From the NCBI GenBank assembly GCA_010093605.1, contig MU004188.1, positions 65,673 to 129,672 on the forward strand: a stretch of 64,000 nucleotides of DNA. Direction: 5' to 3'. Made by a program: the position numbers and the translations under genes. Below, piece by piece: positions 1-64,000 of the stretch. The notes beneath the pieces are model-generated. The model saw only the letters and a program-made list of their open reading frames with translations, did no database searches and was not told the origin of the DNA. Numbering within the stretch: the stretch's first letter is position 1; the number at the start of each line of letters is the position of its first letter. This DNA is from Lophium mytilinum (taxonomy: Eukaryota).

Positions 1-489
1 CTATTTATAAACTATATACTTTCTATATACCTCTACTATATACTATCTATATACTATATAGCCTTTCTATCTCTAATAGTCTATATAGCTACTATTTAAT
101 TTACCTTACTACCTTAGATAAAGGCCCCGCAAGCGTACTACTTATACGCGGGCCCTTACGCTAATTCTATACTAGCCCTACATCTAGATTCTACTTAGCC
201 TAAACCTAGAAGGATAATAATAAACCTTTCTAGATAGATATAGAAAGATATATCTTAATAGCTTATTCTATAGTAGTTCTTATAGATCTACTATATATCC
301 CCTATAGTAAAATATAAAGAAGAAGGGCGCCTAATACTAGATATAATAGAGGATAAGGTTTTTACCTAAATACTACCCGGTAGTAAATAGTTTCCCCTTA
401 TAAATTAGCCTAGATAGAACAGCTATATAGACCCTAACGGGAGCTATACTAGTATAATAGAATTTAATAAATAATAAATAAATACTATC

Positions 490-1200
490 TAGGTTAAAAA
501 CTTAATTTTTTAGTAAAAAACTATATCTACTATATACTACCTAAATTATATACTACTAGCTAGAGTTAAACTACTATATCTAGGTTAATCTACCTAGGTT
601 AAAAACTCTATCTACTATAAACTACTTAGATTAAATACTATTAGCTAGTATTAAACTTTTATACTATTTTAATCTACCTAGGTTAAAAACTCTACCTAGG
701 TTAAAAACTCTATCTAGGTTAAAAACTCTATCTAGGTTAAAAACTCTATCTACTATATACTAATTAGGTTAAATACTATTAGCTAGTATTTAACTATATC
801 TACTTTAGTATATCTAGGTTAAATACTCTATCTATTAAATAATAACTATACCTATTCTATATAACTTATATTAAATACTACTTACTAGTATTAAACTACT
901 ATACTTACCTTAGTATACTTAGGTTAAATACTTTATCTATTAGTTAATAACTATACTTATTTTATACTACTTAGGTTAAATACTACTAGCTAGTATTAAA
1001 CTACTATACCTACTTTAGTATATCTAGGTTAAATACTCTATCTACTAGTTAATAACTATATTTATTCTCTACTACTTAGGTTAAATACTACTAGCTAGCA
1101 TTAAACTACTATATCTACTTTAGTATATCTAGGTTAAATACTCTATCTATTAGTTAATAACTATACTTATTCTATTCTACCTAGCTTAAATACTTAAAAA
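490..1200. repeat. Tandem repeat array with 18-bp units and ~105-bp units
   Basis: CTA(C/T)CTAGGTTAAAAACT repeated about 4 times at ~675-750. A longer unit beginning TTAGGTTAAATACTA-like recurs at 764, 866, 971 and 1076 (period 102-105). Confidence 0.85.
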
Positions 1201-1839
1201 CTAAGTATTATACTTAAAATTCTAAATAGGCTAATACTATAGTAGCTAGTATCTATTACGCTTTAGTACTAGAAAATAAGTATAAATATAGAATCTATCT
1301 CCCTAGAACCCTCTTTCTTTTTCTTTACCTTTAACTATACTTTTATCTACCTACTAGTATCTTCTATAGCTACTTACTATAGTAAATACTTTATCTACTT
1401 ATACCTAGCTATTACTATCTAAACTACTACTTATTTTATACCTATCTACTTTCTTTTATACCTATTTATCTTCTTTTAAATAGCTATTCTACTTATATCT
1501 ATCTATTTCCTCTTAAACTACTACTCTATTTATACTTTACTACCTTCTTCTAAAGTACTATATTTCTATTTCTATTCTTTATTATCTATAACTACTAGGT
1601 AAGTAAAACTTAATATTATATTATATCTACTAACCTATTTATAGATCTAATAAACTCTTAAAAAAAAATAAGTTATCTTTTTAGTAAAGTATTTCTATTA
1701 TTTCTTATTCTTTTTACTTAACTCTTTTTACTAACTAGTTTTATAGCGCGCTCTATTTTACTTATTTATCTACTTATTAAAAGCTATAATACTACCTAAA
1801 GTTTTAAAGCTATTAAATCTATAAAAAATATTATCTCCT

Positions 1840-4800
1840 ATAGAGTTATCTACTACTAGTATTTCTTCTCTTACTAGTTCTAGTTCTAGTTCTAATAGTA
1901 GCTATAACTCTATTATTATTAGCTCTTCTACTACTACTAAGAAAGCTAATAAAGATTCTATAGAAGATAGTTCTAGTTCTAGTACTAGTTCTAATAATAC
2001 TAGTAATTCTATTACTAGTAGTTCTAAGTATACTAAAGTATTAGAATTACCTAATAACTTTATTTATAGTAAGGACTTTAAGATTATTATATNNNNNNNN
2101 NNNNNNNNNNNNNNNNNNNNNNNNNNNNNNNNNNNNNNNNNNNNNNNNNNNNNNNNNNNNNNNNNNNNNNNNNNNNNNNNNNNNNNNNNNNNNNNNNNNN
2201 NNNNNNNNNNNNNNNNNNNNNNNNNNNNNNNNNNNNNNNNNNNNNNNNNNNNNNNNNNNNNNNNNNNNNNNNNNNNNNNNNNNNNNNNNNNNNNNNNNNN
2301 NNNNNNNNNNNNNNNNNNNNNNNNNNNNNNNNNNNNNNNNNNNNNNNNNNNNNNNNNNNNNNNNNNNNNNNNNNNNNNNNNNNNNNNNNNNNNNNNNNNN
2401 NNNNNNNNNNNNNNNNNNNNNNNNNNNNNNNNNNNNNNNNNNNNNNNNNNNNNNNNNNNNNNNNNNNNNNNNNNNNNNNNNNNNNNNNNNNNNNNNNNNN
2501 NNNNNNNNNNNNNNNNNNNNNNNNNNNNNNNNNNNNNNNNNNNNNNNNNNNNNNNNNNNNNNNNNNNNNNNNNNNNNNNNNNNNNNNNNNNNNNNNNNNN
2601 NNNNNNNNNNNNNNNNNNNNNNNNNNNNNNNNNNNNNNNNNNNNNNNNNNNNNNNNNNNNNNNNNNNNNNNNNNNNNNNNNNNNNNNNNNNNNNNNNNNN
2701 NNNNNNNNNNNNNNNNNNNNNNNNNNNNNNNNNNNNNNNNNNNNNNNNNNNNNNNNNNNNNNNNNNNNNNNNNNNNNNNNNNNNNNNNNNNNNNNNNNNN
2801 NNNNNNNNNNNNNNNNNNNNNNNNNNNNNNNNNNNNNNNNNNNNNNNNNNNNNNNNNNNNNNNNNNNNNNNNNNNNNNNNNNNNNNNNNNNNNNNNNNNN
2901 NNNNNNNNNNNNNNNNNNNNNNNNNNNNNNNNNNNNNNNNNNNNNNNNNNNNNNNNNNNNNNNNNNNNNNNNNNNNNNNNNNNNNNNNNNNNNNNNNNNN
3001 NNNNNNNNNNNNNNNNNNNNNNNNNNNNNNNNNNNNNNNNNAGCATTCTTTAGAAGAAAATAGTTTATTTAATAGCCCTATTATAACTTTTCTTATTCTA
3101 AGTAGTATAGATCCTACTACTAAGCTATTTAAGAAAGAAGATAATATACAGTAATATACTAGCTACTTAATTTATACTTTTAGACTTTTATTCTTAAAAG
3201 ATATATATAATAATTCTAAAAGTAAAAACTTTAATTTAGAAGTAGAATTCTATAAGAATAAGTTTAAGCTATTAGAGACTAAATCTAGAAATTACTTTAT
3301 AGAGATTTTATACTATAGAAAACTTATTAAAAAGCTATCTATTATATATACTACTAATAGTAAAATAGTAGAAATAGATAAAGATAATATAGCTATAGAT
3401 AATAAAACTCTTAATATTACTAAGCTACCTAAGTTCTTTAAGTATATTTTAAATATTCTAGAGGATATACTCTATAAAGAACTACTAGTAGATATTAATA
3501 AAAGAGAATATAATATAAATTTTAACTCTCTTAAAGATATACCTTTAGAAAGTAAAAAAGACTATTACTTTATAGACTATATAGAAACTAGCTCTTATTA
3601 TAATCTAAGTAAATATACTACTCTTTTAGAAGATAAAGTACTAGATAGAGAAACTTCTTTTAGTAAGAAGTATATTAAAGATATAAGTTCTACTTTAGAG
3701 TATACTTTTAATACTAAAAATACTACTACTTTTCTAAAAGCTAGAAAAAGATTTATAGAGTATTTAGCACTAGCTATTTATTTAACTAGCGGTTCCCCTT
3801 TAAGAGGAGAAGAAGTAGTATTATTTATTTATAAAAATACTATAGAAACCGGTTTAAGAGACTTAACTATAGAACCTAGATTAGGATTAATAAGACTTAA
3901 TAGTAGGTAGCATAAAATGTAAAATACTACTAATATAGGTTCTAAAAGTACTAGATACTTTAGGCCTAAGCTAAGTAATATACTTAACCTATATCTACTA
4001 GTAGTACTACCTTTTTATAACTTTCTATCTATTAAAGCCTTAGGAATTACTACTATTAATCCTTATTTACTAGAGTATAATAATACTATTATTAAATCTA
4101 GTTCTATCTCTAATCTACTAGTTAAAGAAACTAAGAACTTCTTTAAAGTAGGAATTAATATTAGTAACTATAGGCAGTTAATAGATTATATTTTAAAGTA
4201 TAAAATAGGTACTAAAACTATTAATAAAGATACTTTTAAAGATACTATTACTATAGAAGATATGCAAGCTAATAGAAATACTATTACTAGTAATAGAAAC
4301 TACGGCCGCCCTTTTAGCTTAGCTAGAAATACTACTAAGCCTTTAGAAGAAGAGTTCTTTTTAGCTAGTATTAGATTTTTAACTTACTTTAATCTAATAG
4401 AGCTAGAAGGTAACCCTTTTAATATTACTTTTATTTCTAGTTTAGCTCCTATTAAGCTAGTAGATAAAAATACTAATTCTATAGCTAGTAGCTCTAGTAG
4501 AAAGTATAGACGGTAGAAATCTAGTATAAATAATTCTACTAGTTCTACTATAACTAAGAAAGCTAAGCTTAAAAATATAGAAATAGAAGAGAGTTCTTTT
4601 AATAATACTAGTATTAATATACCTACTAGTTTAAAAAAGAAAAGTAAATCTAAAGATAAAGCTAGAAAAGATTCTTCTTCTAGTAATAATATATCTATTA
4701 GTAGAACTACTAGAAATATACTTAAAAGTAAAGATAAAAAGTATATAGAAATAAGTTCTAATAACTCTTCTTCTACTTCTAGTAATAATCTACCTATATT

Positions 4801-5650
4801 ACCTAGTAATAGCCCTACTCCTACTAGAGTATCTAATACTTATTCTTCTAGTATTACTAAAAGAAATAAAGATACTATATTACCTAGTAGTAGTATAGTA
4901 CCTAATACTTATCCTAGTAGTATTATTAGAAAAGATAAAGAGTTTAACTTATCTAATACTAGTAGAGTACCTAATACTTATTCTAGTAAGCTTTCTATTA
5001 ATACTAAAGCTAAAAAGAATACTAGTACTACTTTAACTAGCCCTACTAAAAAGCTAGGCTTTCTAGAAGATATAGAAAGAGAAGAAGAAAAAAATATTAC
5101 TACTAAATCTAAGTCTAGTTCTAAGCTTTTATTCTTAGAAGAACTAGAAAAAGAAGAAGATAATAGCTATATTATTAGTATATTAGAACAGCTAGATACT
5201 TTAAAAGAAATCTGCTTTTACTGCTTTAATAATAGAGATAGTAATTATAAATAGCATAGTATATATAACTGCCCTAATTCTAAAAGAAAACTAATATTTA
5301 AAGCTATTCTACCTATTAAAGAAGAAATATATAACTTAGGCTTATTAAATAATACTAATACCTGCTTAGAATGCTTTCTACCTTTAGAAGTATGCCTAGC
5401 TAATAGAATAGAGCCTAGTATATGCATATATAAAGATATTATTCTATTAGCTACTTATTTAGCTAGAAATCTAGAAGGTAGAGATTTATATAGCTTTAAG
5501 TTATTAGAAGGTAATAAAGATACTTACTACTTAGTAGAAGACTTTACTAGAACTATCTTTACTATTAAAGAAGATACTTCTTATATTAGAGGCTTAGATT
5601 TAATACTAGAATTAAATCTAGACTATATTTATAGTAAGATAAAGATTTAA
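1840..5650 (+). pseudogene. DUF3505(OrsD)-like N-terminus, tyrosine-recombinase-like core and C-terminal Cys/His Zn-finger; mobile-element-type gene spanning the gap
   Basis: Open frame 1840-2092 ends FIYSKDFKIII at the gap, resembling the start of DUF3505. After the gap one frame (3044-5650) gives FNSPIITFLILSSI, YLTSGSPLRGEE..YKN, R*HK, RYF..LYLLVVLPF, GINISNYRQ, DMQA..NYGR and CFYC..H..C..CLEC.LP..C..CIYKD. It has 5 internal stops (3152, 3908, 3920, 4514, 5252). Joining the two sides of the gap is inferred. Confidence 0.7.
2093..3041. other. Assembly gap (N run)
   Basis: Run of N; a second 10-N gap lies at 6659-6668. Confidence 1.
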
Positions 5651-5999
5651 TATATAGTAGTTCTAAAAACTACTTAGTATTAGAGTTTATTCTATATAGT
5701 TAAAGGTTTAGTTTAGAGTTATATTACTATTAAGGCGTTAGAGAGTACTTTTCTAGAAGTTTTTATAAGAAAGAAAAAAAAACTAGTATATAGTTTAAAT
5801 AGATTTTTAATTTAAGCTATTATACTTATATATTCTATTTCTATTTACTAACTACTAACTATATATTTTTAGAGTTTAGAGTACTATTAACTTTATATCT
5901 AGTATATATATTTTACTTAGAGGCGCTAATTAATAAGATATAAGCTATTAATAGTTAAAATATAGACTAATATTATTACTAAGTAGTTATTTATATTAT

Positions 6000-7170
6000 A
6001 CATCTATATTTTATTATTATTTCTTACTACTAGCTTTATCTTATAAAATTATTCTACTACTACTTAGTATAGGTAAGTATTACTAGTAGACTTAGTATTA
6101 GGTATATAGTATAAGTATATTTTATTATTTATATTACTACTAGTTACTTTTACTTCTATTTATATTAAGTATTACTACTAAGTAAATAGCTATATATTAT
6201 AGCTAAACTCTACTATTTATTACTTTCTATAAATTAGTCTTACTATTAGACTTAGTATTAGTTAGTACTTATAAGTATATCTTATTATTTCTATTACTAC
6301 TAGTTACTTTTACTACTATTTTCTATTTTATTACTATTTAGTATTATTATTAGGCTAGTAGCTATATATTATAAGATAAATCTACTAGTTATAACTTATT
6401 ATAGCTTAGTACTACTAGTAAGCTTAGTAATAGTTAGTATTAGTAAGTATATCTTATTATATCTATTACTACCAGTATTACTACTAGTTACTTTTTCTAT
6501 TATTTAGTACTTTTTTTACTATTTAGGTATATTACTAAGCTAGTATCTATATATTATAAGCTTATTATACTAGTTACTACTTATTATAGCTTAGTTTTAC
6601 TAGTATATATAATATTAGCTAGTAATTATTATTATATCTTAGTATTTCTATTACTACTNNNNNNNNNNTACTATTACTATGCTAGTAGCTATATAAAATA
6701 AACTATTTCTAGTAGTTATAACTTAATATAGCCTAGGTTTATTAGTATACTTAATAATAACTTCTTATTACTATTAAATCTTATTATTTCTATTACTACT
6801 ATTTACTTTTCTATTACTACTATTTACTTTTCTATTACTACTATTTACTTTTCTATTACTACTAGTATTACTACTAGTTAATCTTTTTCTTTTTCTAAGT
6901 ATTACTACTAGTAGTTACTTATTATAGTATAGTTTTATTAGTAAGCTTAGTATTAGCTTATTATTACTATTAACTTTTCTACTATTTATATATATTACTA
7001 AGCTAGTAGCTATATAAAATAAGCTAATTCTACTAGTTATAGCTTAGTATAGCTTAGTTTTATTAGTATATTTAATATTAGCTAGTAATTACTATTAAAT
7101 CCTATTATTTCTATTACTACTAGTATTACTACCATTAATAGTATTATTACTAGTAGTAGTAGTATTATAG
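6000..7170. repeat. RIP-degenerated imperfect tandem repeat, period about 160-180 bp
   Basis: Recurring CTTAGTA(T/A)TAG...TAAGTATATCTTATTAT.TCTATTACTAC blocks at about 6090, 6250 and 6420, with further degenerate copies. A 21-bp sub-repeat TTCTATTACTACTATTTACTT occurs at about 6788-6860. Confidence 0.7.
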
Positions 7171-7179
7171 CCTATAATC

Positions 7180-8550
7180 TTTAGGCTAAATAGAACCCTC
7201 TATATACTCTAATATAAAGCTTTAGAAAATAGCGTTCTTCTTCTTTTAAAGAAAGAATATAGCTAGAAAGGAGCAATTTATATTAGATACGCCGGTAATA
7301 ATTCTAAGCTTTAATTTAGCCTAATTTATATTAAAAGTAGCGTCTATCTAGTAGTAATAATTAGTAATAAATCTCTAGCTAAAAGCCTCTATATTCTTAG
7401 TCTAGAAGACTATCTACTAGAGATTATAGGCTATATATTTACCTATATATAGATTAACTTTATATATATATTATAAGCGGTATTTAAAGCCTATAGCGTA
7501 TAGGTAGAGCTCTAGAGCTAATAGAGCGTTCTTCTTTATATACTAGTTAGATAGAAAAGTATATAGCTCTTAGGCTAGGTTATAGAACTTCTATTTAGAT
7601 ATACTTAATTTCTATAGGCTTAATTAACGCCTAGTAGTTCTCTATATCTTATTAGTTTACTAAAGCTTAATTGCCCTCTCTATAGCTTTATAGGCCTCCG
7701 GCTAGTAATTTCTATAGGTAATATAGATAAGAGGATTAGATATTATTAAGTAAGCTACTTTCTCCGTGCTAGAGGCTTTTTAAAAGTAATCTAGGTATAT
7801 AATTATAGCTATCTAGCTTATTACCTTTTAGTTTCTTACTATATATTTCTAAGAGATATAAATACTCTATAAGTAGTTAAACTTACTTACTATAGTTCTC
7901 TTCCTCTATCTACTACCTTTCTCTTTAAAATCTATAAGCTAGTAATAGTTATATAATTCTAAACTATAGTATTTATATACTATTTAAACTACTATTACTT
8001 TAGATATAGGCTTAACTAATCTAGAGTTCTATACTATAAGAAAGCCTTTAAAGAAGAAGTAGTTAGTAAAGCGCTTAATAGCCTTCTCTAATAAGTTAAA
8101 CTACTTACCCTTAAATAGCTCTAGAAGGTAGTAAGCTAGCATTTAATTAATTACTTTTTATATAGGGGGAATAAGATTCTAGTATAATTAGAGGTCTAGA
8201 ATCTAAATCTATTACTTTTAAGAAGGTATAAGAGAGCCTAAGTATAGCTATAGTTTATTTAAGAAGGTTAGTACTAGTTTAGAAGTATAGAGTTAAAAAT
8301 TAGTAGTATTTTAATTTTTTTAAGTAGGTAATATATTAATAGATTCTAGAAGTAGAGGAAACTTATCTAGATACCTAGGGGGACTACTTTTAGTATAAAT
8401 AGTAGGGCTAGATATTCTTAGAGGTATAGAACTAGAGCTCCGCATACTTAGCTAATAAGAAAGAATATACTAAGGTATAAGAGGGGTTAATTTAATTAAA
8501 ATTAGCCTCTCTATATAGCTAGGTATATAGCTATAGACTTAGCCGCTTAT
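7180..8550 (-). pseudogene. RIP-degraded Mutator-like (MULE) transposase relic, 3'-truncated
   Basis: Minus-strand translation near 7380-7260 reads F.*RFITNYYY*IDATFNIN*AKLKLRIITGVSNINCSF, matching the MULE D(A/G)TFNTN..L...G..N...SFP core. Many TAA/TAG stops. Confidence 0.75.
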
Positions 8551-9512
8551 ATAAGTATATAATTAAGTAAATTAAATAGGCTATAGGCGTAAAGGCTAAT
8601 TAAAATAGAAAGGCTAAGAATAGAAAGGCTAAATATAGGTAGAGTATAGTAATAGAATAGTATATAGTATAGAAGAAGGCCTTTTAATTAAAGATTTATA
8701 TAAAGAAAGAGGGCTTCCTTTATTATTTAATAATAGATTAGATATTATATATATAGAGAATAAATAGAAAATAAAAATAGAAGAGAGAAAAGCTATTTAA
8801 TATTAAAATTAATAAAATTAAAGAGAATTTCTATAATAAATATACCTATACAGGCGCGTTAAGTGCGCGGTTCCCTACTATTAATTAATAATATATTCTT
8901 ACTTCTATCTAAACTTTATATACTAGCTATAATATATAGATATATAGCTATTAATCTATTATATTAGATTCTAATTATAATAAATATTAGTAGAGTTATA
9001 ATTTTTTAAAGTGGGGTATATTAACGTGGCCGTATTTATTTTATAGTGTTTATAAAATAGGCGAGCGAGCACGTAACATATCGGCCGGTCGAATCGGCCT
9101 GCCCCGAACGGTTCCGCTGACTCCTACACCTGGATGAACCAACATTTTCGCGACACAAACTCCGATGCGGACAACAAATCCGTTTGAGAATTCACTCGCC
9201 GATGACTACGGGCCTCAATCAATTATTCCACTGTCTTGTTGAGTTTTTGGATGAGGCCTGAACGAGTTGCACGTTCATTTAGGCTCCACCGAGCGCAGAC
9301 TGCTGCTACTTGACCCGTGTGCACATGAGCTATTCTCGCTCTTTTCATCATCCAACCCTCTCCTCGATCAGCGCCACTCTCTACCTAGGCCGCTTCCGGG
9401 CTATCTGAGACGGTCTTCATGAACATTTCGATTAGATAACACGGCTAGGCTGGGTCCCTGAAAACTAAAGAGGCAAAGGACGCGTAGTTCAAGACTAAAC
9501 ACCCGCCAATTT

Positions 9513-10899
9513 TTGCGTCCTCATGCACCAGCAACATGTCGGAAACTACCTGGCGTATCCCCGACCATTCAGATAGTCTCCCCGGGTGACCCCCTACTAT
9601 ACTGCAGCAGACGTTGCTTCAACGTTCCATCTATCCATCGAAGGTCTTTCCCATCCGGTGCTACAATCTCAATTCGGAAGCCAATTAGCTCGTATGGCAG
9701 CAACCTGCCACCGCCAAAAACTCCCCAACCTGGCTTCGGCGCCCCGCGAGACGATGTAGCGTTTCCTGAGGCAACAGATCCGCACCCTCCCAGATTTCCC
9801 CCAATTGAGCAGGAAATCGTCTCCGATTCCTCATGCGTTCAGCATTTATCCATCCATGAGGGCCGAAACTCGAGAGCTGGAGGAAGTAAGGCGCACGGCG
9901 GACCGAATGAAGGTATTGGAGCAAGACGAACCGCACGAAGACCTTGAAGCAAGACGGATTGTACACAGGTCTTGGAATAAGACAGACTACATAGTGAGAA
10001 TGGGAAAGAGAAACAGAGGTAACGCCCTTGCTGTAGCCCTCATCACTTTTCCTTTGACCAAGGCCCTGAAGCAAGACGTTGGCGGGGCTCCCTAGTACAC
10101 CGCAGGCTTTCATCCTAACCATAATACGCCCCAGCTCACGCGTTATCTGATCTCAAACCCGACGAGATCCAAATACCAGGCGCCTTTGTGCCTAACCCAG
10201 AAGGGCACACGTCGAACTCGATGGGTGACGGACCGTATGACAAATTTGCAAAAGGCAATGAGGGCGAATTTAGAACAGGTCTTTTAGACTTCTCAACCCA
10301 TTTTTGCGGGCAGAACTCGCTAGCAGCCAACAGGGTTTGATCCTTTCGCAGTATGCACCGGCTCCATCGCAGGATCAACCTCAATCAAGACAAACTCACC
10401 TCCCACTGTCGACATGGGTAATAACACCAAACACACCTGCAACCGTGCTGCCGCTCTTGGAAATTGGACCGGCGCCGCCATTCTCGAGGGCCACGGCGCT
10501 CACGACAACTGGGGCGGGTATGGCAGCTACATCTCGCTCTCCAACCACCTGATCGTTGCTAAGAACCGCGAGATGGAGAAACTGATTATGTTACGGGCAA
10601 CTTGCGAGGCAAGGTCGCAGAGAATAAGTCCAACACGTACCCATGCGCTCACCATTTCTACATATTAAGAAGCACCCAGAGAATAAGTTCCAGTAAGAAG
10701 CGGTGGTGTAATGCTTGACATTGTCGTGAGGCAGCGGGCGAAGCGCTTCAAGGCGAAGGCGGCGGCGCACAAAGCCAGGGGGAAACTTGTCCGTAGTATT
10801 CATCCAGATCACGAAACACGCTACTTATTCACTTACCCGCATAAGTACTCCACCGCTCCCGCGGATAGCAACTGCTCCTTTTGTCAGCCCTCCGTTTAG
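9513..10899 (+). pseudogene. Possible degenerate hypothetical gene (staggered short ORFs)
   Basis: Consecutive protein-like plus-strand ORFs in different frames (9513-9947, 9805-10095, 10414-10668, 10711-10899) next to the RIP block; no family recognised. Confidence 0.25.
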
Positions 10900-11607
10900 A
10901 CGCTTGTGTTGCAAGAGACATCGCGTTGAGACGCCTTGGCTAGATGCTGAGGGGATTTGCACCTAAAATCACGAAGCAATCCTTGCGTCTTGGGGCTGCC
11001 CTTGACCATATGCTTATCCGCCGCGTATGCCAGCAATGCCGGGCCACAGGGATAGGAGTGATTCATCAGGGGTTCGGTAGATGGCCGAGTAATGGGTTAG
11101 TTGATGAGCGAGGAAAGAAGCTAGCTTTAAACTATTGCGGACGCCTCAACTATGTATGAGAAAAGAAATGCCCTAACATCGCAGGATCAAAAATGTCTAT
11201 AAAGACTTCTGTTGCTGTATAAGACAAGAAACGAGGTGATCGGGGTCAGGGAAGTAGCTCAAATTTGTTCTCGTTCTGGGTACCCTAGATGCGAGGACTC
11301 TGAGGAGGTCGGCGGAATCTTACGAGTCACTGGCAGAGTCAGAGATGGCCTGAAATGATGTCCTCGGCGAGTCGCGATGACTGGATCGAGGCATGAATGG
11401 ATCATTCTTCTTAGAGCTTTGTAAGGCCTAGATGGAAGGAAACAAACAGTGCTACCGGGAGAGGAAGAAAGAAGAAGTGCTGACATTCATCTGCTATCCC
11501 TTAAACCCTCTCAAATTCAATTGCAATAAGCTCGTCAACGCAATAGCTACACTGCCTCTGGAAGCTCCCCAGTTTCATAAGCACCCATCGCCCTATTTCA
11601 TGCAAAT

Positions 11608-14058
11608 CTACCCATAAACCACCTGTCCTTTCCCTAAACTTACCCACTCCCCATCGGCACCCAACCCCTTCGGCACACCCAGCGCACACGTCCGATCCGC
11701 CACCCTCCAAGTCCCCCCTGGATTCGCCTCCATCCTCACACCCCTCAACTGTTTCGGGACATTCCCATGCTCAAACTGCCAAGGTGGATTGTCGAAGTCT
11801 TTAACACCGTGCTGCACATTCCGCAACTCCTGTCTCCAAGCCTGATTTTGAGAATACGCACGGAACGCCTCGGGTTTCGCCAACGGGGAGTAGGGCTCTA
11901 AGTGCCAGATCATGTTCTCAAACCACGGCGCATCTTTCAGCGCGACGGGTATGGCGAGGGTGTAGCGGGGGTAGAAGACAGGGCCGAGGGTGAGCCTGGA
12001 GGGTCCGATGGGGATACGCGAGCAGCCGGAGAGAGCGGAGCGGAGGCGCGGGTCGGAGAGATACGTGAGGTATTTATGGAGGGGGTCGGTATAGCGGGCG
12101 CAGAAGGCATCAACATCGGATTCTTCTTGATCTTGGGCTATGAGGTAAATGAGGAGGGTGGTTGCTTCGAATAGGGATGGCTCCGGGGGGTGGATGATGG
12201 GCTCGCTGGGAAAGAGGAGTTCAAGACTTGTTTCATCTTCAATAGAGGCAAGAGCGTCCACCACCCAGTCCATGCCGCATTCCATGATGCAATCAACAGA
12301 GCTAGCGAGGAAGAAGCGGAGCTGTACGATTTGCGATTCTAGTGGTATCCGGTCCGCAGTTCTGACTTCGTGGCGGCCCCATTTGTAGATGAAGTCGCCG
12401 ATATTGTGCCCAGATGTTGTTTCGAGAAGTAAGTCGGACGTTTCGAGAGCCCTAGGAGAGGGAATAATTGTCTCAACCGGCTTCTGAATAATAAGTAGGT
12501 CCAAGGTGATGCTTTCATGCGATATCGCCTGTATTCCATGTTGCAGTGAAAGTGGCTGGTACGACACAGGCATATACCTCTCAACGTACGGCCGGCGGAT
12601 CCAGGAGTTCACCCAGTGACCGTGTTCCAAGTCGACTGCGTCTACCCTGCCTCCTGTCTCCTCAATCCCGTTCATCGCGCCTCCGCCAGCTCCCGCGTCG
12701 GATCCATTCAGCTCTTCCTTGCCATGAGCGTCGGCGTCTGCGTCGGCATCGTGCCGGACCCTGGCTACCTGAAGACTCTCATCTTTTATGAAGCTTTGAA
12801 CCCAAGGCCCCTTTTGAGATAGAATTGACAAGTCGCCTGTGGCTACAGCCAGGGCGGAAATCTTGTAATAGCACTCGTCCAAAGTCGTGGCGGTGCCTGT
12901 GAAGTATATTCCAATACCACACAAATTTAGGACAATGGAAATCATGTCGCCGACGTAGAAACACGTGGTGAGGCAGTCGAGGAGGTAGAGCTCTTTCGTG
13001 AGGCTGAAAGAGCCTCTCTGGTACCCTTTCTGAAGTGGAGACTTTTGGGCCAGTCGCGCAATTTGCGTGCCACCTAGATTGCTAACAACGCCCTCATTCT
13101 GATTCGTGAGAAGGCGGCTGACGGTAGATAAGGTATCGAGGAGGGAAAACAGTGTCCAGTCTATCGTGGCAACGGTTCCATCCTCGCAGTATACCAGAAA
13201 CAGCCGGTCGTTGGTGAGGGTTGTGTCAACAAAGTTACCGAAGGCCGTGTCTTCGAAATGTGGATGTACCCGAAATTCATGATGGCACCATGACCTTGTA
13301 AACCAGCGTGCGGAGCGCACTTTCGAACAAAGAGCGATCATGATGCTATGATCTGCTGGGGACAGATTCATTACGCGGAATACGATCTCGAGCGCTTTTG
13401 TCCCGGACGCCTCTCCATTCTCGTCGGTGAACGCAGCATTCTGCAAGGCTATCACTTTCACAAGTCTTGCATGGCGCCGAATAAACAGTTCCTCTTCCTT
13501 GGAGAGTATGATGTCTTCTAGGAGGATGAGGATTTGCCTTGCGCTATTATAGATTATGTCCATAGAGCCTATGGCGATTTTCTTTTCTTCGTTGTTCTTT
13601 TGATCAATACACAGAGCATCAATCCAAATGCCCTCGTCAGCATGAGCACGAAGTTCCAAGATGCGCTGAACCATCGCTATTGAGATTGGCCAAGGAAGAA
13701 GAGCTGGGCGATGTTGAGAGGGGTTCCAAGTCTCGGATGGCCAGCAGTAGCTAAGAGCGACGAAAGACGGAACCAGCTCGGTTGGATTGGAAACGACTGC
13801 AGACTGGTTCGGGAGCATCATTCGTAAAGTTAACTGATCAAGAGCGACCGGTTTCAGCTGAAATTCTTTGGCCAGATCGGCGTTTATCCGCCGCAGACTG
13901 TTGAGCGTCGCTTCCGCGTCATCCTTGCTTTCCATGGATTTCGCAACAGAAGTGTTGAGAAGATGGATCTTGTTTTCGTTAGATAGCTTGCAAAGAGCCC
14001 ATCCTTCTCCAGAGGGCGTGGAAGTGTTGAAAGGGCTGGGTTCGAGACATCGTTCCAT
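11608..14058 (-). CDS. HET domain (heterokaryon incompatibility) protein, 816 aa, intronless
   Basis: HET motifs FVALSYCW, IWIDALCIDQ..EEK..AIGSMDIIY and RWFTRSWC in a long uninterrupted ORF. Confidence 0.9.
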   Translation of the reverse strand: MERCLEPSPFNTSTPSGEGWALCKLSNENKIHLLNTSVAKSMESKDDAEATLNSLRRINADLAKEFQLKPVALDQLTLRMMLPNQSAVVSNPTELVPSFVALSYCWPSETWNPSQHRPALLPWPISIAMVQRILELRAHADEGIWIDALCIDQKNNEEKKIAIGSMDIIYNSARQILILLEDIILSKEEELFIRRHARLVKVIALQNAAFTDENGEASGTKALEIVFRVMNLSPADHSIMIALCSKVRSARWFTRSWCHHEFRVHPHFEDTAFGNFVDTTLTNDRLFLVYCEDGTVATIDWTLFSLLDTLSTVSRLLTNQNEGVVSNLGGTQIARLAQKSPLQKGYQRGSFSLTKELYLLDCLTTCFYVGDMISIVLNLCGIGIYFTGTATTLDECYYKISALAVATGDLSILSQKGPWVQSFIKDESLQVARVRHDADADADAHGKEELNGSDAGAGGGAMNGIEETGGRVDAVDLEHGHWVNSWIRRPYVERYMPVSYQPLSLQHGIQAISHESITLDLLIIQKPVETIIPSPRALETSDLLLETTSGHNIGDFIYKWGRHEVRTADRIPLESQIVQLRFFLASSVDCIMECGMDWVVDALASIEDETSLELLFPSEPIIHPPEPSLFEATTLLIYLIAQDQEESDVDAFCARYTDPLHKYLTYLSDPRLRSALSGCSRIPIGPSRLTLGPVFYPRYTLAIPVALKDAPWFENMIWHLEPYSPLAKPEAFRAYSQNQAWRQELRNVQHGVKDFDNPPWQFEHGNVPKQLRGVRMEANPGGTWRVADRTCALGVPKGLGADGEWVSLGKGQVVYG

Positions 14059-14731
14059 GATTCAGTTCTTGTGGGTGGTCTGGTCTGGTCCACTCGAGCG
14101 ACAAAGCGTTGAAGACCGCTCTCAGAGTCCAGATTGGAGATACATAAAATGCGCCTGAAGGTGTAGAGATTGCAAAGAGCGGGCTGAAGACGGTGTAGAT
14201 ACACACCACCTGTAGAGTTGGTAGCTGAAACTTCGTCTTATTCGGGTCTAGACTGGGTATGTGGCGCTAAAAAGGAAACAGAGATAATACGTGTAAGAAA
14301 AAGACGACACCCTCTCTGGCGGCAAGCTGGACCGTGTTCTACTCACGTTACTCAGCGCAATCCCCTGGCCGTTGCTCTCTTCGCCTTCTTGCCTATCTGC
14401 GTTGATGAGCTTGCCCAAGAAAATGCGCCCTTCTAGCGACCCTCCCATGGCTTGTCGAAGCTGTGAATAGATCAGCGGAGGAAGAATCAGAAAGTCACAG
14501 ACAAAACGTGCAAAGCTCTTGTTTTTCCGCAATGCAGTCTCAGGTAGAAAAGAATCTCTGGTCATCACTTCTGCGCAAGATGTCTCAAATTAGCACCCGT
14601 TTCTTGTACATTTAAGGCCGGGTATAGTTAAACATTACTGAATTAGCAGATGCATGCTAAAGACGATGTTATTTAAGATGCCGGATGCGACAGCAGATAT
14701 TCCATGTCTTCAACATATACAAGACCGTTGC

Positions 14732-15439
14732 TCACTGAGCTTCTTGGAGTAGCTTTCTTCCTTTCTGCACCATTTCAGAGTTCTCAATGACAGGCTGTCT
14801 CGCCCCGTTCACCACCAAATCTGCCACAGTCGCCCCCACCTCTTCGCCTCTAATCGCCAAACTGGTCCCGAATACGTATTCCGTCACCCTATTCAGGAAC
14901 GCGTCGCCACCAAAGAGTATACCCCCAGGCCTGATGATGAGGGCCTCCCAAACATCACGATGAGCCTCTGCAAACTCCAGCGTCTTCGTGGCAAGCAAGC
15001 CTTTCATCCGCCGTTGATCCCACAAAAAGAACAGCCAGCGGGATTGATCCGACTCCACAAATGCGCCTGATAGGAGAATGAATCGGAACTTTCTACTCCT
15101 TCCTTCCCGGTTTTCTGAGGATGCGAGGAGTCTTTTCGCAAAAGCTTCCTGGAAAGCGAGAGGATATTTCAGGTTGACGTCCTCGTTCAGGTTGTAGGTG
15201 CCCATTGCCCAGACAAGGGCGTGTGCGTCCTGAATCTTCTCCCACGTTTCGTCCGGCACGGTTTCCAAGTCGCCAAAGTCTGGTATGATGACGTTTTGGA
15301 CTTTTTGGTTTTGTATGCTGGTGTTCGGGAGCGGTCTTCTGGTCAATGCGATGACCTGGGTTATGCCGTCCCGTCGAACGGCTTGTTGCAGAATCATGCC
15401 TCCGATGGCGCCCGTTGCGCCGACGATGAGGACCTTCAT
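14732..15439 (-). CDS. NAD(P)-binding Rossmann-fold protein (atypical SDR), 235 aa
   Basis: N-terminal MKVLIVGATGAIGG, ALTRR and IIRPGG motifs. Confidence 0.88.
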   Translation of the reverse strand: MKVLIVGATGAIGGMILQQAVRRDGITQVIALTRRPLPNTSIQNQKVQNVIIPDFGDLETVPDETWEKIQDAHALVWAMGTYNLNEDVNLKYPLAFQEAFAKRLLASSENREGRSRKFRFILLSGAFVESDQSRWLFFLWDQRRMKGLLATKTLEFAEAHRDVWEALIIRPGGILFGGDAFLNRVTEYVFGTSLAIRGEEVGATVADLVVNGARQPVIENSEMVQKGRKLLQEAQ

Positions 15440-16485
15440 GTTAGAGATTCGAGAGGGACGAACTTGATCGTGGCTACCGCGGAAGAGAAGGAAACAAAAA
15501 CGACGAGGGGATTAAGATGGTCTTATGAATGGTACACCGTCCTCGCCGGACGAAAACCGCGATTCTAAGTTAAGCCCCAGCAAAGATTGTCGTCAACCAG
15601 CCATTTTGAGCGGCTAGCGGAAGCGGAGAGCATGGACATGCCATCATTTGCAGGCGGACCTTCGATTAACCGGAACTACGAGTATCACGGAGGACACATA
15701 TCATCTAGCAGGGCGTCGCCTAGGTAGATGAAGGGGCGTTGTTACGGACACAGCAAAAGAACGGCATCAATCACGTGATATGACCCCGCAACACGGAACC
15801 GGGGAATCGGTCGACTTTCGGTCCGCAGCCCAAGAAGGTTCCTCCGACATGATGGATTACAGCATTTGAAGCATTGTGTTATCAAGATTGCTTACGCCGG
15901 ATACGAGCGCTTTTTGCCTAATGAAGATACTAACGAGCCCAGTTCCAGCAGCGCTTAGCCAATCAAACACCTTCGCAACCGAAAGCTTTTTGGTAATTGG
16001 GCTCTGGCTCGATAAAACACTTACCCTGAACAGCGCTATACGCCGCCGCTGTGCTAAAACTCTAAAACTCCGAAACTCATGTATGTAAGCGACCAGACGC
16101 CTTCGTAAGCGGTGGACGTCTTGAGATACCATTTCCATGCCACATACATATACACCTGCCTATCGTTCTTTTACTTCTTCTTTTCATCTTCTCAACTGCG
16201 ACATATTGTCGTTCACCGTATCCCCTCATATAATATAGAAGCTCCACTCCATTGCCTTCTAATCAACACCATATCCATATTCCTCCTCACTCTTCTCCCG
16301 TCCCCACCCATCACGTGTTGTGTTACTAGCGCCTAGTCAATCCATCTACATTACCATAGTCTTTCTCACCCAGGTAGGCCGCTCAATTCCAGTCCGACAG
16401 AAACAGACGTCTCAGTTCCAATCTAGTCCTATCACTTCCCACAAGTCCATCCCCATCAAACCCACCTCAACACCAAGGCCTCAAA

Positions 16486-16866
16486 ATGCCCGGCCCACCA
16501 GACGGTTTCGCAAAAACGTGGCCCAAGATCCTCCTCCAGGTCGAAGGCGCCTGCATCTTCGGATCCACCATCTGGGCCTATTCGCGCTTCAACCAATCAT
16601 GGTGGACCTTTGCCGGACTCCTGCTCCTCCCAGATCTAGGCATGGTCGGATACCTCCGCGACACCACTTTGGGAGCTGTGGTGTATAACTCGGTGCACAC
16701 GGAAACGCCACCTATTTTGCTATTGTGCACGGCGCTAGCACAGGGTAGTGAGAAGGGAGCTGGGTTGGCGCTGTGTTGGCTTGCGCACATTGGGATGGAT
16801 CGCATGCTGGGGTTCGGGTTGAAGTATGGGACTGCGTTTGGACATACGCATTTGGGGAATATCTGA
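16486..16866 (+). CDS. DUF4260-family small membrane protein, 126 aa
   Basis: Motifs LL.VEG, PDLGMVGY, GAVVYNSVH, WLAHIGMDRMLGFGLKY and F.HTHLG, recognised as the DUF4260 pattern. Confidence 0.8.
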   Translation: MPGPPDGFAKTWPKILLQVEGACIFGSTIWAYSRFNQSWWTFAGLLLLPDLGMVGYLRDTTLGAVVYNSVHTETPPILLLCTALAQGSEKGAGLALCWLAHIGMDRMLGFGLKYGTAFGHTHLGNI

Positions 16867-18654
16867 TTTAGATGGAAATGGAACGAAAGAGCCAGGATTT
16901 AAGGGATCAAGACAAAAACTCGTCGAAGCATGGAGGCTCAACTTCTCTATCCTCAGTTGACATTTTCTCAAGAGCCATGGGGTGTGTCCACGCCGCCCCA
17001 CATTCTGCAAGTCGTATTTTCGTTCTAGCAGTTAGTCAGTCACAGAGCGACATGTCTTCCCACTGGACGAGCCTTGTCCATCTTTGGATCGCGTCCTTGG
17101 AGGCCAGCAACGCTGAAGAAAAAAGTACCTTTGTGACACAGATAAATAGGAGGCCGTTCCATCCTAAAATTTCCGTACTATAAGATAGCACCTGAACGAC
17201 AGGGGAATCGTCCATTAATGTGACATGCGATTCCTGGTCAAATATCGAATAGTTGCTAAGAAGCCGCATATAAAGCGTATGTGGAGGTTCCCTTATATAC
17301 GCCCTTATCTTCGAGGGATGCGATTTGAGAAGAAAGAACTCGAAATGAGGATTCCGGACGAGGTTAATATCATCATTTACAGTGGTGGGTCGACATGGTG
17401 AGCGCTACGTCAATTTGTCAACGACCTATTACTCGCTGGTCCGCCATCGTCTATACATATCTCCGATGAAGTACCGAAGGAGTATCCAAAGCGACGCTGT
17501 TTTTAAGCGCTGTACTAGACAGGTGGACGAGAAGTGGCCGCTGTGCAATAGATGTAGTGAGACTCGCGTCCATTTTAGCGAGAGGTTTGTGCAGTTGCCC
17601 AGCGTTATCCCAGAAGGCAGTCGAGCTGAACTAGATAATCGTTGGATGAGTTACGTGAAGGTTGAAAGCGTATTGGGTCCTCTTCGAGGGCATCTCGGTC
17701 TATGTTGACCTTTTCGGGCCGAGAAAGCACTACGCGAAGAAGAAGTTCCACGTTGTTGCCCTAAACGGAGGGGTGAAGAAGGACCTGATAACGATTGATC
17801 TCCGGGGAACGAAAGAGGTTGCATAGCCGCGGAGAGCATGGCCGCGGAGAGCAGGGGAGGAGAACGGCACCCACTTCGACGATCCAGGGAATGATATCAT
17901 ACTTGCCACTATCTTTTTGAGATATGAGATGGACCTCACTTGTTATCCGCTGCGCAGCTAGTGTAGCGGTGGATCGACTATGACCCGATGCGGGGGAGAT
18001 TCGAGAGATGGTCGGGGGCCGATCACCACAACCTACAATCCACGGGTCGGCAATCGCTCTCACTTCTCCACATCCGGTATGGAGCATTCCGCGCAACCAA
18101 GAGAGTTGCTTTTTCCGCCTAGCAACATTGGTTCGATACCCCACCTCGCACTGTGCTTCTCAAAATCGACATCATTCCTTGGGGACTTGGGCTTTTTTGG
18201 AAGAAGATCCTCGTAACTAGCAGAGCAGTATCGAAGATCAGATACCGTCAAGGTTGCTGCCTCGAGTTTTCAAAACTCGTCAACAGATGCGTCGTAATAC
18301 ATTAGCATAGATGTCCTTGGCAGGTTGACGTCGTTAAGTTAGCCTTCCTAAGTTGCGTGCTACCGATTCTCATTATATTACGTCGAAAGAGAGTATCTTG
18401 TAGGCCATGATGCTTTGACAAGTGGATGTGTAGCCTTCATCCACAGTTCACGAAGGCTGTCGTTCCATGCATGTTTCAGGCCCGTTACATATTTACTCAT
18501 ACACGAGGGTATATATATCTTTGAACGAATGTGCGTGATCATGTGCGGTAGTGAGGATAGATACCCTTCTATGAACCCCGGCCCGGTACGATCAAACCTC
18601 TATAGACCGAGCCGGAGCCGTTCAACGCTTCCAGAGATCGTGCCGACGCAACCC

Positions 18655-20996
18655 CTAAACCTCAAACACCTGAGTAACGATACTCGGTCTCCGCTGGGCC
18701 CGATCCGCGCGACGCTTCTCAACGTTCTTGGCGTCGTTGGCCGCAATGATGTCCTCACCCGTCTCGGGGTGGTCCATCATGGACTCGTTGTGCGGGAAAA
18801 ATCGATTAAAGCCCCAGTAAAAGACGCCAGCGGCGACAAAGGAATAGAGGTAACCGATGTTGAAACTGCGCAAGTTCAAATGTCAGCCTAGCTCCAACCA
18901 AGGTGCGCTCGATGTAGACCAGCGGCAAACTCCTTGCGGTTTGCCGGCAATTCACTTGCGGGGAAAGAAGGGAGTACACTTACAGGCGCTGCCCGCCTAT
19001 AGAGACGGTGGTCTTACCCAAGCCTGCCACAACAATGTTGTTGACGAAGCCAGGGAGCGGGGGAATGCAGCCGATGAAGAAGGCGACGACGGCGCGCCAG
19101 TTGGTCGCGTATCTGGGCGAGTAGCGGTAGATGCCATGGAAGTTGTACATGTCGGGTACGGACACGTTACCCTTTCGGACGATGTAATAGCTGCGACACA
19201 AGGCAAACGCATTAGTGGACATAGACGTAGCAGGTGGGATTGTGGGCGACGAACTCAGTCATGAGAATGGAAGTCATGGGACCCAGGAAGATGGTATAGC
19301 CGCCGAGGAAAGCAAGGAACTTGGCGGCCGATGCGAGGATTTTCCACTGTGGCTGTGGTTAGCGGGGTAATCATAGCTTTGCACAAGGCAGATCGACGTA
19401 CTGGAACGAAGCCCCAGCTACCAATGACGGCAGCAAGCAATTGACCACGGCGAATGTTGATGTACTTGGGGCAGAACGACATGAGGTCGTTGGCCGCGCT
19501 GATGGAGTTGGCCGAGATGTTAATACCGAGGGTAACAATGATCAAGCCGATAGCACCAAAGGCAGCAGCGGCGCGGCCACCGTGGGACCCGGATGCCATC
19601 CACAGATTGATGATTTCGATAGGGTTCCAGATGATTTTGCCATACGCCGTCTCGGCGGCCGCGGCAGTGAAGATGCCAAGCAGGCCAACAATAGCTGTCG
19701 ATCCAGATGATTAGCGAGCTAGTCGTGGGAATGTGCTGCGGGAAACTCACTGAAGATGATAGGGATGACCAATGCTTGGACGTTCTGTGCACTAGGTTTG
19801 TTGGCGTATCTCGAAAAATCGGCGATGTTGAGGCCCAAGGTGGCGTAGTTGCCCAACACTCCGTTGAGATCTGCAAGAGAGACTCTGGTTAGAGAGAAGC
19901 GAGGGATGATGCGGGTACAGAGCATCACTTACTGGCGAAGAAAGCCCAAGCAAGGGCCGAACCGCTCACGGTGGGGCCCTGGGTGATAACGGTACTATGG
20001 CTGATGGTGCCGCCGGCCTTGTGCAACGTGTCTCCGAAAATGGCCAAGAAGATGATGGGTGCAATAATACTCTTGAAGCCGAAGAAGTATTGGACCTTGA
20101 TCATGTTAGTCGGGTGCGTGGACCGAGTGGAGGGGGTTAGCGGGCCATACCTTAGTGTAAGGGATGCATAGGAAGGGAAGCTGAAGTAGGAAGTAGAGCA
20201 CAAAGCCACACATTCCAGCCGTGGTGATGCCCTCGTCGGCGGGTATGTGATTGGGGATGTGTGCAAAGCTTGGCCAGATGGCTGTGAGCAAGACGGTCAT
20301 GCATTGACCGCCAGTCGTAGTTTGGACACTGCATACAGTGAGCTTTCTGAAGTGATGAAGGGAATGGTTGGACAAACTAACCCGAGCCAGACGATGGCGA
20401 GGACGCAGCGGGACAGGACAACGAAGTAGCTGAAGTAGTAACCAAAGGGCATGCGTGCGAGAACGGGGAATGGCGTGTGAAGCTATTCCAGGTAAGCTCG
20501 GCTCGGTCTTGGTGAAAGGAACAACCTACGGTGGCACCCATTCTGCCATTGACAGTAATAACGAGACCCATGATAGTGTTGCCGAGAACACAGGCGCCGA
20601 TGGCCATTCTCCAGCTGAGGCCGACGGCAATCATGGAGGAAGCTGCACCACCAACGTATCAGCATCGCTGCGCTACTGGTCTACACGGGCGAAACATATT
20701 GCGGGGTACTCACCAACTTCCCAATTCGAAACAGCCCAGGCGTCGGCCATCCAGTAGGCGACATAGGCGCCCCAGTTCCAGGTGCGTTTCGACGGAGGAA
20801 TTGGGTCGAAGTCGGCATTGGAGGCTCTCGGGGTGGCAGCAAAGCTGCTCTCCTCTTGACGGACCTCGAGACTGAAGCCGGGCAGACGTCTCTTGATACC
20901 GGACACGTGACCGGTAGCGGGGACGGGGTCGACGGCGGAAGCGGCTGGGGAGCCATTCTTCTCGTCGTAGAAGCCCTTGTTATCCTCGGATGCCAT
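18655..20996 (-). CDS. NCS1 nucleobase:cation symporter (Fur4/Dal4-like uracil/allantoin permease), multi-exon
   Basis: Exon fragments SNADFDPIPPSKRTWNW, IAVGLSW, NIADFSRYA, NISANSISAANDL..PKYINIRRG and NWRAVVAF; many short GT-AG introns. Confidence 0.9.
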
Positions 20997-23400
20997 GGTG
21001 TGTGATGGTGGAGGAGGTGGTGGTGGATGGGAGAGAGTCGAGGCAAGGCGGACTCGAGGTGAACGGAAGCGAAGACGGGGAAGCACGGTGGAAGGTTCGA
21101 TATATAAATGAGGTCGCGGACCTTCAAGATAAGCAGAAAAAAAGGAAGATCAGCCCTGGCTTAATGCAGTTGATCGAGAACCCCCATCATCACCCTTGGC
21201 GTGTCATCGGGACCTGGAGAGGATCGAGGATGCGGCCGATCAGCTGTCAGAAGATAAGGGCACAAGGGTTTGGCGGCCAGTGCCTATCAAGCGGGGGGAC
21301 CCAGGTTGCTCGACCTCACGAACGGTGCAGAACTTCGACGCCACCGTCGCCAGAGTCGTGTGCGCAACGTATGATGGACGTCGGGGGAGGTTGTGCATGT
21401 AGATACCAGGGTGCTAGTGGCAGGCTTTGGGTGCGGAGGCGGCAAGAATGACGAGCGGCGCGCTGTTACTCGATGCCATCAAGCAATGCCCAAGCGGACC
21501 AGCCCACCATCTTATCACAAGCGGCTGGGCGGCCATGCCCGATTGGCGATGCGCATGGAATCCGCCGCCCAGGGTCTTGGGGCGCCGGGCAAGGGCTCGC
21601 ACCCGCAAACTGCAGCCCTGTGGCCCGTTTGCTGGTGTTTTGCTGTGGTTAGTAGTTCCTATCGAGTCAACCAGCTATCTGTATATCTCGTCTGCCTGAC
21701 GCTTCTCGATAGGCGTCGACAGGGGCCCTACTACCCTAACCCTAACGACACTGCGTTGCAACGTCCTGGGACACCTGCGACGAGTCTTCCTGGTCATCAT
21801 GGCGGCGCAAACGTGGCCAGGCCAGGGTCCGTCGGTAAAAAGCATTTTAGGTTTCTCAATACACAATTGACTTCACGATGGATATCCGGCGCCGTGCATA
21901 TGCCTCTAGAACACTCCAGCGCAGAGCCTGCTACCTCCAGCTCGCAGCTCTGCGGAAGAGCATGCCGAGTCGCCAATCACGGTGTTGGGCTGTCGGTCGC
22001 TGTTTGTCAACGCATGAGTATGATATGAAGTGCTGTGGTGTTGGTACAGTTACAAAGATACACCTGAGGTTGCCAACAGCCCGCCGCGTGCACCTTCCAA
22101 TCGGCCGAGGCCCCCAGAGTTGAGGCGTTCGGTTGTGGAAGCGGCATCCCGCCTAGTCTAACCCCAAACAAGCTGGCGTCATATGGCCCCACAGCCGAGC
22201 TGGTGGTGTCGGCTTCTCCGGGCTTACCTACTGTCACCCAACTCTCACAACCACCCTCTCCCAGCTCTCTCAATCGCCCAGTTCTACTAATCAAACCCAA
22301 CATGGCGGCTCGCCGCATTCAATATACCACCTGGGACTAGTCATAGAGCCTCACAGGCCGTGGAACGAACAAGCATCATGACCGCGTCTGATCCTAGGGA
22401 AAATGCCCGCATGAAACTTCTCCACAAAGATGAAACAAATGCCAAATTTGGAATCACGAAGCAAAAGGCTGTAGACGTGGAAGCCAAAACCACACCGTTT
22501 GGTTGAATTTAGTGTCGCATCTTGCCGGACTCATACAACCACCACCAATAACGGTGGATGGCGCGTAGCAGACATTCCAGCTGACAGGCGAGCCGCTTTC
22601 GAGTCGAAGTGACCTGCTACCAATACTACAGCGCCAGCACACAAGCCATGGGCTCCGAAAATCCAGTCTTTCAAAGTCATTAGTAAACCACACGTAGCAG
22701 TCAGGTTAGACCAAAAGCTCACTTCTTGCGCTTTGAAGACGTGTACTGCAATGGATACGAGGGACATGATTTGGAAGGTCCTACGTATAGGGAATGGCCT
22801 CGAAACCTCGCCATTACACGACATCCTTGATGGCAATGTACCGCCGCACTGAATACTGGAATTTCCCGACGTAGGGTGGAATCTACACGAAAGTCAGGAC
22901 AACACCAGTCCAGGATATATTACATGATCACAGTTATGAAAATGCGCTGTCGTTCGTGCGGGCTTCTGTGGCAACAATAGAGAGCGAGTCTTGTCTCTCT
23001 CATCTCGGAATTCTCTCCACGACACGTACATACAGGTCCCCGGGGTTTTGAGACAAACGGAGCTCGAGAGACTGCGGATGGGCAATCGATGCTTTGAGCG
23101 ACTCGTTTTTCCGTCCTTCTCGTCCTTCTAATGTAGTTCGGGACTACTAAAGACTTGATCTGGGCGCGCTTACCGAAAACGCTTGGTTATTTGCCGGATT
23201 TGCTGTCGCTCGACACATTTTATGGTCCAAAGGAGCTTCTAAATATCTTTTCCTGCTCTGCGGAGGATGTTTGGCGTAGCGACCGGAGCAGTCTATCAGC
23301 ACCTAATCTACTAGAGGTTAGCTAGATACAGATATAGCTAGGTGACCCGCACTTAGGCGCTAGCGTCCTCGCCGTCGGCGCCACGCCGCGTGGGACGTCA

Positions 23401-23483
23401 CTCTACCTCCACGCGACTTTGCTCGACCTCACTTGACTCTGCTCTACCTCCACTCGACATTGCTGTACCTCGACGCGACTTTG
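23401..23483. repeat. Four imperfect ~21-bp tandem repeats
   Basis: ctctacctccacgcgactttg / ctcgacctcacttgactctg / ctctacctccactcgacattg / ctgtacctcgacgcgactttg. Confidence 0.75.
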
Positions 23484-23867
23484 TCACCGTAAATACACCT
23501 AACTGCCTGCTCTACTTCTTGCTCCCAACCATGCACTTCCTTGCCCGTGACATCGGGTCTTAGCAACCGCCAATGTACGAGAATCAGGTGACTCTCGTAT
23601 GCACGTGCAACTCTCGTACAACGTCAACGTCATGCGCAGATGGATACTCCAGCTGCACCCAGCCCCACGCGAGATATGCCTCGCGCTCCTGGAATACCGC
23701 ACTTGATCGTCTTCCTCGCTGTGTGCTGGATAACGGTAGGTGCCAATGTTCGCTAGACCGGTGTACGTGAAGCACGCGCTCAGTGCATCTAGCTGCAGGT
23801 ACGCGCCTTTGAGGATTAATCCGGCACAGAGCTTTGGAGAGCCTCTGCTCCAATTTCCATTCGCACA

Positions 23868-25225
23868 ATGGCCACCTCTTCGAAAGTCCACCTCTCGCCG
23901 TCGCAGCAGCCCGTATTTTCTGTCCCTGGTATCACAGCTGAGACTGCCGATATCACGAGCGAGCTACTGCAGGAGAACCTCGAGAAGCATCACATTTACT
24001 TCAATAATGCAGGCTTCCATGTACGCCGTCTTGAGCATGACATCGCATGTAAATACTGACGCGACAAAAGAATCATATCGTCCACCACCTCCTCACCCTC
24101 TTCGCCCTCAATGCCACGCCAGCCGAGATCAAGCAGGGCTGGGATGACAATGTGTCCTACCAACGACCACCGGTGCCGCTCAAACTGTCCATCGTCACGG
24201 ATATGCATGACCCGAAGAAGTTCAAGACGTATTTAGGCAGCGAGAAATACTACCATGACTTCCTAATTCTCTTTCAAGAGGAGATTGATCAAAAGAGCTG
24301 GCAGGATGTACTCAACGAGTACTTATTCAAAGGGGACGATCGGGCCGATGATATGCTCGTGCGCATGTTTGGTGGTATCCTTCACCCGATCATCCACCTG
24401 GGCTTTGGTGTTGAGTTTGAGCAACCTTCAATCATCGCAGAGGCTTTAGCGCAATCTGCTATTCACGACAACCGAGAAGCTTCACACTTGATAGAGAGTG
24501 AGAAGGCCGCCAGGGCCCTCGCTCCAGATCATCAGACCGACAAACCCATCGTCAAGCTCTTGGGAGATATCTACATAGACACCCAGCGGGCTCCTGGGAG
24601 TAGAGCCAAGTACGCCAGTCAAGTACATGTCACGGAGGAGAATCTGGAAGAGAAAACAGCCGAGATGATCAATGCAGCTGGTGAGCTTTCAAGACGAAGC
24701 CTGCGACGGGTATTCGGCTGACCTTCGACAGCATACTTCACCGGTGCCGCACAGCATCCACCTCATCAAGTCAGATTCGACTTCTGGAACATACACGCTG
24801 TAAATCTCAGCATCTTCTTTTGCTCGTTTCTAAAACAGCCATGGCTCTCAACACCCCACAAGATTCGCCTTCTCGAATGGAAGATTCGCATCGACCTGGC
24901 CATGTATACATCCCCACGCCCTCCCAAGCTCCTTCTCGACGAGATCACAAATTACGAGTCAAAGCAAGATTCGTCGTGGGAAGATGTCTTCAACCGCGTA
25001 AAGGCCTACCACGACGACGGCCATGCCTGCAAGCTTGTGCGAGCTCTCGCAAATGGCGAACAAATTTGCAAAAGATACGAAGACAAAGACGGATTCGTCA
25101 TCAAGGGCGATATGTGGAGGAAGCTAGCCAATATGGCCATCGACAGTGTGGAAGCAGGGTCGCCGGACTATGTTCGAAGCGGGGCCTGGTCGAGTGTGCC
25201 GTTGCGCGATCAATCAAGGCTCTGA
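23868..25225 (+). CDS. HypA/AflY/questin-oxidase-like oxidoreductase (DUF4243), 2 introns
   Basis: Spliced motifs HHIYFN..GFH|NHIVHHLL, LHPIIHLGFGVEF, FDF..IHAVN and DDGHACKLVRAL. Confidence 0.85.
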
Positions 25226-25950
25226 GGAGCTGATTGAGTAGACATGCCTGCTTCGTGGGGAAGAGTGCATGAGGCGTACTAGAAGGTAAAGAGGTCTAGA
25301 TTGGATCAAAGACTACGCAAATCAGAAATGTCTAAGTATATAGACGCTCACGCAAGAAATATGCGGCCATTTACGGTTACTATCACCTTTTTCGAAATTC
25401 AGAAAGAAGTATCAAGTAGCGGCTACCTGTACCCGAACCCACGCAGGTGTCTATAGACGCGATCTACATGTTTGTTCTCCGCGATGAGACAATCCTTTTT
25501 GGCTGCTCAGGCAACGTTTTGACTGCTGCAATGGCAACCAGTCATCCGAAGGGAACCGCAATCCCCGCAATTCCGCATCTCATGCGCCTCGCGGCGTTAA
25601 AGAAGGGAACCGATTTCAGCAGGGAGCAAAGAGGCGGCCATTTCTAGGATTGCCTCAGTATCGCATTCGATCACTGCTTCAAGATTCAATTCAATGTCCC
25701 TCGCGCAATCCAATGCAGATTTAACCTACATATCACGAAGGATAATCACCAGAAGCTTCTTAGGCAAATGAAAATTAGGATGTACAACGGAAAAGTCCGC
25801 AATTGCACACGGGCTATCATACGCTCCACAAGAATAGGTTTATATGGGATGCATGGACGTAGTGACAAGAATCGCAATGTGCAGGACCCATGGGATGAAC
25901 GCGATATCGAGGACGTAAAAGGTCTAGCAATGTGGATTCAGCCTGTTATC

Positions 25951-28151
25951 TCAAGATTCTGGACACGATACCACAAGCCCGCCTCCTGTTACCGAACACT
26001 TGCAGTTCACAACACACCAATTCACCGTAAAAGTATCCGTCCCGCTCGGCGGACACTTATTCTTGCACGTCCACCCAGAGGTATCCGGCGGCGGCGGGTT
26101 CGTATCCAGGAGCGTATACGTTGGATCTAGCGGAGGATGCAAAGCCGTCTTATCATTAATCGGTCGAAAGCCCGCTTGCTGCACCCTTGTCAACAAAACA
26201 TCCTTCCTGATTGGCAGGTCGTCTGTGACCTGTTTCTAAAAGAATGGAGCAGGAAAAAGTAAGATCTTACATAGTATTCGTAAGGATTGGGCCCGTTGAC
26301 CCACCCGTTATTAGGGCCTTCTCGAATACACCAATTCGTGATATTCATGAAGGCGTCCCAGCAATCTTGCCATTGATCACTAGTCGAGGGCGTGCCTCGA
26401 TAGACCCAGGCTTCGACATTATTGGGGAGGGCGACAGCGATCTCGCAATTCGTTTTGTCGTCGTTTTGATATCTCGATTGCAAGCCCATGGGGAGGTCTG
26501 GAAGGTAGTCGCACGCATTTGTGCAAGAGGCCATAAGTGAAGGCGTTAGCATTGTTCTCAAAAAGTGCGGGATGCAAACAGAATAAAATTATGGAACAGG
26601 TCGCGAATTTACCTTGTCTTAGTTGAATGATGAGGCCGTTCGGATCAAAGGGAGGGGTATCATGACTAGGGTCTTTGAGTTGAGCGGGAATGTACGGGAC
26701 GCTATAGTCAGAGCAAGTAGGGCAGGCGCTTGGATTCGGACAGTGTAGTGGACAAGTATCAATGACCAATTCCTCCGAGGTCGGTACGCCATTCATGAGA
26801 CCATTCGCGTACTCCCAGGTGAAATGATATAGGACTAAGTTCGCAATGACTGCGTGCCCATTCGGTCGAGCTTTCTTCTTGTTATTTTGACTGAGAGGGA
26901 TATGTTATGAATTAGGGAGGCCTTACGGTGAAACACACGCTTCGTGGTGTCCGGTACCCACCAGCTGGCCACATTAGACACCGAGAGCAACTCTACAGCT
27001 AAGCTTTGGGCTTCAGGCGGAGGATTGGTGCTGTTGAACTCTTCGAACTCGCCGTTCAGAAGATTGCTCTTCCAGTCAGGGTGTTCCTCCAGCGTGTCCT
27101 CAATCCAATTAGCCACCTCCCCTTCAAAGGTGTCGTTGGCGACTATATCCGCCGAGTCATCCACCTGCCGGCGCTTGAAGTCATACGTTGGGTCCCTTGT
27201 GTTGCGCTCATAGAATAGCAGCGCATATCTAATCGGAGCCGGCTCCAAGGCACCATCGTCGCAAAATCGACCCCCATAGAGCTGGAAATACGTATCAATG
27301 TCTACGAAGACGACCTGATCTCCAGCTCTTTCGGTCGCAGCTTTGATTTGGTTATTAGTTTGCACAACAAGATCGTTGAGGGTCCTCCGGAGTTCCCGGG
27401 TCAAGTAGGTGCCACTGGCACCACTCCAAAACTTGAAGGTGACGGAATCGCACTGCGTCGAGTCTGCGTTGAAGAACTGGGCATAGCCGGTGTAGAAGAT
27501 TCGAGCATTAACACTATCTAGCTTCTCCTTAGCGTCGTGAAGAAGTTGGTCTAAAATATCCGGCAGATCGTTGTTGATCTTGTCTTGTGTTTCTTGAATC
27601 GTTTTTGCGCATCTGTCTGCGCTGACTAGTTTCCACTGAAAAATGCAATCATTCAAGATTGAAACGAGTCCGACGTCGTTGCCGCCTGCACTGAGTGTAA
27701 TCTTAGATTTAGTCAGTCAGTATACTGAAGCTTGTGTCTCTACTCGCGGACATACAAAGTTTTGTTGGCCTGTTATGGCGGGTATCTGCTTTTTTGTTAC
27801 GTCGACTGCAGTGGCTCCTGAGCAAGCTACATTTTGCCAGCTGCGCCCATACTGATTGGTGCCGAGTCTCTCGTCATTACTGATGAAATAGGGGTAGGAC
27901 TTGTCGTATCGCGAGCATGATCTGTCAACGCGGTTACCGGCTCCGATTCCTGCAGCATAGGAATCACCTAGTGTTGCCCAAGCCCGGACCCAGGAGAGGT
28001 CTTCGAAATCAGGGAGGTCTCGTGGCTGAAGGCTTCGAGAGAAGACAGAATGACCCCAGTTAATCGGAATGGAAGCTGCAGACACGAGTAGAGGTATGAC
28101 AGTCGCAGACCCGATAAGGGTGACCAAAGGTGAGTCCCTAACCAATACCAT
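25951..28151 (-). CDS. Secreted SGNH/GDSL hydrolase with Cys-rich C-terminal extension, multi-exon
   Basis: Hydrophobic N-terminus, LGDSYAAG (block I), ACSGA, SAGGNDVG (block III), YTGYAQFF and VFH. C-terminal exons are rich in Cys and Trp. One 3' splice acceptor is uncertain. Confidence 0.8.
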
Positions 28152-29126
28152 TTTCTTGCGTTGAAAGACCTGCGTAAGAAATCGAAACCAAATCAGGCAA
28201 CAGGAACAGTGTTAGTGTACTGAAGATAATGTGAGTGATGCTGCATTCAAATCATGCATTTCCCGACTCTAGATGAGGATGGTTATGAGGCTGCACCGAG
28301 TCTGGGGTGGCGGAGTCTCCTCAACACCCGCACTCTGCATCTCGTTTAGTCGAAAGATATTGGCCAATGAAAGAACGCGGATTTTACGCCCGGCTATATT
28401 TAGTTGCTCTTCGGTTGTTTTTCTCCAGCCTTGCAGCTACTAACGTTCACTTTCCGGTCAGATCGACCGTTTTGCTGCACCTCGTGTTCTGCAATTTGCT
28501 TGGAAATAGCCGCTTTTGGGAAGGCTTGCAGCTGTCGGGCCGTAAAGAGCGGGGAAAGCTCGTAACAGGGCGTTCAACGTAGATGATGGGCCATTTTCGC
28601 AAAAGCATAAATCCAGCCTGATCTTTTTGTTCAGTCAATTATACTCTTCACAATGATCCGTTTCATCATCTATTGGCTCAGCTCGAGTCTCCTAGTGCAA
28701 AGCAGTTCGATGACTGATTGACTAGTGCGATCAATAAGCGGTTTCTTGTCTTGTGATGTGATGAAGAGGTATTGTGGTGCGTGTCACTCTATGGAAGGGG
28801 GCCTATGCAGCCTGCCAACCTTTCTTTATCTTGGTAAAATTGTGAAGTTTCATCCATCCCTATTCCATCCAATGGTCTAGCAAATGGGTCTCGTTTTGTT
28901 TTCGCCGATCTCTTAAGCAGTCGAAGAACGTCGGCCTCGACGAAAGCTCGGGGTATCCGTTGAGAGCCGGACTCAAATCTCCTAATCTTCAGAAGTCTCT
29001 GCTGTACTTCTGAGCTGCATTCGAATAGCCTACCTGTGCCTGCTAGAATCTGTAAGTATATCATTAGGGCAGTTTTTGTGTCTAAACTGATATATCCAGA
29101 CCGAGCGACAAGACGAATTTGAAACA

Positions 29127-29894
29127 ATGAAACTCATGAGCCTTCTTCAACGTGTCCTCCTTCCGCTTTTCCTTCTACTTCACTTAGCTCTCTCGGTCTA
29201 CACCCAACTCGATCGAAATCTCTTGGAAAAGGGTGGTGTTCTTTGGTCTGGCATATTGCCCATCAACGCCGGCACCACAATCAGCGATCAAGACCTGGCC
29301 AACCTCGCGCGCGAAGCATATCAAGAAATGGCCTCCGACTATAAAGCAAAACGAGATGACAAAACACTTCCTAGTAGATTCAAACCGGGCGACCGCCCAA
29401 GTGTCCTCGCGGCGCTTGTCAATCCCGACGGCAGCAGGATTTTCTTCTCGACGAACGTGAAGGGTCTACTGAGCGTGCTCGTCGCACTGACTCCGCTTGG
29501 AGGTCCGGACCAGAAGATCATCCAGGCGCTGAATAGGTGTCAGCTTAGCGTCGAGGAAATCACGGTGGAGTCCTCTCGCGATGATATCAAACATGTTAAT
29601 AAGGCTGCATGCGCGGAAATCCTCCTTGCGCATGAGTACTTTGTGTACACGCAGAATGGCGAGATTGGACAGTCGAGAATCTTGGCTGTAGAGAGAAGAG
29701 GACCAGATACTCCGGTTCAAGTGACTCTCAAACCATTCTGTGACATAATTCCCGGGCAACCTGCACGTGGCACATATGGTTGTTTAGGGGTCATGAATGA
29801 ATTGGGTGTTACAGGCGTGAACATCGAGCCGAACGGCGATCCTTTGCGACCAGAAATTAGTCTTGGACAGATGATACAGCAGACGCTGTGCTAA
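29127..29894 (+). CDS. Secreted protein with Zn-dependent deaminase-like motifs, 255 aa, intronless
   Basis: Signal peptide (LLPLFLLLHLALS) and the H.N...CAE, PFC and YGC motifs. The function is inferred. Confidence 0.7.
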   Translation: MKLMSLLQRVLLPLFLLLHLALSVYTQLDRNLLEKGGVLWSGILPINAGTTISDQDLANLAREAYQEMASDYKAKRDDKTLPSRFKPGDRPSVLAALVNPDGSRIFFSTNVKGLLSVLVALTPLGGPDQKIIQALNRCQLSVEEITVESSRDDIKHVNKAACAEILLAHEYFVYTQNGEIGQSRILAVERRGPDTPVQVTLKPFCDIIPGQPARGTYGCLGVMNELGVTGVNIEPNGDPLRPEISLGQMIQQTLC

Positions 29895-30778
29895 AGAGCC
29901 GTCAGGGAGGAGTAGTGTGGACGTAGCAAGCACGTGTATATAGCCTCACCTTCCTCCCAGCCTCTTCCTCCCTTGTAAATCCTCACCATCGTCATGATCC
30001 AATATATCACGTATACGGCCTGTATCTCCTTTTTCCGTGACAAGAACGACCCAGAATCCTTTGGAAGGCAATGTGAGATCAAAAAGTTTAATTCAAAGTA
30101 AAAATCAAATCAAAAGAGTGGTTCGTAATGGGATATTCCTGAGAATGGTCCATATGAGCTTCATATTCTCGAGAAGTGATCTAGTGATGGCTTCGATCGT
30201 ACATACCTCAATCACTCAAGCCCATGCTTCGCTGTCGACTGCCCGAATAGCCAGAGAACCGTGATGAAACAACGCGAACATTTACGTAGATATTTTAGTT
30301 GGCGTTCCTCCTCGAATCTGTCCCAGATTGATAGATGGTTAGCTTGTCGTCGACCTTACACGAGCACTTCTCAGGTGGCCATTGTGCGGGAGGGCGTGCT
30401 GCGCGCCAAGGCGTGAAAGCTCTAAATGCGCGCTCGACAAGTATCTGCGACGAATAAGTTTGTGATTCACGCTAGCCGTGGTTTGCGGCATGTACTTACG
30501 ATGGCTGCTGGAGTGCTGTTGAAGCCGGCAGTGCGACGCTAGCGAGCTGAGGTTGGCGGAGAGTGAGGATTCGCGTACTTGAAGCAAGGCTAGAGGATGA
30601 GGGTTAAGAATCGAAGTAAGTGTGAAGCGTTTCTGTCCGAGAATCCAGGCTTCAAGGCTCGAGGAAAGGATAGCTGGACATCTGAAAAGAAATTGTATGA
30701 AGTGTTGAAACCCACATGTCGATTCGTGGTATATAGAGCTTCATAGTCATGACTACCCCGCATGTTCACTTCCCCTCT

Positions 30779-33700
30779 CTAATTCGACCTCTCTTGCTCC
30801 ATTTGAAACCTCGTCAAAAACCTGATATCATCGACCCCTTTCCGCTTCGTCTCCTCACTCTCACCATCTTTCCCATCCTCTAACCCCTCAACCCCCCATC
30901 CTCCTCCTCCGGGCGTATCGACAACAAACCAATCCCCTCTACCGACCTTGAAATCCTTCCTACCACCCACTCTGCACCACCTCCTCTTCCCGCCCTCCAT
31001 CTTTTTCGCGAGGAAATTGACCCCATTCGCGCCCTGCCCACCTCCTTTCATTCCATAAGGCCTGACCACCCTCCGCTCACTGACAACGCTCATCCCCATG
31101 TCCTTTCCGAACTCATACACCCTCCTGATCCCGTTTCCGCCATTCCATTTACCGCGTCCACCACTTCCGTCCCTGATCTCGAATTGGCGGAGCACGACAG
31201 GGTAGCGCTTCTCTAGAATCTCCGGATCCGTGATTCGCGTGTTCGTCATATGGATATGCACACCGCTCGTCCCATGCCACCCGGGTCCCGCGCCACTCCC
31301 ACCGCAGATCGTCTCGCCGAAGCCGAAACCAGAGTGCTCGGCGTCGCCGTCGTGGCCGAAGGAAACAACGTTGCAATCGCCTTGGCTGGCAGCGCAGGCT
31401 TCGAAGGCTCGGATCACGACATCGGTGACACGCTGGCTGGTAATGGGATTACCCGCGCACACAGCAGCAGTGGCGGAGGGGTTGAGGATACTGCCCTCTG
31501 GAATTGTGAATGTGAGGGGGCGGAGACAGCCTTCATTTAGGGGGATGTCTTGCGCGATGAGGCAGCGGAGAACATAAAGGGTAGCGGAGCGAGTGATTGC
31601 GGCTGGTGCATTGAAGGAGTGGTAGCCTTCCTCGCCTGTGCCTGTAAAGTCGAAGTGGGCGGATGCGGTGGTAGGGTCAATGGTGATGGTGAGGGCGATA
31701 GGGGTGCCGTCGTCCATGTAGTCGATGGCTGTTAGAGGCTGCCCTTTGCGTTCGGCGTGCGTACGGAGAAGGAAGGCGCGGACGGCAGATTCGGCATTGG
31801 AGGTGATGGCGCGCATGTTGAAGTGAACGGTTTCGAGACCATGTTCTCCTATCAAATCCGTAACCAGAGCAGCTCCTTTGGCATTAGCGGAGACTTGAGC
31901 TTTGAGATCGTTGAGGTTGTCGGCGAGGTTGCGGGTGCCGCTGCAGCCGGGGAACTGGGCTGGGTCATGAAGAAGTAGCTTTCGCATGCCCTCTTCGTCG
32001 AACTGCCCATCGCGGACAAGGAAATGAGATACAATTGTCGCGCCTTCTTCGAAAAGCTCGACACTGCCTGCCGGCATAGACCCTGGGAGTATACCGCCGA
32101 TTTCCTGGTGATGGCCTCGTGAAGCTGTGTAGAAAATAATCTCTTTGCCATCGGCAGAAAACACAGGCGTGATCGTAGTTATGTCTGGTAAGTGCGTTCC
32201 TCTGATGTATTGTTAGAATAGGTCTGGTAAGTTACTAGAGTCACAGGCTGGCTTACCCTGCAATCGGATGGTTGGAAACAACAACATCGCCAGGACGGAG
32301 TTTTCCTTCGTAGAGCTTGTGTTGATACATGACTGCCTGCTCCATGCTTCCCAAATGTACGGGCACGTGTGGAGCATTTGCAACCAATCGACCATCGGGG
32401 CTGAAAAGAGCACAACTGAAGTCCAGTCGTTCCTTGATGTTGACAGACACTGAGGTCTTTTGGAGGGCGTGACCCATCTGCTCCGCGATTGACATGAACC
32501 GATGAGCCATAACAGAAAGCTGAACGGGATCGACAACTCTGCTCGAAATATCAGACGTGGTTTCCGATACAGCACTCTTCCGATCAAGCTCGATAACTAC
32601 GTGGCGGTCGAGTATGATGGCCTTGGACTTTGGGCTCACGACAATTGTCTGGGTATCATCTAAAATAATGGCCGGCCCGGGGACAAGATCTCCAAGAGAA
32701 AGCGTTCCAAGAGTATACAGAGGCGCGGTAGACCAACCGTCCTCAAAATACATCTTGACGTTATCTACCGTTTTCTTCGATGATACAGGCGTAGGGGGGA
32801 ATTCGGATAGGTGCTTGCTCAGCGTAAAGGCGGGCTCAATCGATGGACTCCTTGCGGTAGCACGAACTCGTACGTCCTCAACTAAGACATCTCTACCAGG
32901 CATGATGAATGAGAACTGCCTCTTGTGCTCAGCAACAAAGGCCTCGGCAAAAGTCGCCGACTCGGGTCGTTGAATCATGAAAGTCGTGTCCGAGCCGGCA
33001 TATCGTAAGTTGAGGAAATGTTCAAAGCTCATAAGCTGCTCTGGAATTCCCTCGTGAGAAAGACTTTCGATAGCAGTCTTTTCGAGATTCGCAAGGCGCT
33101 GATCCAACTCTTCTAATGAGGTTGCGAGATTGGCAGAACACGGTTCTTGAACATCGTGAACGAGGTCTGCCAACGCCATACCGTAGGCCGATAGAACGGA
33201 CGAGTATCTGTGTACGAGGATCCGATCGATGCCGAGATTCGAAGCAATGGCCTGATGATATTTAGTGACGACGTTGAGCGAGAATGAGAAGGCTTACGCA
33301 AGCATGCTGTCCACCGGCTCCGCCAAATACTGCGAGATCATGATCAGACGTTCTGTAGCCCTTAGCCTCTGTAAGAGCCCTGATGGGCCGACACATGGTC
33401 TCATTGGCCACTTCAAGGAACCCAAGGGCGAGGTCTTCGATCGATTTGATCTTTCCGCCTGATGCTTCAAGGTCTGCGTTGACCACAAGTGCGAGTTTCT
33501 GGAAAGCTTCGCGAGCTCCCTCGTAGTCGAGGGGCTCGTTCTCACCCTTGCCGAATATATTTGGGAAGTAGTTGGCTTGTAATCGACCCAACACAAGATT
33601 GGCATCCGTGACAGTCAATGGGCCTCCCTTACGATATGCTACAGGACCTGGATGGGCACTGGCCGATTCAGGGCCAGCTAGAAAGAGACCGTTGCGGTAA

Positions 33701-34944
33701 GACAAAATACTCCCACCACCTGCCATGTTTTAGTGAACTATAAATCAGAAAATGTGGGGTGATAATACCTGCAGCAACCGTATCAACTTCAAGCTGAGGC
33801 GACTGAATTGTAATACCCGCCGTCATTGACTCAAAAGTATGTTCAAGAGTTCCAGCAAATCTCGAGACATCAGTGCTAGTACCGCCCATGTCGAAGCCAA
33901 TGATGGGTTTCTTCCTCTCCAAGTCGTAGCACGTGCGGCTCATGCCCACCACGCCCCCAGCCGGACCAGATAGAATAGCTTTGAGGCCGCTGAACTTCTG
34001 CCACCCAACCAAGCCACCGTCACTCTGCATGAACTCGCACCTAGCCCCCTTAGTGTCTTCGAGGTCGCCAACAAAGCCTTTCCTGAAGCCATCTACATAT
34101 GTGCGCGTGAGCGGAGTCAAGTATGCATCAGCAGTAGCTGAATAGCCTCTCGAGACAGCTTTGATCATAGGGAAGATTTGCGAGGAGAGCGAAATCTGGG
34201 TGAAGCCGATGTCTGAAGCGATCTTTGCGAGTTCGAGCTCATGGTCGGGGTAGGTATATGAATGCAGCAGTACCACAGCTAAAGACCTAACACCGGAATC
34301 GTAAAGCTGCTGTAATCCCTCTCTTGATTTTTTGATGTCTAAAGGTCGGAGAATTCGAATTGGCTCCCCTGAGAGCCCTTTCCGTAGATCGTACGCCTCG
34401 CCCTCAAGTGGGAATATGGGTGCCGCGTCCTCGGTGGCTGTATGAAGAGTAACTCGCTCGTCGATTTCCAGCACTTGTCTGAAGAGAGTCTCAGGTCTTC
34501 GGATGTTGAGATCGAACAGCCGTGGACGTGTTTGGTCACCTATGCGAAGAAGATCCTTGAATCCCTTGGTAACTACCAGAGCGCAGGGCGTCGACGAGCG
34601 CTCTAGTAATGCGTTCGTGGCCACAGTTGTGCCCATCTTGATACTTTCTACACCACTCAGCACAGGTCATACAGAATCAGCATTCTACGCCTTTGCTCAC
34701 CTATCCCGCTGGTATCAATTTTCTGCCCTCGAGGTAACTGTGTCCCTGTCGCAGTCTCCAGAATCCGTCTAATACCCTCCGTTGGCGCATCTGCGTAGTT
34801 GGCGGGGTCATTGCTCAGCAGCTTAATGAGGATATCCGGCTTTCCGGGAACGATGCCTAGACAGTCCGTGAATGTTCCTCCGCGGTCAATGGCGATTCGG
34901 ATGCGTGAAGCTTGGGAGCTCCGTCCATCATCTACAAAAGGCAT
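30779..34944 (-). CDS. 5-oxoprolinase/hydantoinase family ATP-dependent lactamase, about 1320 aa, 5 exons
   Basis: Exons 34944-34701, 34647-33769, 33719-33298, 33251-32257 and 32201-30779 splice in frame at GT-AG sites. Motifs [51 protein letters not shown] and TPGGGG. Confidence 0.95.
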
Positions 34945-35152
34945 GTTGGGAGTTGATCGATGAATAGTTCTTAGGCCAAAACAGTACCAGAACAGTTGAA
35001 GGAGAAGGAAAACGATGAGAGTTCAAAGGCTATGATACTGATATTTGAAAGTACTTCCCAGTGGGCAATCCACGCAGCCCTCGAATAAACCAACAACTCG
35101 TCCCTCACACGGCGCTACAATTCGCTGATGGGCACCAAAGCTCTGCTCGAGA

Positions 35153-35168
35153 CGGAAGCCCGCCTCCG
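35153..35168. promoter_or_regulatory. Putative Zn2Cys6 site CGG-N10-CCG (oxoprolinase/aminotransferase divergent promoter)
   Basis: CGG AAGCCCGCCT CCG; a second N10 match lies at 35292-35307. Confidence 0.45.
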
Positions 35169-35488
35169 CCCACCAGGCTGCATGATGATAACGACGACAG
35201 GGGAGCTCTGGAGGTGACAGGGTGGAGACAAGGTGGAGGGTTGATGGCAGCGGGGAAAGCTGTCGTCGGAGTTTCTTGTGCGAGGGTCGGGCGGGCATCC
35301 GCCGCCGCTCTCCACCTGCACCCAACCTCGACCATGTCGCGTCTAAACAATGCCCGAAAGCCTTAGGACACTATCGCCCCGAGCCATGCCATTATGACGC
35401 TCTTTTGAGGGGCCATTGAGGCCATGAAAGAAGCTCTGGTAAACACCACGCTTTTGTCCAATCTTCCTCAACATCACCCATCACGGCC

Positions 35489-36971
35489 ATGCTAACCCCA
35501 ATCAACCTCCAATTAGGCTGGCCATCGCCCTCTCTATTCCCCGCCTCCTCCCTCCTCGCCGGCGCGTCTACTGTCCTCACCGACCCCTCCAAGGTTGCAA
35601 GCGGTTTGATTTACGGCCCAGACGAGGGATACCTCCCTCTACGAAAGAGCGTCGCCAAATGGCTCTCTTCGACGTACGCTCACGGGAATGCTACACCAAA
35701 CTTTGAGCGGATATGCATCACGAACGGCGCATCGGGGAACTTGGGGAACATACTTGCAAAGTTCACAGATGCGAGGTACACGCGGAGGATATGGATGGTC
35801 GAGCCCTCGTATTTTCTAGCGTGTCCAATATTCCACGACGCGGGATTCGAGGGCAAGCTGAGGGGCGTGCCCGAGGACGAGGAGGGGTTGGACATTGACT
35901 TCCTGCGTTCCAGTCTCCAAGAAGCCGAGGACGAAGTCAAGAAGACCGGCGGCGAGGATGTCCCATTGCTGAAAGGCGGCGCTGGGTACGCGAAACTGTA
36001 CAAGCACGTCATATATCTCGTTCCAACCTTCTCGAATCCTTCGGCGAAGACGTTGAGTTTGCGACGGAGAGAAGAGCTGGTACGTCTAGCGAGGGAGTTT
36101 GACGCATTGGTCGTCACGGATGATGTTTACGATGTCCTCCGCTGGCCTGAAGACCCCAATGCCTCGGTGAGCAAGCTGGGAAAGCCGCCGCCAAGAATTG
36201 TAGACGTGGATACAACCTTAGATGGCGGTCCGGTAGACGAGTGGGGGAATACCGTGAGCAATGGAAGTTTCTCCAAGATCATTGCGCCGGGGTGTAGGGT
36301 GGGATGGGCAGAGGGAACTGCAGCTTTTGCTAAGCAGTTGTCACAAGTGTGAGTACTTCCAAACTGGGTGCGATTGAGGCTGCAATGCTAATACTTACTC
36401 TAGTGGCTCAACACGCTCTGGCGGGGCACCCAGCCATCTCGTCCCGACTTTCGTCCACGAAATGCTGGAAAATGGGTCATTGGATAAGCACATCGCCGAG
36501 ACACTCGTCCCAATTTACCGTGCTCGCTACTACGTCCTCATGGATGCTATCCGAGAGCATCTCGTGCCTCTAGGCTTCGAGCTCTCAGTAGGAAAGCCAT
36601 ACGAAGCCTCTCTCAAGAATGCCAGCAAAACCAACGGTACAAACGGTATCAATGGCACGAATGGCGTCCAACAGAACGGCACATCGAGTCCCATCCGAGA
36701 GGCAGGTGGCTTCTTTACCTACCTTCTTCTCCCCTCCGATATCCCCTCCGCAAGCGATCTCTCTGCGAAGGCACTGGAGAAATACGAGCTCAAGTTCGCC
36801 TTCGGAGACATGTTCCAGGTCGCTGGTGATGTTGGCAGCGCTGAAAGGGCTGCGAAGGGGTACGGAAGAGGCATACGGCTGTGCTGGGCGTGGCATACGG
36901 AGGATGATATCAAAGAGGGGATACGGCGGTTAGCTATGACTGCACAGGAAACGAAGAGTGGGAAGGCGTGA
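35489..36971 (+). CDS. PLP-dependent class I/II aminotransferase (Aro8/YER152C/AADAT-like), 1 intron
   Basis: YGPDEG, ITNGAS, PTFSNP, DDVYD and the PLP-Lys motif SFSKIIAPGCRVGW; C-terminal IRLCWA. Confidence 0.93.
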
Positions 36972-37680
36972 TAAAAAGTGTTTATAGTGTAAATACATTC
37001 GACAAATTCAACCGATACGGTCCATTGTGTGACTACTTGTGCAATGCGCGGACATTTAGTAAGGCGAAAGCTAGGGCCTAGCTGTGGTGCTCTTTTGGGC
37101 ATTCTTCACTGGTTACTGTAGTAGTTACTCCAGGCTTTTGTCAATGCTAACAATTCAGCTCACTGGCACTTGCATGATGCTGTCGGGGGTCCTCCAACAA
37201 GGTGACTAGTCAGTTAAATTACGGATTTTCTCGTTTAAGTTCTACCGCTTAATACTATAGCTTCAGGTAAAAGTCTAAATTACAGATCCTAGAATATGAC
37301 ATGGACTTCCGATTAGTCGAGTGCGCTGGGGCACCCCTAGCAGTGGCAAACTATTGTCACCCGTGCCAGTCTTGCGCCTGATTCGCATGCTTCGAGGTCT
37401 GTCCACTCGTGCAGATTTTGGAAGCAGCATCGAAGCACCCCAAACGGTGGCAGAGCGTGTCTAAGCATATCGTCAATTGTTATAATCTTACTACCCTATA
37501 CCCTGATTCGCCAATGTTGATCCCCCTCGTCCATATGAAGCCCTATATGACCCGCGTTCTCAGATACGAACCACTCGCAATCATAACTCTATGGTATTTC
37601 TCGTCCACGTTTTATCCGCTTTCTATGCATAACGTCATAAAAGTAAGACTAGACCATCTCCCTAATCTCAAGCAATGCTC

Positions 37681-38733
37681 CTACTTCAAAACCGGCCTCG
37701 ACTTCGCCTCAATCCTCCCACTCCTCCTCGTCTTCTCCTTCGTCGACTTTTGCACACCCCGGGGTTTCGATGCTCGCGCGGCCTTGATTGGCTTGTGAAT
37801 GCGCTGTATATTTGATCCTGCTGTGCGAGCGAAGAACTTGACGACCATCTCCGCCGCCCTCAAGCTGTCGTCGTCCGCGTCAATTGCTTCAAGCGCCTCG
37901 TCGATCCTAGTGTCGTCCCACCCGGCTATTGGACCAAAGACTTTGATCGTTTCCGAGTTCACGAATCTATCGAACTCGAAATGGCCCTGGAAGGTGAGGA
38001 CGCGCGAGGGTTGGTAGACGCCCTGGCAGTGGCAATGTGGCGTGCTGCCTAGCAGGACCCAATCCGAGGGAAGGGAAGACGAAGCGGGAGAGTGATGGGA
38101 TGGGGTGAGGACGACGTGGTCCGCGTGGACAAATTGGAGGCGGAGCGTCGAGGAGCTCGCGGCAGGGAGCTCTGCTGGGAGCGAAGACAGAGGGGAGGGT
38201 GATGGAGTGTCATCGGGGGTAGGAACTTGCTTCACTTCTTTGGCCGTCTTATTCACGCCTTCTGAATTTGATTCTGGGAACACCCCTAGGAACTCTTGAG
38301 CAAGCCTGATCTCGTGCACCCCGACCTCCCACCCGCTCCCATCCCTTTCAACCCTCACGCCATAGTCCCTCAGCAGGCTCTGACACACGATCTGGTGCCC
38401 AAAACAACTTCCGAAGATCTTGATCTGAGGGTAATTGGCATAGATGAACGATATCCAAGTGTCGAGTTGCTGTACCCAGGGGTCCTTGTCATATGACGAG
38501 GCAGCGGAGCCGGTGATGACGATGCCAGAGAGGGTGGAGAGAACGGTGGTTGGGGGATATTGGCCGGATACGACGTCGTAGGCGGTGGTAGTGATAGTGG
38601 GGTAGGAAAGTCGAGATGATGCGTCTTGCAGGAGGGATGTGAAGATATTGCTGTAGAGGCCGCGTTTAGCCAACACTGTGGGCACGGGGTTGTCCGTGTC
38701 TAGGATGGCGATATGGAGGGGTGGAGGGGCCAT
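37681..38733 (-). CDS. Class I glutamine amidotransferase-like hydrolase (gamma-glutamyl amide hydrolase-like), 350 aa
   Basis: ITGS, nucleophile elbow GSCFGHQ and QGHFE give an intact Cys-His-Glu triad. Stand-alone, with no synthase domain. Confidence 0.9.
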   Translation of the reverse strand: MAPPPLHIAILDTDNPVPTVLAKRGLYSNIFTSLLQDASSRLSYPTITTTAYDVVSGQYPPTTVLSTLSGIVITGSAASSYDKDPWVQQLDTWISFIYANYPQIKIFGSCFGHQIVCQSLLRDYGVRVERDGSGWEVGVHEIRLAQEFLGVFPESNSEGVNKTAKEVKQVPTPDDTPSPSPLSSLPAELPAASSSTLRLQFVHADHVVLTPSHHSPASSSLPSDWVLLGSTPHCHCQGVYQPSRVLTFQGHFEFDRFVNSETIKVFGPIAGWDDTRIDEALEAIDADDDSLRAAEMVVKFFARTAGSNIQRIHKPIKAARASKPRGVQKSTKEKTRRSGRIEAKSRPVLK

Positions 38734-39201
38734 TGTAAGATAGTATTTCTCCTTAGGTTCCGGAATGATGCTCTCAACATAGAGTATGGAAAGATAGAAT
38801 TTGACAGATATACGCAGCGTAGATAGATTATGTGAGCACTGGCACGTGACGTATCGATATATACTCAGCGATGAAGCTTCTCAGAGATGGGAGAGTGCCC
38901 TCAAAACTTGAGGTTGTATAACTTTCAAGATAGAGATGTTAGACAGCGATGGCAGTAATAGGCATTCGTAATAGGAAAGATTGCGCCAGAAAAACAACTC
39001 TTGTGCCTTCGAACACCAACAAGCACGCAGTCGCTACTTTTCGTGAGTCCATCATCAACCTCATCCCGAATGTGCTTCCCCATCGCACGTCCATCCGAAG
39101 CCCAGCACTCCGGATCGCAATGGTAACCAGAATTCGAGGTTGCAGGCGAAGTCGCCGATAGGAGAAAGCGGCCGAAGAGAGTGCGACGGCGCAGCTCAAG
39201 A

Positions 39202-39217
39202 CGGGCCTCTGGCTCCG
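39202..39217. promoter_or_regulatory. Putative Zn2Cys6 site CGG-N10-CCG (GATase/MFS divergent promoter)
   Basis: CGG GCCTCTGGCT CCG, followed by ATGG as in the ICL-like promoter site. Confidence 0.45.
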
Positions 39218-39647
39218 ATGGTCACGACTCGCGACACCATGCGTATTCGGCGACTCTCCGCAGTACGGGCAGCCTCGCCACCAGACAGCTGGAACAACTG
39301 GCACCACTCTTATCAGCAAATTCGATACTTCTGGAGAATGCCGGGACTCGCGCTGCGCTGGGAGCGAACTGGCAGCGGTCTATAGGTACCTATCTTGAAC
39401 TTATAGATACGTACGCGGCATCGGTGGCATCTCGGACGACGCGGAAGTCATCTCAGGAAGGGCTACAAAAGACGGGGGTCCCAGGCACTACGAAGACCAT
39501 ATGCAGCCGTTTGCCGATCACTGAGTTCCAACTCTCTGGTCCACTACTACTTCTTGACTCCATTCTGCTCCCACTGGGTGCTTCTACTTGTCTTCTTCAT
39601 ATCAACACCATCGGGACATCATACTATCCCAAAGCTCATAGCCTTCC

Positions 39648-41339
39648 ATGGACGACTCTAAAGACACCAAGATGACTATCAACCCGGGTGACGCAGGCGA
39701 TGCCGAGTCCATGAAGCATGGCTATATTTCCAACGACGTCGACATTGCTGCTGCTTATGCAGGCCAGCTCGATGGCGAGAATGCCTATACCCGCAAGGAA
39801 CAGGTTCGGCTGAGATGGAAGCTAGACTTGCGACTTGTGCCCCTGTTGTGGTTCAATGTCACCTTGGGTGCCATGGACAAAGTTACCACATCGACTGCTG
39901 CGCGTGAGTACGGAGAGAGATGACTCAGTTTCGCAATTGCTAACGGGGTCTCAGTCTACGGGATGAAGAAAGACTGCAATCTTACTGGTGATCGATACAG
40001 CTGGGTTGGCAGCGCCTTTTACGTAGGTGTAGAAAGAAGATATCAAGTCTGACAATTGCTAAATGGGCCATAGTTTGGATATCTCTTTTGGTGTCTCCCG
40101 TCCGGAAGTCTTCTGCAGCGATTTCCCATTGCGAAGCTGATGTTTGTGGCCCAATTGCTTTGGGGTGTCATTCTCATCGGCACGGGGTTTGCCAACAACT
40201 TTGCGACCCTCATTGCTCTTCGCGTCCTACTGGGTGTTCTGGAGGCTCCAATTGTCCCTGGTAACTTCTTAGTTCTTGGAATGTGGTACACTCGCAGAGA
40301 ACAGCCCCTCCGCACAGGTCTCATGTACACTGGCCTTTCCGTCTGCTTTACTGGGCCGTAAGTTCAAAATCACTTCTCTCACCATTCTGGATTCGTCTAA
40401 TAAACCCCTAGTATTGGCTACGGTATTGGTTTCATCGCCGGCGACCACGCATGGAGATCTATGTTCTGGATCACCGGTGCCATGACCATCGTTTGGGCCG
40501 TCATCATCGGTGTCTTCCTCCCCGACAATCCTGTCAACACCACGTTCATCAACGAGCGCCAAAAGGCTATCTTAGTTGAGCGACTCCGCGCCGACCAGAC
40601 CGGTGTTGAGAACAAGACTTTCAAGCGCGAGCAGATGATCGAAGCGCTACTAGACCCGAAGACTTGGCTCATGTTTCTCTTCAACATCTGGATCTCCATT
40701 CCCAACGGCGGTTTGACGAACTTTGCTCCACTCATCATCAAGGGGTTGGGCTACACCTCTCAGCGTTCAGTGCTGCTCACGATGCCTACCGGAATCATGC
40801 AGACCGCCAGCTCGTACATGTGCAACGGTGGCGTTTTCCTCTGCGCAAAGTACCTCCCCAAGTACCAGCTCCGTGGCGCCTGGGTAGCCTTCGGAATCAT
40901 CGTGGGCCTGATCTCATCCGTCTTCCTCTACACGCTGCCACTACATAACTACAACGGTCGCCTCGCAGCCCTTTACATGTCTTACTTTTACCTCGGACCT
41001 TACATCGTCGCGCTCGGTATCAACACAGCCAACACGGCAGGCCACACAAAGAAGGTCACCACCAACGCGCTCATCTTCATCTCCTACTGCGTCTCCAACA
41101 TCATCGCGCCGCAATTCTTCAAGGCTGAGCAGGCACCGCTTTACCCGCTGGGTATGGGTGCTATTCTTGGAAGCTATGTGCTAAGTCTGATTACGATTGC
41201 GGCGTACTGCGGATACTGCAAGTGGGAGAATACTAGGAGGGATCGGGTTGATTTGGCGAAGGATGCGAGGGTGCATGCGGATACTGATTTCAAGGACTTG
41301 ACGGATAAGCAAAATCCCCATTTTAGATATGTGTTTTAA
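39648..41339 (+). CDS. MFS anion:cation symporter, Dal5/allantoate permease family, multi-exon
   Basis: KLDLRLVP, MDK, YSWVGSAFY, LRVLLGVLEA, WYTRREQPLR, LPDNP, NTAGHTKK and FKDLTDKQNPHFRY. Confidence 0.93.
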
Positions 41340-41620
41340 GTCTAGGATAAACATATTTTGGGTACTAGATATGTGATCTGTATATACGAGGATAGGTGGG
41401 ATGATCTTTGGGATATTTGCGAGCGTGTTTTTGGGAATATAATGAACGAACATTATTTATGAACCTTTCTACAGTTAGTGCATCGTCACAGGTCTATGTA
41501 ACTCACGTCTAGTGCTTCAACATCTTCTATTCAGCATCTACATCTTGTTCCCTAGTGCTGGCTACATCTATGTCTATTCCTGCAAAAGTCAATCTGTCCA
41601 CCCACTATAGTCTTGTAAGC

Positions 41621-43714
41621 TCAGCCCCGGAGGACTTCCATCGCAGCTTCTAGAATTTTTTTCTCGGCTTTCAGCATCGATCGACAGCGCTTTGTCTCTC
41701 CATCTTCCCCGGCAATCCTCTCAAGCTGATCGTCGTCAAGACCCAGGATCAGCTCCGAGCTGAAGACCTTCAGTGGGCTATCGTCTCCCTCAAGGAGGAA
41801 GTGACTGATAACCTGCCTGCACACGACATCTACGAATCGCTTTCTGGATACCTTGTAGTAGCTCATGAGAATGTCAAGAATATCGTCTCGCACCTGCTGG
41901 GCGTTGTCTTTCGCCTGATTCAGACGACCTTGTCGCTTCTTCTGAACTTCCGCATTGAAATAGTGGTTGTATGTGGACGGCCTTGCGTCTCGTTCAATGC
42001 GCAGCAGAAACCGGGCTTGCTCCATCGCTTGGACATAAGCCTTACGAAGCTCATCGAGAAGGATGTCCTCCCATAGCTGTTCACGGACCTGCCTCTCGGT
42101 GCAGATATGAGCCAGAAGCTTGTAGATATAGTCGTGCACGAGCGCGATCGATTCGCTGACGTGGGCAAGGACGAGCGGTTCCCATTTCTCGGATTGTTCC
42201 TTGAATGTGATACCAAGAATCGCGCTGGAGAAAGTCCCTAATTCTGACCCACGGTTCGATTGGTACACCATATCGATGTGATCCAAGATTGAAATACTAC
42301 CGAACGGTGGCAGTCGGAACGCTGTTGGTTGCGGGCACCTGTAAGCGTTGGTATCAAGGATGTCGTGAAGTTCAGGGTAAGTCGAAATTGGAACTTCGAA
42401 GGGTACGTTTCCTTCTCCGACCTCAGCTGCAGTTGCGTCGTATGCTTTTTCTCCTTCGTCATCCCACTTGACCGAAAAGTGTCGCTTGTGCCCTTTCCTC
42501 CAGAAGTCGTTTGCAAATCGCTCATTACTCTTCGTAATATTCGTGATAAGCTTCAAGCCTGGAAGTTCTGTGAAGACACTTTCGCTGCTGTAGTACCCGT
42601 TCAGTGCGCACTGGGTAATCGCCTGGAATCTGGATCCCAGTCTCCCGAGATACATCCTTTGAGAGCTCTGCTCCGTACGAGACGGCCCCATTTTCTCCAG
42701 CTCTTCTCGGCGCTGACGCAATTGCTTTCCAACATCGGCCTTGACATGCGGAAATTCTTTCTTCGAAATGCTCATGAGGAGATCCTGGAGCCGGGTCTTG
42801 AGCGATCCAATGCCACACCGTCCGGAGCTTTCTATCCGTTGCCACCGTGGCTCCCTAAAGAACGTTTCTTCCTTGGCCAGTCGCTCTGCCTTTGTGGAAT
42901 GCTGATCATCTGCACTGCGGTTCTTCACAATACCGTACCCCAACTTCAGTGGGTTCCTTCTCCCGAGAACAAGCTCCATGACCGCATCTTGCATGGCGTT
43001 CTCAGTTACCAGATCAGGTTTCGTGAGCACTCCCATGGTTCTCGTTCCGCCCGGATCAGCAACTTCTGCCATTTTCAGGATCTCCTGGGTGGTAACATCG
43101 ACGTTAGATGGGAGGACCGCTAAAATGACAGTCCGGCTGTTCCCCATGTATGACTCCACTATGGTTTTGACCAAAGCAACATCGCTATCTGTAGTAAGAG
43201 GCGGAGATGAGACGCGAAATATGCCGGGCACATCTATTACCGTAAAGTGCTCTTCGTCAGGTCCACTGATCTCGATCTTGAGGATGTCCTCGCTGAACGC
43301 TTGTAGGCCAGAGTCGGTGTCTTCTGCCGTCATCCTGATTCCCATGACTATGTTCGCCTCCGCGATGATGCTACCAAGGCCTTCGTTTTCAAGATTTGAG
43401 ATGTTTCGCTTGAACGCCCGAAGTCGAATATCCACCGCGGCATCTGCACCTGGTCGGGGAATAATAGATACCACAACCTTCTTCTCAGACTCACGACGAC
43501 AAGAAATCTGTGTGGCATAGCGGGTACAGAGGCCGGGAGCTTGAGGGAAGGAAAATCCTGTTAGACTCTCCAAGAGTGAGGACTTTCCAGATGACTGATC
43601 ACCCACGACGACAAGCTGAGGTAAATCTATGGTCTTGACATTTAATTCGCGTAGCTTGTCGATTTTGTTGAGATAGGACTGGTTGGCCAGGCCGCGCGAG
43701 CTACTATCTCCCAT
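41621..43714 (-). CDS. Mx-like dynamin-family GTPase, intronless
   Basis: LPQLVVVGDQSSGKSS (G1), CTR (G2), DVPG (G3), TKPD (G4) and GED SYYKVSRKRFVD. Likely start MGDSS at 43714; the ORF is open from 43921. Confidence 0.92.
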   Translation of the reverse strand: MGDSSSRGLANQSYLNKIDKLRELNVKTIDLPQLVVVGDQSSGKSSLLESLTGFSFPQAPGLCTRYATQISCRRESEKKVVVSIIPRPGADAAVDIRLRAFKRNISNLENEGLGSIIAEANIVMGIRMTAEDTDSGLQAFSEDILKIEISGPDEEHFTVIDVPGIFRVSSPPLTTDSDVALVKTIVESYMGNSRTVILAVLPSNVDVTTQEILKMAEVADPGGTRTMGVLTKPDLVTENAMQDAVMELVLGRRNPLKLGYGIVKNRSADDQHSTKAERLAKEETFFREPRWQRIESSGRCGIGSLKTRLQDLLMSISKKEFPHVKADVGKQLRQRREELEKMGPSRTEQSSQRMYLGRLGSRFQAITQCALNGYYSSESVFTELPGLKLITNITKSNERFANDFWRKGHKRHFSVKWDDEGEKAYDATAAEVGEGNVPFEVPISTYPELHDILDTNAYRCPQPTAFRLPPFGSISILDHIDMVYQSNRGSELGTFSSAILGITFKEQSEKWEPLVLAHVSESIALVHDYIYKLLAHICTERQVREQLWEDILLDELRKAYVQAMEQARFLLRIERDARPSTYNHYFNAEVQKKRQGRLNQAKDNAQQVRDDILDILMSYYKVSRKRFVDVVCRQVISHFLLEGDDSPLKVFSSELILGLDDDQLERIAGEDGETKRCRSMLKAEKKILEAAMEVLRG

Positions 43715-44326
43715 TGCTCGAGAGAAGGCGAGAAATAAGGGACGAGAAGTACCTAGGCCTAGAGAAGCTAGCCGTGGGGTGGAGAGATGAGAAAGCATGT
43801 TCAATACGCCACTTAACATTGAAGCTATAAAGGCATTTCCCATTGAGAGCAAAACACGCCCTAAGTTTGCCAAAATCGCTTCAACTATCAAACGAACTCC
43901 AACCCTTTCGGTTCCATACATGTTTCTACCTTTCCGGAAGAGAGTAGTAGTAGCGAATCTTAGCTAAGGGAAACATTTCATCTCTAGATTGTAGGAGTGT
44001 TTTCTTCCAAGGAAAAGAAAACCTAGCAATGGCAAGGAATATTGAGTTGTCTAACGGCATGGACCTAAGTTTGTGAAGGAGAGCACTCACCTAGGTAGTA
44101 GCCTGCAAAAGAGGTGTTGTTACGGAAACCAGAAATTAGCTACAGATCTGCGAAATTCCCACCACCAACTCCCAAAAGCCTTAGCCCCTTCTCAACTACC
44201 CGTAATTCCCAAACGACGTCGCAATCTTCGGCATCTCTCCCGCCCCGCAGCGCGCTCGCCACGAGGTCGGTCCCAAGCCCAGGGTCCCGGCCCACTCCCG
44301 TCGCACGAATCGGCCCTGTTCCTAGC

Positions 44327-44354
44327 CTCCATCGGACTCCCGAGTCCGATGGAG
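44327..44354. promoter_or_regulatory. Perfect 13-bp inverted repeat containing TCGG-N10-CCGA, upstream of the ICL-like gene
   Basis: CTCCATCGGACTC-CC-GAGTCCGATGGAG, about 260 bp upstream of the ATG at 44614. Confidence 0.6.
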
Positions 44355-44613
44355 CCTGCGGTGCTATCACGGATACCAACAACGCGACCTCGGGCAAAGC
44401 GACGCGTTGAGATAGGAAAAGAATGGAGAAATGGCGGGGGCTCATAACAATACCTAGCGAATAGCGAATATCAATATACTATAGTGCCCCTCACTCACCC
44501 CTCATCACCTCATCGCCCCTCATCACTCCAGCATTTCAATGCTCTCCAAGCTTACATCCACTATATTCAGAACCTCAGACCCAGAAAGTAAAGCTACAGA
44601 CGCAAACAACACG

Positions 44614-46371
44614 ATGCCGAAACTAGCCATCTCTGTGGAGCAAGAGCAGGCGGCGTTTGAGGAAGAGGTCAAGGCGATCGAGAAGCAGTGGAGTGAGCGG
44701 CCGCATTTGAAACGGTAAACCCTCCAACCCTTCGCCATGATCTATGCTGCATGTACTGATGGATGTAACTATGAAGCCCATACACTGCCCGGACAATCGC
44801 CGCACTCCGCAACACCATCCCCCAATCCTACGCCTCAAGCGTGCAAGGTCGAAAACTCTGGAACCAACTTAACGCCCACAATGCCGCTGGGACGTGCGAA
44901 CTGACCTTCGGCACCACCGACCCAGTCGTCGTGTCCCAGATGGCGAAACACCAGCAGAGCGTCTACGTCTCCGGCGCCCTCTGCGGCTTCAGCGAAGTCT
45001 CCTTCCCCGGCATGGATGCGTGCGACTACCCGTGGGACACTGTTCCCAAGGTCGTGAAAAAGGTCTTCTCGTCGCAGCTGTGGCACGACCAGCGGCAACG
45101 CCAGTACCGGATGCGCCACCCAGTCTCCGAGCGCGCGGAGCTGGAGAATTGGGACTACCTAGCGCCGATCGTAGCGGACGGGGACATGGGTTTCGGGAAC
45201 TTGACCAGCACGATGAAGATGGCGAAGGAGTTCGTGGAGAGTGGGGTAGCGATGATCCATTTGGATGATTTGGCGATTGGGATGAAGAAGTTCACGGTTG
45301 GACAGGTGAGCTTCCCAGAATATACTTACCGAGCTCTGGGACTAATGTTGAGTTTATAGGGACGAACCGTGGTGCCTACATCCGAGTACTTGGATCGGTT
45401 GAAGGCGGTACGGATGCAGTTCGATGTTATGGGGTAAGTTTTTGATTTGAAGCGTGAAGATTGATATGACGCTGACTAGTGTGAATAGTGCTGATACGCT
45501 TCTGTTGTGCCGTTGTGACATCGACCATTCCGAGTTCATCTCCAGTGTTGTAGACGCCCGCGACCACGAGTATGTGCTGGGTGCCACTCGGCAAGTGCGG
45601 CCACTCAAGGACGTGCTTGCGGATGCGCAGGCTGTTGGCGAGGACCTTAAAGTGGTCCGTAGTGCATGGAAAGCATCTGCTGGTCTTCTCACCTACGATG
45701 ATGCCGTCAAGGCGCAAGCCTCTGAGGACCAGTTCAAAACATACAAGCTGGAGTTGTCGAAGGCTAACCCTTCGATCGCCTCCCGCCGGGAGATCGCGTC
45801 AAAGGTCCTCAGCAAGGACATCTTCTTTGACTGGGAGCTGCCGCGCTCTTATGTTGGCCAGTATATGTTCGCGCCAACGGTCAAGACCATCATCGAGCGT
45901 GCGATTGCTGCTGCGCCCCTCGGAGACGTCACCTGGGCTCGCATGGACTCGCCTGTCTGGAAGGACATCGTTGAGTTCCACACCGAGGTTCGCAAAGTCT
46001 TCCCAGACCGACTTTTCGCTTTTGGTTACACAGGCGATTATGACTACGGAAAGGCTGGTTTCTCGGAGTCCGCAATCAAGACGCTGCATCTAGACTTGGC
46101 AAAGCTAGGTGTCGTGTGGCAAGTCCAGCCCATCTGGAGTCTGCAAGGGCTAAATCTCTTGACGGAGCAATTCGGCAAGCTGTTTGCAGAGGAAGGTATT
46201 GCGGGCTACATCCGGACAGTGCAGACGCCGGCTTTAGCTACGAAGCCAATGACCGACGGGTTTGAGAAGCTAAGCTACTGTGGTGGATATCTGGCAGATG
46301 CGTTCTTCGAGACGGTGGCAGGCGAGGAGATAGTCGAGAAAGGGAGTGCGCCAAACACTAAGAGGCATTGA
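44614..46371 (+). CDS. Non-canonical isocitrate lyase-family protein, 4 exons
   Basis: Exons 44614-44714, 44777-45305, 45360-45433 and 45489-46371. ICL-like segments FEEEVKAIEKQW..KRPY, YVSG, DYPWDTVPKVV, DYLAPIVADGDMGFG, RDHEYVLGAT and IFFDWELPR. The catalytic loop reads KKFTV. Confidence 0.88.
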
Positions 46372-46560
46372 TTGGAAGCGCTTGATTTTGGGATGTAAAT
46401 AGAAATAGAAGTAAATTATCGTGATTCCCTAGAGTTTGGACCGTTCAAGCGTTGGCTACAAGTTGCGACTACACCTCAAAGACGCATAATGATGAGGGAA
46501 ACCGAAGTAGGTAGGTTTGAACTTGTTTGCGTAGTCTGAGTTTCTCTAGAAGGTAAACGA

Positions 46561-48986
46561 TCAAGTCCATGAATCGTAATCAAAGATACCTGGAAACGAA
46601 GGCATCTCCGCATCGAAAGCATTGGCCCCATCAATACTGTAAAATTGCGGCGCTGAGAACGGCATCTCGAACGTCATATGCGTGGGTGGCGGAGACGGTG
46701 GCGGACGGCTCAACTGGGGCGTCGGCATGATGCTTTCTCTCATGGCGGACTCCCTCGGCCCAGGAATGGAGGATACAGTCTGTAGCGGCGTGCTTTTCGG
46801 CCGTGGAAAGTCGTCCTCCATCATTTCCTCGATCATTCGCATGACGCTTCGATGCACAATTAGACAGCGCACATCAGGGAGAGCTTCCCGGAGCTTTGTC
46901 GCTGATTTGTCTGATATCCGCACCGGTGGTCTGCTAGGGCGATCAACGCTGAAAAGCCACGTCAGTAGAATTCGCAAACGAAAGATGAGCAATGTTGCCT
47001 ACAGAGGTATCTCTCGTGCTAGTAATTCAAAGACGTCTCGCAGACAGTCTGCCTTCGGCCAGCGATCGGCCATGATTGCGAGAATGTTGGAACACGCTCG
47101 GAGCGCGTCAGATACGTCGGGAGAATCGTAATTATCTGTCCGACACTGGGGCGGGGTTGCCCAAAAGCAGTATAGAAGAGTTATGCCCGCTTGGAATTGC
47201 ACCAGTAGCTGATTTAAGATTAGAGACTAGCGATACATCGTTACGGTGGTGAGAACTTACTCCAAGCCAAGCTGTCAAGAGGTTAGCATGGTCAGATAGA
47301 TACTGGAAAGGGTGAGAACATACGTTGGGCGATTTGCCGGTCCATTTGCGTTTTGCGGAACATGAGGCAAGCTTGACTAGACGCCTGCACCGCAAAATCT
47401 CCCGCCGGGCCTATTACGTTTTGCTTGGTGGGTCGATAAAGCATGACCAATGTATAGTGGTAGATCATAGCAAGCCACCTTTGACTGGTGTATCCCTTAG
47501 ATCTCGAGTCTGAAAAGCTTTGTACTTGAGACTTCCAATTGTTCAGTTCAGTAAGAATCCGAATCCGCCATTCCGGCGAGGACTCGAATTGCGCGGCATA
47601 GTTCCAGTGCAGTGTGTAGCCTAGGATCTCGGACTGGATTCGCCTGCATTGAATGATATGCAATGAAGGCGAGACACAGGTATATCCGGGACTATCAGGT
47701 ATATCTGCATCTGCCGGCGTAGTAGCTGTAAGCTGCAGAAGATCCGAATCCTCTACGTTCGCATAGACCTTTGCTGTAATGGTACTGTCTGGAATTGAGG
47801 TAGGGAGGTCAAAAGAGAAAGAGGCCAACCGATCGAGCTTATAGGCGCACCAAAAGGTCCTCCGCCGTAGCTGGTTTTGTAGGTGGATGGTCGCGTTGAT
47901 CGGTTCTGGCTCCATTTCCGCGAGATGAAATTGCGCTTGCACGCAATAACGAATGATAGTTGAAGAAAGGGACATGATACGATCCGTAGAGCTTCTGTGC
48001 AATGCATGCATCGCCATGACCAGGTAGGCTTGAATCTGCAGGATATGATCGCCTTGTCTGAGTACGGAAGGCAGGAGGGTGACGCCTTGTCGATAGAAGA
48101 TCTGAGAGTCGAACTTCCCCACCCGAGGTATTAAAAGTAGCGCAGTCGCATATACCATATTGACAAAGAAGCCTTTCCATGCCTGACGCCCATAGTCGCT
48201 AGGCGGACATGTCTTCCAAGTAGAATGCCAGAAGAGGAACGTCTCCCAATGGAAGAAGGGATACTGAGCTTGAGCTCTTTCGTGGTAGGCATCTATGAGA
48301 AGCTCCTCTACTTCAAGTGGAAGCTGAGCCACAAGGCTATGTGGTAGGAAGGTAGCCTTAGTGGAAGATACGTGGTGGAGATTTGGAGAGTCCGCAAGTG
48401 CAGCGTCGTCCCGTGACGCAGCTGGCGATGTGACGAGTCCTAAGATAAGATGGTCCAGATCGGAATCATCGTCAAGACCAAGATTCGAAACATGTCGCAA
48501 TTGGGCTTCATTAGACATGGTAGATATGCGGGTATTCGTAGCACTTCGGGATGTCGATGCTGGAGATTCAGCAATGTGGAAGTCGCCGGGCGATTCAGAG
48601 ATGACTTCTGACGGCGCTGGACCAACCATGCCATTCGAAGCTGACCGCTCCAAGTTACTGGTTGAAGGGCGGTTCTGGTGATCGGCCAGCTGGGCTCTTG
48701 CATCGTTCAAGAGGGATGACCGTCTTCGAATATGATCAAGACTCTGCTGCGGATCTAGGGCTTCCAATTCGGCAATACGTTCCTCGAGGGCTCGAATGTA
48801 CTCCCCTTCAGCATGGCCTCTTGGGGCAGGCTCGGTGGCGACGCACTCTTCTCCAGACTTCCTGCAGTTCCTACATGGCCGACTCTCATCACACTTCTGC
48901 TTTCGGTGGCGGCATCTCTTGCAGGCTAGGGTGCGGGCCCTCTTCGCTGGCCGCGAGCTGTCCGACTGCGATTCCTCATGATCCAT
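46561..48986 (-). CDS. Zn2Cys6 transcription factor with fungal-specific TF domain (Ppr1/UaY-like architecture)
   Basis: CKRCRHRKQKCD..PCRNC..C, coiled coil YIRALEERIAELE and RRRTFWCAYKLDR; short 3' introns. Confidence 0.92.
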
Positions 48987-49632
48987 AAGTGTTGGCTGGG
49001 TATGTGGGCAAGAAGAGGGGGCACATGTTGCAGGTACTGGTGCTGGAGAAGGGTCCACTCGTTATCTTCGGATCCGCTAGCATATATCGAGAGTCGGTCC
49101 GATGAGGGGAAGCTGAAGTCGCTTTCTGTTCATCAGAACGTGACACCGCGAGTACGTCGCCTAATTAGACTTAAGAACCCATTGCTGGAATCTGATAATC
49201 TGTTTGAAATAATACATTTGAAGCCTAAGTCTGCTAAGAACCACTCTCACGTGACCCGTCGATCGAGCATGGAGCTTTCCGTCCGACTCCCAGCTTCAAC
49301 CTCAACTGCACATCGACCACCGTCTGCTCTCCTAGCAGTTCCACCCAGCGCTTCCAATGCCGCGGGATTTGACAATGGAGCTTCCTCCTTGAGGCTTTGA
49401 GGCTCCCTACCTGGCTGTCTGTTCCATTGCCTTGCTCGTTTTGCCATGCAATGGCCAGAGTTCCGCGCGTCGCCTTCACAACACCGTAGCTTCGAGTCGC
49501 ATCCATACCTCGAACATGCCCCTATGTATCTTCACGGATTCTAATCCGAGGATACGTAACGCGAAGGCCTAGGAGCGATGACCACGATGGTCAGAATGGG
49601 GTCCCTCGAGGCTCTCCGCAAAGGTACATACA

Positions 49633-50466
49633 ATGTTTTACTCTGCAAAGGCCGGCGTTCCTCTTGATATACATCCCAGTAGCTTTCGGTCTAACGTGTT
49701 TGCTTTTTCCAGCCCAATTTCCACGTCTCGTAAACCTCCCAACCCTCCCAAGCAGCACCTCGGCCCTCGGATGAAAGCCGTCGTCGCGGCACGAATCCAC
49801 GTCCTCGACCGTATCGACGCAGGCGCAGATTCGTCCAAAGTACAGCGTCTTCTTCACGAAATCCGCAATAGCTCCACTGTAGGAACAGAAGGGTGGCGAT
49901 TTGAGATGGTCGATCTGGACAAAGAACGTGCGACCCTGGCGGTTGTGGCCGAGCTGAGTAGGGTGGAGGCGCTGATGATGAAACCCGGCAGTAAAGACAC
50001 TGGCAAAGCCTTCATGGAAGCGAGGGATATAGTTTTGCGAGCGCTCGCAGCTGATCGCACCCTTCAATGTCACCCGGTATTGGGTCTTTTGGCGGCGAAG
50101 AAATGGTGCAATCTTGTCGGCGTGGATCGTAACATCGGCCCGAGCGGGATGCAGAGTTGGTGTGAAAGATACATCGCATGGTTCAAGGAAACTGTTAAGT
50201 ACAACATCCACTTAAAAGAAGAGGACCCGACCAAGAGTGACCCTGAACGCATTCAGGTCTTGAAGCAAGAGCTGGAAGATGTTGAAGCCGGGAAGCTGCC
50301 AGGACTATCCACACTCAGCCTGCGTTATAAGTTGGCTCGAACGGTACATGTGGAGGGAACCACGATGCTATTTCTGTGGTGTACTTTCTACTTTGCCCTT
50401 AGATTTCTATTGGCTCGTGGAGACACGGAAGGATCGACCTTGGCGGACGAGCACCAATCATCATAG
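49633..50466 (+). CDS. Hypothetical protein
   Basis: 277-codon ORF with globular-like composition; no family recognised; start and 3' end uncertain. Confidence 0.35.
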   Translation: MFYSAKAGVPLDIHPSSFRSNVFAFSSPISTSRKPPNPPKQHLGPRMKAVVAARIHVLDRIDAGADSSKVQRLLHEIRNSSTVGTEGWRFEMVDLDKERATLAVVAELSRVEALMMKPGSKDTGKAFMEARDIVLRALAADRTLQCHPVLGLLAAKKWCNLVGVDRNIGPSGMQSWCERYIAWFKETVKYNIHLKEEDPTKSDPERIQVLKQELEDVEAGKLPGLSTLSLRYKLARTVHVEGTTMLFLWCTFYFALRFLLARGDTEGSTLADEHQSS

Positions 50467-51748
50467 ACTAAGACTCGACCCTCGACGGGAGCAACAAGCT
50501 GTAAATGATCGGGTCAAACATCCTTGATCTCAGAGTGCTGCTTCATTCCGTGCCCTCGCCGTCAACCGCTTCGAATACTTCTTGGTTTTACAACCTCATT
50601 TGCCGCTTTCACTCGATATCCACCCGGGTAGACTACAGTGAGTGAGAACAGCCAGTACTCAAGCGCATTATCGACGTAAGAAGGGGTGCCGAGACTGTAT
50701 TCTACTTCTTAGTTAGGACATTCTCAATAATGAGCGTTCGTGCCGCGGAAGTTGGTAAGTGGTATAAATCTGTCGACTGCCTCTTGGTATTGAGCTCTGT
50801 CAAGATCCAGCACGTTCTTCCCATGTAGAAAAGAATCAGGGGATCATCGTACACTCACGACTTACCGGGAGGAATACTAGGTGCGAACTTTTCGAAACCT
50901 GAAATCAGTCTGTATATGTTGCAATACAGCTGTCTCGTCTTCCACCATGTGACAGGCTCTCGAGTGCCCCGGAGTTTCTATACGCCGTACGAGATGACTC
51001 ACGTCAGGGTTCTTTGAAGAAGGTGGTAGTCAACAAATCTTTGATTGTATTCTAGAATTTCTGATGTTCTCGATATACGCCTACTCTGCGATTGTGTACA
51101 CTTGCCCAGCACCGCTTGAGGTCCTCTGATACGGCAACAAATTTTTGAAATCGCCGAGTTTTAGACTGCCAGTCTTTGTTCAGCGGGCCCTGCACGTGGA
51201 ATATTAATCACGTGTTAAACTTATAAGAGACCGACTTCCCCGTGAAAGAAGTATTCGGGCTATACGTGGTGTCTCTCTCGAGCTATAGTCTGGCTTAGAC
51301 CGCGGTTTACATCAGAGGTAAATTATGCCCCAACTTCACTGAAATGCTGCTACGCTAAGACCTTTTAAGTATTACACCCAAACTTTTCGAGCTTGGGGCT
51401 CGTAGAGATCCATCATGATCTCGCCAAGTATGGTGGAGCGAAACATAAATCCAATCCACGCTAGCGCAGTTCCATGTCGACGGAGAATGACAGGAAGACC
51501 TGAGCCTACAGTGCCAGGCCATAAGTCTAGGCATACGGATTCATCACGGCTTGGCTCGAATTGTGCTTTCTCAACACCACTATCAGGGGTTGCCTAGTCA
51601 TCAAGCGGCAACTTACTCAAGGAGTCTAATTTACACTACTTGGAACTTAGCATCGCACTTATAAATTCGAAATCCTAGAGGAAGACCGCAGAAATTGGCG
51701 GACGAATGTGCCCAGACTTATAATCTGTCGCTGCATACCGTCGAGAAG

Positions 51749-54205
51749 TCAGATTATGGTTATAGTCCTAGTCGTCCACGGATCGAAAAAGTTCATCTCA
51801 AAATGAGCATCATTATGAAAGGGCTTTGATTCGCTATCCCATGCGTTCTGTACAGGAGCCACTCGAAAAAATCCAACCCTCTGAAATCGAACTTTGTCTT
51901 CGCTTCCGATGACAGTAGAGTAATCTCCACCGTCAGCTTCGGCATGCAGGTCAGCCGTGCGTCTTCGATCAAGCGATGGCGGGAAGCTTCGGGTATGCTC
52001 GGGCGGCTGAGAAGTGGTGGCCAAATTAGTGTGACCGGTGATCACGCCTTTTAGAACGAGGCCGAAATAATTTGTGCTATGGAAGTCAGGTCCGTGTTCC
52101 CTACAGATCAGCGCTAGATGAAAGTTAGCTGTGTTCTTGAAAAGGGCTTCCAGATCCGAATTCGTGAGACACTCCATCTGAATTTGCACCTGTGCCCAAG
52201 ATTCACCTTCAAAGGTATAGATCATGGTAGTCCCGAAAGAGTCTGTTTGCGTTCTTTCTGCCTCGAGTTGTATCTCCTCCGTCCCATGAACTCTTGTTCT
52301 TAGTACTAACTTACCACCAGTCACTTCACCGGAGGGATCGTCTTCGTATCCTGGAGTTGTTTCCGCGTGAATAATTTCGCACTTGGGTTGTAATTTATTT
52401 TCCTTAAGGAACAAAGTTATGGAGTAATTAACGGGTAGTGGACAGGAAATCTAACACCAGGACGGCGCCAGGTAGGCTTCCGCTGTCAGTGCGGTTAGGC
52501 TAGACATCTGAGCCCCGTCGTTCAGATTGTGGTCAACCAGCCAGCCGAGACCGCATATCAAGTCTTTCCTCCAAAGACCTGCCAGGTATGTATCTGTATT
52601 CCAGAGAGTGCTTTGCTGCGCGAGCCCCGAGATCGCTGGGAGTCTATCTTGTGGGTAGGTCAACTTTCGGCGAGAGTATCTTTCCATTGTCGCGTACCAT
52701 TAGTGATATGGTTGAGATACGTAAAATTCAGGGATATCTTCGTCGCTATTCGCAGGAGGAGGCTCAACTTCCCGGTCCCAGCGGTGATTTGACTGCAGGC
52801 TTTCCCCTGCATGTCTCATCTCGTCCAGTCGGTAGTCGCATCGCACCGATCGTATCGATTCGAAATGAACCGTGGATTTGGTGAATATAAGGGCCCGACG
52901 GGCGAGGAATCTTTCCTGAAAGGTCCAGCCTCTTTTATTCCACTCCGACTGGTCAACTTCTTTCTGTTGTTGAACCGCAAACGAGGACTGAGGACGAAGG
53001 TAGACATGGCCTTTTATTGCGTGCTGACTTGAAACATACGGTATTTTGGCAACGCGCGGTACTTCCCTTTCCAGGAAGCCTTCATGGCAATTACTTATCC
53101 TGGCAAGAGCAACAACTAGATCCGCATTGCGGTATACATCTTTCATGGATGCAACCTCTGTTTTACAGTCCACCTCGTCATCCTGGACGATGCATAAAGA
53201 ATCTATCCATAAATATCGGTAATCGAGCTTTCTCAAGAGAGAAACTACTTGCTGGAAAGCCAAAGGAAGAGTGTGCCAAGGTATTCCAGATGCCCGTGAG
53301 TGCAGATTTCCTCGCTTGGTTTTCGGCGGATGCTTGGATTCGGAACCACCCCAGCAATAACTCAGTGCAACATAGTGGTTGATCTCAGCATCCTCAGAGT
53401 ATGTCATGTCGACGAGTCGCACCCCGGAAATAGAACCTTGGGACCAATTACTGTCCATGTCCAGGAGTCTGGTAGGGCGACTCGCATCTTTCCGGATACC
53501 TTCTTCAGGTTGCTTGCAGGCAGATATCCAGTCTTTGATGGAGCTCAGAATAGCCGGAGAAGAGGCATCTTCTACACTAAGGATCGAGTTCAGATTGAGA
53601 TATTGAGTGATAGGGTCATCGGCTAGCGGTTCAGTCAACATCAGCAGGGCTGTACGGGGTTGCAATTACTTACCCGACTCGCCTACAATTTCGAATTCGA
53701 GTTGATTTGCGAGAGTTTGTGTTAACCTCGCTTTTTGCACTCTATACCAATTACTACTTTCTTTGGGCACGTATGGGCCCAAAATACGAATATACGCACA
53801 GAACCCAGAGCCAAGAAGAGCGCCGCAAAGCTGATGTTTGACAAACATGTTTATATCCTCACATCCGAGCCATTCTATCTGTACTTTCTCCGCGTGCTCG
53901 AAGTGTTCATCCAGCCACTTCAATGTGGATTCCTTGAGCAATGCACAGAGGTCGCACCCTAGTTCCGCGGAAGCAGACAGCAAAGGAAGGCCTGGAAAGG
54001 TATCTGATCTTTGTCGATGCGAGCTAACATCCGCAGACATGAAGTGCGAGTGCCAGAAAGACAGATCAATTTCTCTTGCTGTGCGAGTGCCGGCCACGCT
54101 TAGAGCCTGTTCCTGCTCGAAAGATGCTTCTCCTTGGCCGGAGAAATCCTCGCTGATTAATGCTGCTTTGCAGAACGCACACAACTCGTGGACGCGGGTT
54201 TCCAT
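51749..54205 (-). pseudogene. HET domain pseudogene
   Basis: Motifs PTRLLD, YVALSYCWG, YLWIDSLCIVQDD, RGWTFQERFLA and DRLPAISGLA. In-frame TAA at 52702-52700 and TAG at 52453-52451 (APSWC* where APSWSW is expected). Confidence 0.85.
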
Positions 54206-54489
54206 TCTCACCCTGGACCGGAGCTTCAATTCGAAGATGTGTCGCGTGTCTGAGGCTGCGGAGACGGTCAAACTTGAGAGGAAACGAAAGGTTAAATGCC
54301 AGCCTTTTTGGGCAGGAAGTGATCCGCAAGACAATGGAAAATGCGTTTGCTTGAACTTGGTTTGATGAAGAGGCTTCTATTGAAGAAGCCAGTCAAGTGA
54401 GCTAAGATGGGAATGTTCAAGGTCCAAGGCTGAGACTATAGAGATGTGGAATTCTCAATATACGGTTGATATTCAGATGTCGTGCACAT

Positions 54490-54780
54490 AATGTATAGAT
54501 CTACTAAAGGAAGGCTTTCCTATATAGATCTAGTGTAATTAAGGCCTATATAGGCCTCTTAAATAATATAATTAAGGCCTATATAGGCCTTTTAAATATA
54601 TATATAGCCTAGCTAGATTTCTATATAGAATTGATATATATTATCTTCTAAATTCTTATATTACGTAATTGGAAATATTATAGAAAGAAGCCTGGTTAAG
54701 TCTCGTAATATTACGAATAAGGAAGGTCCATCCTAAAAGGAGCTTTTTAAGAGGGTTTTGACATCTATAAGAACAACCTC
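54490..54780. repeat. Small AT-rich RIP-like patch with a duplicated palindromic unit
   Basis: TAATTAAGGCCTATATAGGCCT.TTAAATA occurs twice in tandem (about 54536-54600); TpA-rich. Confidence 0.65.
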
Positions 54781-56030
54781 AGTCGTGATTACAGATGTGG
54801 TGTTGCGAAACGACTCAGATCTACCGCCGACATCGGCCATCATCTAGCTACCCGCACGGGTGCTAAGTCACTTCATGGATCAGGGACATTTCGGCCCATC
54901 GACCGTCAACGACGCCAGGAACACCAAGTATGGAGGGTATTTCGACGTCTGTATAGGCGTGAATAACCTCAGACGTGATCGACGTTGTGGTGCTACGGAA
55001 CGATTCGAATCCGCCGTCCGGCACTAGCCATCTCCGGAAGTCAGTGACATTTTTCCTGAGGCCCCACGCTAGGCAGAATAAAAGTGGCACACTCAAGTAA
55101 GTCAGTACCGTCTAAGGTGGCCTGGAGACCTATTAGGCTTGCCAAAGCTGGTATTCCATATGTAGTAATAGCATACTAGAGGACTTCTAACGGTGCTAAA
55201 CAGGCATAGAAGTACTAGGCCTACCTCCGTACTTCACGGACTTGCGGACTACCAATATCTACAGCCACTTGTCTACTACGCTCTCTTATAGCTGTTGTAC
55301 CCAGCAGGTATAGTAGACGCTCCTATCTACTAGTGCTTGGAGTGCCTTAATAAGCTTCCACATAGCCTAAAGATGGCAGGATTTGAGAAAGGCATTGAAG
55401 CACTAGAACTACAAGCAGTGGCAGACAGGTGTAGAACTACATAAGCCAGAATGGAGTGCCACCTTTTTTCATGCCCCGCGTAGGCCCTTTTCCCCAACAC
55501 CCTCACCATCACCCATCCAGCAACCAGGGTGATTACCCCATAACCGTCTGCAGGAGGCCCCAACGTGTGCGATCGCCTCGATAGCAGCACCCAGTGCCGT
55601 GCCCATGTCTCCACGAGATCGACCTACACCAGGATGCCCGCACTAAGACCAACTCGCCATTACCTTTTACTACGCTTCAAGTTTATTTTCTCAATTATTA
55701 AATCAAAAGCGGGTTCATACATTCAACTCTTACGTCGAGGCTAGTACTCCGCTAGAGATGGTTGACAAGGCTATGGCGCTGTGGTGCTGCGAGGAGGTTG
55801 TTCGATGATGAGCACTCTAGGAGTTCTGAAAATTGTACGACAATCGTAAGGCAGTATAAGGGCAACATTTGTGATAGAGAGATGTGCCTCAAAAGGTGCT
55901 GAAGCCCTGTAGCTCCTGCAGTGTCTTAACGCATCATCCATACTGTGTACACTGATTTGTAGGCATTTGAAGTCCTCCAGCACATTTTCACGAGCTGCAA
56001 ACGACAGTTTCTGCAAGGCCGGTAGCCTTC

Positions 56031-56211
56031 CGGGCCACCTCAGACGGCGTCAAAGCCCTGTAACTCCCTGTTCCAGTGACTGCATTGACGGCAATTGTGT
56101 ACATCGGTTTGACACCGTTGGTAGGCCTCCAGCACGCTTTCAAAAGCTGCAAAACGACCCTTTCGGTAATGCGAGTACCTTTACGGGCCACCTCAGACGG
56201 CGTCAAAGCCT
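56031..56211. repeat. Direct repeat, two copies of about 27 bp
   Basis: CGGGCCACCTCAGACGGCGTCAAAGCC at about 56031 and 56185. Confidence 0.8.
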
Positions 56212-56771
56212 AGTACCGTACCCTCAACGTTAACGCAAGGGAAGAGCCGGTCTAAGCCCAATCGAGGATTTCAAAGTCCAACAACGACCGTCACACTATC
56301 CTATTCGCAGGAGTCGGAGAACAGGATCGACTGTCGATGCCGGCGTTCAAGATCCGACGAGTTTCGGCTTTGGTCTGGTATGATATGCGACACGCCGGGT
56401 GTTCAACAGCCGAACAGCCTACGCCTCTCAGGGGACATGCATCGGCGTACGCCGTTAGCGGCCGCGATATGCCCCAGGCTTCTCCACAACCATTTCCCCA
56501 CAACTCGAGGTCCCCGCAAAAGCTCAAGAAGAGGATGAACATGGCGCTACAAGGGCTGTCGTACCCGTACCCAGTTAGGATACGGCACTCTCGCACCTAT
56601 GAGCACCATCAGCTCTCTGAAGAGCTCGGTAGATACAACCGAGCAAGTCAGCTCACCTTTGATTTCTCTCGTTGAGAGATATAGATCTCCTTCGCCTCGC
56701 ATGTCTTGCAATAAACCGCACCTATGATCACCTGAGCTTTCGCTGTGGGACATCTTTCACTTTCTAACATA

Positions 56772-59374
56772 ATGGCGAACAAAACCAAAAGGCCCTTTAG
56801 GGTTGTAATAGCTGGCGGGAGCGTAGCAGGCCTTTCCCTCGCGAATATGCTCCAAGCCAACGGCATCGACTACGTGATTTTGGAAGCCTACCCGAAGATA
56901 GCGCCTCAAGTTGGCGCCAGTATCGGCCTTTTGCCGCACGGCAACCGCATTCTTGATCAGCTGGGCTTGTTCGAGAAGGTCTTGTCATTGGCTCCTCCCG
57001 TTGATCGCTTCAGCTTCAGGAATTCGGATGGCGAAGTGATTGCAGGGCATACGGGAATACACAGATCGTTCAAGCAACGGTAAGTGCTCTCGCGGTAGAT
57101 TTTCGAATTACATCTGATTATTTTTCAGGCACGGCTATCCAATTCTGTTCATGGATCGCCAAATGGTCTTGCAAGTCCTTTACGATAACATCAAGGACAA
57201 ATCGAAGGTCCTGACAGACAAGCGTGTTACGAAGGTCGAAGTCGACGAAAAAGGCGTAAAGGCAATTACAAGTGACGGATCCGTCTACACAGGGGACATC
57301 ATGATCGGTGCAGATGGCATCCATAGCCATGTGAGAAAGGAAATGTGGAGGATAGCGGACGAAAGATCCCCAGGCGACGCTTCCATCTCAGAGCACGAAG
57401 GTTAGCTAACTAAAGCCCTACCTCCGACTGCACGTACGCTAATTTTTACCAGATATTCCTTGTACGTACGGTTGCATTTTCGGGATTTCCAAGCCATGCC
57501 CAGGAATTGAGCCTGGGGGTCTTCATTCCATTTTTCGCGTCGACAACTCTTACCTAGTAAACGGTGGTCCCAATGGCCGAGTCTATTGGTTCTATTTCTT
57601 CAAACTTCCCCAGAAGGTCTACGGCTCCCAAATCCCTCGTTACACTAAAGAGGAGGAAGCCAAACTCTTAGCGGCAAGAGCCAACGACAGCATTTTGCCA
57701 AACCTCAAATTCGGCGACCTTGTCAGGGAAAAGATCACGACAAACATGACGGCGCTCCCAGAATACATCTTCAAAAAGTGGCATTATGACAGGATTCTAA
57801 ATATCGGCGACTCTGCTCACAAGGTAATGGTCTTACTCACTATGGAGGTATCCAACTGACATCCGCAGGTCCATCCAATCGCTGGCCATGGAGGCAACGG
57901 GGCCATCGAGACTGCTGCGGTCTTTGTCAACACGCTAGTCAAAGCCTTGAAAAAATCGACTTCAGGTGGCTTGAGCACGGCGGAGGTGGATGCGATTTTG
58001 ACAAAGGTCCAAGAAGTACGCGAAAAACGGACGGACGGCCTCATGGAGGCTTCGCACGAACAGCAACGCACGGAGGGCATGGAGACACCCCTAAGGAAAT
58101 TCCAGGCGCTCTACCTCCTCCAGGTCGCCGGGCCCGAGGACGTCATGTACAACTTCTCCAGCAACATTCCGTTCGCTGAGAAGCTCGACATGGTGGATCT
58201 CCCACCCCGACCGAAACTAATACCGTTCAAGGATGAGCTGGCGAGTGCGCCGAAATCTAGAGGTCTCAATGGCTATATACTGATGGCAATATATGCTACA
58301 TGTGGCCTGCTGGCACACTACGGCATGTGGATTAGATCTGCGGAGTACGGGCTGGCGGACCAATTCGCGAGCATCATAACCACTGGCATCTTCCCTGACG
58401 ACCCAAGCTTTCCACTCAAACGAACCTACACAGGCATCAGTGCTATCGACTCTTACCTCACCTTCCTCTCGGCTGCTTACATGCCAGGACTTGCAGGCTG
58501 GGACAAGAGCTTCGCGACGTTGCAGATGTACTTCCTTGGAATGCTCATCCAACCCATCGCCATCTGGACAATCGAATCCTGCCGCAAACGCAACGCTATG
58601 ACTCTCCTCGCCATCCCAACAGTCTGGTTCACGCTAGTCCAGTGGGCGGGCGTCGGCATCTACATGCCCTTCTACTACATCGCCTACACCTGGATCTCGG
58701 ACAGCGAGCCATACTGGTGGCCCCTCTCGCGTTTCGTCCCGCCGCACTACGCCAAAGCGCTACTCCCCGCCAACATCATCGGCTACGTGATCCCCACCAT
58801 CCTCATGTTCATCCCGTGGAGAGACCCAGCCACAATCCAGAACTTCGAGGCGCTGTGGCAACTCTCCCCGATGTTTGTGCCGCTGTTGACAGTCCTCTTC
58901 GGCGCCGTGCACAGTTGGCGGTACCCGCAAAAGGACGGCCACCTGACGCCGTACGCCAGCGAGGAGCCGGCCGACCTCTGGGACCTCAAGCGCATCTACG
59001 CCGTTGTGGGCGTCCTGGGCGTCGCGCTGCACTGGGGTATCATGTTGAAGCTCCTGACCTCAACCGACGCGTCGCTCAGCATCAGTTCCGTCTTCGTGCC
59101 GGACTTCCGCGCGGAGAAGCGGTCGCTGGGCCAAGGGATCCAGGCGCTCTTCATGGCCGATTTCTGGGGCTTCTATCTCGCGTCATACGTGTGGTGCTGC
59201 AGCGCGGTGTGGGACTTGAAGCGCGTGGGCAGGACAACGACGGATGTTGGCAAGGCATGTGCGCTGATTTTGCTGGCGAATGTGGTTGTGGGGCCTGGTG
59301 CGGCGATGGCGGGCGTGTGGTATTGGAGGGAGGTGGCTATGGCGAGGACTACGGTGCGCAAGGGGAGGGCGTGA
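56772..59374 (+). CDS. PaxM-like FAD-dependent monooxygenase fused to a C-terminal multi-pass membrane domain, 3 introns
   Basis: VVIAGGSVAGL, IAPQVGASIG, IGADGIHS and IGDSAHK..P..GHGGN..IE. The last exon continues without a stop into a hydrophobic domain (YTGI..ID, WTIES.R, GPGA...WYWRE). Confidence 0.88.
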
Positions 59375-59761
59375 GCGGCGAGTCTTTTCGCTTTCTGCTC
59401 TCTTGTTGCTGTCTGCAGATCGCGGTTTGTAGATGGTTGGAGCTTCGTGTCACGGTTGTGGAAGGTAAGGGGCCATGTGCCTCTATTCGAGTAGCCACGC
59501 GCTTCTCTCCCTGTATTGTAAGTAGGTGTGGGGCGGCAATATCTATCACAACATGTCAGAGATTTCTCGTACTTTAAGCCATACTCTACTATTATCTTTT
59601 CAAAGAGAAGGGTTCGCATAGGTTCGCACGCATCGCACTTCATCTGCGAGGACAGTCCTGCCCGGATAGTGAATCAAGATTGGTGTTACAATAGCTAGAC
59701 ATTAATACGTTATCGATCTTCTTTCTTGTAGTGCGTCGAAGTCAATGACTCTTATACTCTC

Positions 59762-62020
59762 TTACCAACCTCCCCCAAGCATCGTCATATTCGGAGATAG
59801 CGTATCGAGTTGAAATTCCGGCCAAGAAAACGAGTTCACAGGAGCTGGAGGATCATTTAACACGCGTCGCCGATCTAGCATTCTAGACTCGTTCGCGCGC
59901 TTATCTAGCGCAAAATGGTTGACTGCATCATCGAGATTCAGGCTATTCGGGTCGATGGGGAACCCAAACGAGGAGAGAATGTCACTAGCAGTCCCGATCC
60001 ATCCATCATCATACCCCGTGCTTTCCTGGTCTGCGGCAACAACTACGCTTTCCCGACGTTCGGAAGCGGACGGAGGGGAAACCGGTGGCGGCGGGTTAGG
60101 AGTTCGTGGTGAAGGACTGCTAAAAAGACTGGCTAAGGAGGTTCCCTCTACGCTCTCCTCCAGTGTGATCAGCATGGCCTTCGTGATGGGGAAGTGGAAT
60201 TGGACAGCCTCCATGGTTTTGACCATTTGTCGAAGCCATTTTAGGTCTTCTTCGCGAGATGTGTTGGAAGTTGGATGCTCCAGTGTGTGGCTGACTAGAC
60301 ATTGCATCGCAAGTCTTGCATTGTCAACCATAATGGACGGGATATTCTCGGTGCCAAAGATTTCGCGGTACGTCAACAAGAGGCGGGCAATCCGCAAAGC
60401 ATTCCGATAGATGATCTGATTGGGAGATTCTTGTGGGTTCGAGGATACGCGGGGCTCGATCTCGCCAAACTTTCGTTTTCGTGAAGCTGAATTCTGGATA
60501 GATGCTTGCTGTATCAAAATTTGGAGTTTGCAGTATTGCATGTGCAAGCCGTATGCGGTGGCATCGAGCTCGGAGATATGGGAATCGTCAAAAGCTATTC
60601 CTGGAGGGAGATTGTCGTACCATTTGCGTAGTTTAGTGTCAAGCTCAGCCAAATCAGCAGCAGCCGTCGTATGTGTTGCAGAAGAAGGTCTGTTCAAAAC
60701 ATCGGTGATCTCGGCCATAGGGACGCAGAGCTCAACCCAAGCAGTGACCATGGTGGATCCTGGCTCTTTCCGACGATGGCACCAATTCGTAGCGATGTCC
60801 ATGACAGTTTTCGGAATGGAGCTAGGCCGCCCTAAATACGTACACCAAATGCCCTCATACATGATACACGCGCAGAGAAGGGAGTGCAGCAGGCCAATCT
60901 CGGACGGCGATGAATCTGGCGGCTGATTGCACTCTGTGGGAGCATTGGGAATTTGGTGGATGTCAAGATTGTAGATTGTACGGCATGCCATCCCTACTAG
61001 GTATTAGCAGGATCAGAAACAAGATATCTTAGACTCACCACAGAGCATCCATCCCATTCCATTATGGCCAAGGGTTACCTCGTATTCGCTGAGTAACAGA
61101 AACCCTTCTAGGGACGCAGGGGTCGGATTCTCAAGAGCTAGTGGGATATCCGCTTGAGCTTGCTTGGCATACTCGTGACGAAGAGCGCGAACTGCATGAG
61201 ATGTGCTGTGGCGCGCAGCACAGGCTAATAAAACAGACTCTAGAAACTTAGAGTACCACTGCGATGGGCTTCCAATAGCTCGGTGCTTCATGAATGTCTC
61301 TTTATCTACGAGGAACACCCAGAGTGGCTGGTATTTGAAGTATGACTGCAGCAGATGATACCGCAGCTGAGCTGAGTTCATATCCAATGCAATACTGGGA
61401 GGAGCGGGCTCGTCTGACAATGAATCCAGCCACCGGTTCCCAGGCGGGGAGACTTGCTGTTGCACATTCGGACTACAGGCACCATATCCGTGACCGCAAG
61501 AAGACTGCTGAGGAGAAGAAGCATTTAACGGCATTGGCGGCGGCGACAAAACAGTTGCATTTTCGCCGCTTGAAGAGGGAGCAATTTGAGTGGAGTTTGC
61601 GTTGGTCTTGTCGCCCGAGATTGCGCTCTGGGATGGTGGATTTCCTACAAGAGCCTCTAGACTTCGAATGCGTTCCCGCAACGTCTCAATGTGCGCCCGC
61701 GACGTCCATCTGGAGACTGTGTCAGCTGGCACAAAGGAATGAAAGATTTCCCAGGGAAGACTAACTTCCTGCGGTCCTCGTGGACGACACAGTCTGTCTG
61801 CGCCTGTTGGCAGTGAGTGCAAGGCCGGCCCGGGTCAAGCTTCTGAACGTCGCACTGGCAAGACTGTGTTAGAGTCGTATGAAATATGCGGTGGACAAGA
61901 GGGAAGAAAGTAGCTCCGGTGATGCACCTTGACCTTTCGCTGCCGACAAGTCTGGCAGGCAAGCGACGCGCGCACTCGAGCAGTAGTACTTGTTGAAGAT
62001 GACGTCTGCGCCGGCATCAT
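59762..62020 (-). CDS. Zn2Cys6 transcription factor, multi-exon
   Basis: RASLACQTCRQRKVK|CD...PCTHC..C split by an intron; ETLRERIRSLE; GWMLCG and YLGRP in the fungal TF domain. Confidence 0.88.
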
Positions 62021-62802
62021 GGCGACTACAAGGGGGAGCGAGGCAGTAGAAAGGAGGCGGAATGGGTTGAAGCTTGGGTCAGAGGTTGATTGAAGGTTGG
62101 AGGTTGAAGTCCCGAGAGGCTGAGAACATCTAGGTACCCCAGAAAGCGTGCCGCGAACGTGGAGCCCCCGGACGGACCACGAGGCGGGGAAACGCAGCCA
62201 AGTCATGCATCGTGCCTTCCATCAACCAGTCATTGGCCCTTGCGCGTGTAGAGGCATCGCGCTAGATTCGAAAGGGTGTAAGTGGCTGCTCACACCTCGG
62301 TGGATGCCATGCCGCATCGGCCTTCGCCGAGCAAGTGTGTGCACGTTACATGCTATAGGCAATAAAGAGAGTCTGATATTTGTATAAATGATGGCCTCAG
62401 ACATTTTTGAGGTTAAAGAATCTTGGAGTCAGTTGATGTATATTCTATAATGGAACGGTTCCGTACAGCTGATCTTGAAGCTTGTTGAGACGGTCACGTG
62501 TCGAGACATTGTCCCTAACCAGGTTCACTCTCAGTCCCTTATCTAATATACTCTATAGACCCCACATTTGCTCACTTGTCACTGCAGGCCGAATCATTAC
62601 CTGGACATCATCGAAAGATAGATTTAGTCTATAACAATTACAATCCAATATTCTAACCCAACCATCTGTGAAGCTGTATATCCTAATCCCGTACCCAATA
62701 TCCTACATTACATCTCCAACACCATAACTCCCCGCTCCCATTTCAACAAAAGAAAAACCACACATGAAGATGATGTAATGCACTCCAAACCGAAGCGACC
62801 GC

Positions 62803-64000
62803 TCACGGCTTACTCAACTGCTCCTTGCGGAACCACACAAAGAAACCCACACAAACACACCCCTGCGCCAGCAACGCGACCCAAAACCACGGCTTATCCA
62901 AGCCTTGCACCAACCCCGCCGAGAAATCCGGAAACACGTCCCCGGGCCCAACCTTATCTGGCGCCGTCGCTCGGGCGAGGATAGTCGCCACGGACCCGAG
63001 AACCTGCGCCGCGATGAGCGTGAACGCGACGTGGATGCGCGTCATCGTTTGCAGCAAAATCATGCCAAGCCCAACGCCCTGCACCGTATCGAGCAAGCCA
63101 AGCCATAGCCATAGGGAGCGGCCGAGTAAGGCGCTGGCGATGGGCGATCCGGCCCAGGGGAGGTAGAGCCCTATTCCCGAGACGCCCCAGAGCATTTGGC
63201 ACCACCTGGGTGCACCCAGGCCAATGGCGAAAATGGGAAGGATCCAGGTGTGGGAGATAGAAAGGCGGGAGAAGATCCAGAGTAGTGCAGCCCAGAGAAG
63301 GCCGAAAAAGAAAAGGATGAGGAGGATGATAGACCAGGCGGGCGCGTGGCGTGAAGCGAATAGATAAGACCAATTACGGCCATACGGTGCGGAGAGAAAG
63401 TAGTTTTGCACAACGATGGCGACAAAGAACCAGAGGATGATGTTACGGCGGCCCAAAGATTTGTAGAAGGAGGGAACGGCGCCCGGCCCCTGGCGGTAGA
63501 AGTCTGGGAGGCCGAGGAAAAGAACCAAGCCGATGGCCCAGAGGAGAATAGCGATGGGGATGGTGATGGCGGTGATGCGCCAGGTGGAGGTGAGGGCGGT
63601 ATTGGTGGTGAGGATGCCGGAGGCGGTGGATTGGGTGAGGCGACTGCCCCAGAACCAGAGCCCGACAACGTAGATTTGTTGCGTGCCTTGGATGACACAG
63701 GCACGGTAAACCCAGTCTTTGACGGGGCTACCGCCTTCGTCGCCGAAGTTGAGCGCGAAATAGAGAGAACCGCTTGAAGAGGCGGTGGCGTAGCAGCCTG
63801 TAGCTATGTTTTGTAACCAGCCGGTGCCGGCGACCGAATGGGCGAAAGGAGCGACGCCAAGGAAGAGAAATGCTAGGCCGTAGAATATGAAAGGCAGAGA
63901 GAGAACGTAGATGGATTTGAGAGTGCGGAACACCATCCACCACATTATAGATGTGACCAGGTAAATTGTTGCCACGATGTAGAGCTTTTCGGCAGATTGG
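62803..64000 (-). CDS. ags1: Alpha-1,3-glucan synthase, C-terminal membrane domain (gene continues beyond the window)
   Basis: SSSGSLYFALNFGDEGG, RACVIQGTQQ, SAPYGRNW, IGLGAPRW.QMLWG and terminal FRKEQLSKP. Confidence 0.93.
   Translation of the reverse strand, partial: QSAEKLYIVATIYLVTSIMWWMVFRTLKSIYVLSLPFIFYGLAFLFLGVAPFAHSVAGTGWLQNIATGCYATASSSGSLYFALNFGDEGGSPVKDWVYRACVIQGTQQIYVVGLWFWGSRLTQSTASGILTTNTALTSTWRITAITIPIAILLWAIGLVLFLGLPDFYRQGPGAVPSFYKSLGRRNIILWFFVAIVVQNYFLSAPYGRNWSYLFASRHAPAWSIILLILFFFGLLWAALLWIFSRLSISHTWILPIFAIGLGAPRWCQMLWGVSGIGLYLPWAGSPIASALLGRSLWLWLGLLDTVQGVGLGMILLQTMTRIHVAFTLIAAQVLGSVATILARATAPDKVGPGDVFPDFSAGLVQGLDKPWFWVALLAQGCVCVGFFVWFRKEQLSKP

Follow-up and report, generated by a model that had tools for sequence, protein, structure and literature searches.

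Fungal catabolic gene clusters governed by a pathway-specific regulator, such as those for proline (prn), quinate (qut), and nicotinate (hxn), combine a permease, a set of enzymes, and an in-cluster zinc-finger regulator. A locus of Lophium mytilinum, contained in a window of 64,000 nucleotides (assembly GCA_010093605.1, contig MU004188.1, positions 65,673 to 129,672, renumbered here from 1), has the same make-up and likewise features bidirectional promoters and a candidate site built on an inverted CGG repeat, but its enzyme set differs from those of the prn, qut, and hxn clusters. No description of such a cluster was found in the literature searched.

The individual components also have described relatives. 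The 5-oxoprolinases OXP1/OPLAH belong with the ATP-dependent lactamases, among which the caprolactamase CapAB and Aspergillus nidulans lamA are also counted, and the oxoprolinase of the locus shares their four-domain fused architecture; it differs in forming a separate, patchily distributed clade and in being one member of a cluster of six genes. In combining a lactamase with an aminotransferase, the locus recalls the caprolactam pathway of Pseudomonas jessenii, as outlined in the consulted part of PMC6061476. Among fungi, the genes iclBX and mfsBX adjoin the TD-BX tyrosine-degradation clusters of Exophiala dermatitidis and Baudoinia, according to the portion of PMC3914699 consulted. There, as here, genes for an 'isocitrate lyase' and an MFS transporter keep company within a fungal catabolic cluster, a likeness in which iclBX is compared by description only (PMC3914699, in part); unlike the TD-BX clusters, the flanks of 10 loci related to the present one yielded no hppD- or hmg-type families.

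Organization of the locus

Six genes occupy positions 30779-48986, and Pfam places all six families, in the orientations given in a preliminary description of the window, as two divergent pairs (oxoprolinase/aminotransferase and GATase/MFS) followed by a convergent ICL-like/Zn2Cys6 pair. Spliced RNA contigs from a single run, X1, were used to refine the gene models; canonical splice joints are present in them for four genes, those of the oxoprolinase, the aminotransferase, the MFS transporter, and the regulator. The region is variable: HET genes and an AT-rich block lie close by.

The cluster-type oxoprolinase, a 1320-residue member of the ATP-dependent lactamase family, is encoded on the minus strand (30779..34944) by five exons (34944-34701, 34647-33767, 33717-33297, 33250-32257, and 32201-30779) that total 3963 nt, remain in frame, and are joined at four CT..AC junctions in the run X1 contigs; the start codon could be read from the sequence. 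The exon ORFs carry the Hydant_A_N, Hydantoinase_A, Hydant_A_C, and Hydantoinase_B domains, and the top match is a 5-oxoprolinase of Mytilinidion resinicola (97%). Some 480-540 bp away, the divergent plus-strand gene (~35489..36971; Pfam Aminotran_1_2) encodes a fold-type I (class I/II) aminotransferase of ~475 aa belonging to the Aro8/KAT-II/LysN group. Its one internal intron (36349-36403) is confirmed by an RNA joint, and an in-frame ATG lies at 35489, which an alternative 5' splice (35439-35516) at one short contig end would delete. The PDB alignment displays the SFSK lysine motif, and the best PDB matches are archaeal multi-substrate aminotransferases together with 2-aminoadipate or kynurenine aminotransferases (E ~1e-22).

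The second divergent pair is separated by ~0.9 kb. On the minus strand, an intronless gene (37681..38733) with which an RNA contig of run X1 is colinear throughout codes for a stand-alone class I glutamine-amidotransferase-like hydrolase of 350 aa. Its Pfam GATase score of 16.8 bits falls under the cut-off of 22.8, but it keeps an intact Cys-His-Glu triad (GSCFGHQ ... QGHFEF), whose residues C110, H251, and E253 are invariant in 23 orthologs. Plant gamma-glutamyl peptidase 1 (GGP1; 9k7i) is the best solved relative of the ortholog profile (E 3.4e-13) and, like other stand-alone class I GATase hydrolases, shares the triad and the GxCxGxQ nucleophile elbow, although the match is confined to ~95 profile positions. 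The window protein differs further from GGP1-type hydrolases by a low-complexity insert, which the Lophium mytilinum gene model lacks and most other orthologs carry in a much shorter form. On the plus strand (39648..41339; Pfam MFS_1), the partner gene specifies a 511-residue MFS transporter of DAL5-like, anion:cation symporter type (TC 2.A.1.14), interrupted by introns at 39904-39954, 40023-40073, and 40358-40411 with three GT..AG joints in the RNA contigs; it scores 106 bits, under the cut-off, against the NCBIfam model TIGR00893 '2A0114'.

Between the MFS and ICL-like genes lies an intact minus-strand ORF of 780 codons (41621..43963) for a dynamin-family GTPase (Pfam Dynamin_N, Dynamin_M, and GED), which the preliminary description missed while listing the other six genes correctly. 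It has no tblastn match in any of 28 related loci, and in loci with the gene order of the window the ICL-like gene directly follows the MFS gene after a gap of ~0.75 kb. By this comparison the dynamin gene is a lineage-specific insertion, within the span but not a member of the cluster.

The ICL-like gene (44614..46371, plus strand) was modeled by homology-guided splicing as exons 44614-44714, 44777-45305, 45360-45433, and 45489-46371, with Pfam ICL on both large exons, and its predicted product of 528 aa matches a Mytilinidion resinicola protein of the same length. The sole RNA contig of run X1 over this gene is unspliced and continuous with minus-strand exons of the convergent regulator gene; a sense, spliced ICL-like transcript was not seen among the contigs of that run. 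The regulator, a Zn2Cys6 transcription factor of ~755 aa (46561..48986, minus strand; Pfam Zn_clus and Fungal_trans), starts with an ATG at 48986, in line with the end coordinate of the preliminary description, and stops at 46561. RNA joints define three introns and the exons 48986-47324, 47271-47261 (a micro-exon of 11 nt), 47208-47003, and 46948-46561; this 755-aa model, with the N-terminus MDHEES...CKRCRHRKQKC, is the only GT..AG model with an open frame.

A perfect palindrome, TCGGACTCCCGAGTCCGA, at 44332..44349 upstream of the ICL-like gene is a candidate binding site for the cluster regulator. Two looser CGG-N10-CCG sites lie in the oxoprolinase/aminotransferase bidirectional promoter (35153-35168 and 35292-35307) and another in that of the GATase/MFS pair (39202..39217); for this looser pattern, 4 of 100 shuffles reached the count of the window. 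The strict form TCGG-N10-CCGA, present once in the window, occurs 10 times in 264 kb (the window plus 10 loci), nine of these within cluster promoters, which make up 11% of the sequence scanned. The resulting enrichment (p = 2.6e-8) is overstated, because the motif was refined post hoc, the loci include the related pairs L004/L008 and L005/L009, and promoters differ from coding regions in composition.

Conservation across fungi

Alignment with the ICL-like protein retrieved 28 metagenome loci, representing 13 lineages at 95% and 6 at 85% ICL identity, in which partner genes were sought by tblastn with the exons of the window. At least one partner is present in 26 of the 28, the two exceptions being contigs only 1.5 and 3.3 kb long. 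In the 13 loci of at least 15 kb, the aminotransferase accompanies the ICL-like gene in all 13, an MFS gene of the same clade in 11, the oxoprolinase in nine, and the GATase in nine (one weak). The MFS transporter is the most conserved partner in sequence, its main exon being 66-80% identical across loci in the longer matches. Gene order takes five or more forms: the window-like order, an order B in which the GATase has either of two orientations, and those of L025, L026/27, and L028. The reduced clusters (L026/27 and L028) keep the aminotransferase, the ICL-like gene, and the regulator, joined in L028 by the MFS gene; neither an oxoprolinase nor a GATase is seen in the 10 kb retrieved to either side. 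The aminotransferase/ICL-like pair, rather than the lactamase, would therefore form the core of the cluster, and the lactam and amide steps would not be obligatory. The regulator is not plainly retained in order-B loci: in L005, L009, and L017 the Zn-cluster matches were only weak, and tblastn gave none in L018/L022/L023 and L019.

NCBI locus tags extend the linkage to named fungi. The ICL-like and oxoprolinase genes lie three to six genes apart in Fusarium nematophilum (_013240 and _013246, with the GATase at _013244), F. graminum (_10304 and _10300), F. sarcochroum (_10040 and _10037), and Claussenomyces (_003902 and _003906), and in Neocucurbitaria cava the oxoprolinase (_001343) and GATase (_001345) are close neighbors. 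The six families thus stay linked through rearrangements in Dothideomycetes, Sordariomycetes, and Leotiomycetes, whereas the flanking genes vary between loci, with no further shared family in the flanks of 10 loci. Co-localization in other genomes, which had been proposed as a test of the cluster, is borne out: it is kept under different gene orders and in three or more fungal classes, and the recurrence of the same families beside the ICL-like gene shows their grouping to exceed chance. Judged by this conservation, the locus is a genuine fungal metabolic gene cluster that has been maintained in evolution.

In the oxoprolinase tree, the 18 cluster-type sequences fall into one clade (SH-aLRT 100, stem 0.69), separate from another of 16 members that also spans Dothideo-, Leotio-, and Eurotiomycetes; over the last (Hydantoinase_B) exon, the cluster enzyme is ~56-60% identical to the general fungal clade. 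The tree identifies the cluster oxoprolinase as a dedicated paralog of patchy distribution, a placement that argues against its being the sole housekeeping OXP1.

An ICL relative lacking the catalytic cysteine

Homology of the ICL-like protein to canonical fungal isocitrate/methylisocitrate lyases (PF00463), including the solved enzymes 5e9h (E 6e-97) and 1dqu (3e-96), extends along its entire length, and the protein retains the YxSG, ADxD, KK, and RxD motifs common to them. Annotation pipelines label it 'isocitrate lyase' because it passes the TIGR01346 cut-off (348 versus 276 bits). The preliminary description had called it Cys-less, and correctly so: its loop reads KKFTVGQ in place of the KKCGH of solved fungal ICLs. 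Besides KKCGH to KKFTV, the changes relative to a solved fungal ICL comprise SGW to SGA, IEDQ to LDDL, WME to WAR, and YNLSPSFNW to FGYTGDYDY. Differences fixed across the clade are the KKF(T/S)xG loop, the Trp-to-Ala change in SGW, the Glu-to-Arg change in WME, and the replacement of NxSxS by GYTGD. The KKF(T/S) loop is present at all 25 loci where the loop was found; 20 full-length orthologs, 58-77% identical, keep K204-x-F206-T207 and R386 invariant; and in a sequence library reduced to clusters of 50% identity, loops of the KKF type pair with SGA or SGG and the KKCGH loop with SGW. These alignments place the protein in a conserved Cys-less clade with a KKCGH-to-KKF(T/S) change and an apparently rebuilt succinate pocket, going by the contacts to Mg, glyoxylate, and succinate that the ICL literature assigns to individual residues. 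Having lost Cys, His, Glu, and Asn/Ser residues, this ICL relative could equally be non-catalytic. Unlike canonical ICL, it clusters with an aminotransferase in the loci examined, and neither glyoxylate- nor methylcitrate-cycle genes were found beside its gene in the related loci and flanks examined.

Proposed pathway and alternatives

The cluster is most likely catabolic and under the control of its own Zn2Cys6 regulator. With about even confidence, we read it as serving the breakdown of an acidic glutamate-like compound together with its lactam and amide forms, around an aminotransferase/ICL-like core; the substrate class and the ICL-like reaction are what we infer from the enzyme families. 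The DAL5-type anion symporter would import the acidic, glutamate-like nitrogen compound, the oxoprolinase paralog would open its gamma-lactam (pyroglutamate-type) form at the expense of ATP, and the GGP-like class I amidotransferase-fold hydrolase would cut a gamma-amide or gamma-glutamyl form, both acting as feeder steps. The Aro8/AADAT-type aminotransferase could then convert the resulting amino-dicarboxylate to a 2-oxo acid, on which the Cys-less ICL-family enzyme may perform Mg-dependent C-C cleavage or a related step for which the general-acid cysteine would not be needed, candidates being a retro-aldol reaction or a beta-decarboxylation leaving pyruvate enolate. The general logic proposed earlier, from import through lactam/amide hydrolysis and transamination to Mg-dependent C-C cleavage, is consistent with the family assignments; its more specific part, a 4-hydroxy(-4-methyl) pyroglutamate or glutamine as substrate and a retro-aldol step, would follow from chemical reasoning only.

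A simpler reading, which we consider rather unlikely, is plain 5-oxoproline or gamma-glutamyl utilization: the MFS transporter would take up pyroglutamate or peptides with a gamma-glutamyl bond, ordinary glutamate would be set free from these by the oxoprolinase and the GGP-like hydrolase, the aminotransferase would produce 2-oxoglutarate, and the ICL relative would be peripheral or non-catalytic, as a scaffold or sensor. The identity of the cluster oxoprolinase to the general clade suggests a very similar substrate, the sole solved GATase relative is a gamma-glutamyl peptidase, and the ICL relative has neither the catalytic Cys nor the catalytic His. An importer of gamma-Glu-Met belongs to the DAL5 family of carriers (PMC7617739, consulted in part), and transferred regions of wine yeasts combine an oxoprolinase with an allantoate-type permease and a PUT3-like factor, each of them linked to nitrogen use in the consulted part of PMC4476156. 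However, the most constant members are the aminotransferase and the ICL-like protein, which persist where oxoprolinase and GATase are missing from the 10 kb on each side; ordinary glutamate would need no special downstream enzyme; and invariance of the altered pocket residues across classes fits a defined ligand pocket better than decay. Less probable again is a C6 route of lysine or pipecolate origin, in which 6-oxopipecolate (the lactam of 2-aminoadipate) and homoglutamine would give 2-aminoadipate and then 2-oxoadipate. The solved relatives of the aminotransferase include 2-aminoadipate aminotransferases (LysN, human AADAT/KAT II, and Aro8), and oxoprolinase-family enzymes open larger lactams, with caprolactamase models matching the cluster enzyme far under their cut-offs and a pathway of caprolactamase plus aminotransferase being described (PMC6061476, in part). 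Yet glutamate and aromatic amino acids are likewise substrates of this aminotransferase group, an ICL-type enzyme has no obvious role on 2-oxoadipate, and the present data fit C5 and C6 substrates alike.

Two further readings appear weaker. In plants, GGP1, the only solved relative of the GATase, acts on glutathione conjugates, and C-S lyases have the aminotransferase fold; a small biosynthetic or conjugate-processing unit, handling for instance glutathione conjugates, could accordingly be imagined in which the GGP-like enzyme removes gamma-Glu, the aminotransferase-fold protein works as a C-S lyase, and 5-oxoproline is recycled through the oxoprolinase. This is improbable: glutathione transferase, dipeptidase, synthase, and synthetase genes do not recur in the flanks of 10 loci, the transporter is from an importer family, and permease, hydrolases, and regulator are a typical catabolic complement. 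Chance adjacency of unrelated genes, for which one might cite the dynamin gene inside the span and the variable, HET-gene-bearing and AT-rich region around it, is scarcely credible, being contradicted by a linkage that holds across 13 lineages with several different gene orders and, in named genomes, across three classes. With its six genes linked in many distant fungi, the conserved cluster instead probably encodes an undescribed pathway of nutrient breakdown.

The gene cluster and its transcripts

The six genes lying between positions 30779 and 48986 constitute a real and widespread cluster that is apparently undescribed and centres on an orphan enzyme clade. The component families are known ones, and they are laid out as in fungal catabolic clusters: an oxoprolinase (OXP), an aminotransferase (AT), a GATase-like protein (GAT), an MFS transporter, a Cys-less relative of isocitrate lyase (ICL) and a Zn2Cys6 regulator (TF). 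All six families had been assigned to this stretch in the preliminary description, and Pfam searches of stop-to-stop open reading frames recovered each in its assigned place and orientation. Most of the gene models were fixed by contigs of one public sequencing run (X1), which represent processed RNA because they carry 12 canonical splice joints across positions 30001–50000; as a single run of contigs, X1 has a depth that neither ranks the genes nor compares conditions. Processed transcripts were found for four of the cluster genes.

The splice joints of X1 define the oxoprolinase gene (30779–34944, minus strand) as five exons encoding 1320 aa and the MFS gene (39648–41339, plus strand) as four exons encoding 511 aa, and the contigs also delimit the aminotransferase gene (about 35489–36971, plus strand) and the intronless GATase-like gene (37681–38733, minus strand). 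At the 5′ region of the aminotransferase gene, the end of one short contig shows an alternative GT..AG splice (35439–35516) that would delete the ATG at 35489 and with it the only start codon in frame. The regulator gene (46561–48986, minus strand; about 755 aa) contains an 11-nt micro-exon (47261–47271) between two introns of 52 nt each, and without this micro-exon the frame would not stay open to the stop at 46561. The ICL-like gene (44614–46371, plus strand; 528 aa) was modelled from splice signals and orthologues. The sole RNA contig that covers it (43860–46948) is colinear with the genome, keeps all three predicted introns and is continuous with the spliced minus-strand exons of the regulator. 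This may mean that the regulator transcript extends across the ICL-like gene, as antisense or read-through RNA, or that convergent transcripts were merged.

The window comes from a filamentous ascomycete. Its GATase is identical to a public Lophium mytilinum protein except for one gene-model gap, and the ICL-like protein and the oxoprolinase are 96% and 97% identical, respectively, to their Mytilinidion resinicola counterparts. Public gene models and RNA contigs disagree in places (search proteins P0244 and P0124): the L. mytilinum GATase model drops 29 codons present in the RNA contig, and the M. resinicola oxoprolinase model has 1247 aa, as against the 1320 aa obtained from the joints here.

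The cluster sits in a variable region. It is flanked by HET-domain (heterokaryon incompatibility) genes at 11608–14061 and 52700–54376, and the same region carries an NmrA-like gene (14732–15511), a DUF4260 gene (16378–16866), an ORF matching part of the purine/cytosine permease profile (19255–19710) and a questin-oxidase-like gene (24053–24721). Positions 1–9000 form an AT-rich block, with a GC content of 12–25% versus about 50% elsewhere, that is like RIP-degraded repeat DNA.

Linkage across fungi

With the ICL-like gene, the most distinctive of the six, as anchor, metagenome contigs were scanned with A1, an alignment of 20 ICL-like orthologues, and 10-kb flanks were fetched, giving 28 loci. 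These represent 13 lineages when grouped at 95% amino-acid identity of the ICL-like protein, and 6 when grouped at 85%. Partner genes were sought by tblastn with the exon translations of the window, and at least one was present in 26 of the 28 loci; the contigs of the remaining two measure 1.5 and 3.3 kb. Of the 13 loci that reach 15 kb or more, all carry the aminotransferase, 11 a transporter of the same MFS clade (L026 and L027 do not), 9 the oxoprolinase and 9 the GATase, one of these a weak match. By the same searches, a clear regulator orthologue is found in the window-like loci, L025 and L026/27; L005, L009, L017 and L028 yielded weak Zn-cluster matches only, and L018/L022/L023 and L019 no regulator match.

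Gene order and orientation vary among the lineages, with at least five orders represented. The window-like order, with arrowheads for orientation, reads OXP< >AT <GAT >MFS >ICL <TF; a second starts with <MFS >ICL, continues with GAT (which may face either way or be missing) and ends with <AT >OXP; and three more are found in L025, in L026/27 and in L028. Linkage is also evident in named genomes from the NCBI locus tags of protein-search matches: ICL-like _013240, GATase _013244 and oxoprolinase _013246 in Fusarium nematophilum; ICL-like _10304 and oxoprolinase _10300 in F. graminum; ICL-like _10040 and oxoprolinase _10037 in F. sarcochroum; ICL-like _003902 and oxoprolinase _003906 in Claussenomyces; and GATase _001345 and oxoprolinase _001343 in Neocucurbitaria cava. 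When genes stay linked through repeated rearrangement in Dothideomycetes, Sordariomycetes and Leotiomycetes, this is the hallmark of a cluster under selection, and the grouping first proposed from the window holds across the 13 lineages, the five or more gene orders and these named genomes.

An additional gene, absent from the initial list, lies between the MFS and ICL-like genes: an intact ORF of 780 codons (41621–43963, minus strand) for a dynamin-family GTPase with Dynamin_N, Dynamin_M and GED domains (Pfam), over which the X1 contigs leave 42007–43340 without cover. As tblastn detected this gene in none of the 28 related loci, and as the ICL-like gene follows directly, about 0.75 kb after the MFS gene, in the window-like loci, the dynamin gene seems to have entered the cluster as an insertion specific to this lineage. 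No recurrent seventh family emerged from Pfam searches of 117 unexplained ORFs in 10 loci, and the flanking genes differ; the varying neighbours in these loci include SDR, GMC oxidoreductase, ribosomal L4, PBP, Ap4A phosphorylase and other MFS or aminotransferase genes. In L022, an Ap4A-phosphorylase-like gene (13762–14205) lies between the GATase and aminotransferase genes; it was identified in the scan of L022 only, and the near-identical L018 and L023 have the same gap. Additional neighbours are a further class I/II aminotransferase gene and a further MFS gene in L026 and, in L028, genes for an amino-acid permease and for one more Zn-cluster factor.

An isocitrate lyase relative without the catalytic cysteine

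The homology of the ICL-like protein to solved ICLs is, by sequence comparison, unambiguous: two of its exons match the Pfam ICL family at 180 and 149 bits, and the protein aligns with the solved fungal ICL 5e9h at E 6e-97. Public names of this relative are 'isocitrate lyase' or 'mitochondrial 2-methylisocitrate lyase', as the orthologue passes the TIGR01346 cut-off (348 bits for the M. resinicola protein P0004, against a cut-off of 276). The active-site loop of an active ICL or 2-methylisocitrate lyase, K-K-C-G-H with its general-acid cysteine, is replaced in the window protein by KKFTVGQ, bearing out the description of the protein as Cys-less. F206 and T207 of this loop are invariant across the 20 orthologues, and a KKF(T/S) loop is present in all 25 loci in which the loop is readable, including some just 42–47% identical, whereas the solved ICLs and 70 library representatives carry KKCGH or KRCGH.

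Alignment to 5e9h reveals further replacements: SGW reads SGA, ADADTGHGG reads ADGDMGFGN, IEDQ reads LDDL, WME reads WAR and YNLSPSFNW reads FGYTGDYDY. The SGW tryptophan, the WME glutamate and the NxSxS motif, which we take from the ICL structural literature to be substrate contacts of the glyoxylate and succinate sites, are thus missing. Retained are YxSG, both aspartates of ADxD, the KK pair and RxD, so that of the motifs for the Mg-carboxylate head site ADGD, KK and RCD are present and IEDQ reads LDDL. The retained residues presumably bind Mg together with the 'head' of the substrate, an alpha-hydroxy- or oxo-carboxylate, and the replaced ones presumably comprise the general-acid cysteine and the succinate pocket. 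The replacements are not decay, because they are invariant or nearly so in the 20 orthologues, which are 58–77% identical to the first sequence.

The orthologue search, made with the last-exon ORF, took in proteins of 168–536 aa, the longer canonical ICLs lying outside this range; these were recovered by an exhaustive HMMER search of a library clustered at 50% identity. Among the 150 representatives listed, one group (70 members) combines KKCGH with SGW and the other a KKF-type loop with SGA or SGG, with a few intermediate forms. Three proteins (P0378, P0395 and P0439) have other non-Cys loops (KKTGA, KKFKA and KRFDH) together with SGA or SGG in place of SGW, and the Cys-less radiation is accordingly wider than the clade studied here.

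These features predict that the ICL relative cannot work as an isocitrate lyase or a 2-methylisocitrate lyase. The clade is either neofunctionalised or inactivated. Oxaloacetate decarboxylase and phosphonopyruvate hydrolase, members of the same superfamily, generate a Mg-bound pyruvate enolate; we infer that the ICL-like clade has kept Mg-carboxylate binding but handles a different 'tail' through chemistry needing no cysteine, although the protein may alternatively have a non-catalytic role.

Partner enzymes and transporter

The oxoprolinase has the fused Hydant_A_N, Hydantoinase_A, Hydant_A_C and Hydantoinase_B domains (Pfam) of 5-oxoprolinases, and its spliced length of 1320 aa compares with 1315–1322 aa in orthologues. 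Identity over the last exon falls in a step, from 62–81% in cluster-bearing species to 56–60% in Aspergillus, Exophiala, Zasmidium, Hortaea and others. A maximum-likelihood tree was built from 39 full-length oxoprolinases sampled among the 120 matches listed, 18 of high and 21 of low identity, with no named reference such as yeast OXP1 among them. The 18 cluster-type sequences form one clade (SH-aLRT 100, stem 0.69). It is separate both from several small clades and from one of 16 members that ranges across Dothideo-, Leotio- and Eurotiomycetes. This separation marks the window oxoprolinase, on phylogenetic grounds, as a dedicated paralogue and not the general enzyme; in this tree it is no orthologue of the generally distributed fungal clade. 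Within the cluster-type clade, Dothideomycete sequences are nested among Sordariomycete ones, and Coleophoma (Leotiomycetes) is placed apart from the other Leotiomycetes. Horizontal transfer of the cluster may account for such placements, or the tree may be poorly resolved at these points.

In the GATase-like protein, the Cys-His-Glu triad (C110, H251 and E253) is invariant in 23 sequences. The window protein scores 16.8 bits with the Pfam GATase profile, under the cut-off of 22.8, and PF00117 is on record for many orthologues. It has only two solved relatives, the plant gamma-glutamyl peptidase 1 (GGP1, 9k7i; profile E 3.4e-13) and, more weakly, the glutamine amidotransferase 3m3p (E 0.0012). 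The aminotransferase matches Aminotran_1_2 (Pfam, 50.9 bits) and has the PLP-binding lysine motif SxSK, its SFSK aligning with TFSK of 1x0m. This fold-type I enzyme is nearest to a group comprising archaeal multi-substrate, LysN, AADAT/KAT-II and Aro8 aminotransferases; a search of the ESM Atlas returned generic 'aminotransferase class I/II' clusters only. The transporter is of the anion:cation symporter (DAL5-like) type. Since DAL5-like symporters carry anionic compounds, often N-blocked, this type is consistent with a lactam-carboxylate or an acidic amino acid as the imported compound.

A candidate regulatory palindrome

Across 31 cluster promoter segments, the most enriched inverted dyad is CGG-N10-CCG, instances of which share the longer palindrome TCGGAC-N6-GTCCGA; ungapped k-mer enrichment in the cluster promoters gave nothing convincing. 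With the flanking T and A required, TCGG-N10-CCGA occurs 10 times in 264 kb (window positions 10001–64000 plus 10 loci), and 9 of the 10 occurrences lie within 29.6 kb of cluster promoters (binomial p 2.6e-8, a post hoc value for which related loci were counted and promoter composition differs from that of coding DNA). A perfect palindrome is located upstream of the ICL-like gene (44332–44349), and looser CGG-N10-CCG sites are present in both bidirectional promoters of the cluster; the three matches to the looser pattern observed in the window were reached in 4 of 100 shuffles of the window. We regard the palindrome as a candidate binding site of the in-cluster regulator, which does not prove that the genes are co-regulated.

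A proposed pathway and its alternatives

In the pathway envisaged here, the symporter would import an acidic glutamate-like compound, the oxoprolinase paralogue would open its lactam form, and the GGP-like hydrolase would cleave a gamma-amide or gamma-glutamyl form. The aminotransferase would then yield a 2-oxo acid, which the ICL relative would cleave or decarboxylate. The reduced clusters L026–L028 keep the aminotransferase, the ICL-like gene and a regulator, with the MFS gene in L028, and their 10-kb flanks showed no oxoprolinase or GATase; these loci point to the aminotransferase/ICL-like pair as the core and to the two hydrolases as feeders. The 4-hydroxy(-4-methyl)glutamate scheme of the preliminary description would fit both this frame and the Trp-to-Ala change at the head site.

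Other substrates and roles must be weighed against such a scheme. With an oxoprolinase and a GGP1 relative among its products, the cluster may serve ordinary pyroglutamate or gamma-glutamyl use; it may also be a C6 (2-aminoadipate) version of the same pathway, or it may act in conjugate processing. A joint reading, in which the Cys-less clade embodies a new activity of the ICL/PEP-mutase superfamily, namely a Mg-dependent retro-aldolase or beta-decarboxylase acting on the 2-oxo acid of the partner aminotransferase, and in which the cluster is an unrecognised, widespread fungal pathway, is put forward tentatively and is rather unlikely to hold in full.

Neither the cluster nor a Cys-less fungal ICL was described in the literature covered by a full-text search, with subscription journals and the supplementary tables of fungal transcriptome studies, which might list these genes, outside its scope. 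Partial echoes exist in two papers. One reports that tyrosine-degradation clusters of Exophiala and Baudoinia are accompanied by an 'isocitrate lyase' and an MFS gene, a pairing alike by description (PMC3914699). The other notes that the nitrogen-related genes which wine yeasts received by transfer include an oxoprolinase, an allantoate-type permease and a PUT3-like factor, again a partial echo (PMC4476156).

If the ICL relative is unable to act as named, metabolic models of many plant-associated fungi would wrongly include it as a paralogue in the glyoxylate or methylcitrate cycle. For work on this orphan clade the cluster provides a ready and testable entry point: its transporter, its regulator together with the candidate binding site, and three partner enzymes, which restrict the likely substrates to lactams, amides or amino acids of a glutamate-like kind. 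Were the joint reading true, plant-associated ascomycetes would feed on substituted glutamates, for example 4-hydroxy-, 4-methylene- and 4-hydroxy-4-methyl-glutamate, and on their glutamine and pyroglutamate forms, with a Put3-like palindrome-binding regulator switching the pathway on. Should the pathway be confirmed, fungal ecology would gain a new route for the use of nitrogen and carbon sources, and an enzyme superfamily that has been studied in depth would gain a new type of reaction.

Follow-up and report, generated by a model that had tools for sequence, protein, structure and literature searches.

A cysteine-less isocitrate lyase family protein in a conserved fungal metabolic gene cluster

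Genes at the locus

The 64-kb window (the whole stretch of DNA that was analysed) contains a four-exon gene at 44614-46371 (+) encoding a 528-amino-acid protein of the isocitrate lyase (ICL) family. Its ATG lies at 44614 and its TGA stop at 46369-46371, and its four exons (44614..44714, 44777..45305, 45360..45433, and 45489..46371, all +) are separated by introns at 44715-44776, 45306-45359, and 45434-45488, each of them GT..AG. Exon 1 supplies the start codon; exon 2 encodes SGA, GMDACDYP, IVADGDMGFGN, and the loop IHLDDLAIGMKKFTVGQ; exon 3 encodes GRTVVPTSEY; and exon 4 encodes RCD, WARM, FGYTGDYDY, and WQVQPIW and includes the stop. The KKFTVGQ codons, which stand in place of the ICL KKCGH loop, occupy 45285..45305 (+) at the 3′ end of exon 2, and the motif formed by IHLDDLAIGMKKFTVGQ and GRTVVP spans intron 2. 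The spliced product, as computed from the window, has no internal stop and matches an annotated 528-residue protein of Mytilinidion resinicola (P0005) end to end and ungapped (97.2% identity, 528/528 residues), which bears out the claim of an earlier note on this DNA that neither the frame nor the splice sites are damaged. In the one sequencing run covering the locus, a contig spans all three introns without difference, which marks it as genomic DNA.

Family membership is indicated by Pfam profile PF00463 (ICL), which matches exons 2, 3, and 4 (E = 1.5e-52, 0.005, and 7.9e-43, respectively), with 179.2 bits for exon 2 and 147.2 bits for exon 4 against a cut-off of 26. The PEP mutase branch profile PF13714 was not reported for the window exons at E values up to 0.01, and PF00463 is the sole profile there; among many relatives, PF13714 is the second match in precomputed domain lists. 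Assignment to the PEP mutase branch itself (OAH, DMML, PEP mutase, and PalA; approximately 300 amino acids) was considered and ruled out, as the best profile is PF00463 and the protein has 528 residues. Orthologue P0005 (97% identity) was modelled with AlphaFold (pLDDT 86.5, pTM 0.87); uncertainty is confined to the MKKFTV loop and some other short stretches, and the catalytic loop (203-208) falls below pLDDT 50. Foldseek matched the model to Fusarium graminearum ICL (5e9h; TM 0.88) and to 1dqu (TM 0.86), as expected of a eukaryotic-type ICL fold; among solved structures, fungal ICLs come closest. On the basis of this model, we predict with confidence that the protein keeps the ICL fold.

The ICL-like gene lies within a group of genes extending from 30.8 to 49.1 kb of the window. 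At 30782..35022 (-) is a fused hydantoinase A/B, 5-oxoprolinase-like gene of several exons with approximate ends (Hydant_A_N, Hydantoinase_A, Hydant_A_C, and Hydantoinase_B domains); it belongs to a family of ATP-dependent amide-ring hydrolases and matches an N-methylhydantoinase in the PDB (E = 3e-22). It is followed by a two-exon class I/II PLP aminotransferase gene (PF00155; 35420..36971, +, ends approximate), the PDB relatives of which are multi-substrate, 2-aminoadipate/kynurenine, and Aro8-type transaminases, and by a class I glutamine-amidotransferase-like gene related to gamma-glutamyl peptidase 1 (GGP; 37681..38880, -, ends approximate; PDB 9k7i, E = 2.7e-7). The GGP-like protein retains the CFGHQ nucleophile motif, and its PF00117 match is weak. 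An MFS transporter (PF07690; 39651..41339, +), presumably of the Dal5/allantoate-permease type, shares 81% identity with the MFS half of a fused Alternaria gene model (P0019). A Zn2Cys6 transcription factor (PF00172 and PF04082; 46561..49061, -) adjoins the ICL-like gene in a tail-to-tail arrangement.

A candidate regulator site lies at 44324..44357, some 260-290 nt before the ICL-like start codon: a near-perfect palindrome of 34 nt built around CGG-N10-CCG. Its exact sequence is found once in the window, and most related loci do not conserve it. Four of the window's 12 CGG-N10-CCG sites fall within 1817 bp of three cluster promoters (Poisson p = 4e-4, calculated post hoc); CGG-N10-CCG was rejected as a shared regulator site, since only 6 of 25 related loci have one in the 900 nt preceding the ICL-like gene.

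Active-site residues and phylogenetic placement

In the alignment, the loop of the ICL-like protein reads KKFTV where canonical ICL reads KKCGH, and the position of the cysteine general acid is taken by F206. The spliced product contains IVADGDMGFG, SGA, RCD, WARM, and FGYTGDYDY, whereas canonical rows of the same alignment read SGW, TGHGG, EDQ..KKCGH, ARTD, WMET, YNLSPSFNW, and WQFITLAG. The earlier note had described an ICL homologue with KKFTV for KKCGH and with other contact motifs changed; each motif that it quoted is present, and the PF00463 match agrees with the homology. Relative to fungal ICL, the KKFT clade has exchanged SGW for SGA, TGHGG for MGFGN, EDQ for DDL, WMET for WARM, NLSPSFNW for GYTGDYDY, and FITLAG for VQPIWS; His193 and Glu285 (now Arg) are lost. 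The residues with which ICL binds succinate, which we take to be the NLSPS motif, the FITLAG Thr, the KKCGH His, and the WMET Glu, correspond to GYTGD, VQPIW, Val, and Arg in the ICL-like protein, and the succinate-binding set of ICL is not found in these columns.

The other half of the active site appears to be retained. D114, D168, D170, D197/D198, K204, K205, and R243 are kept by alignment, and D114, D168, D170, D197 (a Glu-to-Asp change), and R243 are invariant or nearly so. These correspond to Mycobacterium tuberculosis D108, D153, E155, E182, and R228, columns assigned from motifs, which we assume to hold the Mg2+ ligands and the substrate arginine; the predicted ligand and arginine set is thus present. 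Judging from the sequence, the protein would keep the Mg2+/alpha-oxy- or oxo-carboxylate half of the active site with the residues of the succinate half exchanged. In PMC7609661, the M. tuberculosis ICL mutants C191S and D108A are reported to be inactive, and PMC10534831 attributes the specificity of ICL versus 2-methylisocitrate lyase (MCL) to a Phe/Thr versus a Leu/Ser pair. The corresponding columns, placed via the conserved WQFIT motif, hold Val447 and Pro449 in the KKFT clade (Phe455 and Thr457 in Aspergillus fumigatus ICL); with Phe for the catalytic Cys as well, the Leu/Ser pair and Cys expected of an MCL are both missing. A rule that KRCGH marks fungal MCL was dropped, since the KRCGH rows P0136 and P0145 carry the ICL-type F-x-T pair.

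Phe occupies the Cys position in all 70 close relatives (of 72 matches in total, the remaining two being canonical KKCGH proteins), which are distributed across the Ascomycota, including fission yeast; the gene is found in three Pezizomycotina classes and in yeasts. Among 23 diverse clade members, aligned with a mean column identity of 64%, the residues F206, L199, M171, F173, R386, K204, R212, R243, D114, D168, D197, and D198 are invariant. Estimates of dN/dS among relatives are 0.055 at dS 0.27 and 0.036-0.038 at dS of approximately 1.2; between the window and related loci, synonymous sites are saturated (pS 0.72-0.81) and dN alone is usable (0.19-0.20). The KKFT proteins form their own clade (SH-aLRT 100), apart from both canonical ICL and MCL-type rows, in a quick mixture-model tree in which MCL-type and "other" rows were labelled by motif or signature and length alone. 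Five rows bearing the L-x-S signature group separately (SH-aLRT 100) on the canonical side, and the KKFT clade lies outside that group. A branch with 99% support separates the KKFT clade together with a Basidiomycota group lacking the Cys from fungal ICL, the MCL-type group, and the other canonical rows, though the tree is unrooted, and to speak of a "Cys-less clade" is to place the root among the canonical rows. That Basidiomycota group (Mycena, Roridomyces, Mucidula, Pseudohyphozyma, Kwoniella, and Cryptococcus sp.) resembles the KKFT proteins in its missing catalytic Cys (KKTGA, KKFKA, and KRHDG loops), in SG[AG], and in W-x-R for WMET; it differs in its loop sequences and in keeping TGHG and DDQ.

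Compared with fungal ICL (Icl1/AcuD; 5e9h, 5e9g, 1dqu, 7ebc, and 7ebe), the KKFT protein shares PF00463, the length class, the eukaryote-type insertion, the predicted fold (TM 0.85-0.88; 31-35% identity in structural alignment), and the acidic Mg ligands, two loop lysines, and R-x-D arginine. However, the KKFT proteins constitute a separate clade and, at the KKFT loci examined, are encoded in a cluster with an aminotransferase and transporter. Fungal MCL (Mcl1/Icl2; 8z1r, MoMcl1) is likewise similar in family and fold (31% identity), and many KKFT-clade members are named after it; unlike the KKFT clade, with Phe and Val/Pro, MCL has the catalytic Cys and a Leu/Ser pair (LQLVSLAG rows; PMC10534831).

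Conservation of the gene cluster

Linkage was counted in 10 independent related fungal lineages or contigs in which the ICL-like gene is flanked on each side by 5 kb or more. An aminotransferase gene lies within 5 kb of the ICL-like gene in 10/10 lineages, and the MFS transporter is linked to it in nine. The oxoprolinase-like gene and the GGP-like gene are each linked in 7/10 lineages; because each is absent from three, they may serve a side branch. Clear relatives of the Zn2Cys6 factor (40-53% identity) adjoin the ICL-like gene in four of the 10, with weaker matches in four more. Gene orders take at least five different forms across these lineages, and orientations vary as well; adjacency persists despite this rearrangement, and the ICL-like gene is a member of a conserved fungal metabolic cluster. 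Among 20 named species, 17 have the aminotransferase and the ICL-like protein on contigs of equal length, with locus tags adjacent or two apart in four of those 17; in the other three, the best aminotransferase match is on a contig of different length. The fission yeast gene, too, probably neighbours a transporter and a Zn2Cys6 gene.

Seven related loci scanned with Pfam contained no recurring core synthase (PKS, NRPS, or terpene cyclase). In one related locus (L007), a phosphopantetheine-binding ORF lies approximately 9.5 kb from the ICL-like gene.

Proposed function and alternatives

We consider it somewhat better than even (roughly 55%) that the protein represents an old, functional, and strongly selected Cys-less branch of the ICL family that does not cleave isocitrate and works in a conserved catabolic cluster. 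With the general-acid Cys, its loop neighbours, and the succinate-half residues exchanged, cleavage of isocitrate or 2-methylisocitrate would not be expected. The cluster would instead import and break down a nitrogen-containing organic acid (a lactam, gamma-glutamyl, or amino-acid derivative), and the freed amino acid would be converted to a 2-oxo acid by the clustered aminotransferase. The ICL-like protein would bind this 2-oxo acid through Mg2+ and break a bond at or next to C3, with a Mg-stabilised pyruvate-type enolate as the leaving group, chemistry that would not require a thiol proton donor. The catabolic direction is assumed because of the transporter and regulator in the cluster. The earlier note had proposed that a ketone enolate leaves in a lyase or aldolase reaction needing no Cys acid; this is now more plausible, as we infer from the consistent linkage to an aminotransferase, which would be the source of 2-oxo acids. 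If this reading is true, the enzyme kept the half of its active site that handles the metal and oxy-acid, and the remaining half was remodelled for a different reaction.

The logic of the proposed scheme is that of a bacterial phosphonoalanine operon. In Variovorax sp. Pal2, according to PMC3266647, a transaminase is encoded with the phosphonopyruvate hydrolase PalA, a transporter, and a LysR regulator, such that a 3-substituted pyruvate made by the aminotransferase is cleaved by a Mg-dependent member of the PEP mutase/ICL superfamily alongside a transporter and a substrate-responsive regulator. However, this system is bacterial and was compared by description; PalA belongs to the short PEP-mutase branch rather than PF00463, the fungal cluster adds oxoprolinase-like and GGP-like genes, and the parallel drawn is one of logic, without implying a phosphonate substrate in fungi. 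Additionally, PMC8100219 describes PA4872 of Pseudomonas aeruginosa as an oxaloacetate decarboxylase of the same superfamily acting on a Mg2+-bound 2-oxo acid; this too is a likeness by description, to a short bacterial protein of another superfamily branch.

Several alternatives were weighed against this reading. The loss of catalytic residues could signal a decaying ICL duplicate en route to becoming a pseudogene, to which we assign a negligible probability; this is refuted by the intact frame and splice sites, dN/dS values of 0.04-0.06, and substitutions fixed in 70/70 Ascomycota relatives. The earlier note had favoured neofunctionalisation over decay, a view that these fixed substitutions, the low dN/dS (0.036-0.055), the confident fold, and the conserved cluster support well; it would have been undermined by substitutions unique to this genome or by dN/dS near 1, neither of which was observed. 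That the protein is still an isocitrate or 2-methylisocitrate lyase using another residue as its proton donor would accord with the fold as a whole, with an identity to fungal ICL of about 35-40%, and with the names given in databases ("isocitrate lyase" and "mitochondrial 2-methylisocitrate lyase"). We regard this as very improbable, given that the succinate-contact motifs are all replaced, that Val/Pro stands at the Phe/Thr-or-Leu/Ser pair, that the KKFT clade lies apart from both ICL and MCL-type groups, and that the Cys-to-Ser mutant of a genuine ICL is inactive (PMC7609661, as above).

Two further possibilities take a larger, though still minor, share. The protein may be a non-catalytic pseudoenzyme, either a metabolite-binding sensor or co-regulator acting with the Zn2Cys6 factor or a scaffold; some fungal catabolic clusters recruit enzyme homologues as regulators, as in the repressor of the quinate cluster. 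The losses of the catalytic Cys, His193, Glu285 (now Arg), and the succinate contacts would fit such a role, as would the Zn2Cys6 gene placed tail to tail here and in several lineages, and a ligand-sensing protein would likewise show a fully conserved pocket. However, the acidic Mg ligands, the lysine pair of the loop, and the arginine of R-x-D vary little or not at all, though a pure scaffold would have no need of them; the tightest partner is the aminotransferase (10/10 lineages) and not the regulator (clear in 4/10); and the PEP mutase/ICL superfamily offers precedents for 2-oxo-acid chemistry beyond ICL and MCL. We therefore think this reading unlikely. It is similarly doubtful that the cluster is biosynthetic, with the ICL-fold enzyme making a new C-C or C-X bond to a 2-oxo acid and amination then giving a non-protein amino acid for export by the MFS protein. 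The gene set also admits the reverse reading, biosynthetic clusters that pair an MFS protein with a Zn2Cys6 factor are common in fungi, and the phosphopantetheine-binding ORF of L007 would suit such a pathway; however, PKS, NRPS, and terpene cyclase genes do not recur in the seven scanned loci, a distribution over three Pezizomycotina classes and yeasts is broad for a secondary-metabolite cluster, and an ATP-dependent ring-opening hydrolase and amidohydrolase suit degradation better.

Returning to a Cys-less enzyme in a catabolic cluster, a more specific form of that reading, which we offer tentatively and judge unlikely in its full detail, is that the Cys-less ICL, present in Ascomycota as well as Basidiomycota, is the hallmark of a pathway salvaging a gamma-glutamyl- or lactam-masked beta-substituted amino acid and removes the C3 substituent from a 3-substituted pyruvate. 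Uptake by an anion-type MFS transporter would be followed by unmasking by the peptidase-like and oxoprolinase-like proteins, transamination, and C3 removal via a Mg-bound pyruvate enolate. If so, the protein would be the eukaryotic equivalent of the bacterial phosphonopyruvate hydrolase, with the ICL scaffold in place of the PEP mutase scaffold, and the fission yeast "isocitrate lyase" would be a Cys-less enzyme and not one of the glyoxylate or methylcitrate cycle.

No description of a third, Cys-less fungal class or of its cluster was found in the literature searched, where ICL and MCL are the only two fungal classes; nor did searches return work on fission yeast SPBC1683.11c or work treating a fungal isocitrate lyase as a pseudoenzyme. 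The Schizosaccharomyces pombe literature on ICL and the glyoxylate cycle included nothing on the KKFT protein, as judged by titles and the opening lines of abstracts, and the closest literature matches to the cluster's gene combination all lacked the oxoprolinase. The cluster offers an experimental handle on a putative fungal nutrient pathway through its transporter, regulator, and three partner enzymes. On sequence grounds, the KKFT-clade proteins are misnamed in databases as isocitrate lyase or 2-methylisocitrate lyase; hundreds of fungal genomes carry the gene under the name of isocitrate lyase or mitochondrial 2-methylisocitrate lyase, and ICL and MCL gene counts in metabolic models and pathogenicity studies would therefore be wrong.

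An intact gene in a conserved clade

The isocitrate lyase (ICL)-like gene (44614–46371, plus strand) comprises four exons (44614–44714, 44777–45305, 45360–45433, and 45489–46371) and three short introns, all with GT..AG ends; splicing computed from the window yields a 528-aa product with no internal stops. P0005, the annotated Mytilinidion resinicola orthologue, aligns with this product across 528/528 residues without gaps (97.2% identity), which confirms the splice model and bears out an earlier note that considered frame and splice sites intact. Pfam matches to the isocitrate lyase family (PF00463) fall in exons 2, 3, and 4, and the closest solved structures are fungal ICLs (5e9h, 5e9g, 1dqu, 7ebc, and 7ebe). 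The altered motifs described in that note are all present, including KKFTVGQ at 45285–45305; canonical rows in the same alignments read SGW, TGHGG, EDQ..KKCGH, ARTD, WMET, NLSPSFNW, and FITLAG. An AlphaFold2 model of P0005, built with a 23-sequence alignment (mean pLDDT 86.5, pTM 0.87), is of low confidence at residues 113–117, the MKKFTV loop (203–208), 491–493, and the C-terminal end; Foldseek matches it to fungal ICLs (TM 0.85–0.88, 31–35% identity), with the M. oryzae methylisocitrate lyase MoMcl1 (8z1r) among the matches.

An exon 4 search for longer proteins returned 72 matches, two of them ordinary KKCGH proteins. The other 70 carry Phe at the position of the ICL catalytic Cys, in loops reading KKFT[VINTAQS], KRFTV, or KRFSM, and derive from Dothideomycetes, Sordariomycetes, Leotiomycetes, one Penicillium, Schizosaccharomyces pombe, and the yeast Yamadazyma tenuis; in several species the gene is present twice. 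Some members of this KKFT clade (P0064, P0026, P0029, P0036, P0039, P0044, P0056, and P0074), the S. pombe protein among them, bear the source name “mitochondrial 2-methylisocitrate lyase”; the N-terminus of the window protein, judged by eye, is acidic, unlike a mitochondrial presequence.

When exons 2 and 4 were compared codon by codon between related fungal loci from metagenomes, dN/dS was 0.055 at dS 0.27 and 0.036–0.038 at dS about 1.2; between these loci and the window, dN is 0.19–0.20 and synonymous sites are saturated. The earlier note favored neofunctionalization over decay, a view that dN/dS near 1 with substitutions private to this genome would contradict. Because dN/dS is low (0.036–0.055) and the substitutions are common to relatives (Phe in all 70), that view stands, and a decaying ICL duplicate is the least credible of the alternatives considered here, bordering on negligible.

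In unrooted trees of 97 rows (LG+G4) and 54 rows (LG+C20 mixture, quick search), the KKFT proteins form the conserved clade that the note had proposed to look for (SH-aLRT 100 in both). Basidiomycota contain a second Cys-less group (Mycena, Roridomyces, Mucidula, Pseudohyphozyma, Kwoniella, and a Cryptococcus species; P0105, P0125, P0157, P0180, P0209, P0226–P0237, and P0289), with loops reading KKTGA, KKFKA, or KRHDG. In the mixture-model tree, a 99% branch separates the two Cys-less groups, which lie together, from named fungal ICLs, from five rows that bear the Leu/Ser signature of 2-methylisocitrate lyase (MCL), and from other canonical rows. If the root, which was not inferred, lies among canonical sequences, the Cys-less lineage would be older than the Ascomycota/Basidiomycota split.

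A rebuilt active site

Across 23 diverse clade members (mean column identity 64%; residue numbers of the 528-aa clade protein), replaced residues are invariant at M171 and F173 (Thr and His in ICL), L199 (Gln), F206 (Cys), and R386 (Glu of WMET), as are the kept residues D114, D168, D197, D198, K204, R212, R243, and D245; the clade is thus marked by a fixed active-site signature of its own. This signature runs through YVSG[AG]LCG, G-x-D-H-A-D-Y-P, and ADGDMGFG; the loop H-x-DDLA-x-G-x-KKFT-x-G-x-GRT-x-VP; and L-x-RCD, TW[AS]R[MQ]D, FAFGYTG-x-YD[YF], and WQVQPIW. The Trp of SGW is Ala or Gly, so the pocket beside C2 should enlarge.

Residues of the M. tuberculosis and A. fumigatus enzymes were placed on the clade alignment by means of conserved motifs taken to mark the corresponding columns. 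On this placement, the clade appears to keep the metal ligands, both loop lysines, and the arginine, and to replace the Cys, the His of the loop, the WMET Glu (now Arg), and the N-x-S-x-S motif; the ICL/MCL specificity pair would be Val/Pro. Judging by which residues are kept and which replaced, the half of the site that holds Mg2+ and the alpha-oxy/alpha-oxo carboxylate is probably conserved; succinate binding and protonation of its carbanion belong to the half that is probably rebuilt. A study of M. tuberculosis ICL describes Cys191 as the catalytic acid, counts Asp108 and Arg228 among core residues, and reports that C191S and D108A abolish activity (PMC7609661); a review attributes substrate preference to a residue pair, Phe455/Thr457 in the A. 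fumigatus ICL and Leu/Ser in MCL (PMC10534831).

The protein is an ICL family member by sequence and predicted fold; of the ICL/MCL enzyme features tested, it lacks the Cys loop, the specificity pair, and the residues that contact succinate, and its place in the tree is outside the ICL and MCL groups. From its sequence, the protein is very unlikely to act as a normal ICL or MCL, and even a residual activity of either kind seems highly improbable.

A gene neighborhood that outlasts rearrangement

Pfam and PDB searches of window ORFs map a fused hydantoinase A/B (5-oxoprolinase-like; 30782–35022, minus strand), a class I/II aminotransferase (35420–36971, plus) with multi-substrate, 2-aminoadipate/kynurenine, and Aro8-type enzymes as its nearest structures, a class I amidotransferase-like protein with a CFGHQ motif, akin to gamma-glutamyl peptidase 1 (37681–38880, minus), an MFS transporter (39651–41339, plus), and a Zn2Cys6 transcription factor (46561–49061, minus). 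A dynamin-like GTPase (Dynamin_N, Dynamin_M; 41621–43963, minus) lies between the transporter and the ICL-like gene (44614–46371, plus). Outside the cluster are an ORF with a HET (heterokaryon incompatibility) domain (52700–53665, minus) and ORFs resembling questin oxidase (24053–24718, plus) and GDSL lipases (26838–28211, minus; weak Pfam matches only).

Upstream of the ICL-like gene, a near-perfect 34-nt palindrome (44324–44357) contains CGG-N10-CCG at its core, and further CGG-N10-CCG sites occur at 35153, 35292, and 39202. Three cluster promoters (1817 bp) hold 4 of the window's 12 CGG-N10-CCG sites (post hoc p 4e-4); a site of this kind is found upstream of the ICL-like gene in just 6/25 related loci.

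The clade alignment was used for a pattern scan of metagenome contigs, which identified 27 fungal loci, representing 15 lineages at 90% nucleotide identity; every ICL-like gene that spans the loop has the KKFT type. The ten lineages in which the ICL-like gene is flanked by 5 kb or more on each side were searched by tblastn with the window's neighboring genes. The aminotransferase recurs in 10/10 (53–68% identity to the window), the transporter in 9/10 (66–76%), and the oxoprolinase-like and peptidase-like genes in 7/10 each; the regulator has a clear relative in four (40–53%) and weaker Zn2Cys6 matches in four more. Pfam confirmed the neighbor families (95 ORFs, seven loci). The dynamin-like gene has tblastn relatives in none of the 10 lineages or 27 loci, and so appears to have been inserted into the cluster in the lineage of the window. 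Among the five short-flank lineages, three still carry the transporter and/or peptidase-like gene, and two (flanks up to 2 kb) gave no neighbor matches. Gene order and orientation vary (the window's; at least three in which transporter and ICL-like gene are divergent; a minimal set of aminotransferase, transporter, and regulator), indicating that linkage outlasted repeated rearrangement. In some related loci, additional genes lie within 10 kb of the ICL-like gene: a phosphopantetheine-binding ORF (contig locus L007, 21118–21660, minus), short-chain dehydrogenases (L017, 2603–3442, plus; L018, 245–1021, plus), and an amino acid permease (L021, 3–1488, plus); none recurs between lineages.

Named genomes support the ICL-like/aminotransferase linkage independently of the metagenome loci. 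In 17 of the 20 species common to both match lists, the two proteins lie on equal-sized contigs, taken as the same contig; locus tags are adjacent or two apart in four of these (Cosmosporella, Fusarium nematophilum, F. sarcochroum, and Stylonectria norvegica). Contigs are of unequal size in Verruconis gallopava, Paraphoma chrysanthemicola, and Dactylonectria macrodidyma. The Alternaria incomplexa model P0019 (965 aa) fuses the transporter (81% identity to that of the window) with the ICL-like protein, most likely two adjacent same-strand genes joined by annotation.

Proposed function

The Cys-less ICL-family clade is real, widespread, and misnamed in databases, and is now tied to a testable pathway. 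A review recognizes two fungal ICL-family classes only (PMC10534831), and searches of largely open-access literature yielded no account of a Cys-less third class or of its cluster.

The protein is under selection, has a predicted ICL fold without the ICL catalytic and succinate-binding residues, and sits in a conserved six-gene neighborhood in which the aminotransferase and transporter are its tightest partners. A ligand-binding pseudoenzyme helping to regulate the cluster is an unlikely alternative, and we give similarly little weight to a biosynthetic rather than catabolic cluster. We favor a catabolic route that would import and break down an organic acid containing nitrogen: an amino acid would be unmasked by the peptidase-like enzyme and the ATP-dependent ring-opening enzyme, the aminotransferase would convert it to a 2-oxo acid, and the ICL-like enzyme, with Mg2+, would split this at or beside C3 to give a metal-stabilized pyruvate-type enolate. 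A cleavage with an enolate leaving group would need no thiol acid, in the spirit of the enolate-releasing aldolase or lyase that the earlier note had suggested. Within the PEP mutase/ICL superfamily, phosphonopyruvate hydrolase, described in an operon with a transaminase, transporter, and regulator (PMC3266647), offers a precedent, and an oxaloacetate decarboxylase (PMC8100219) offers another.
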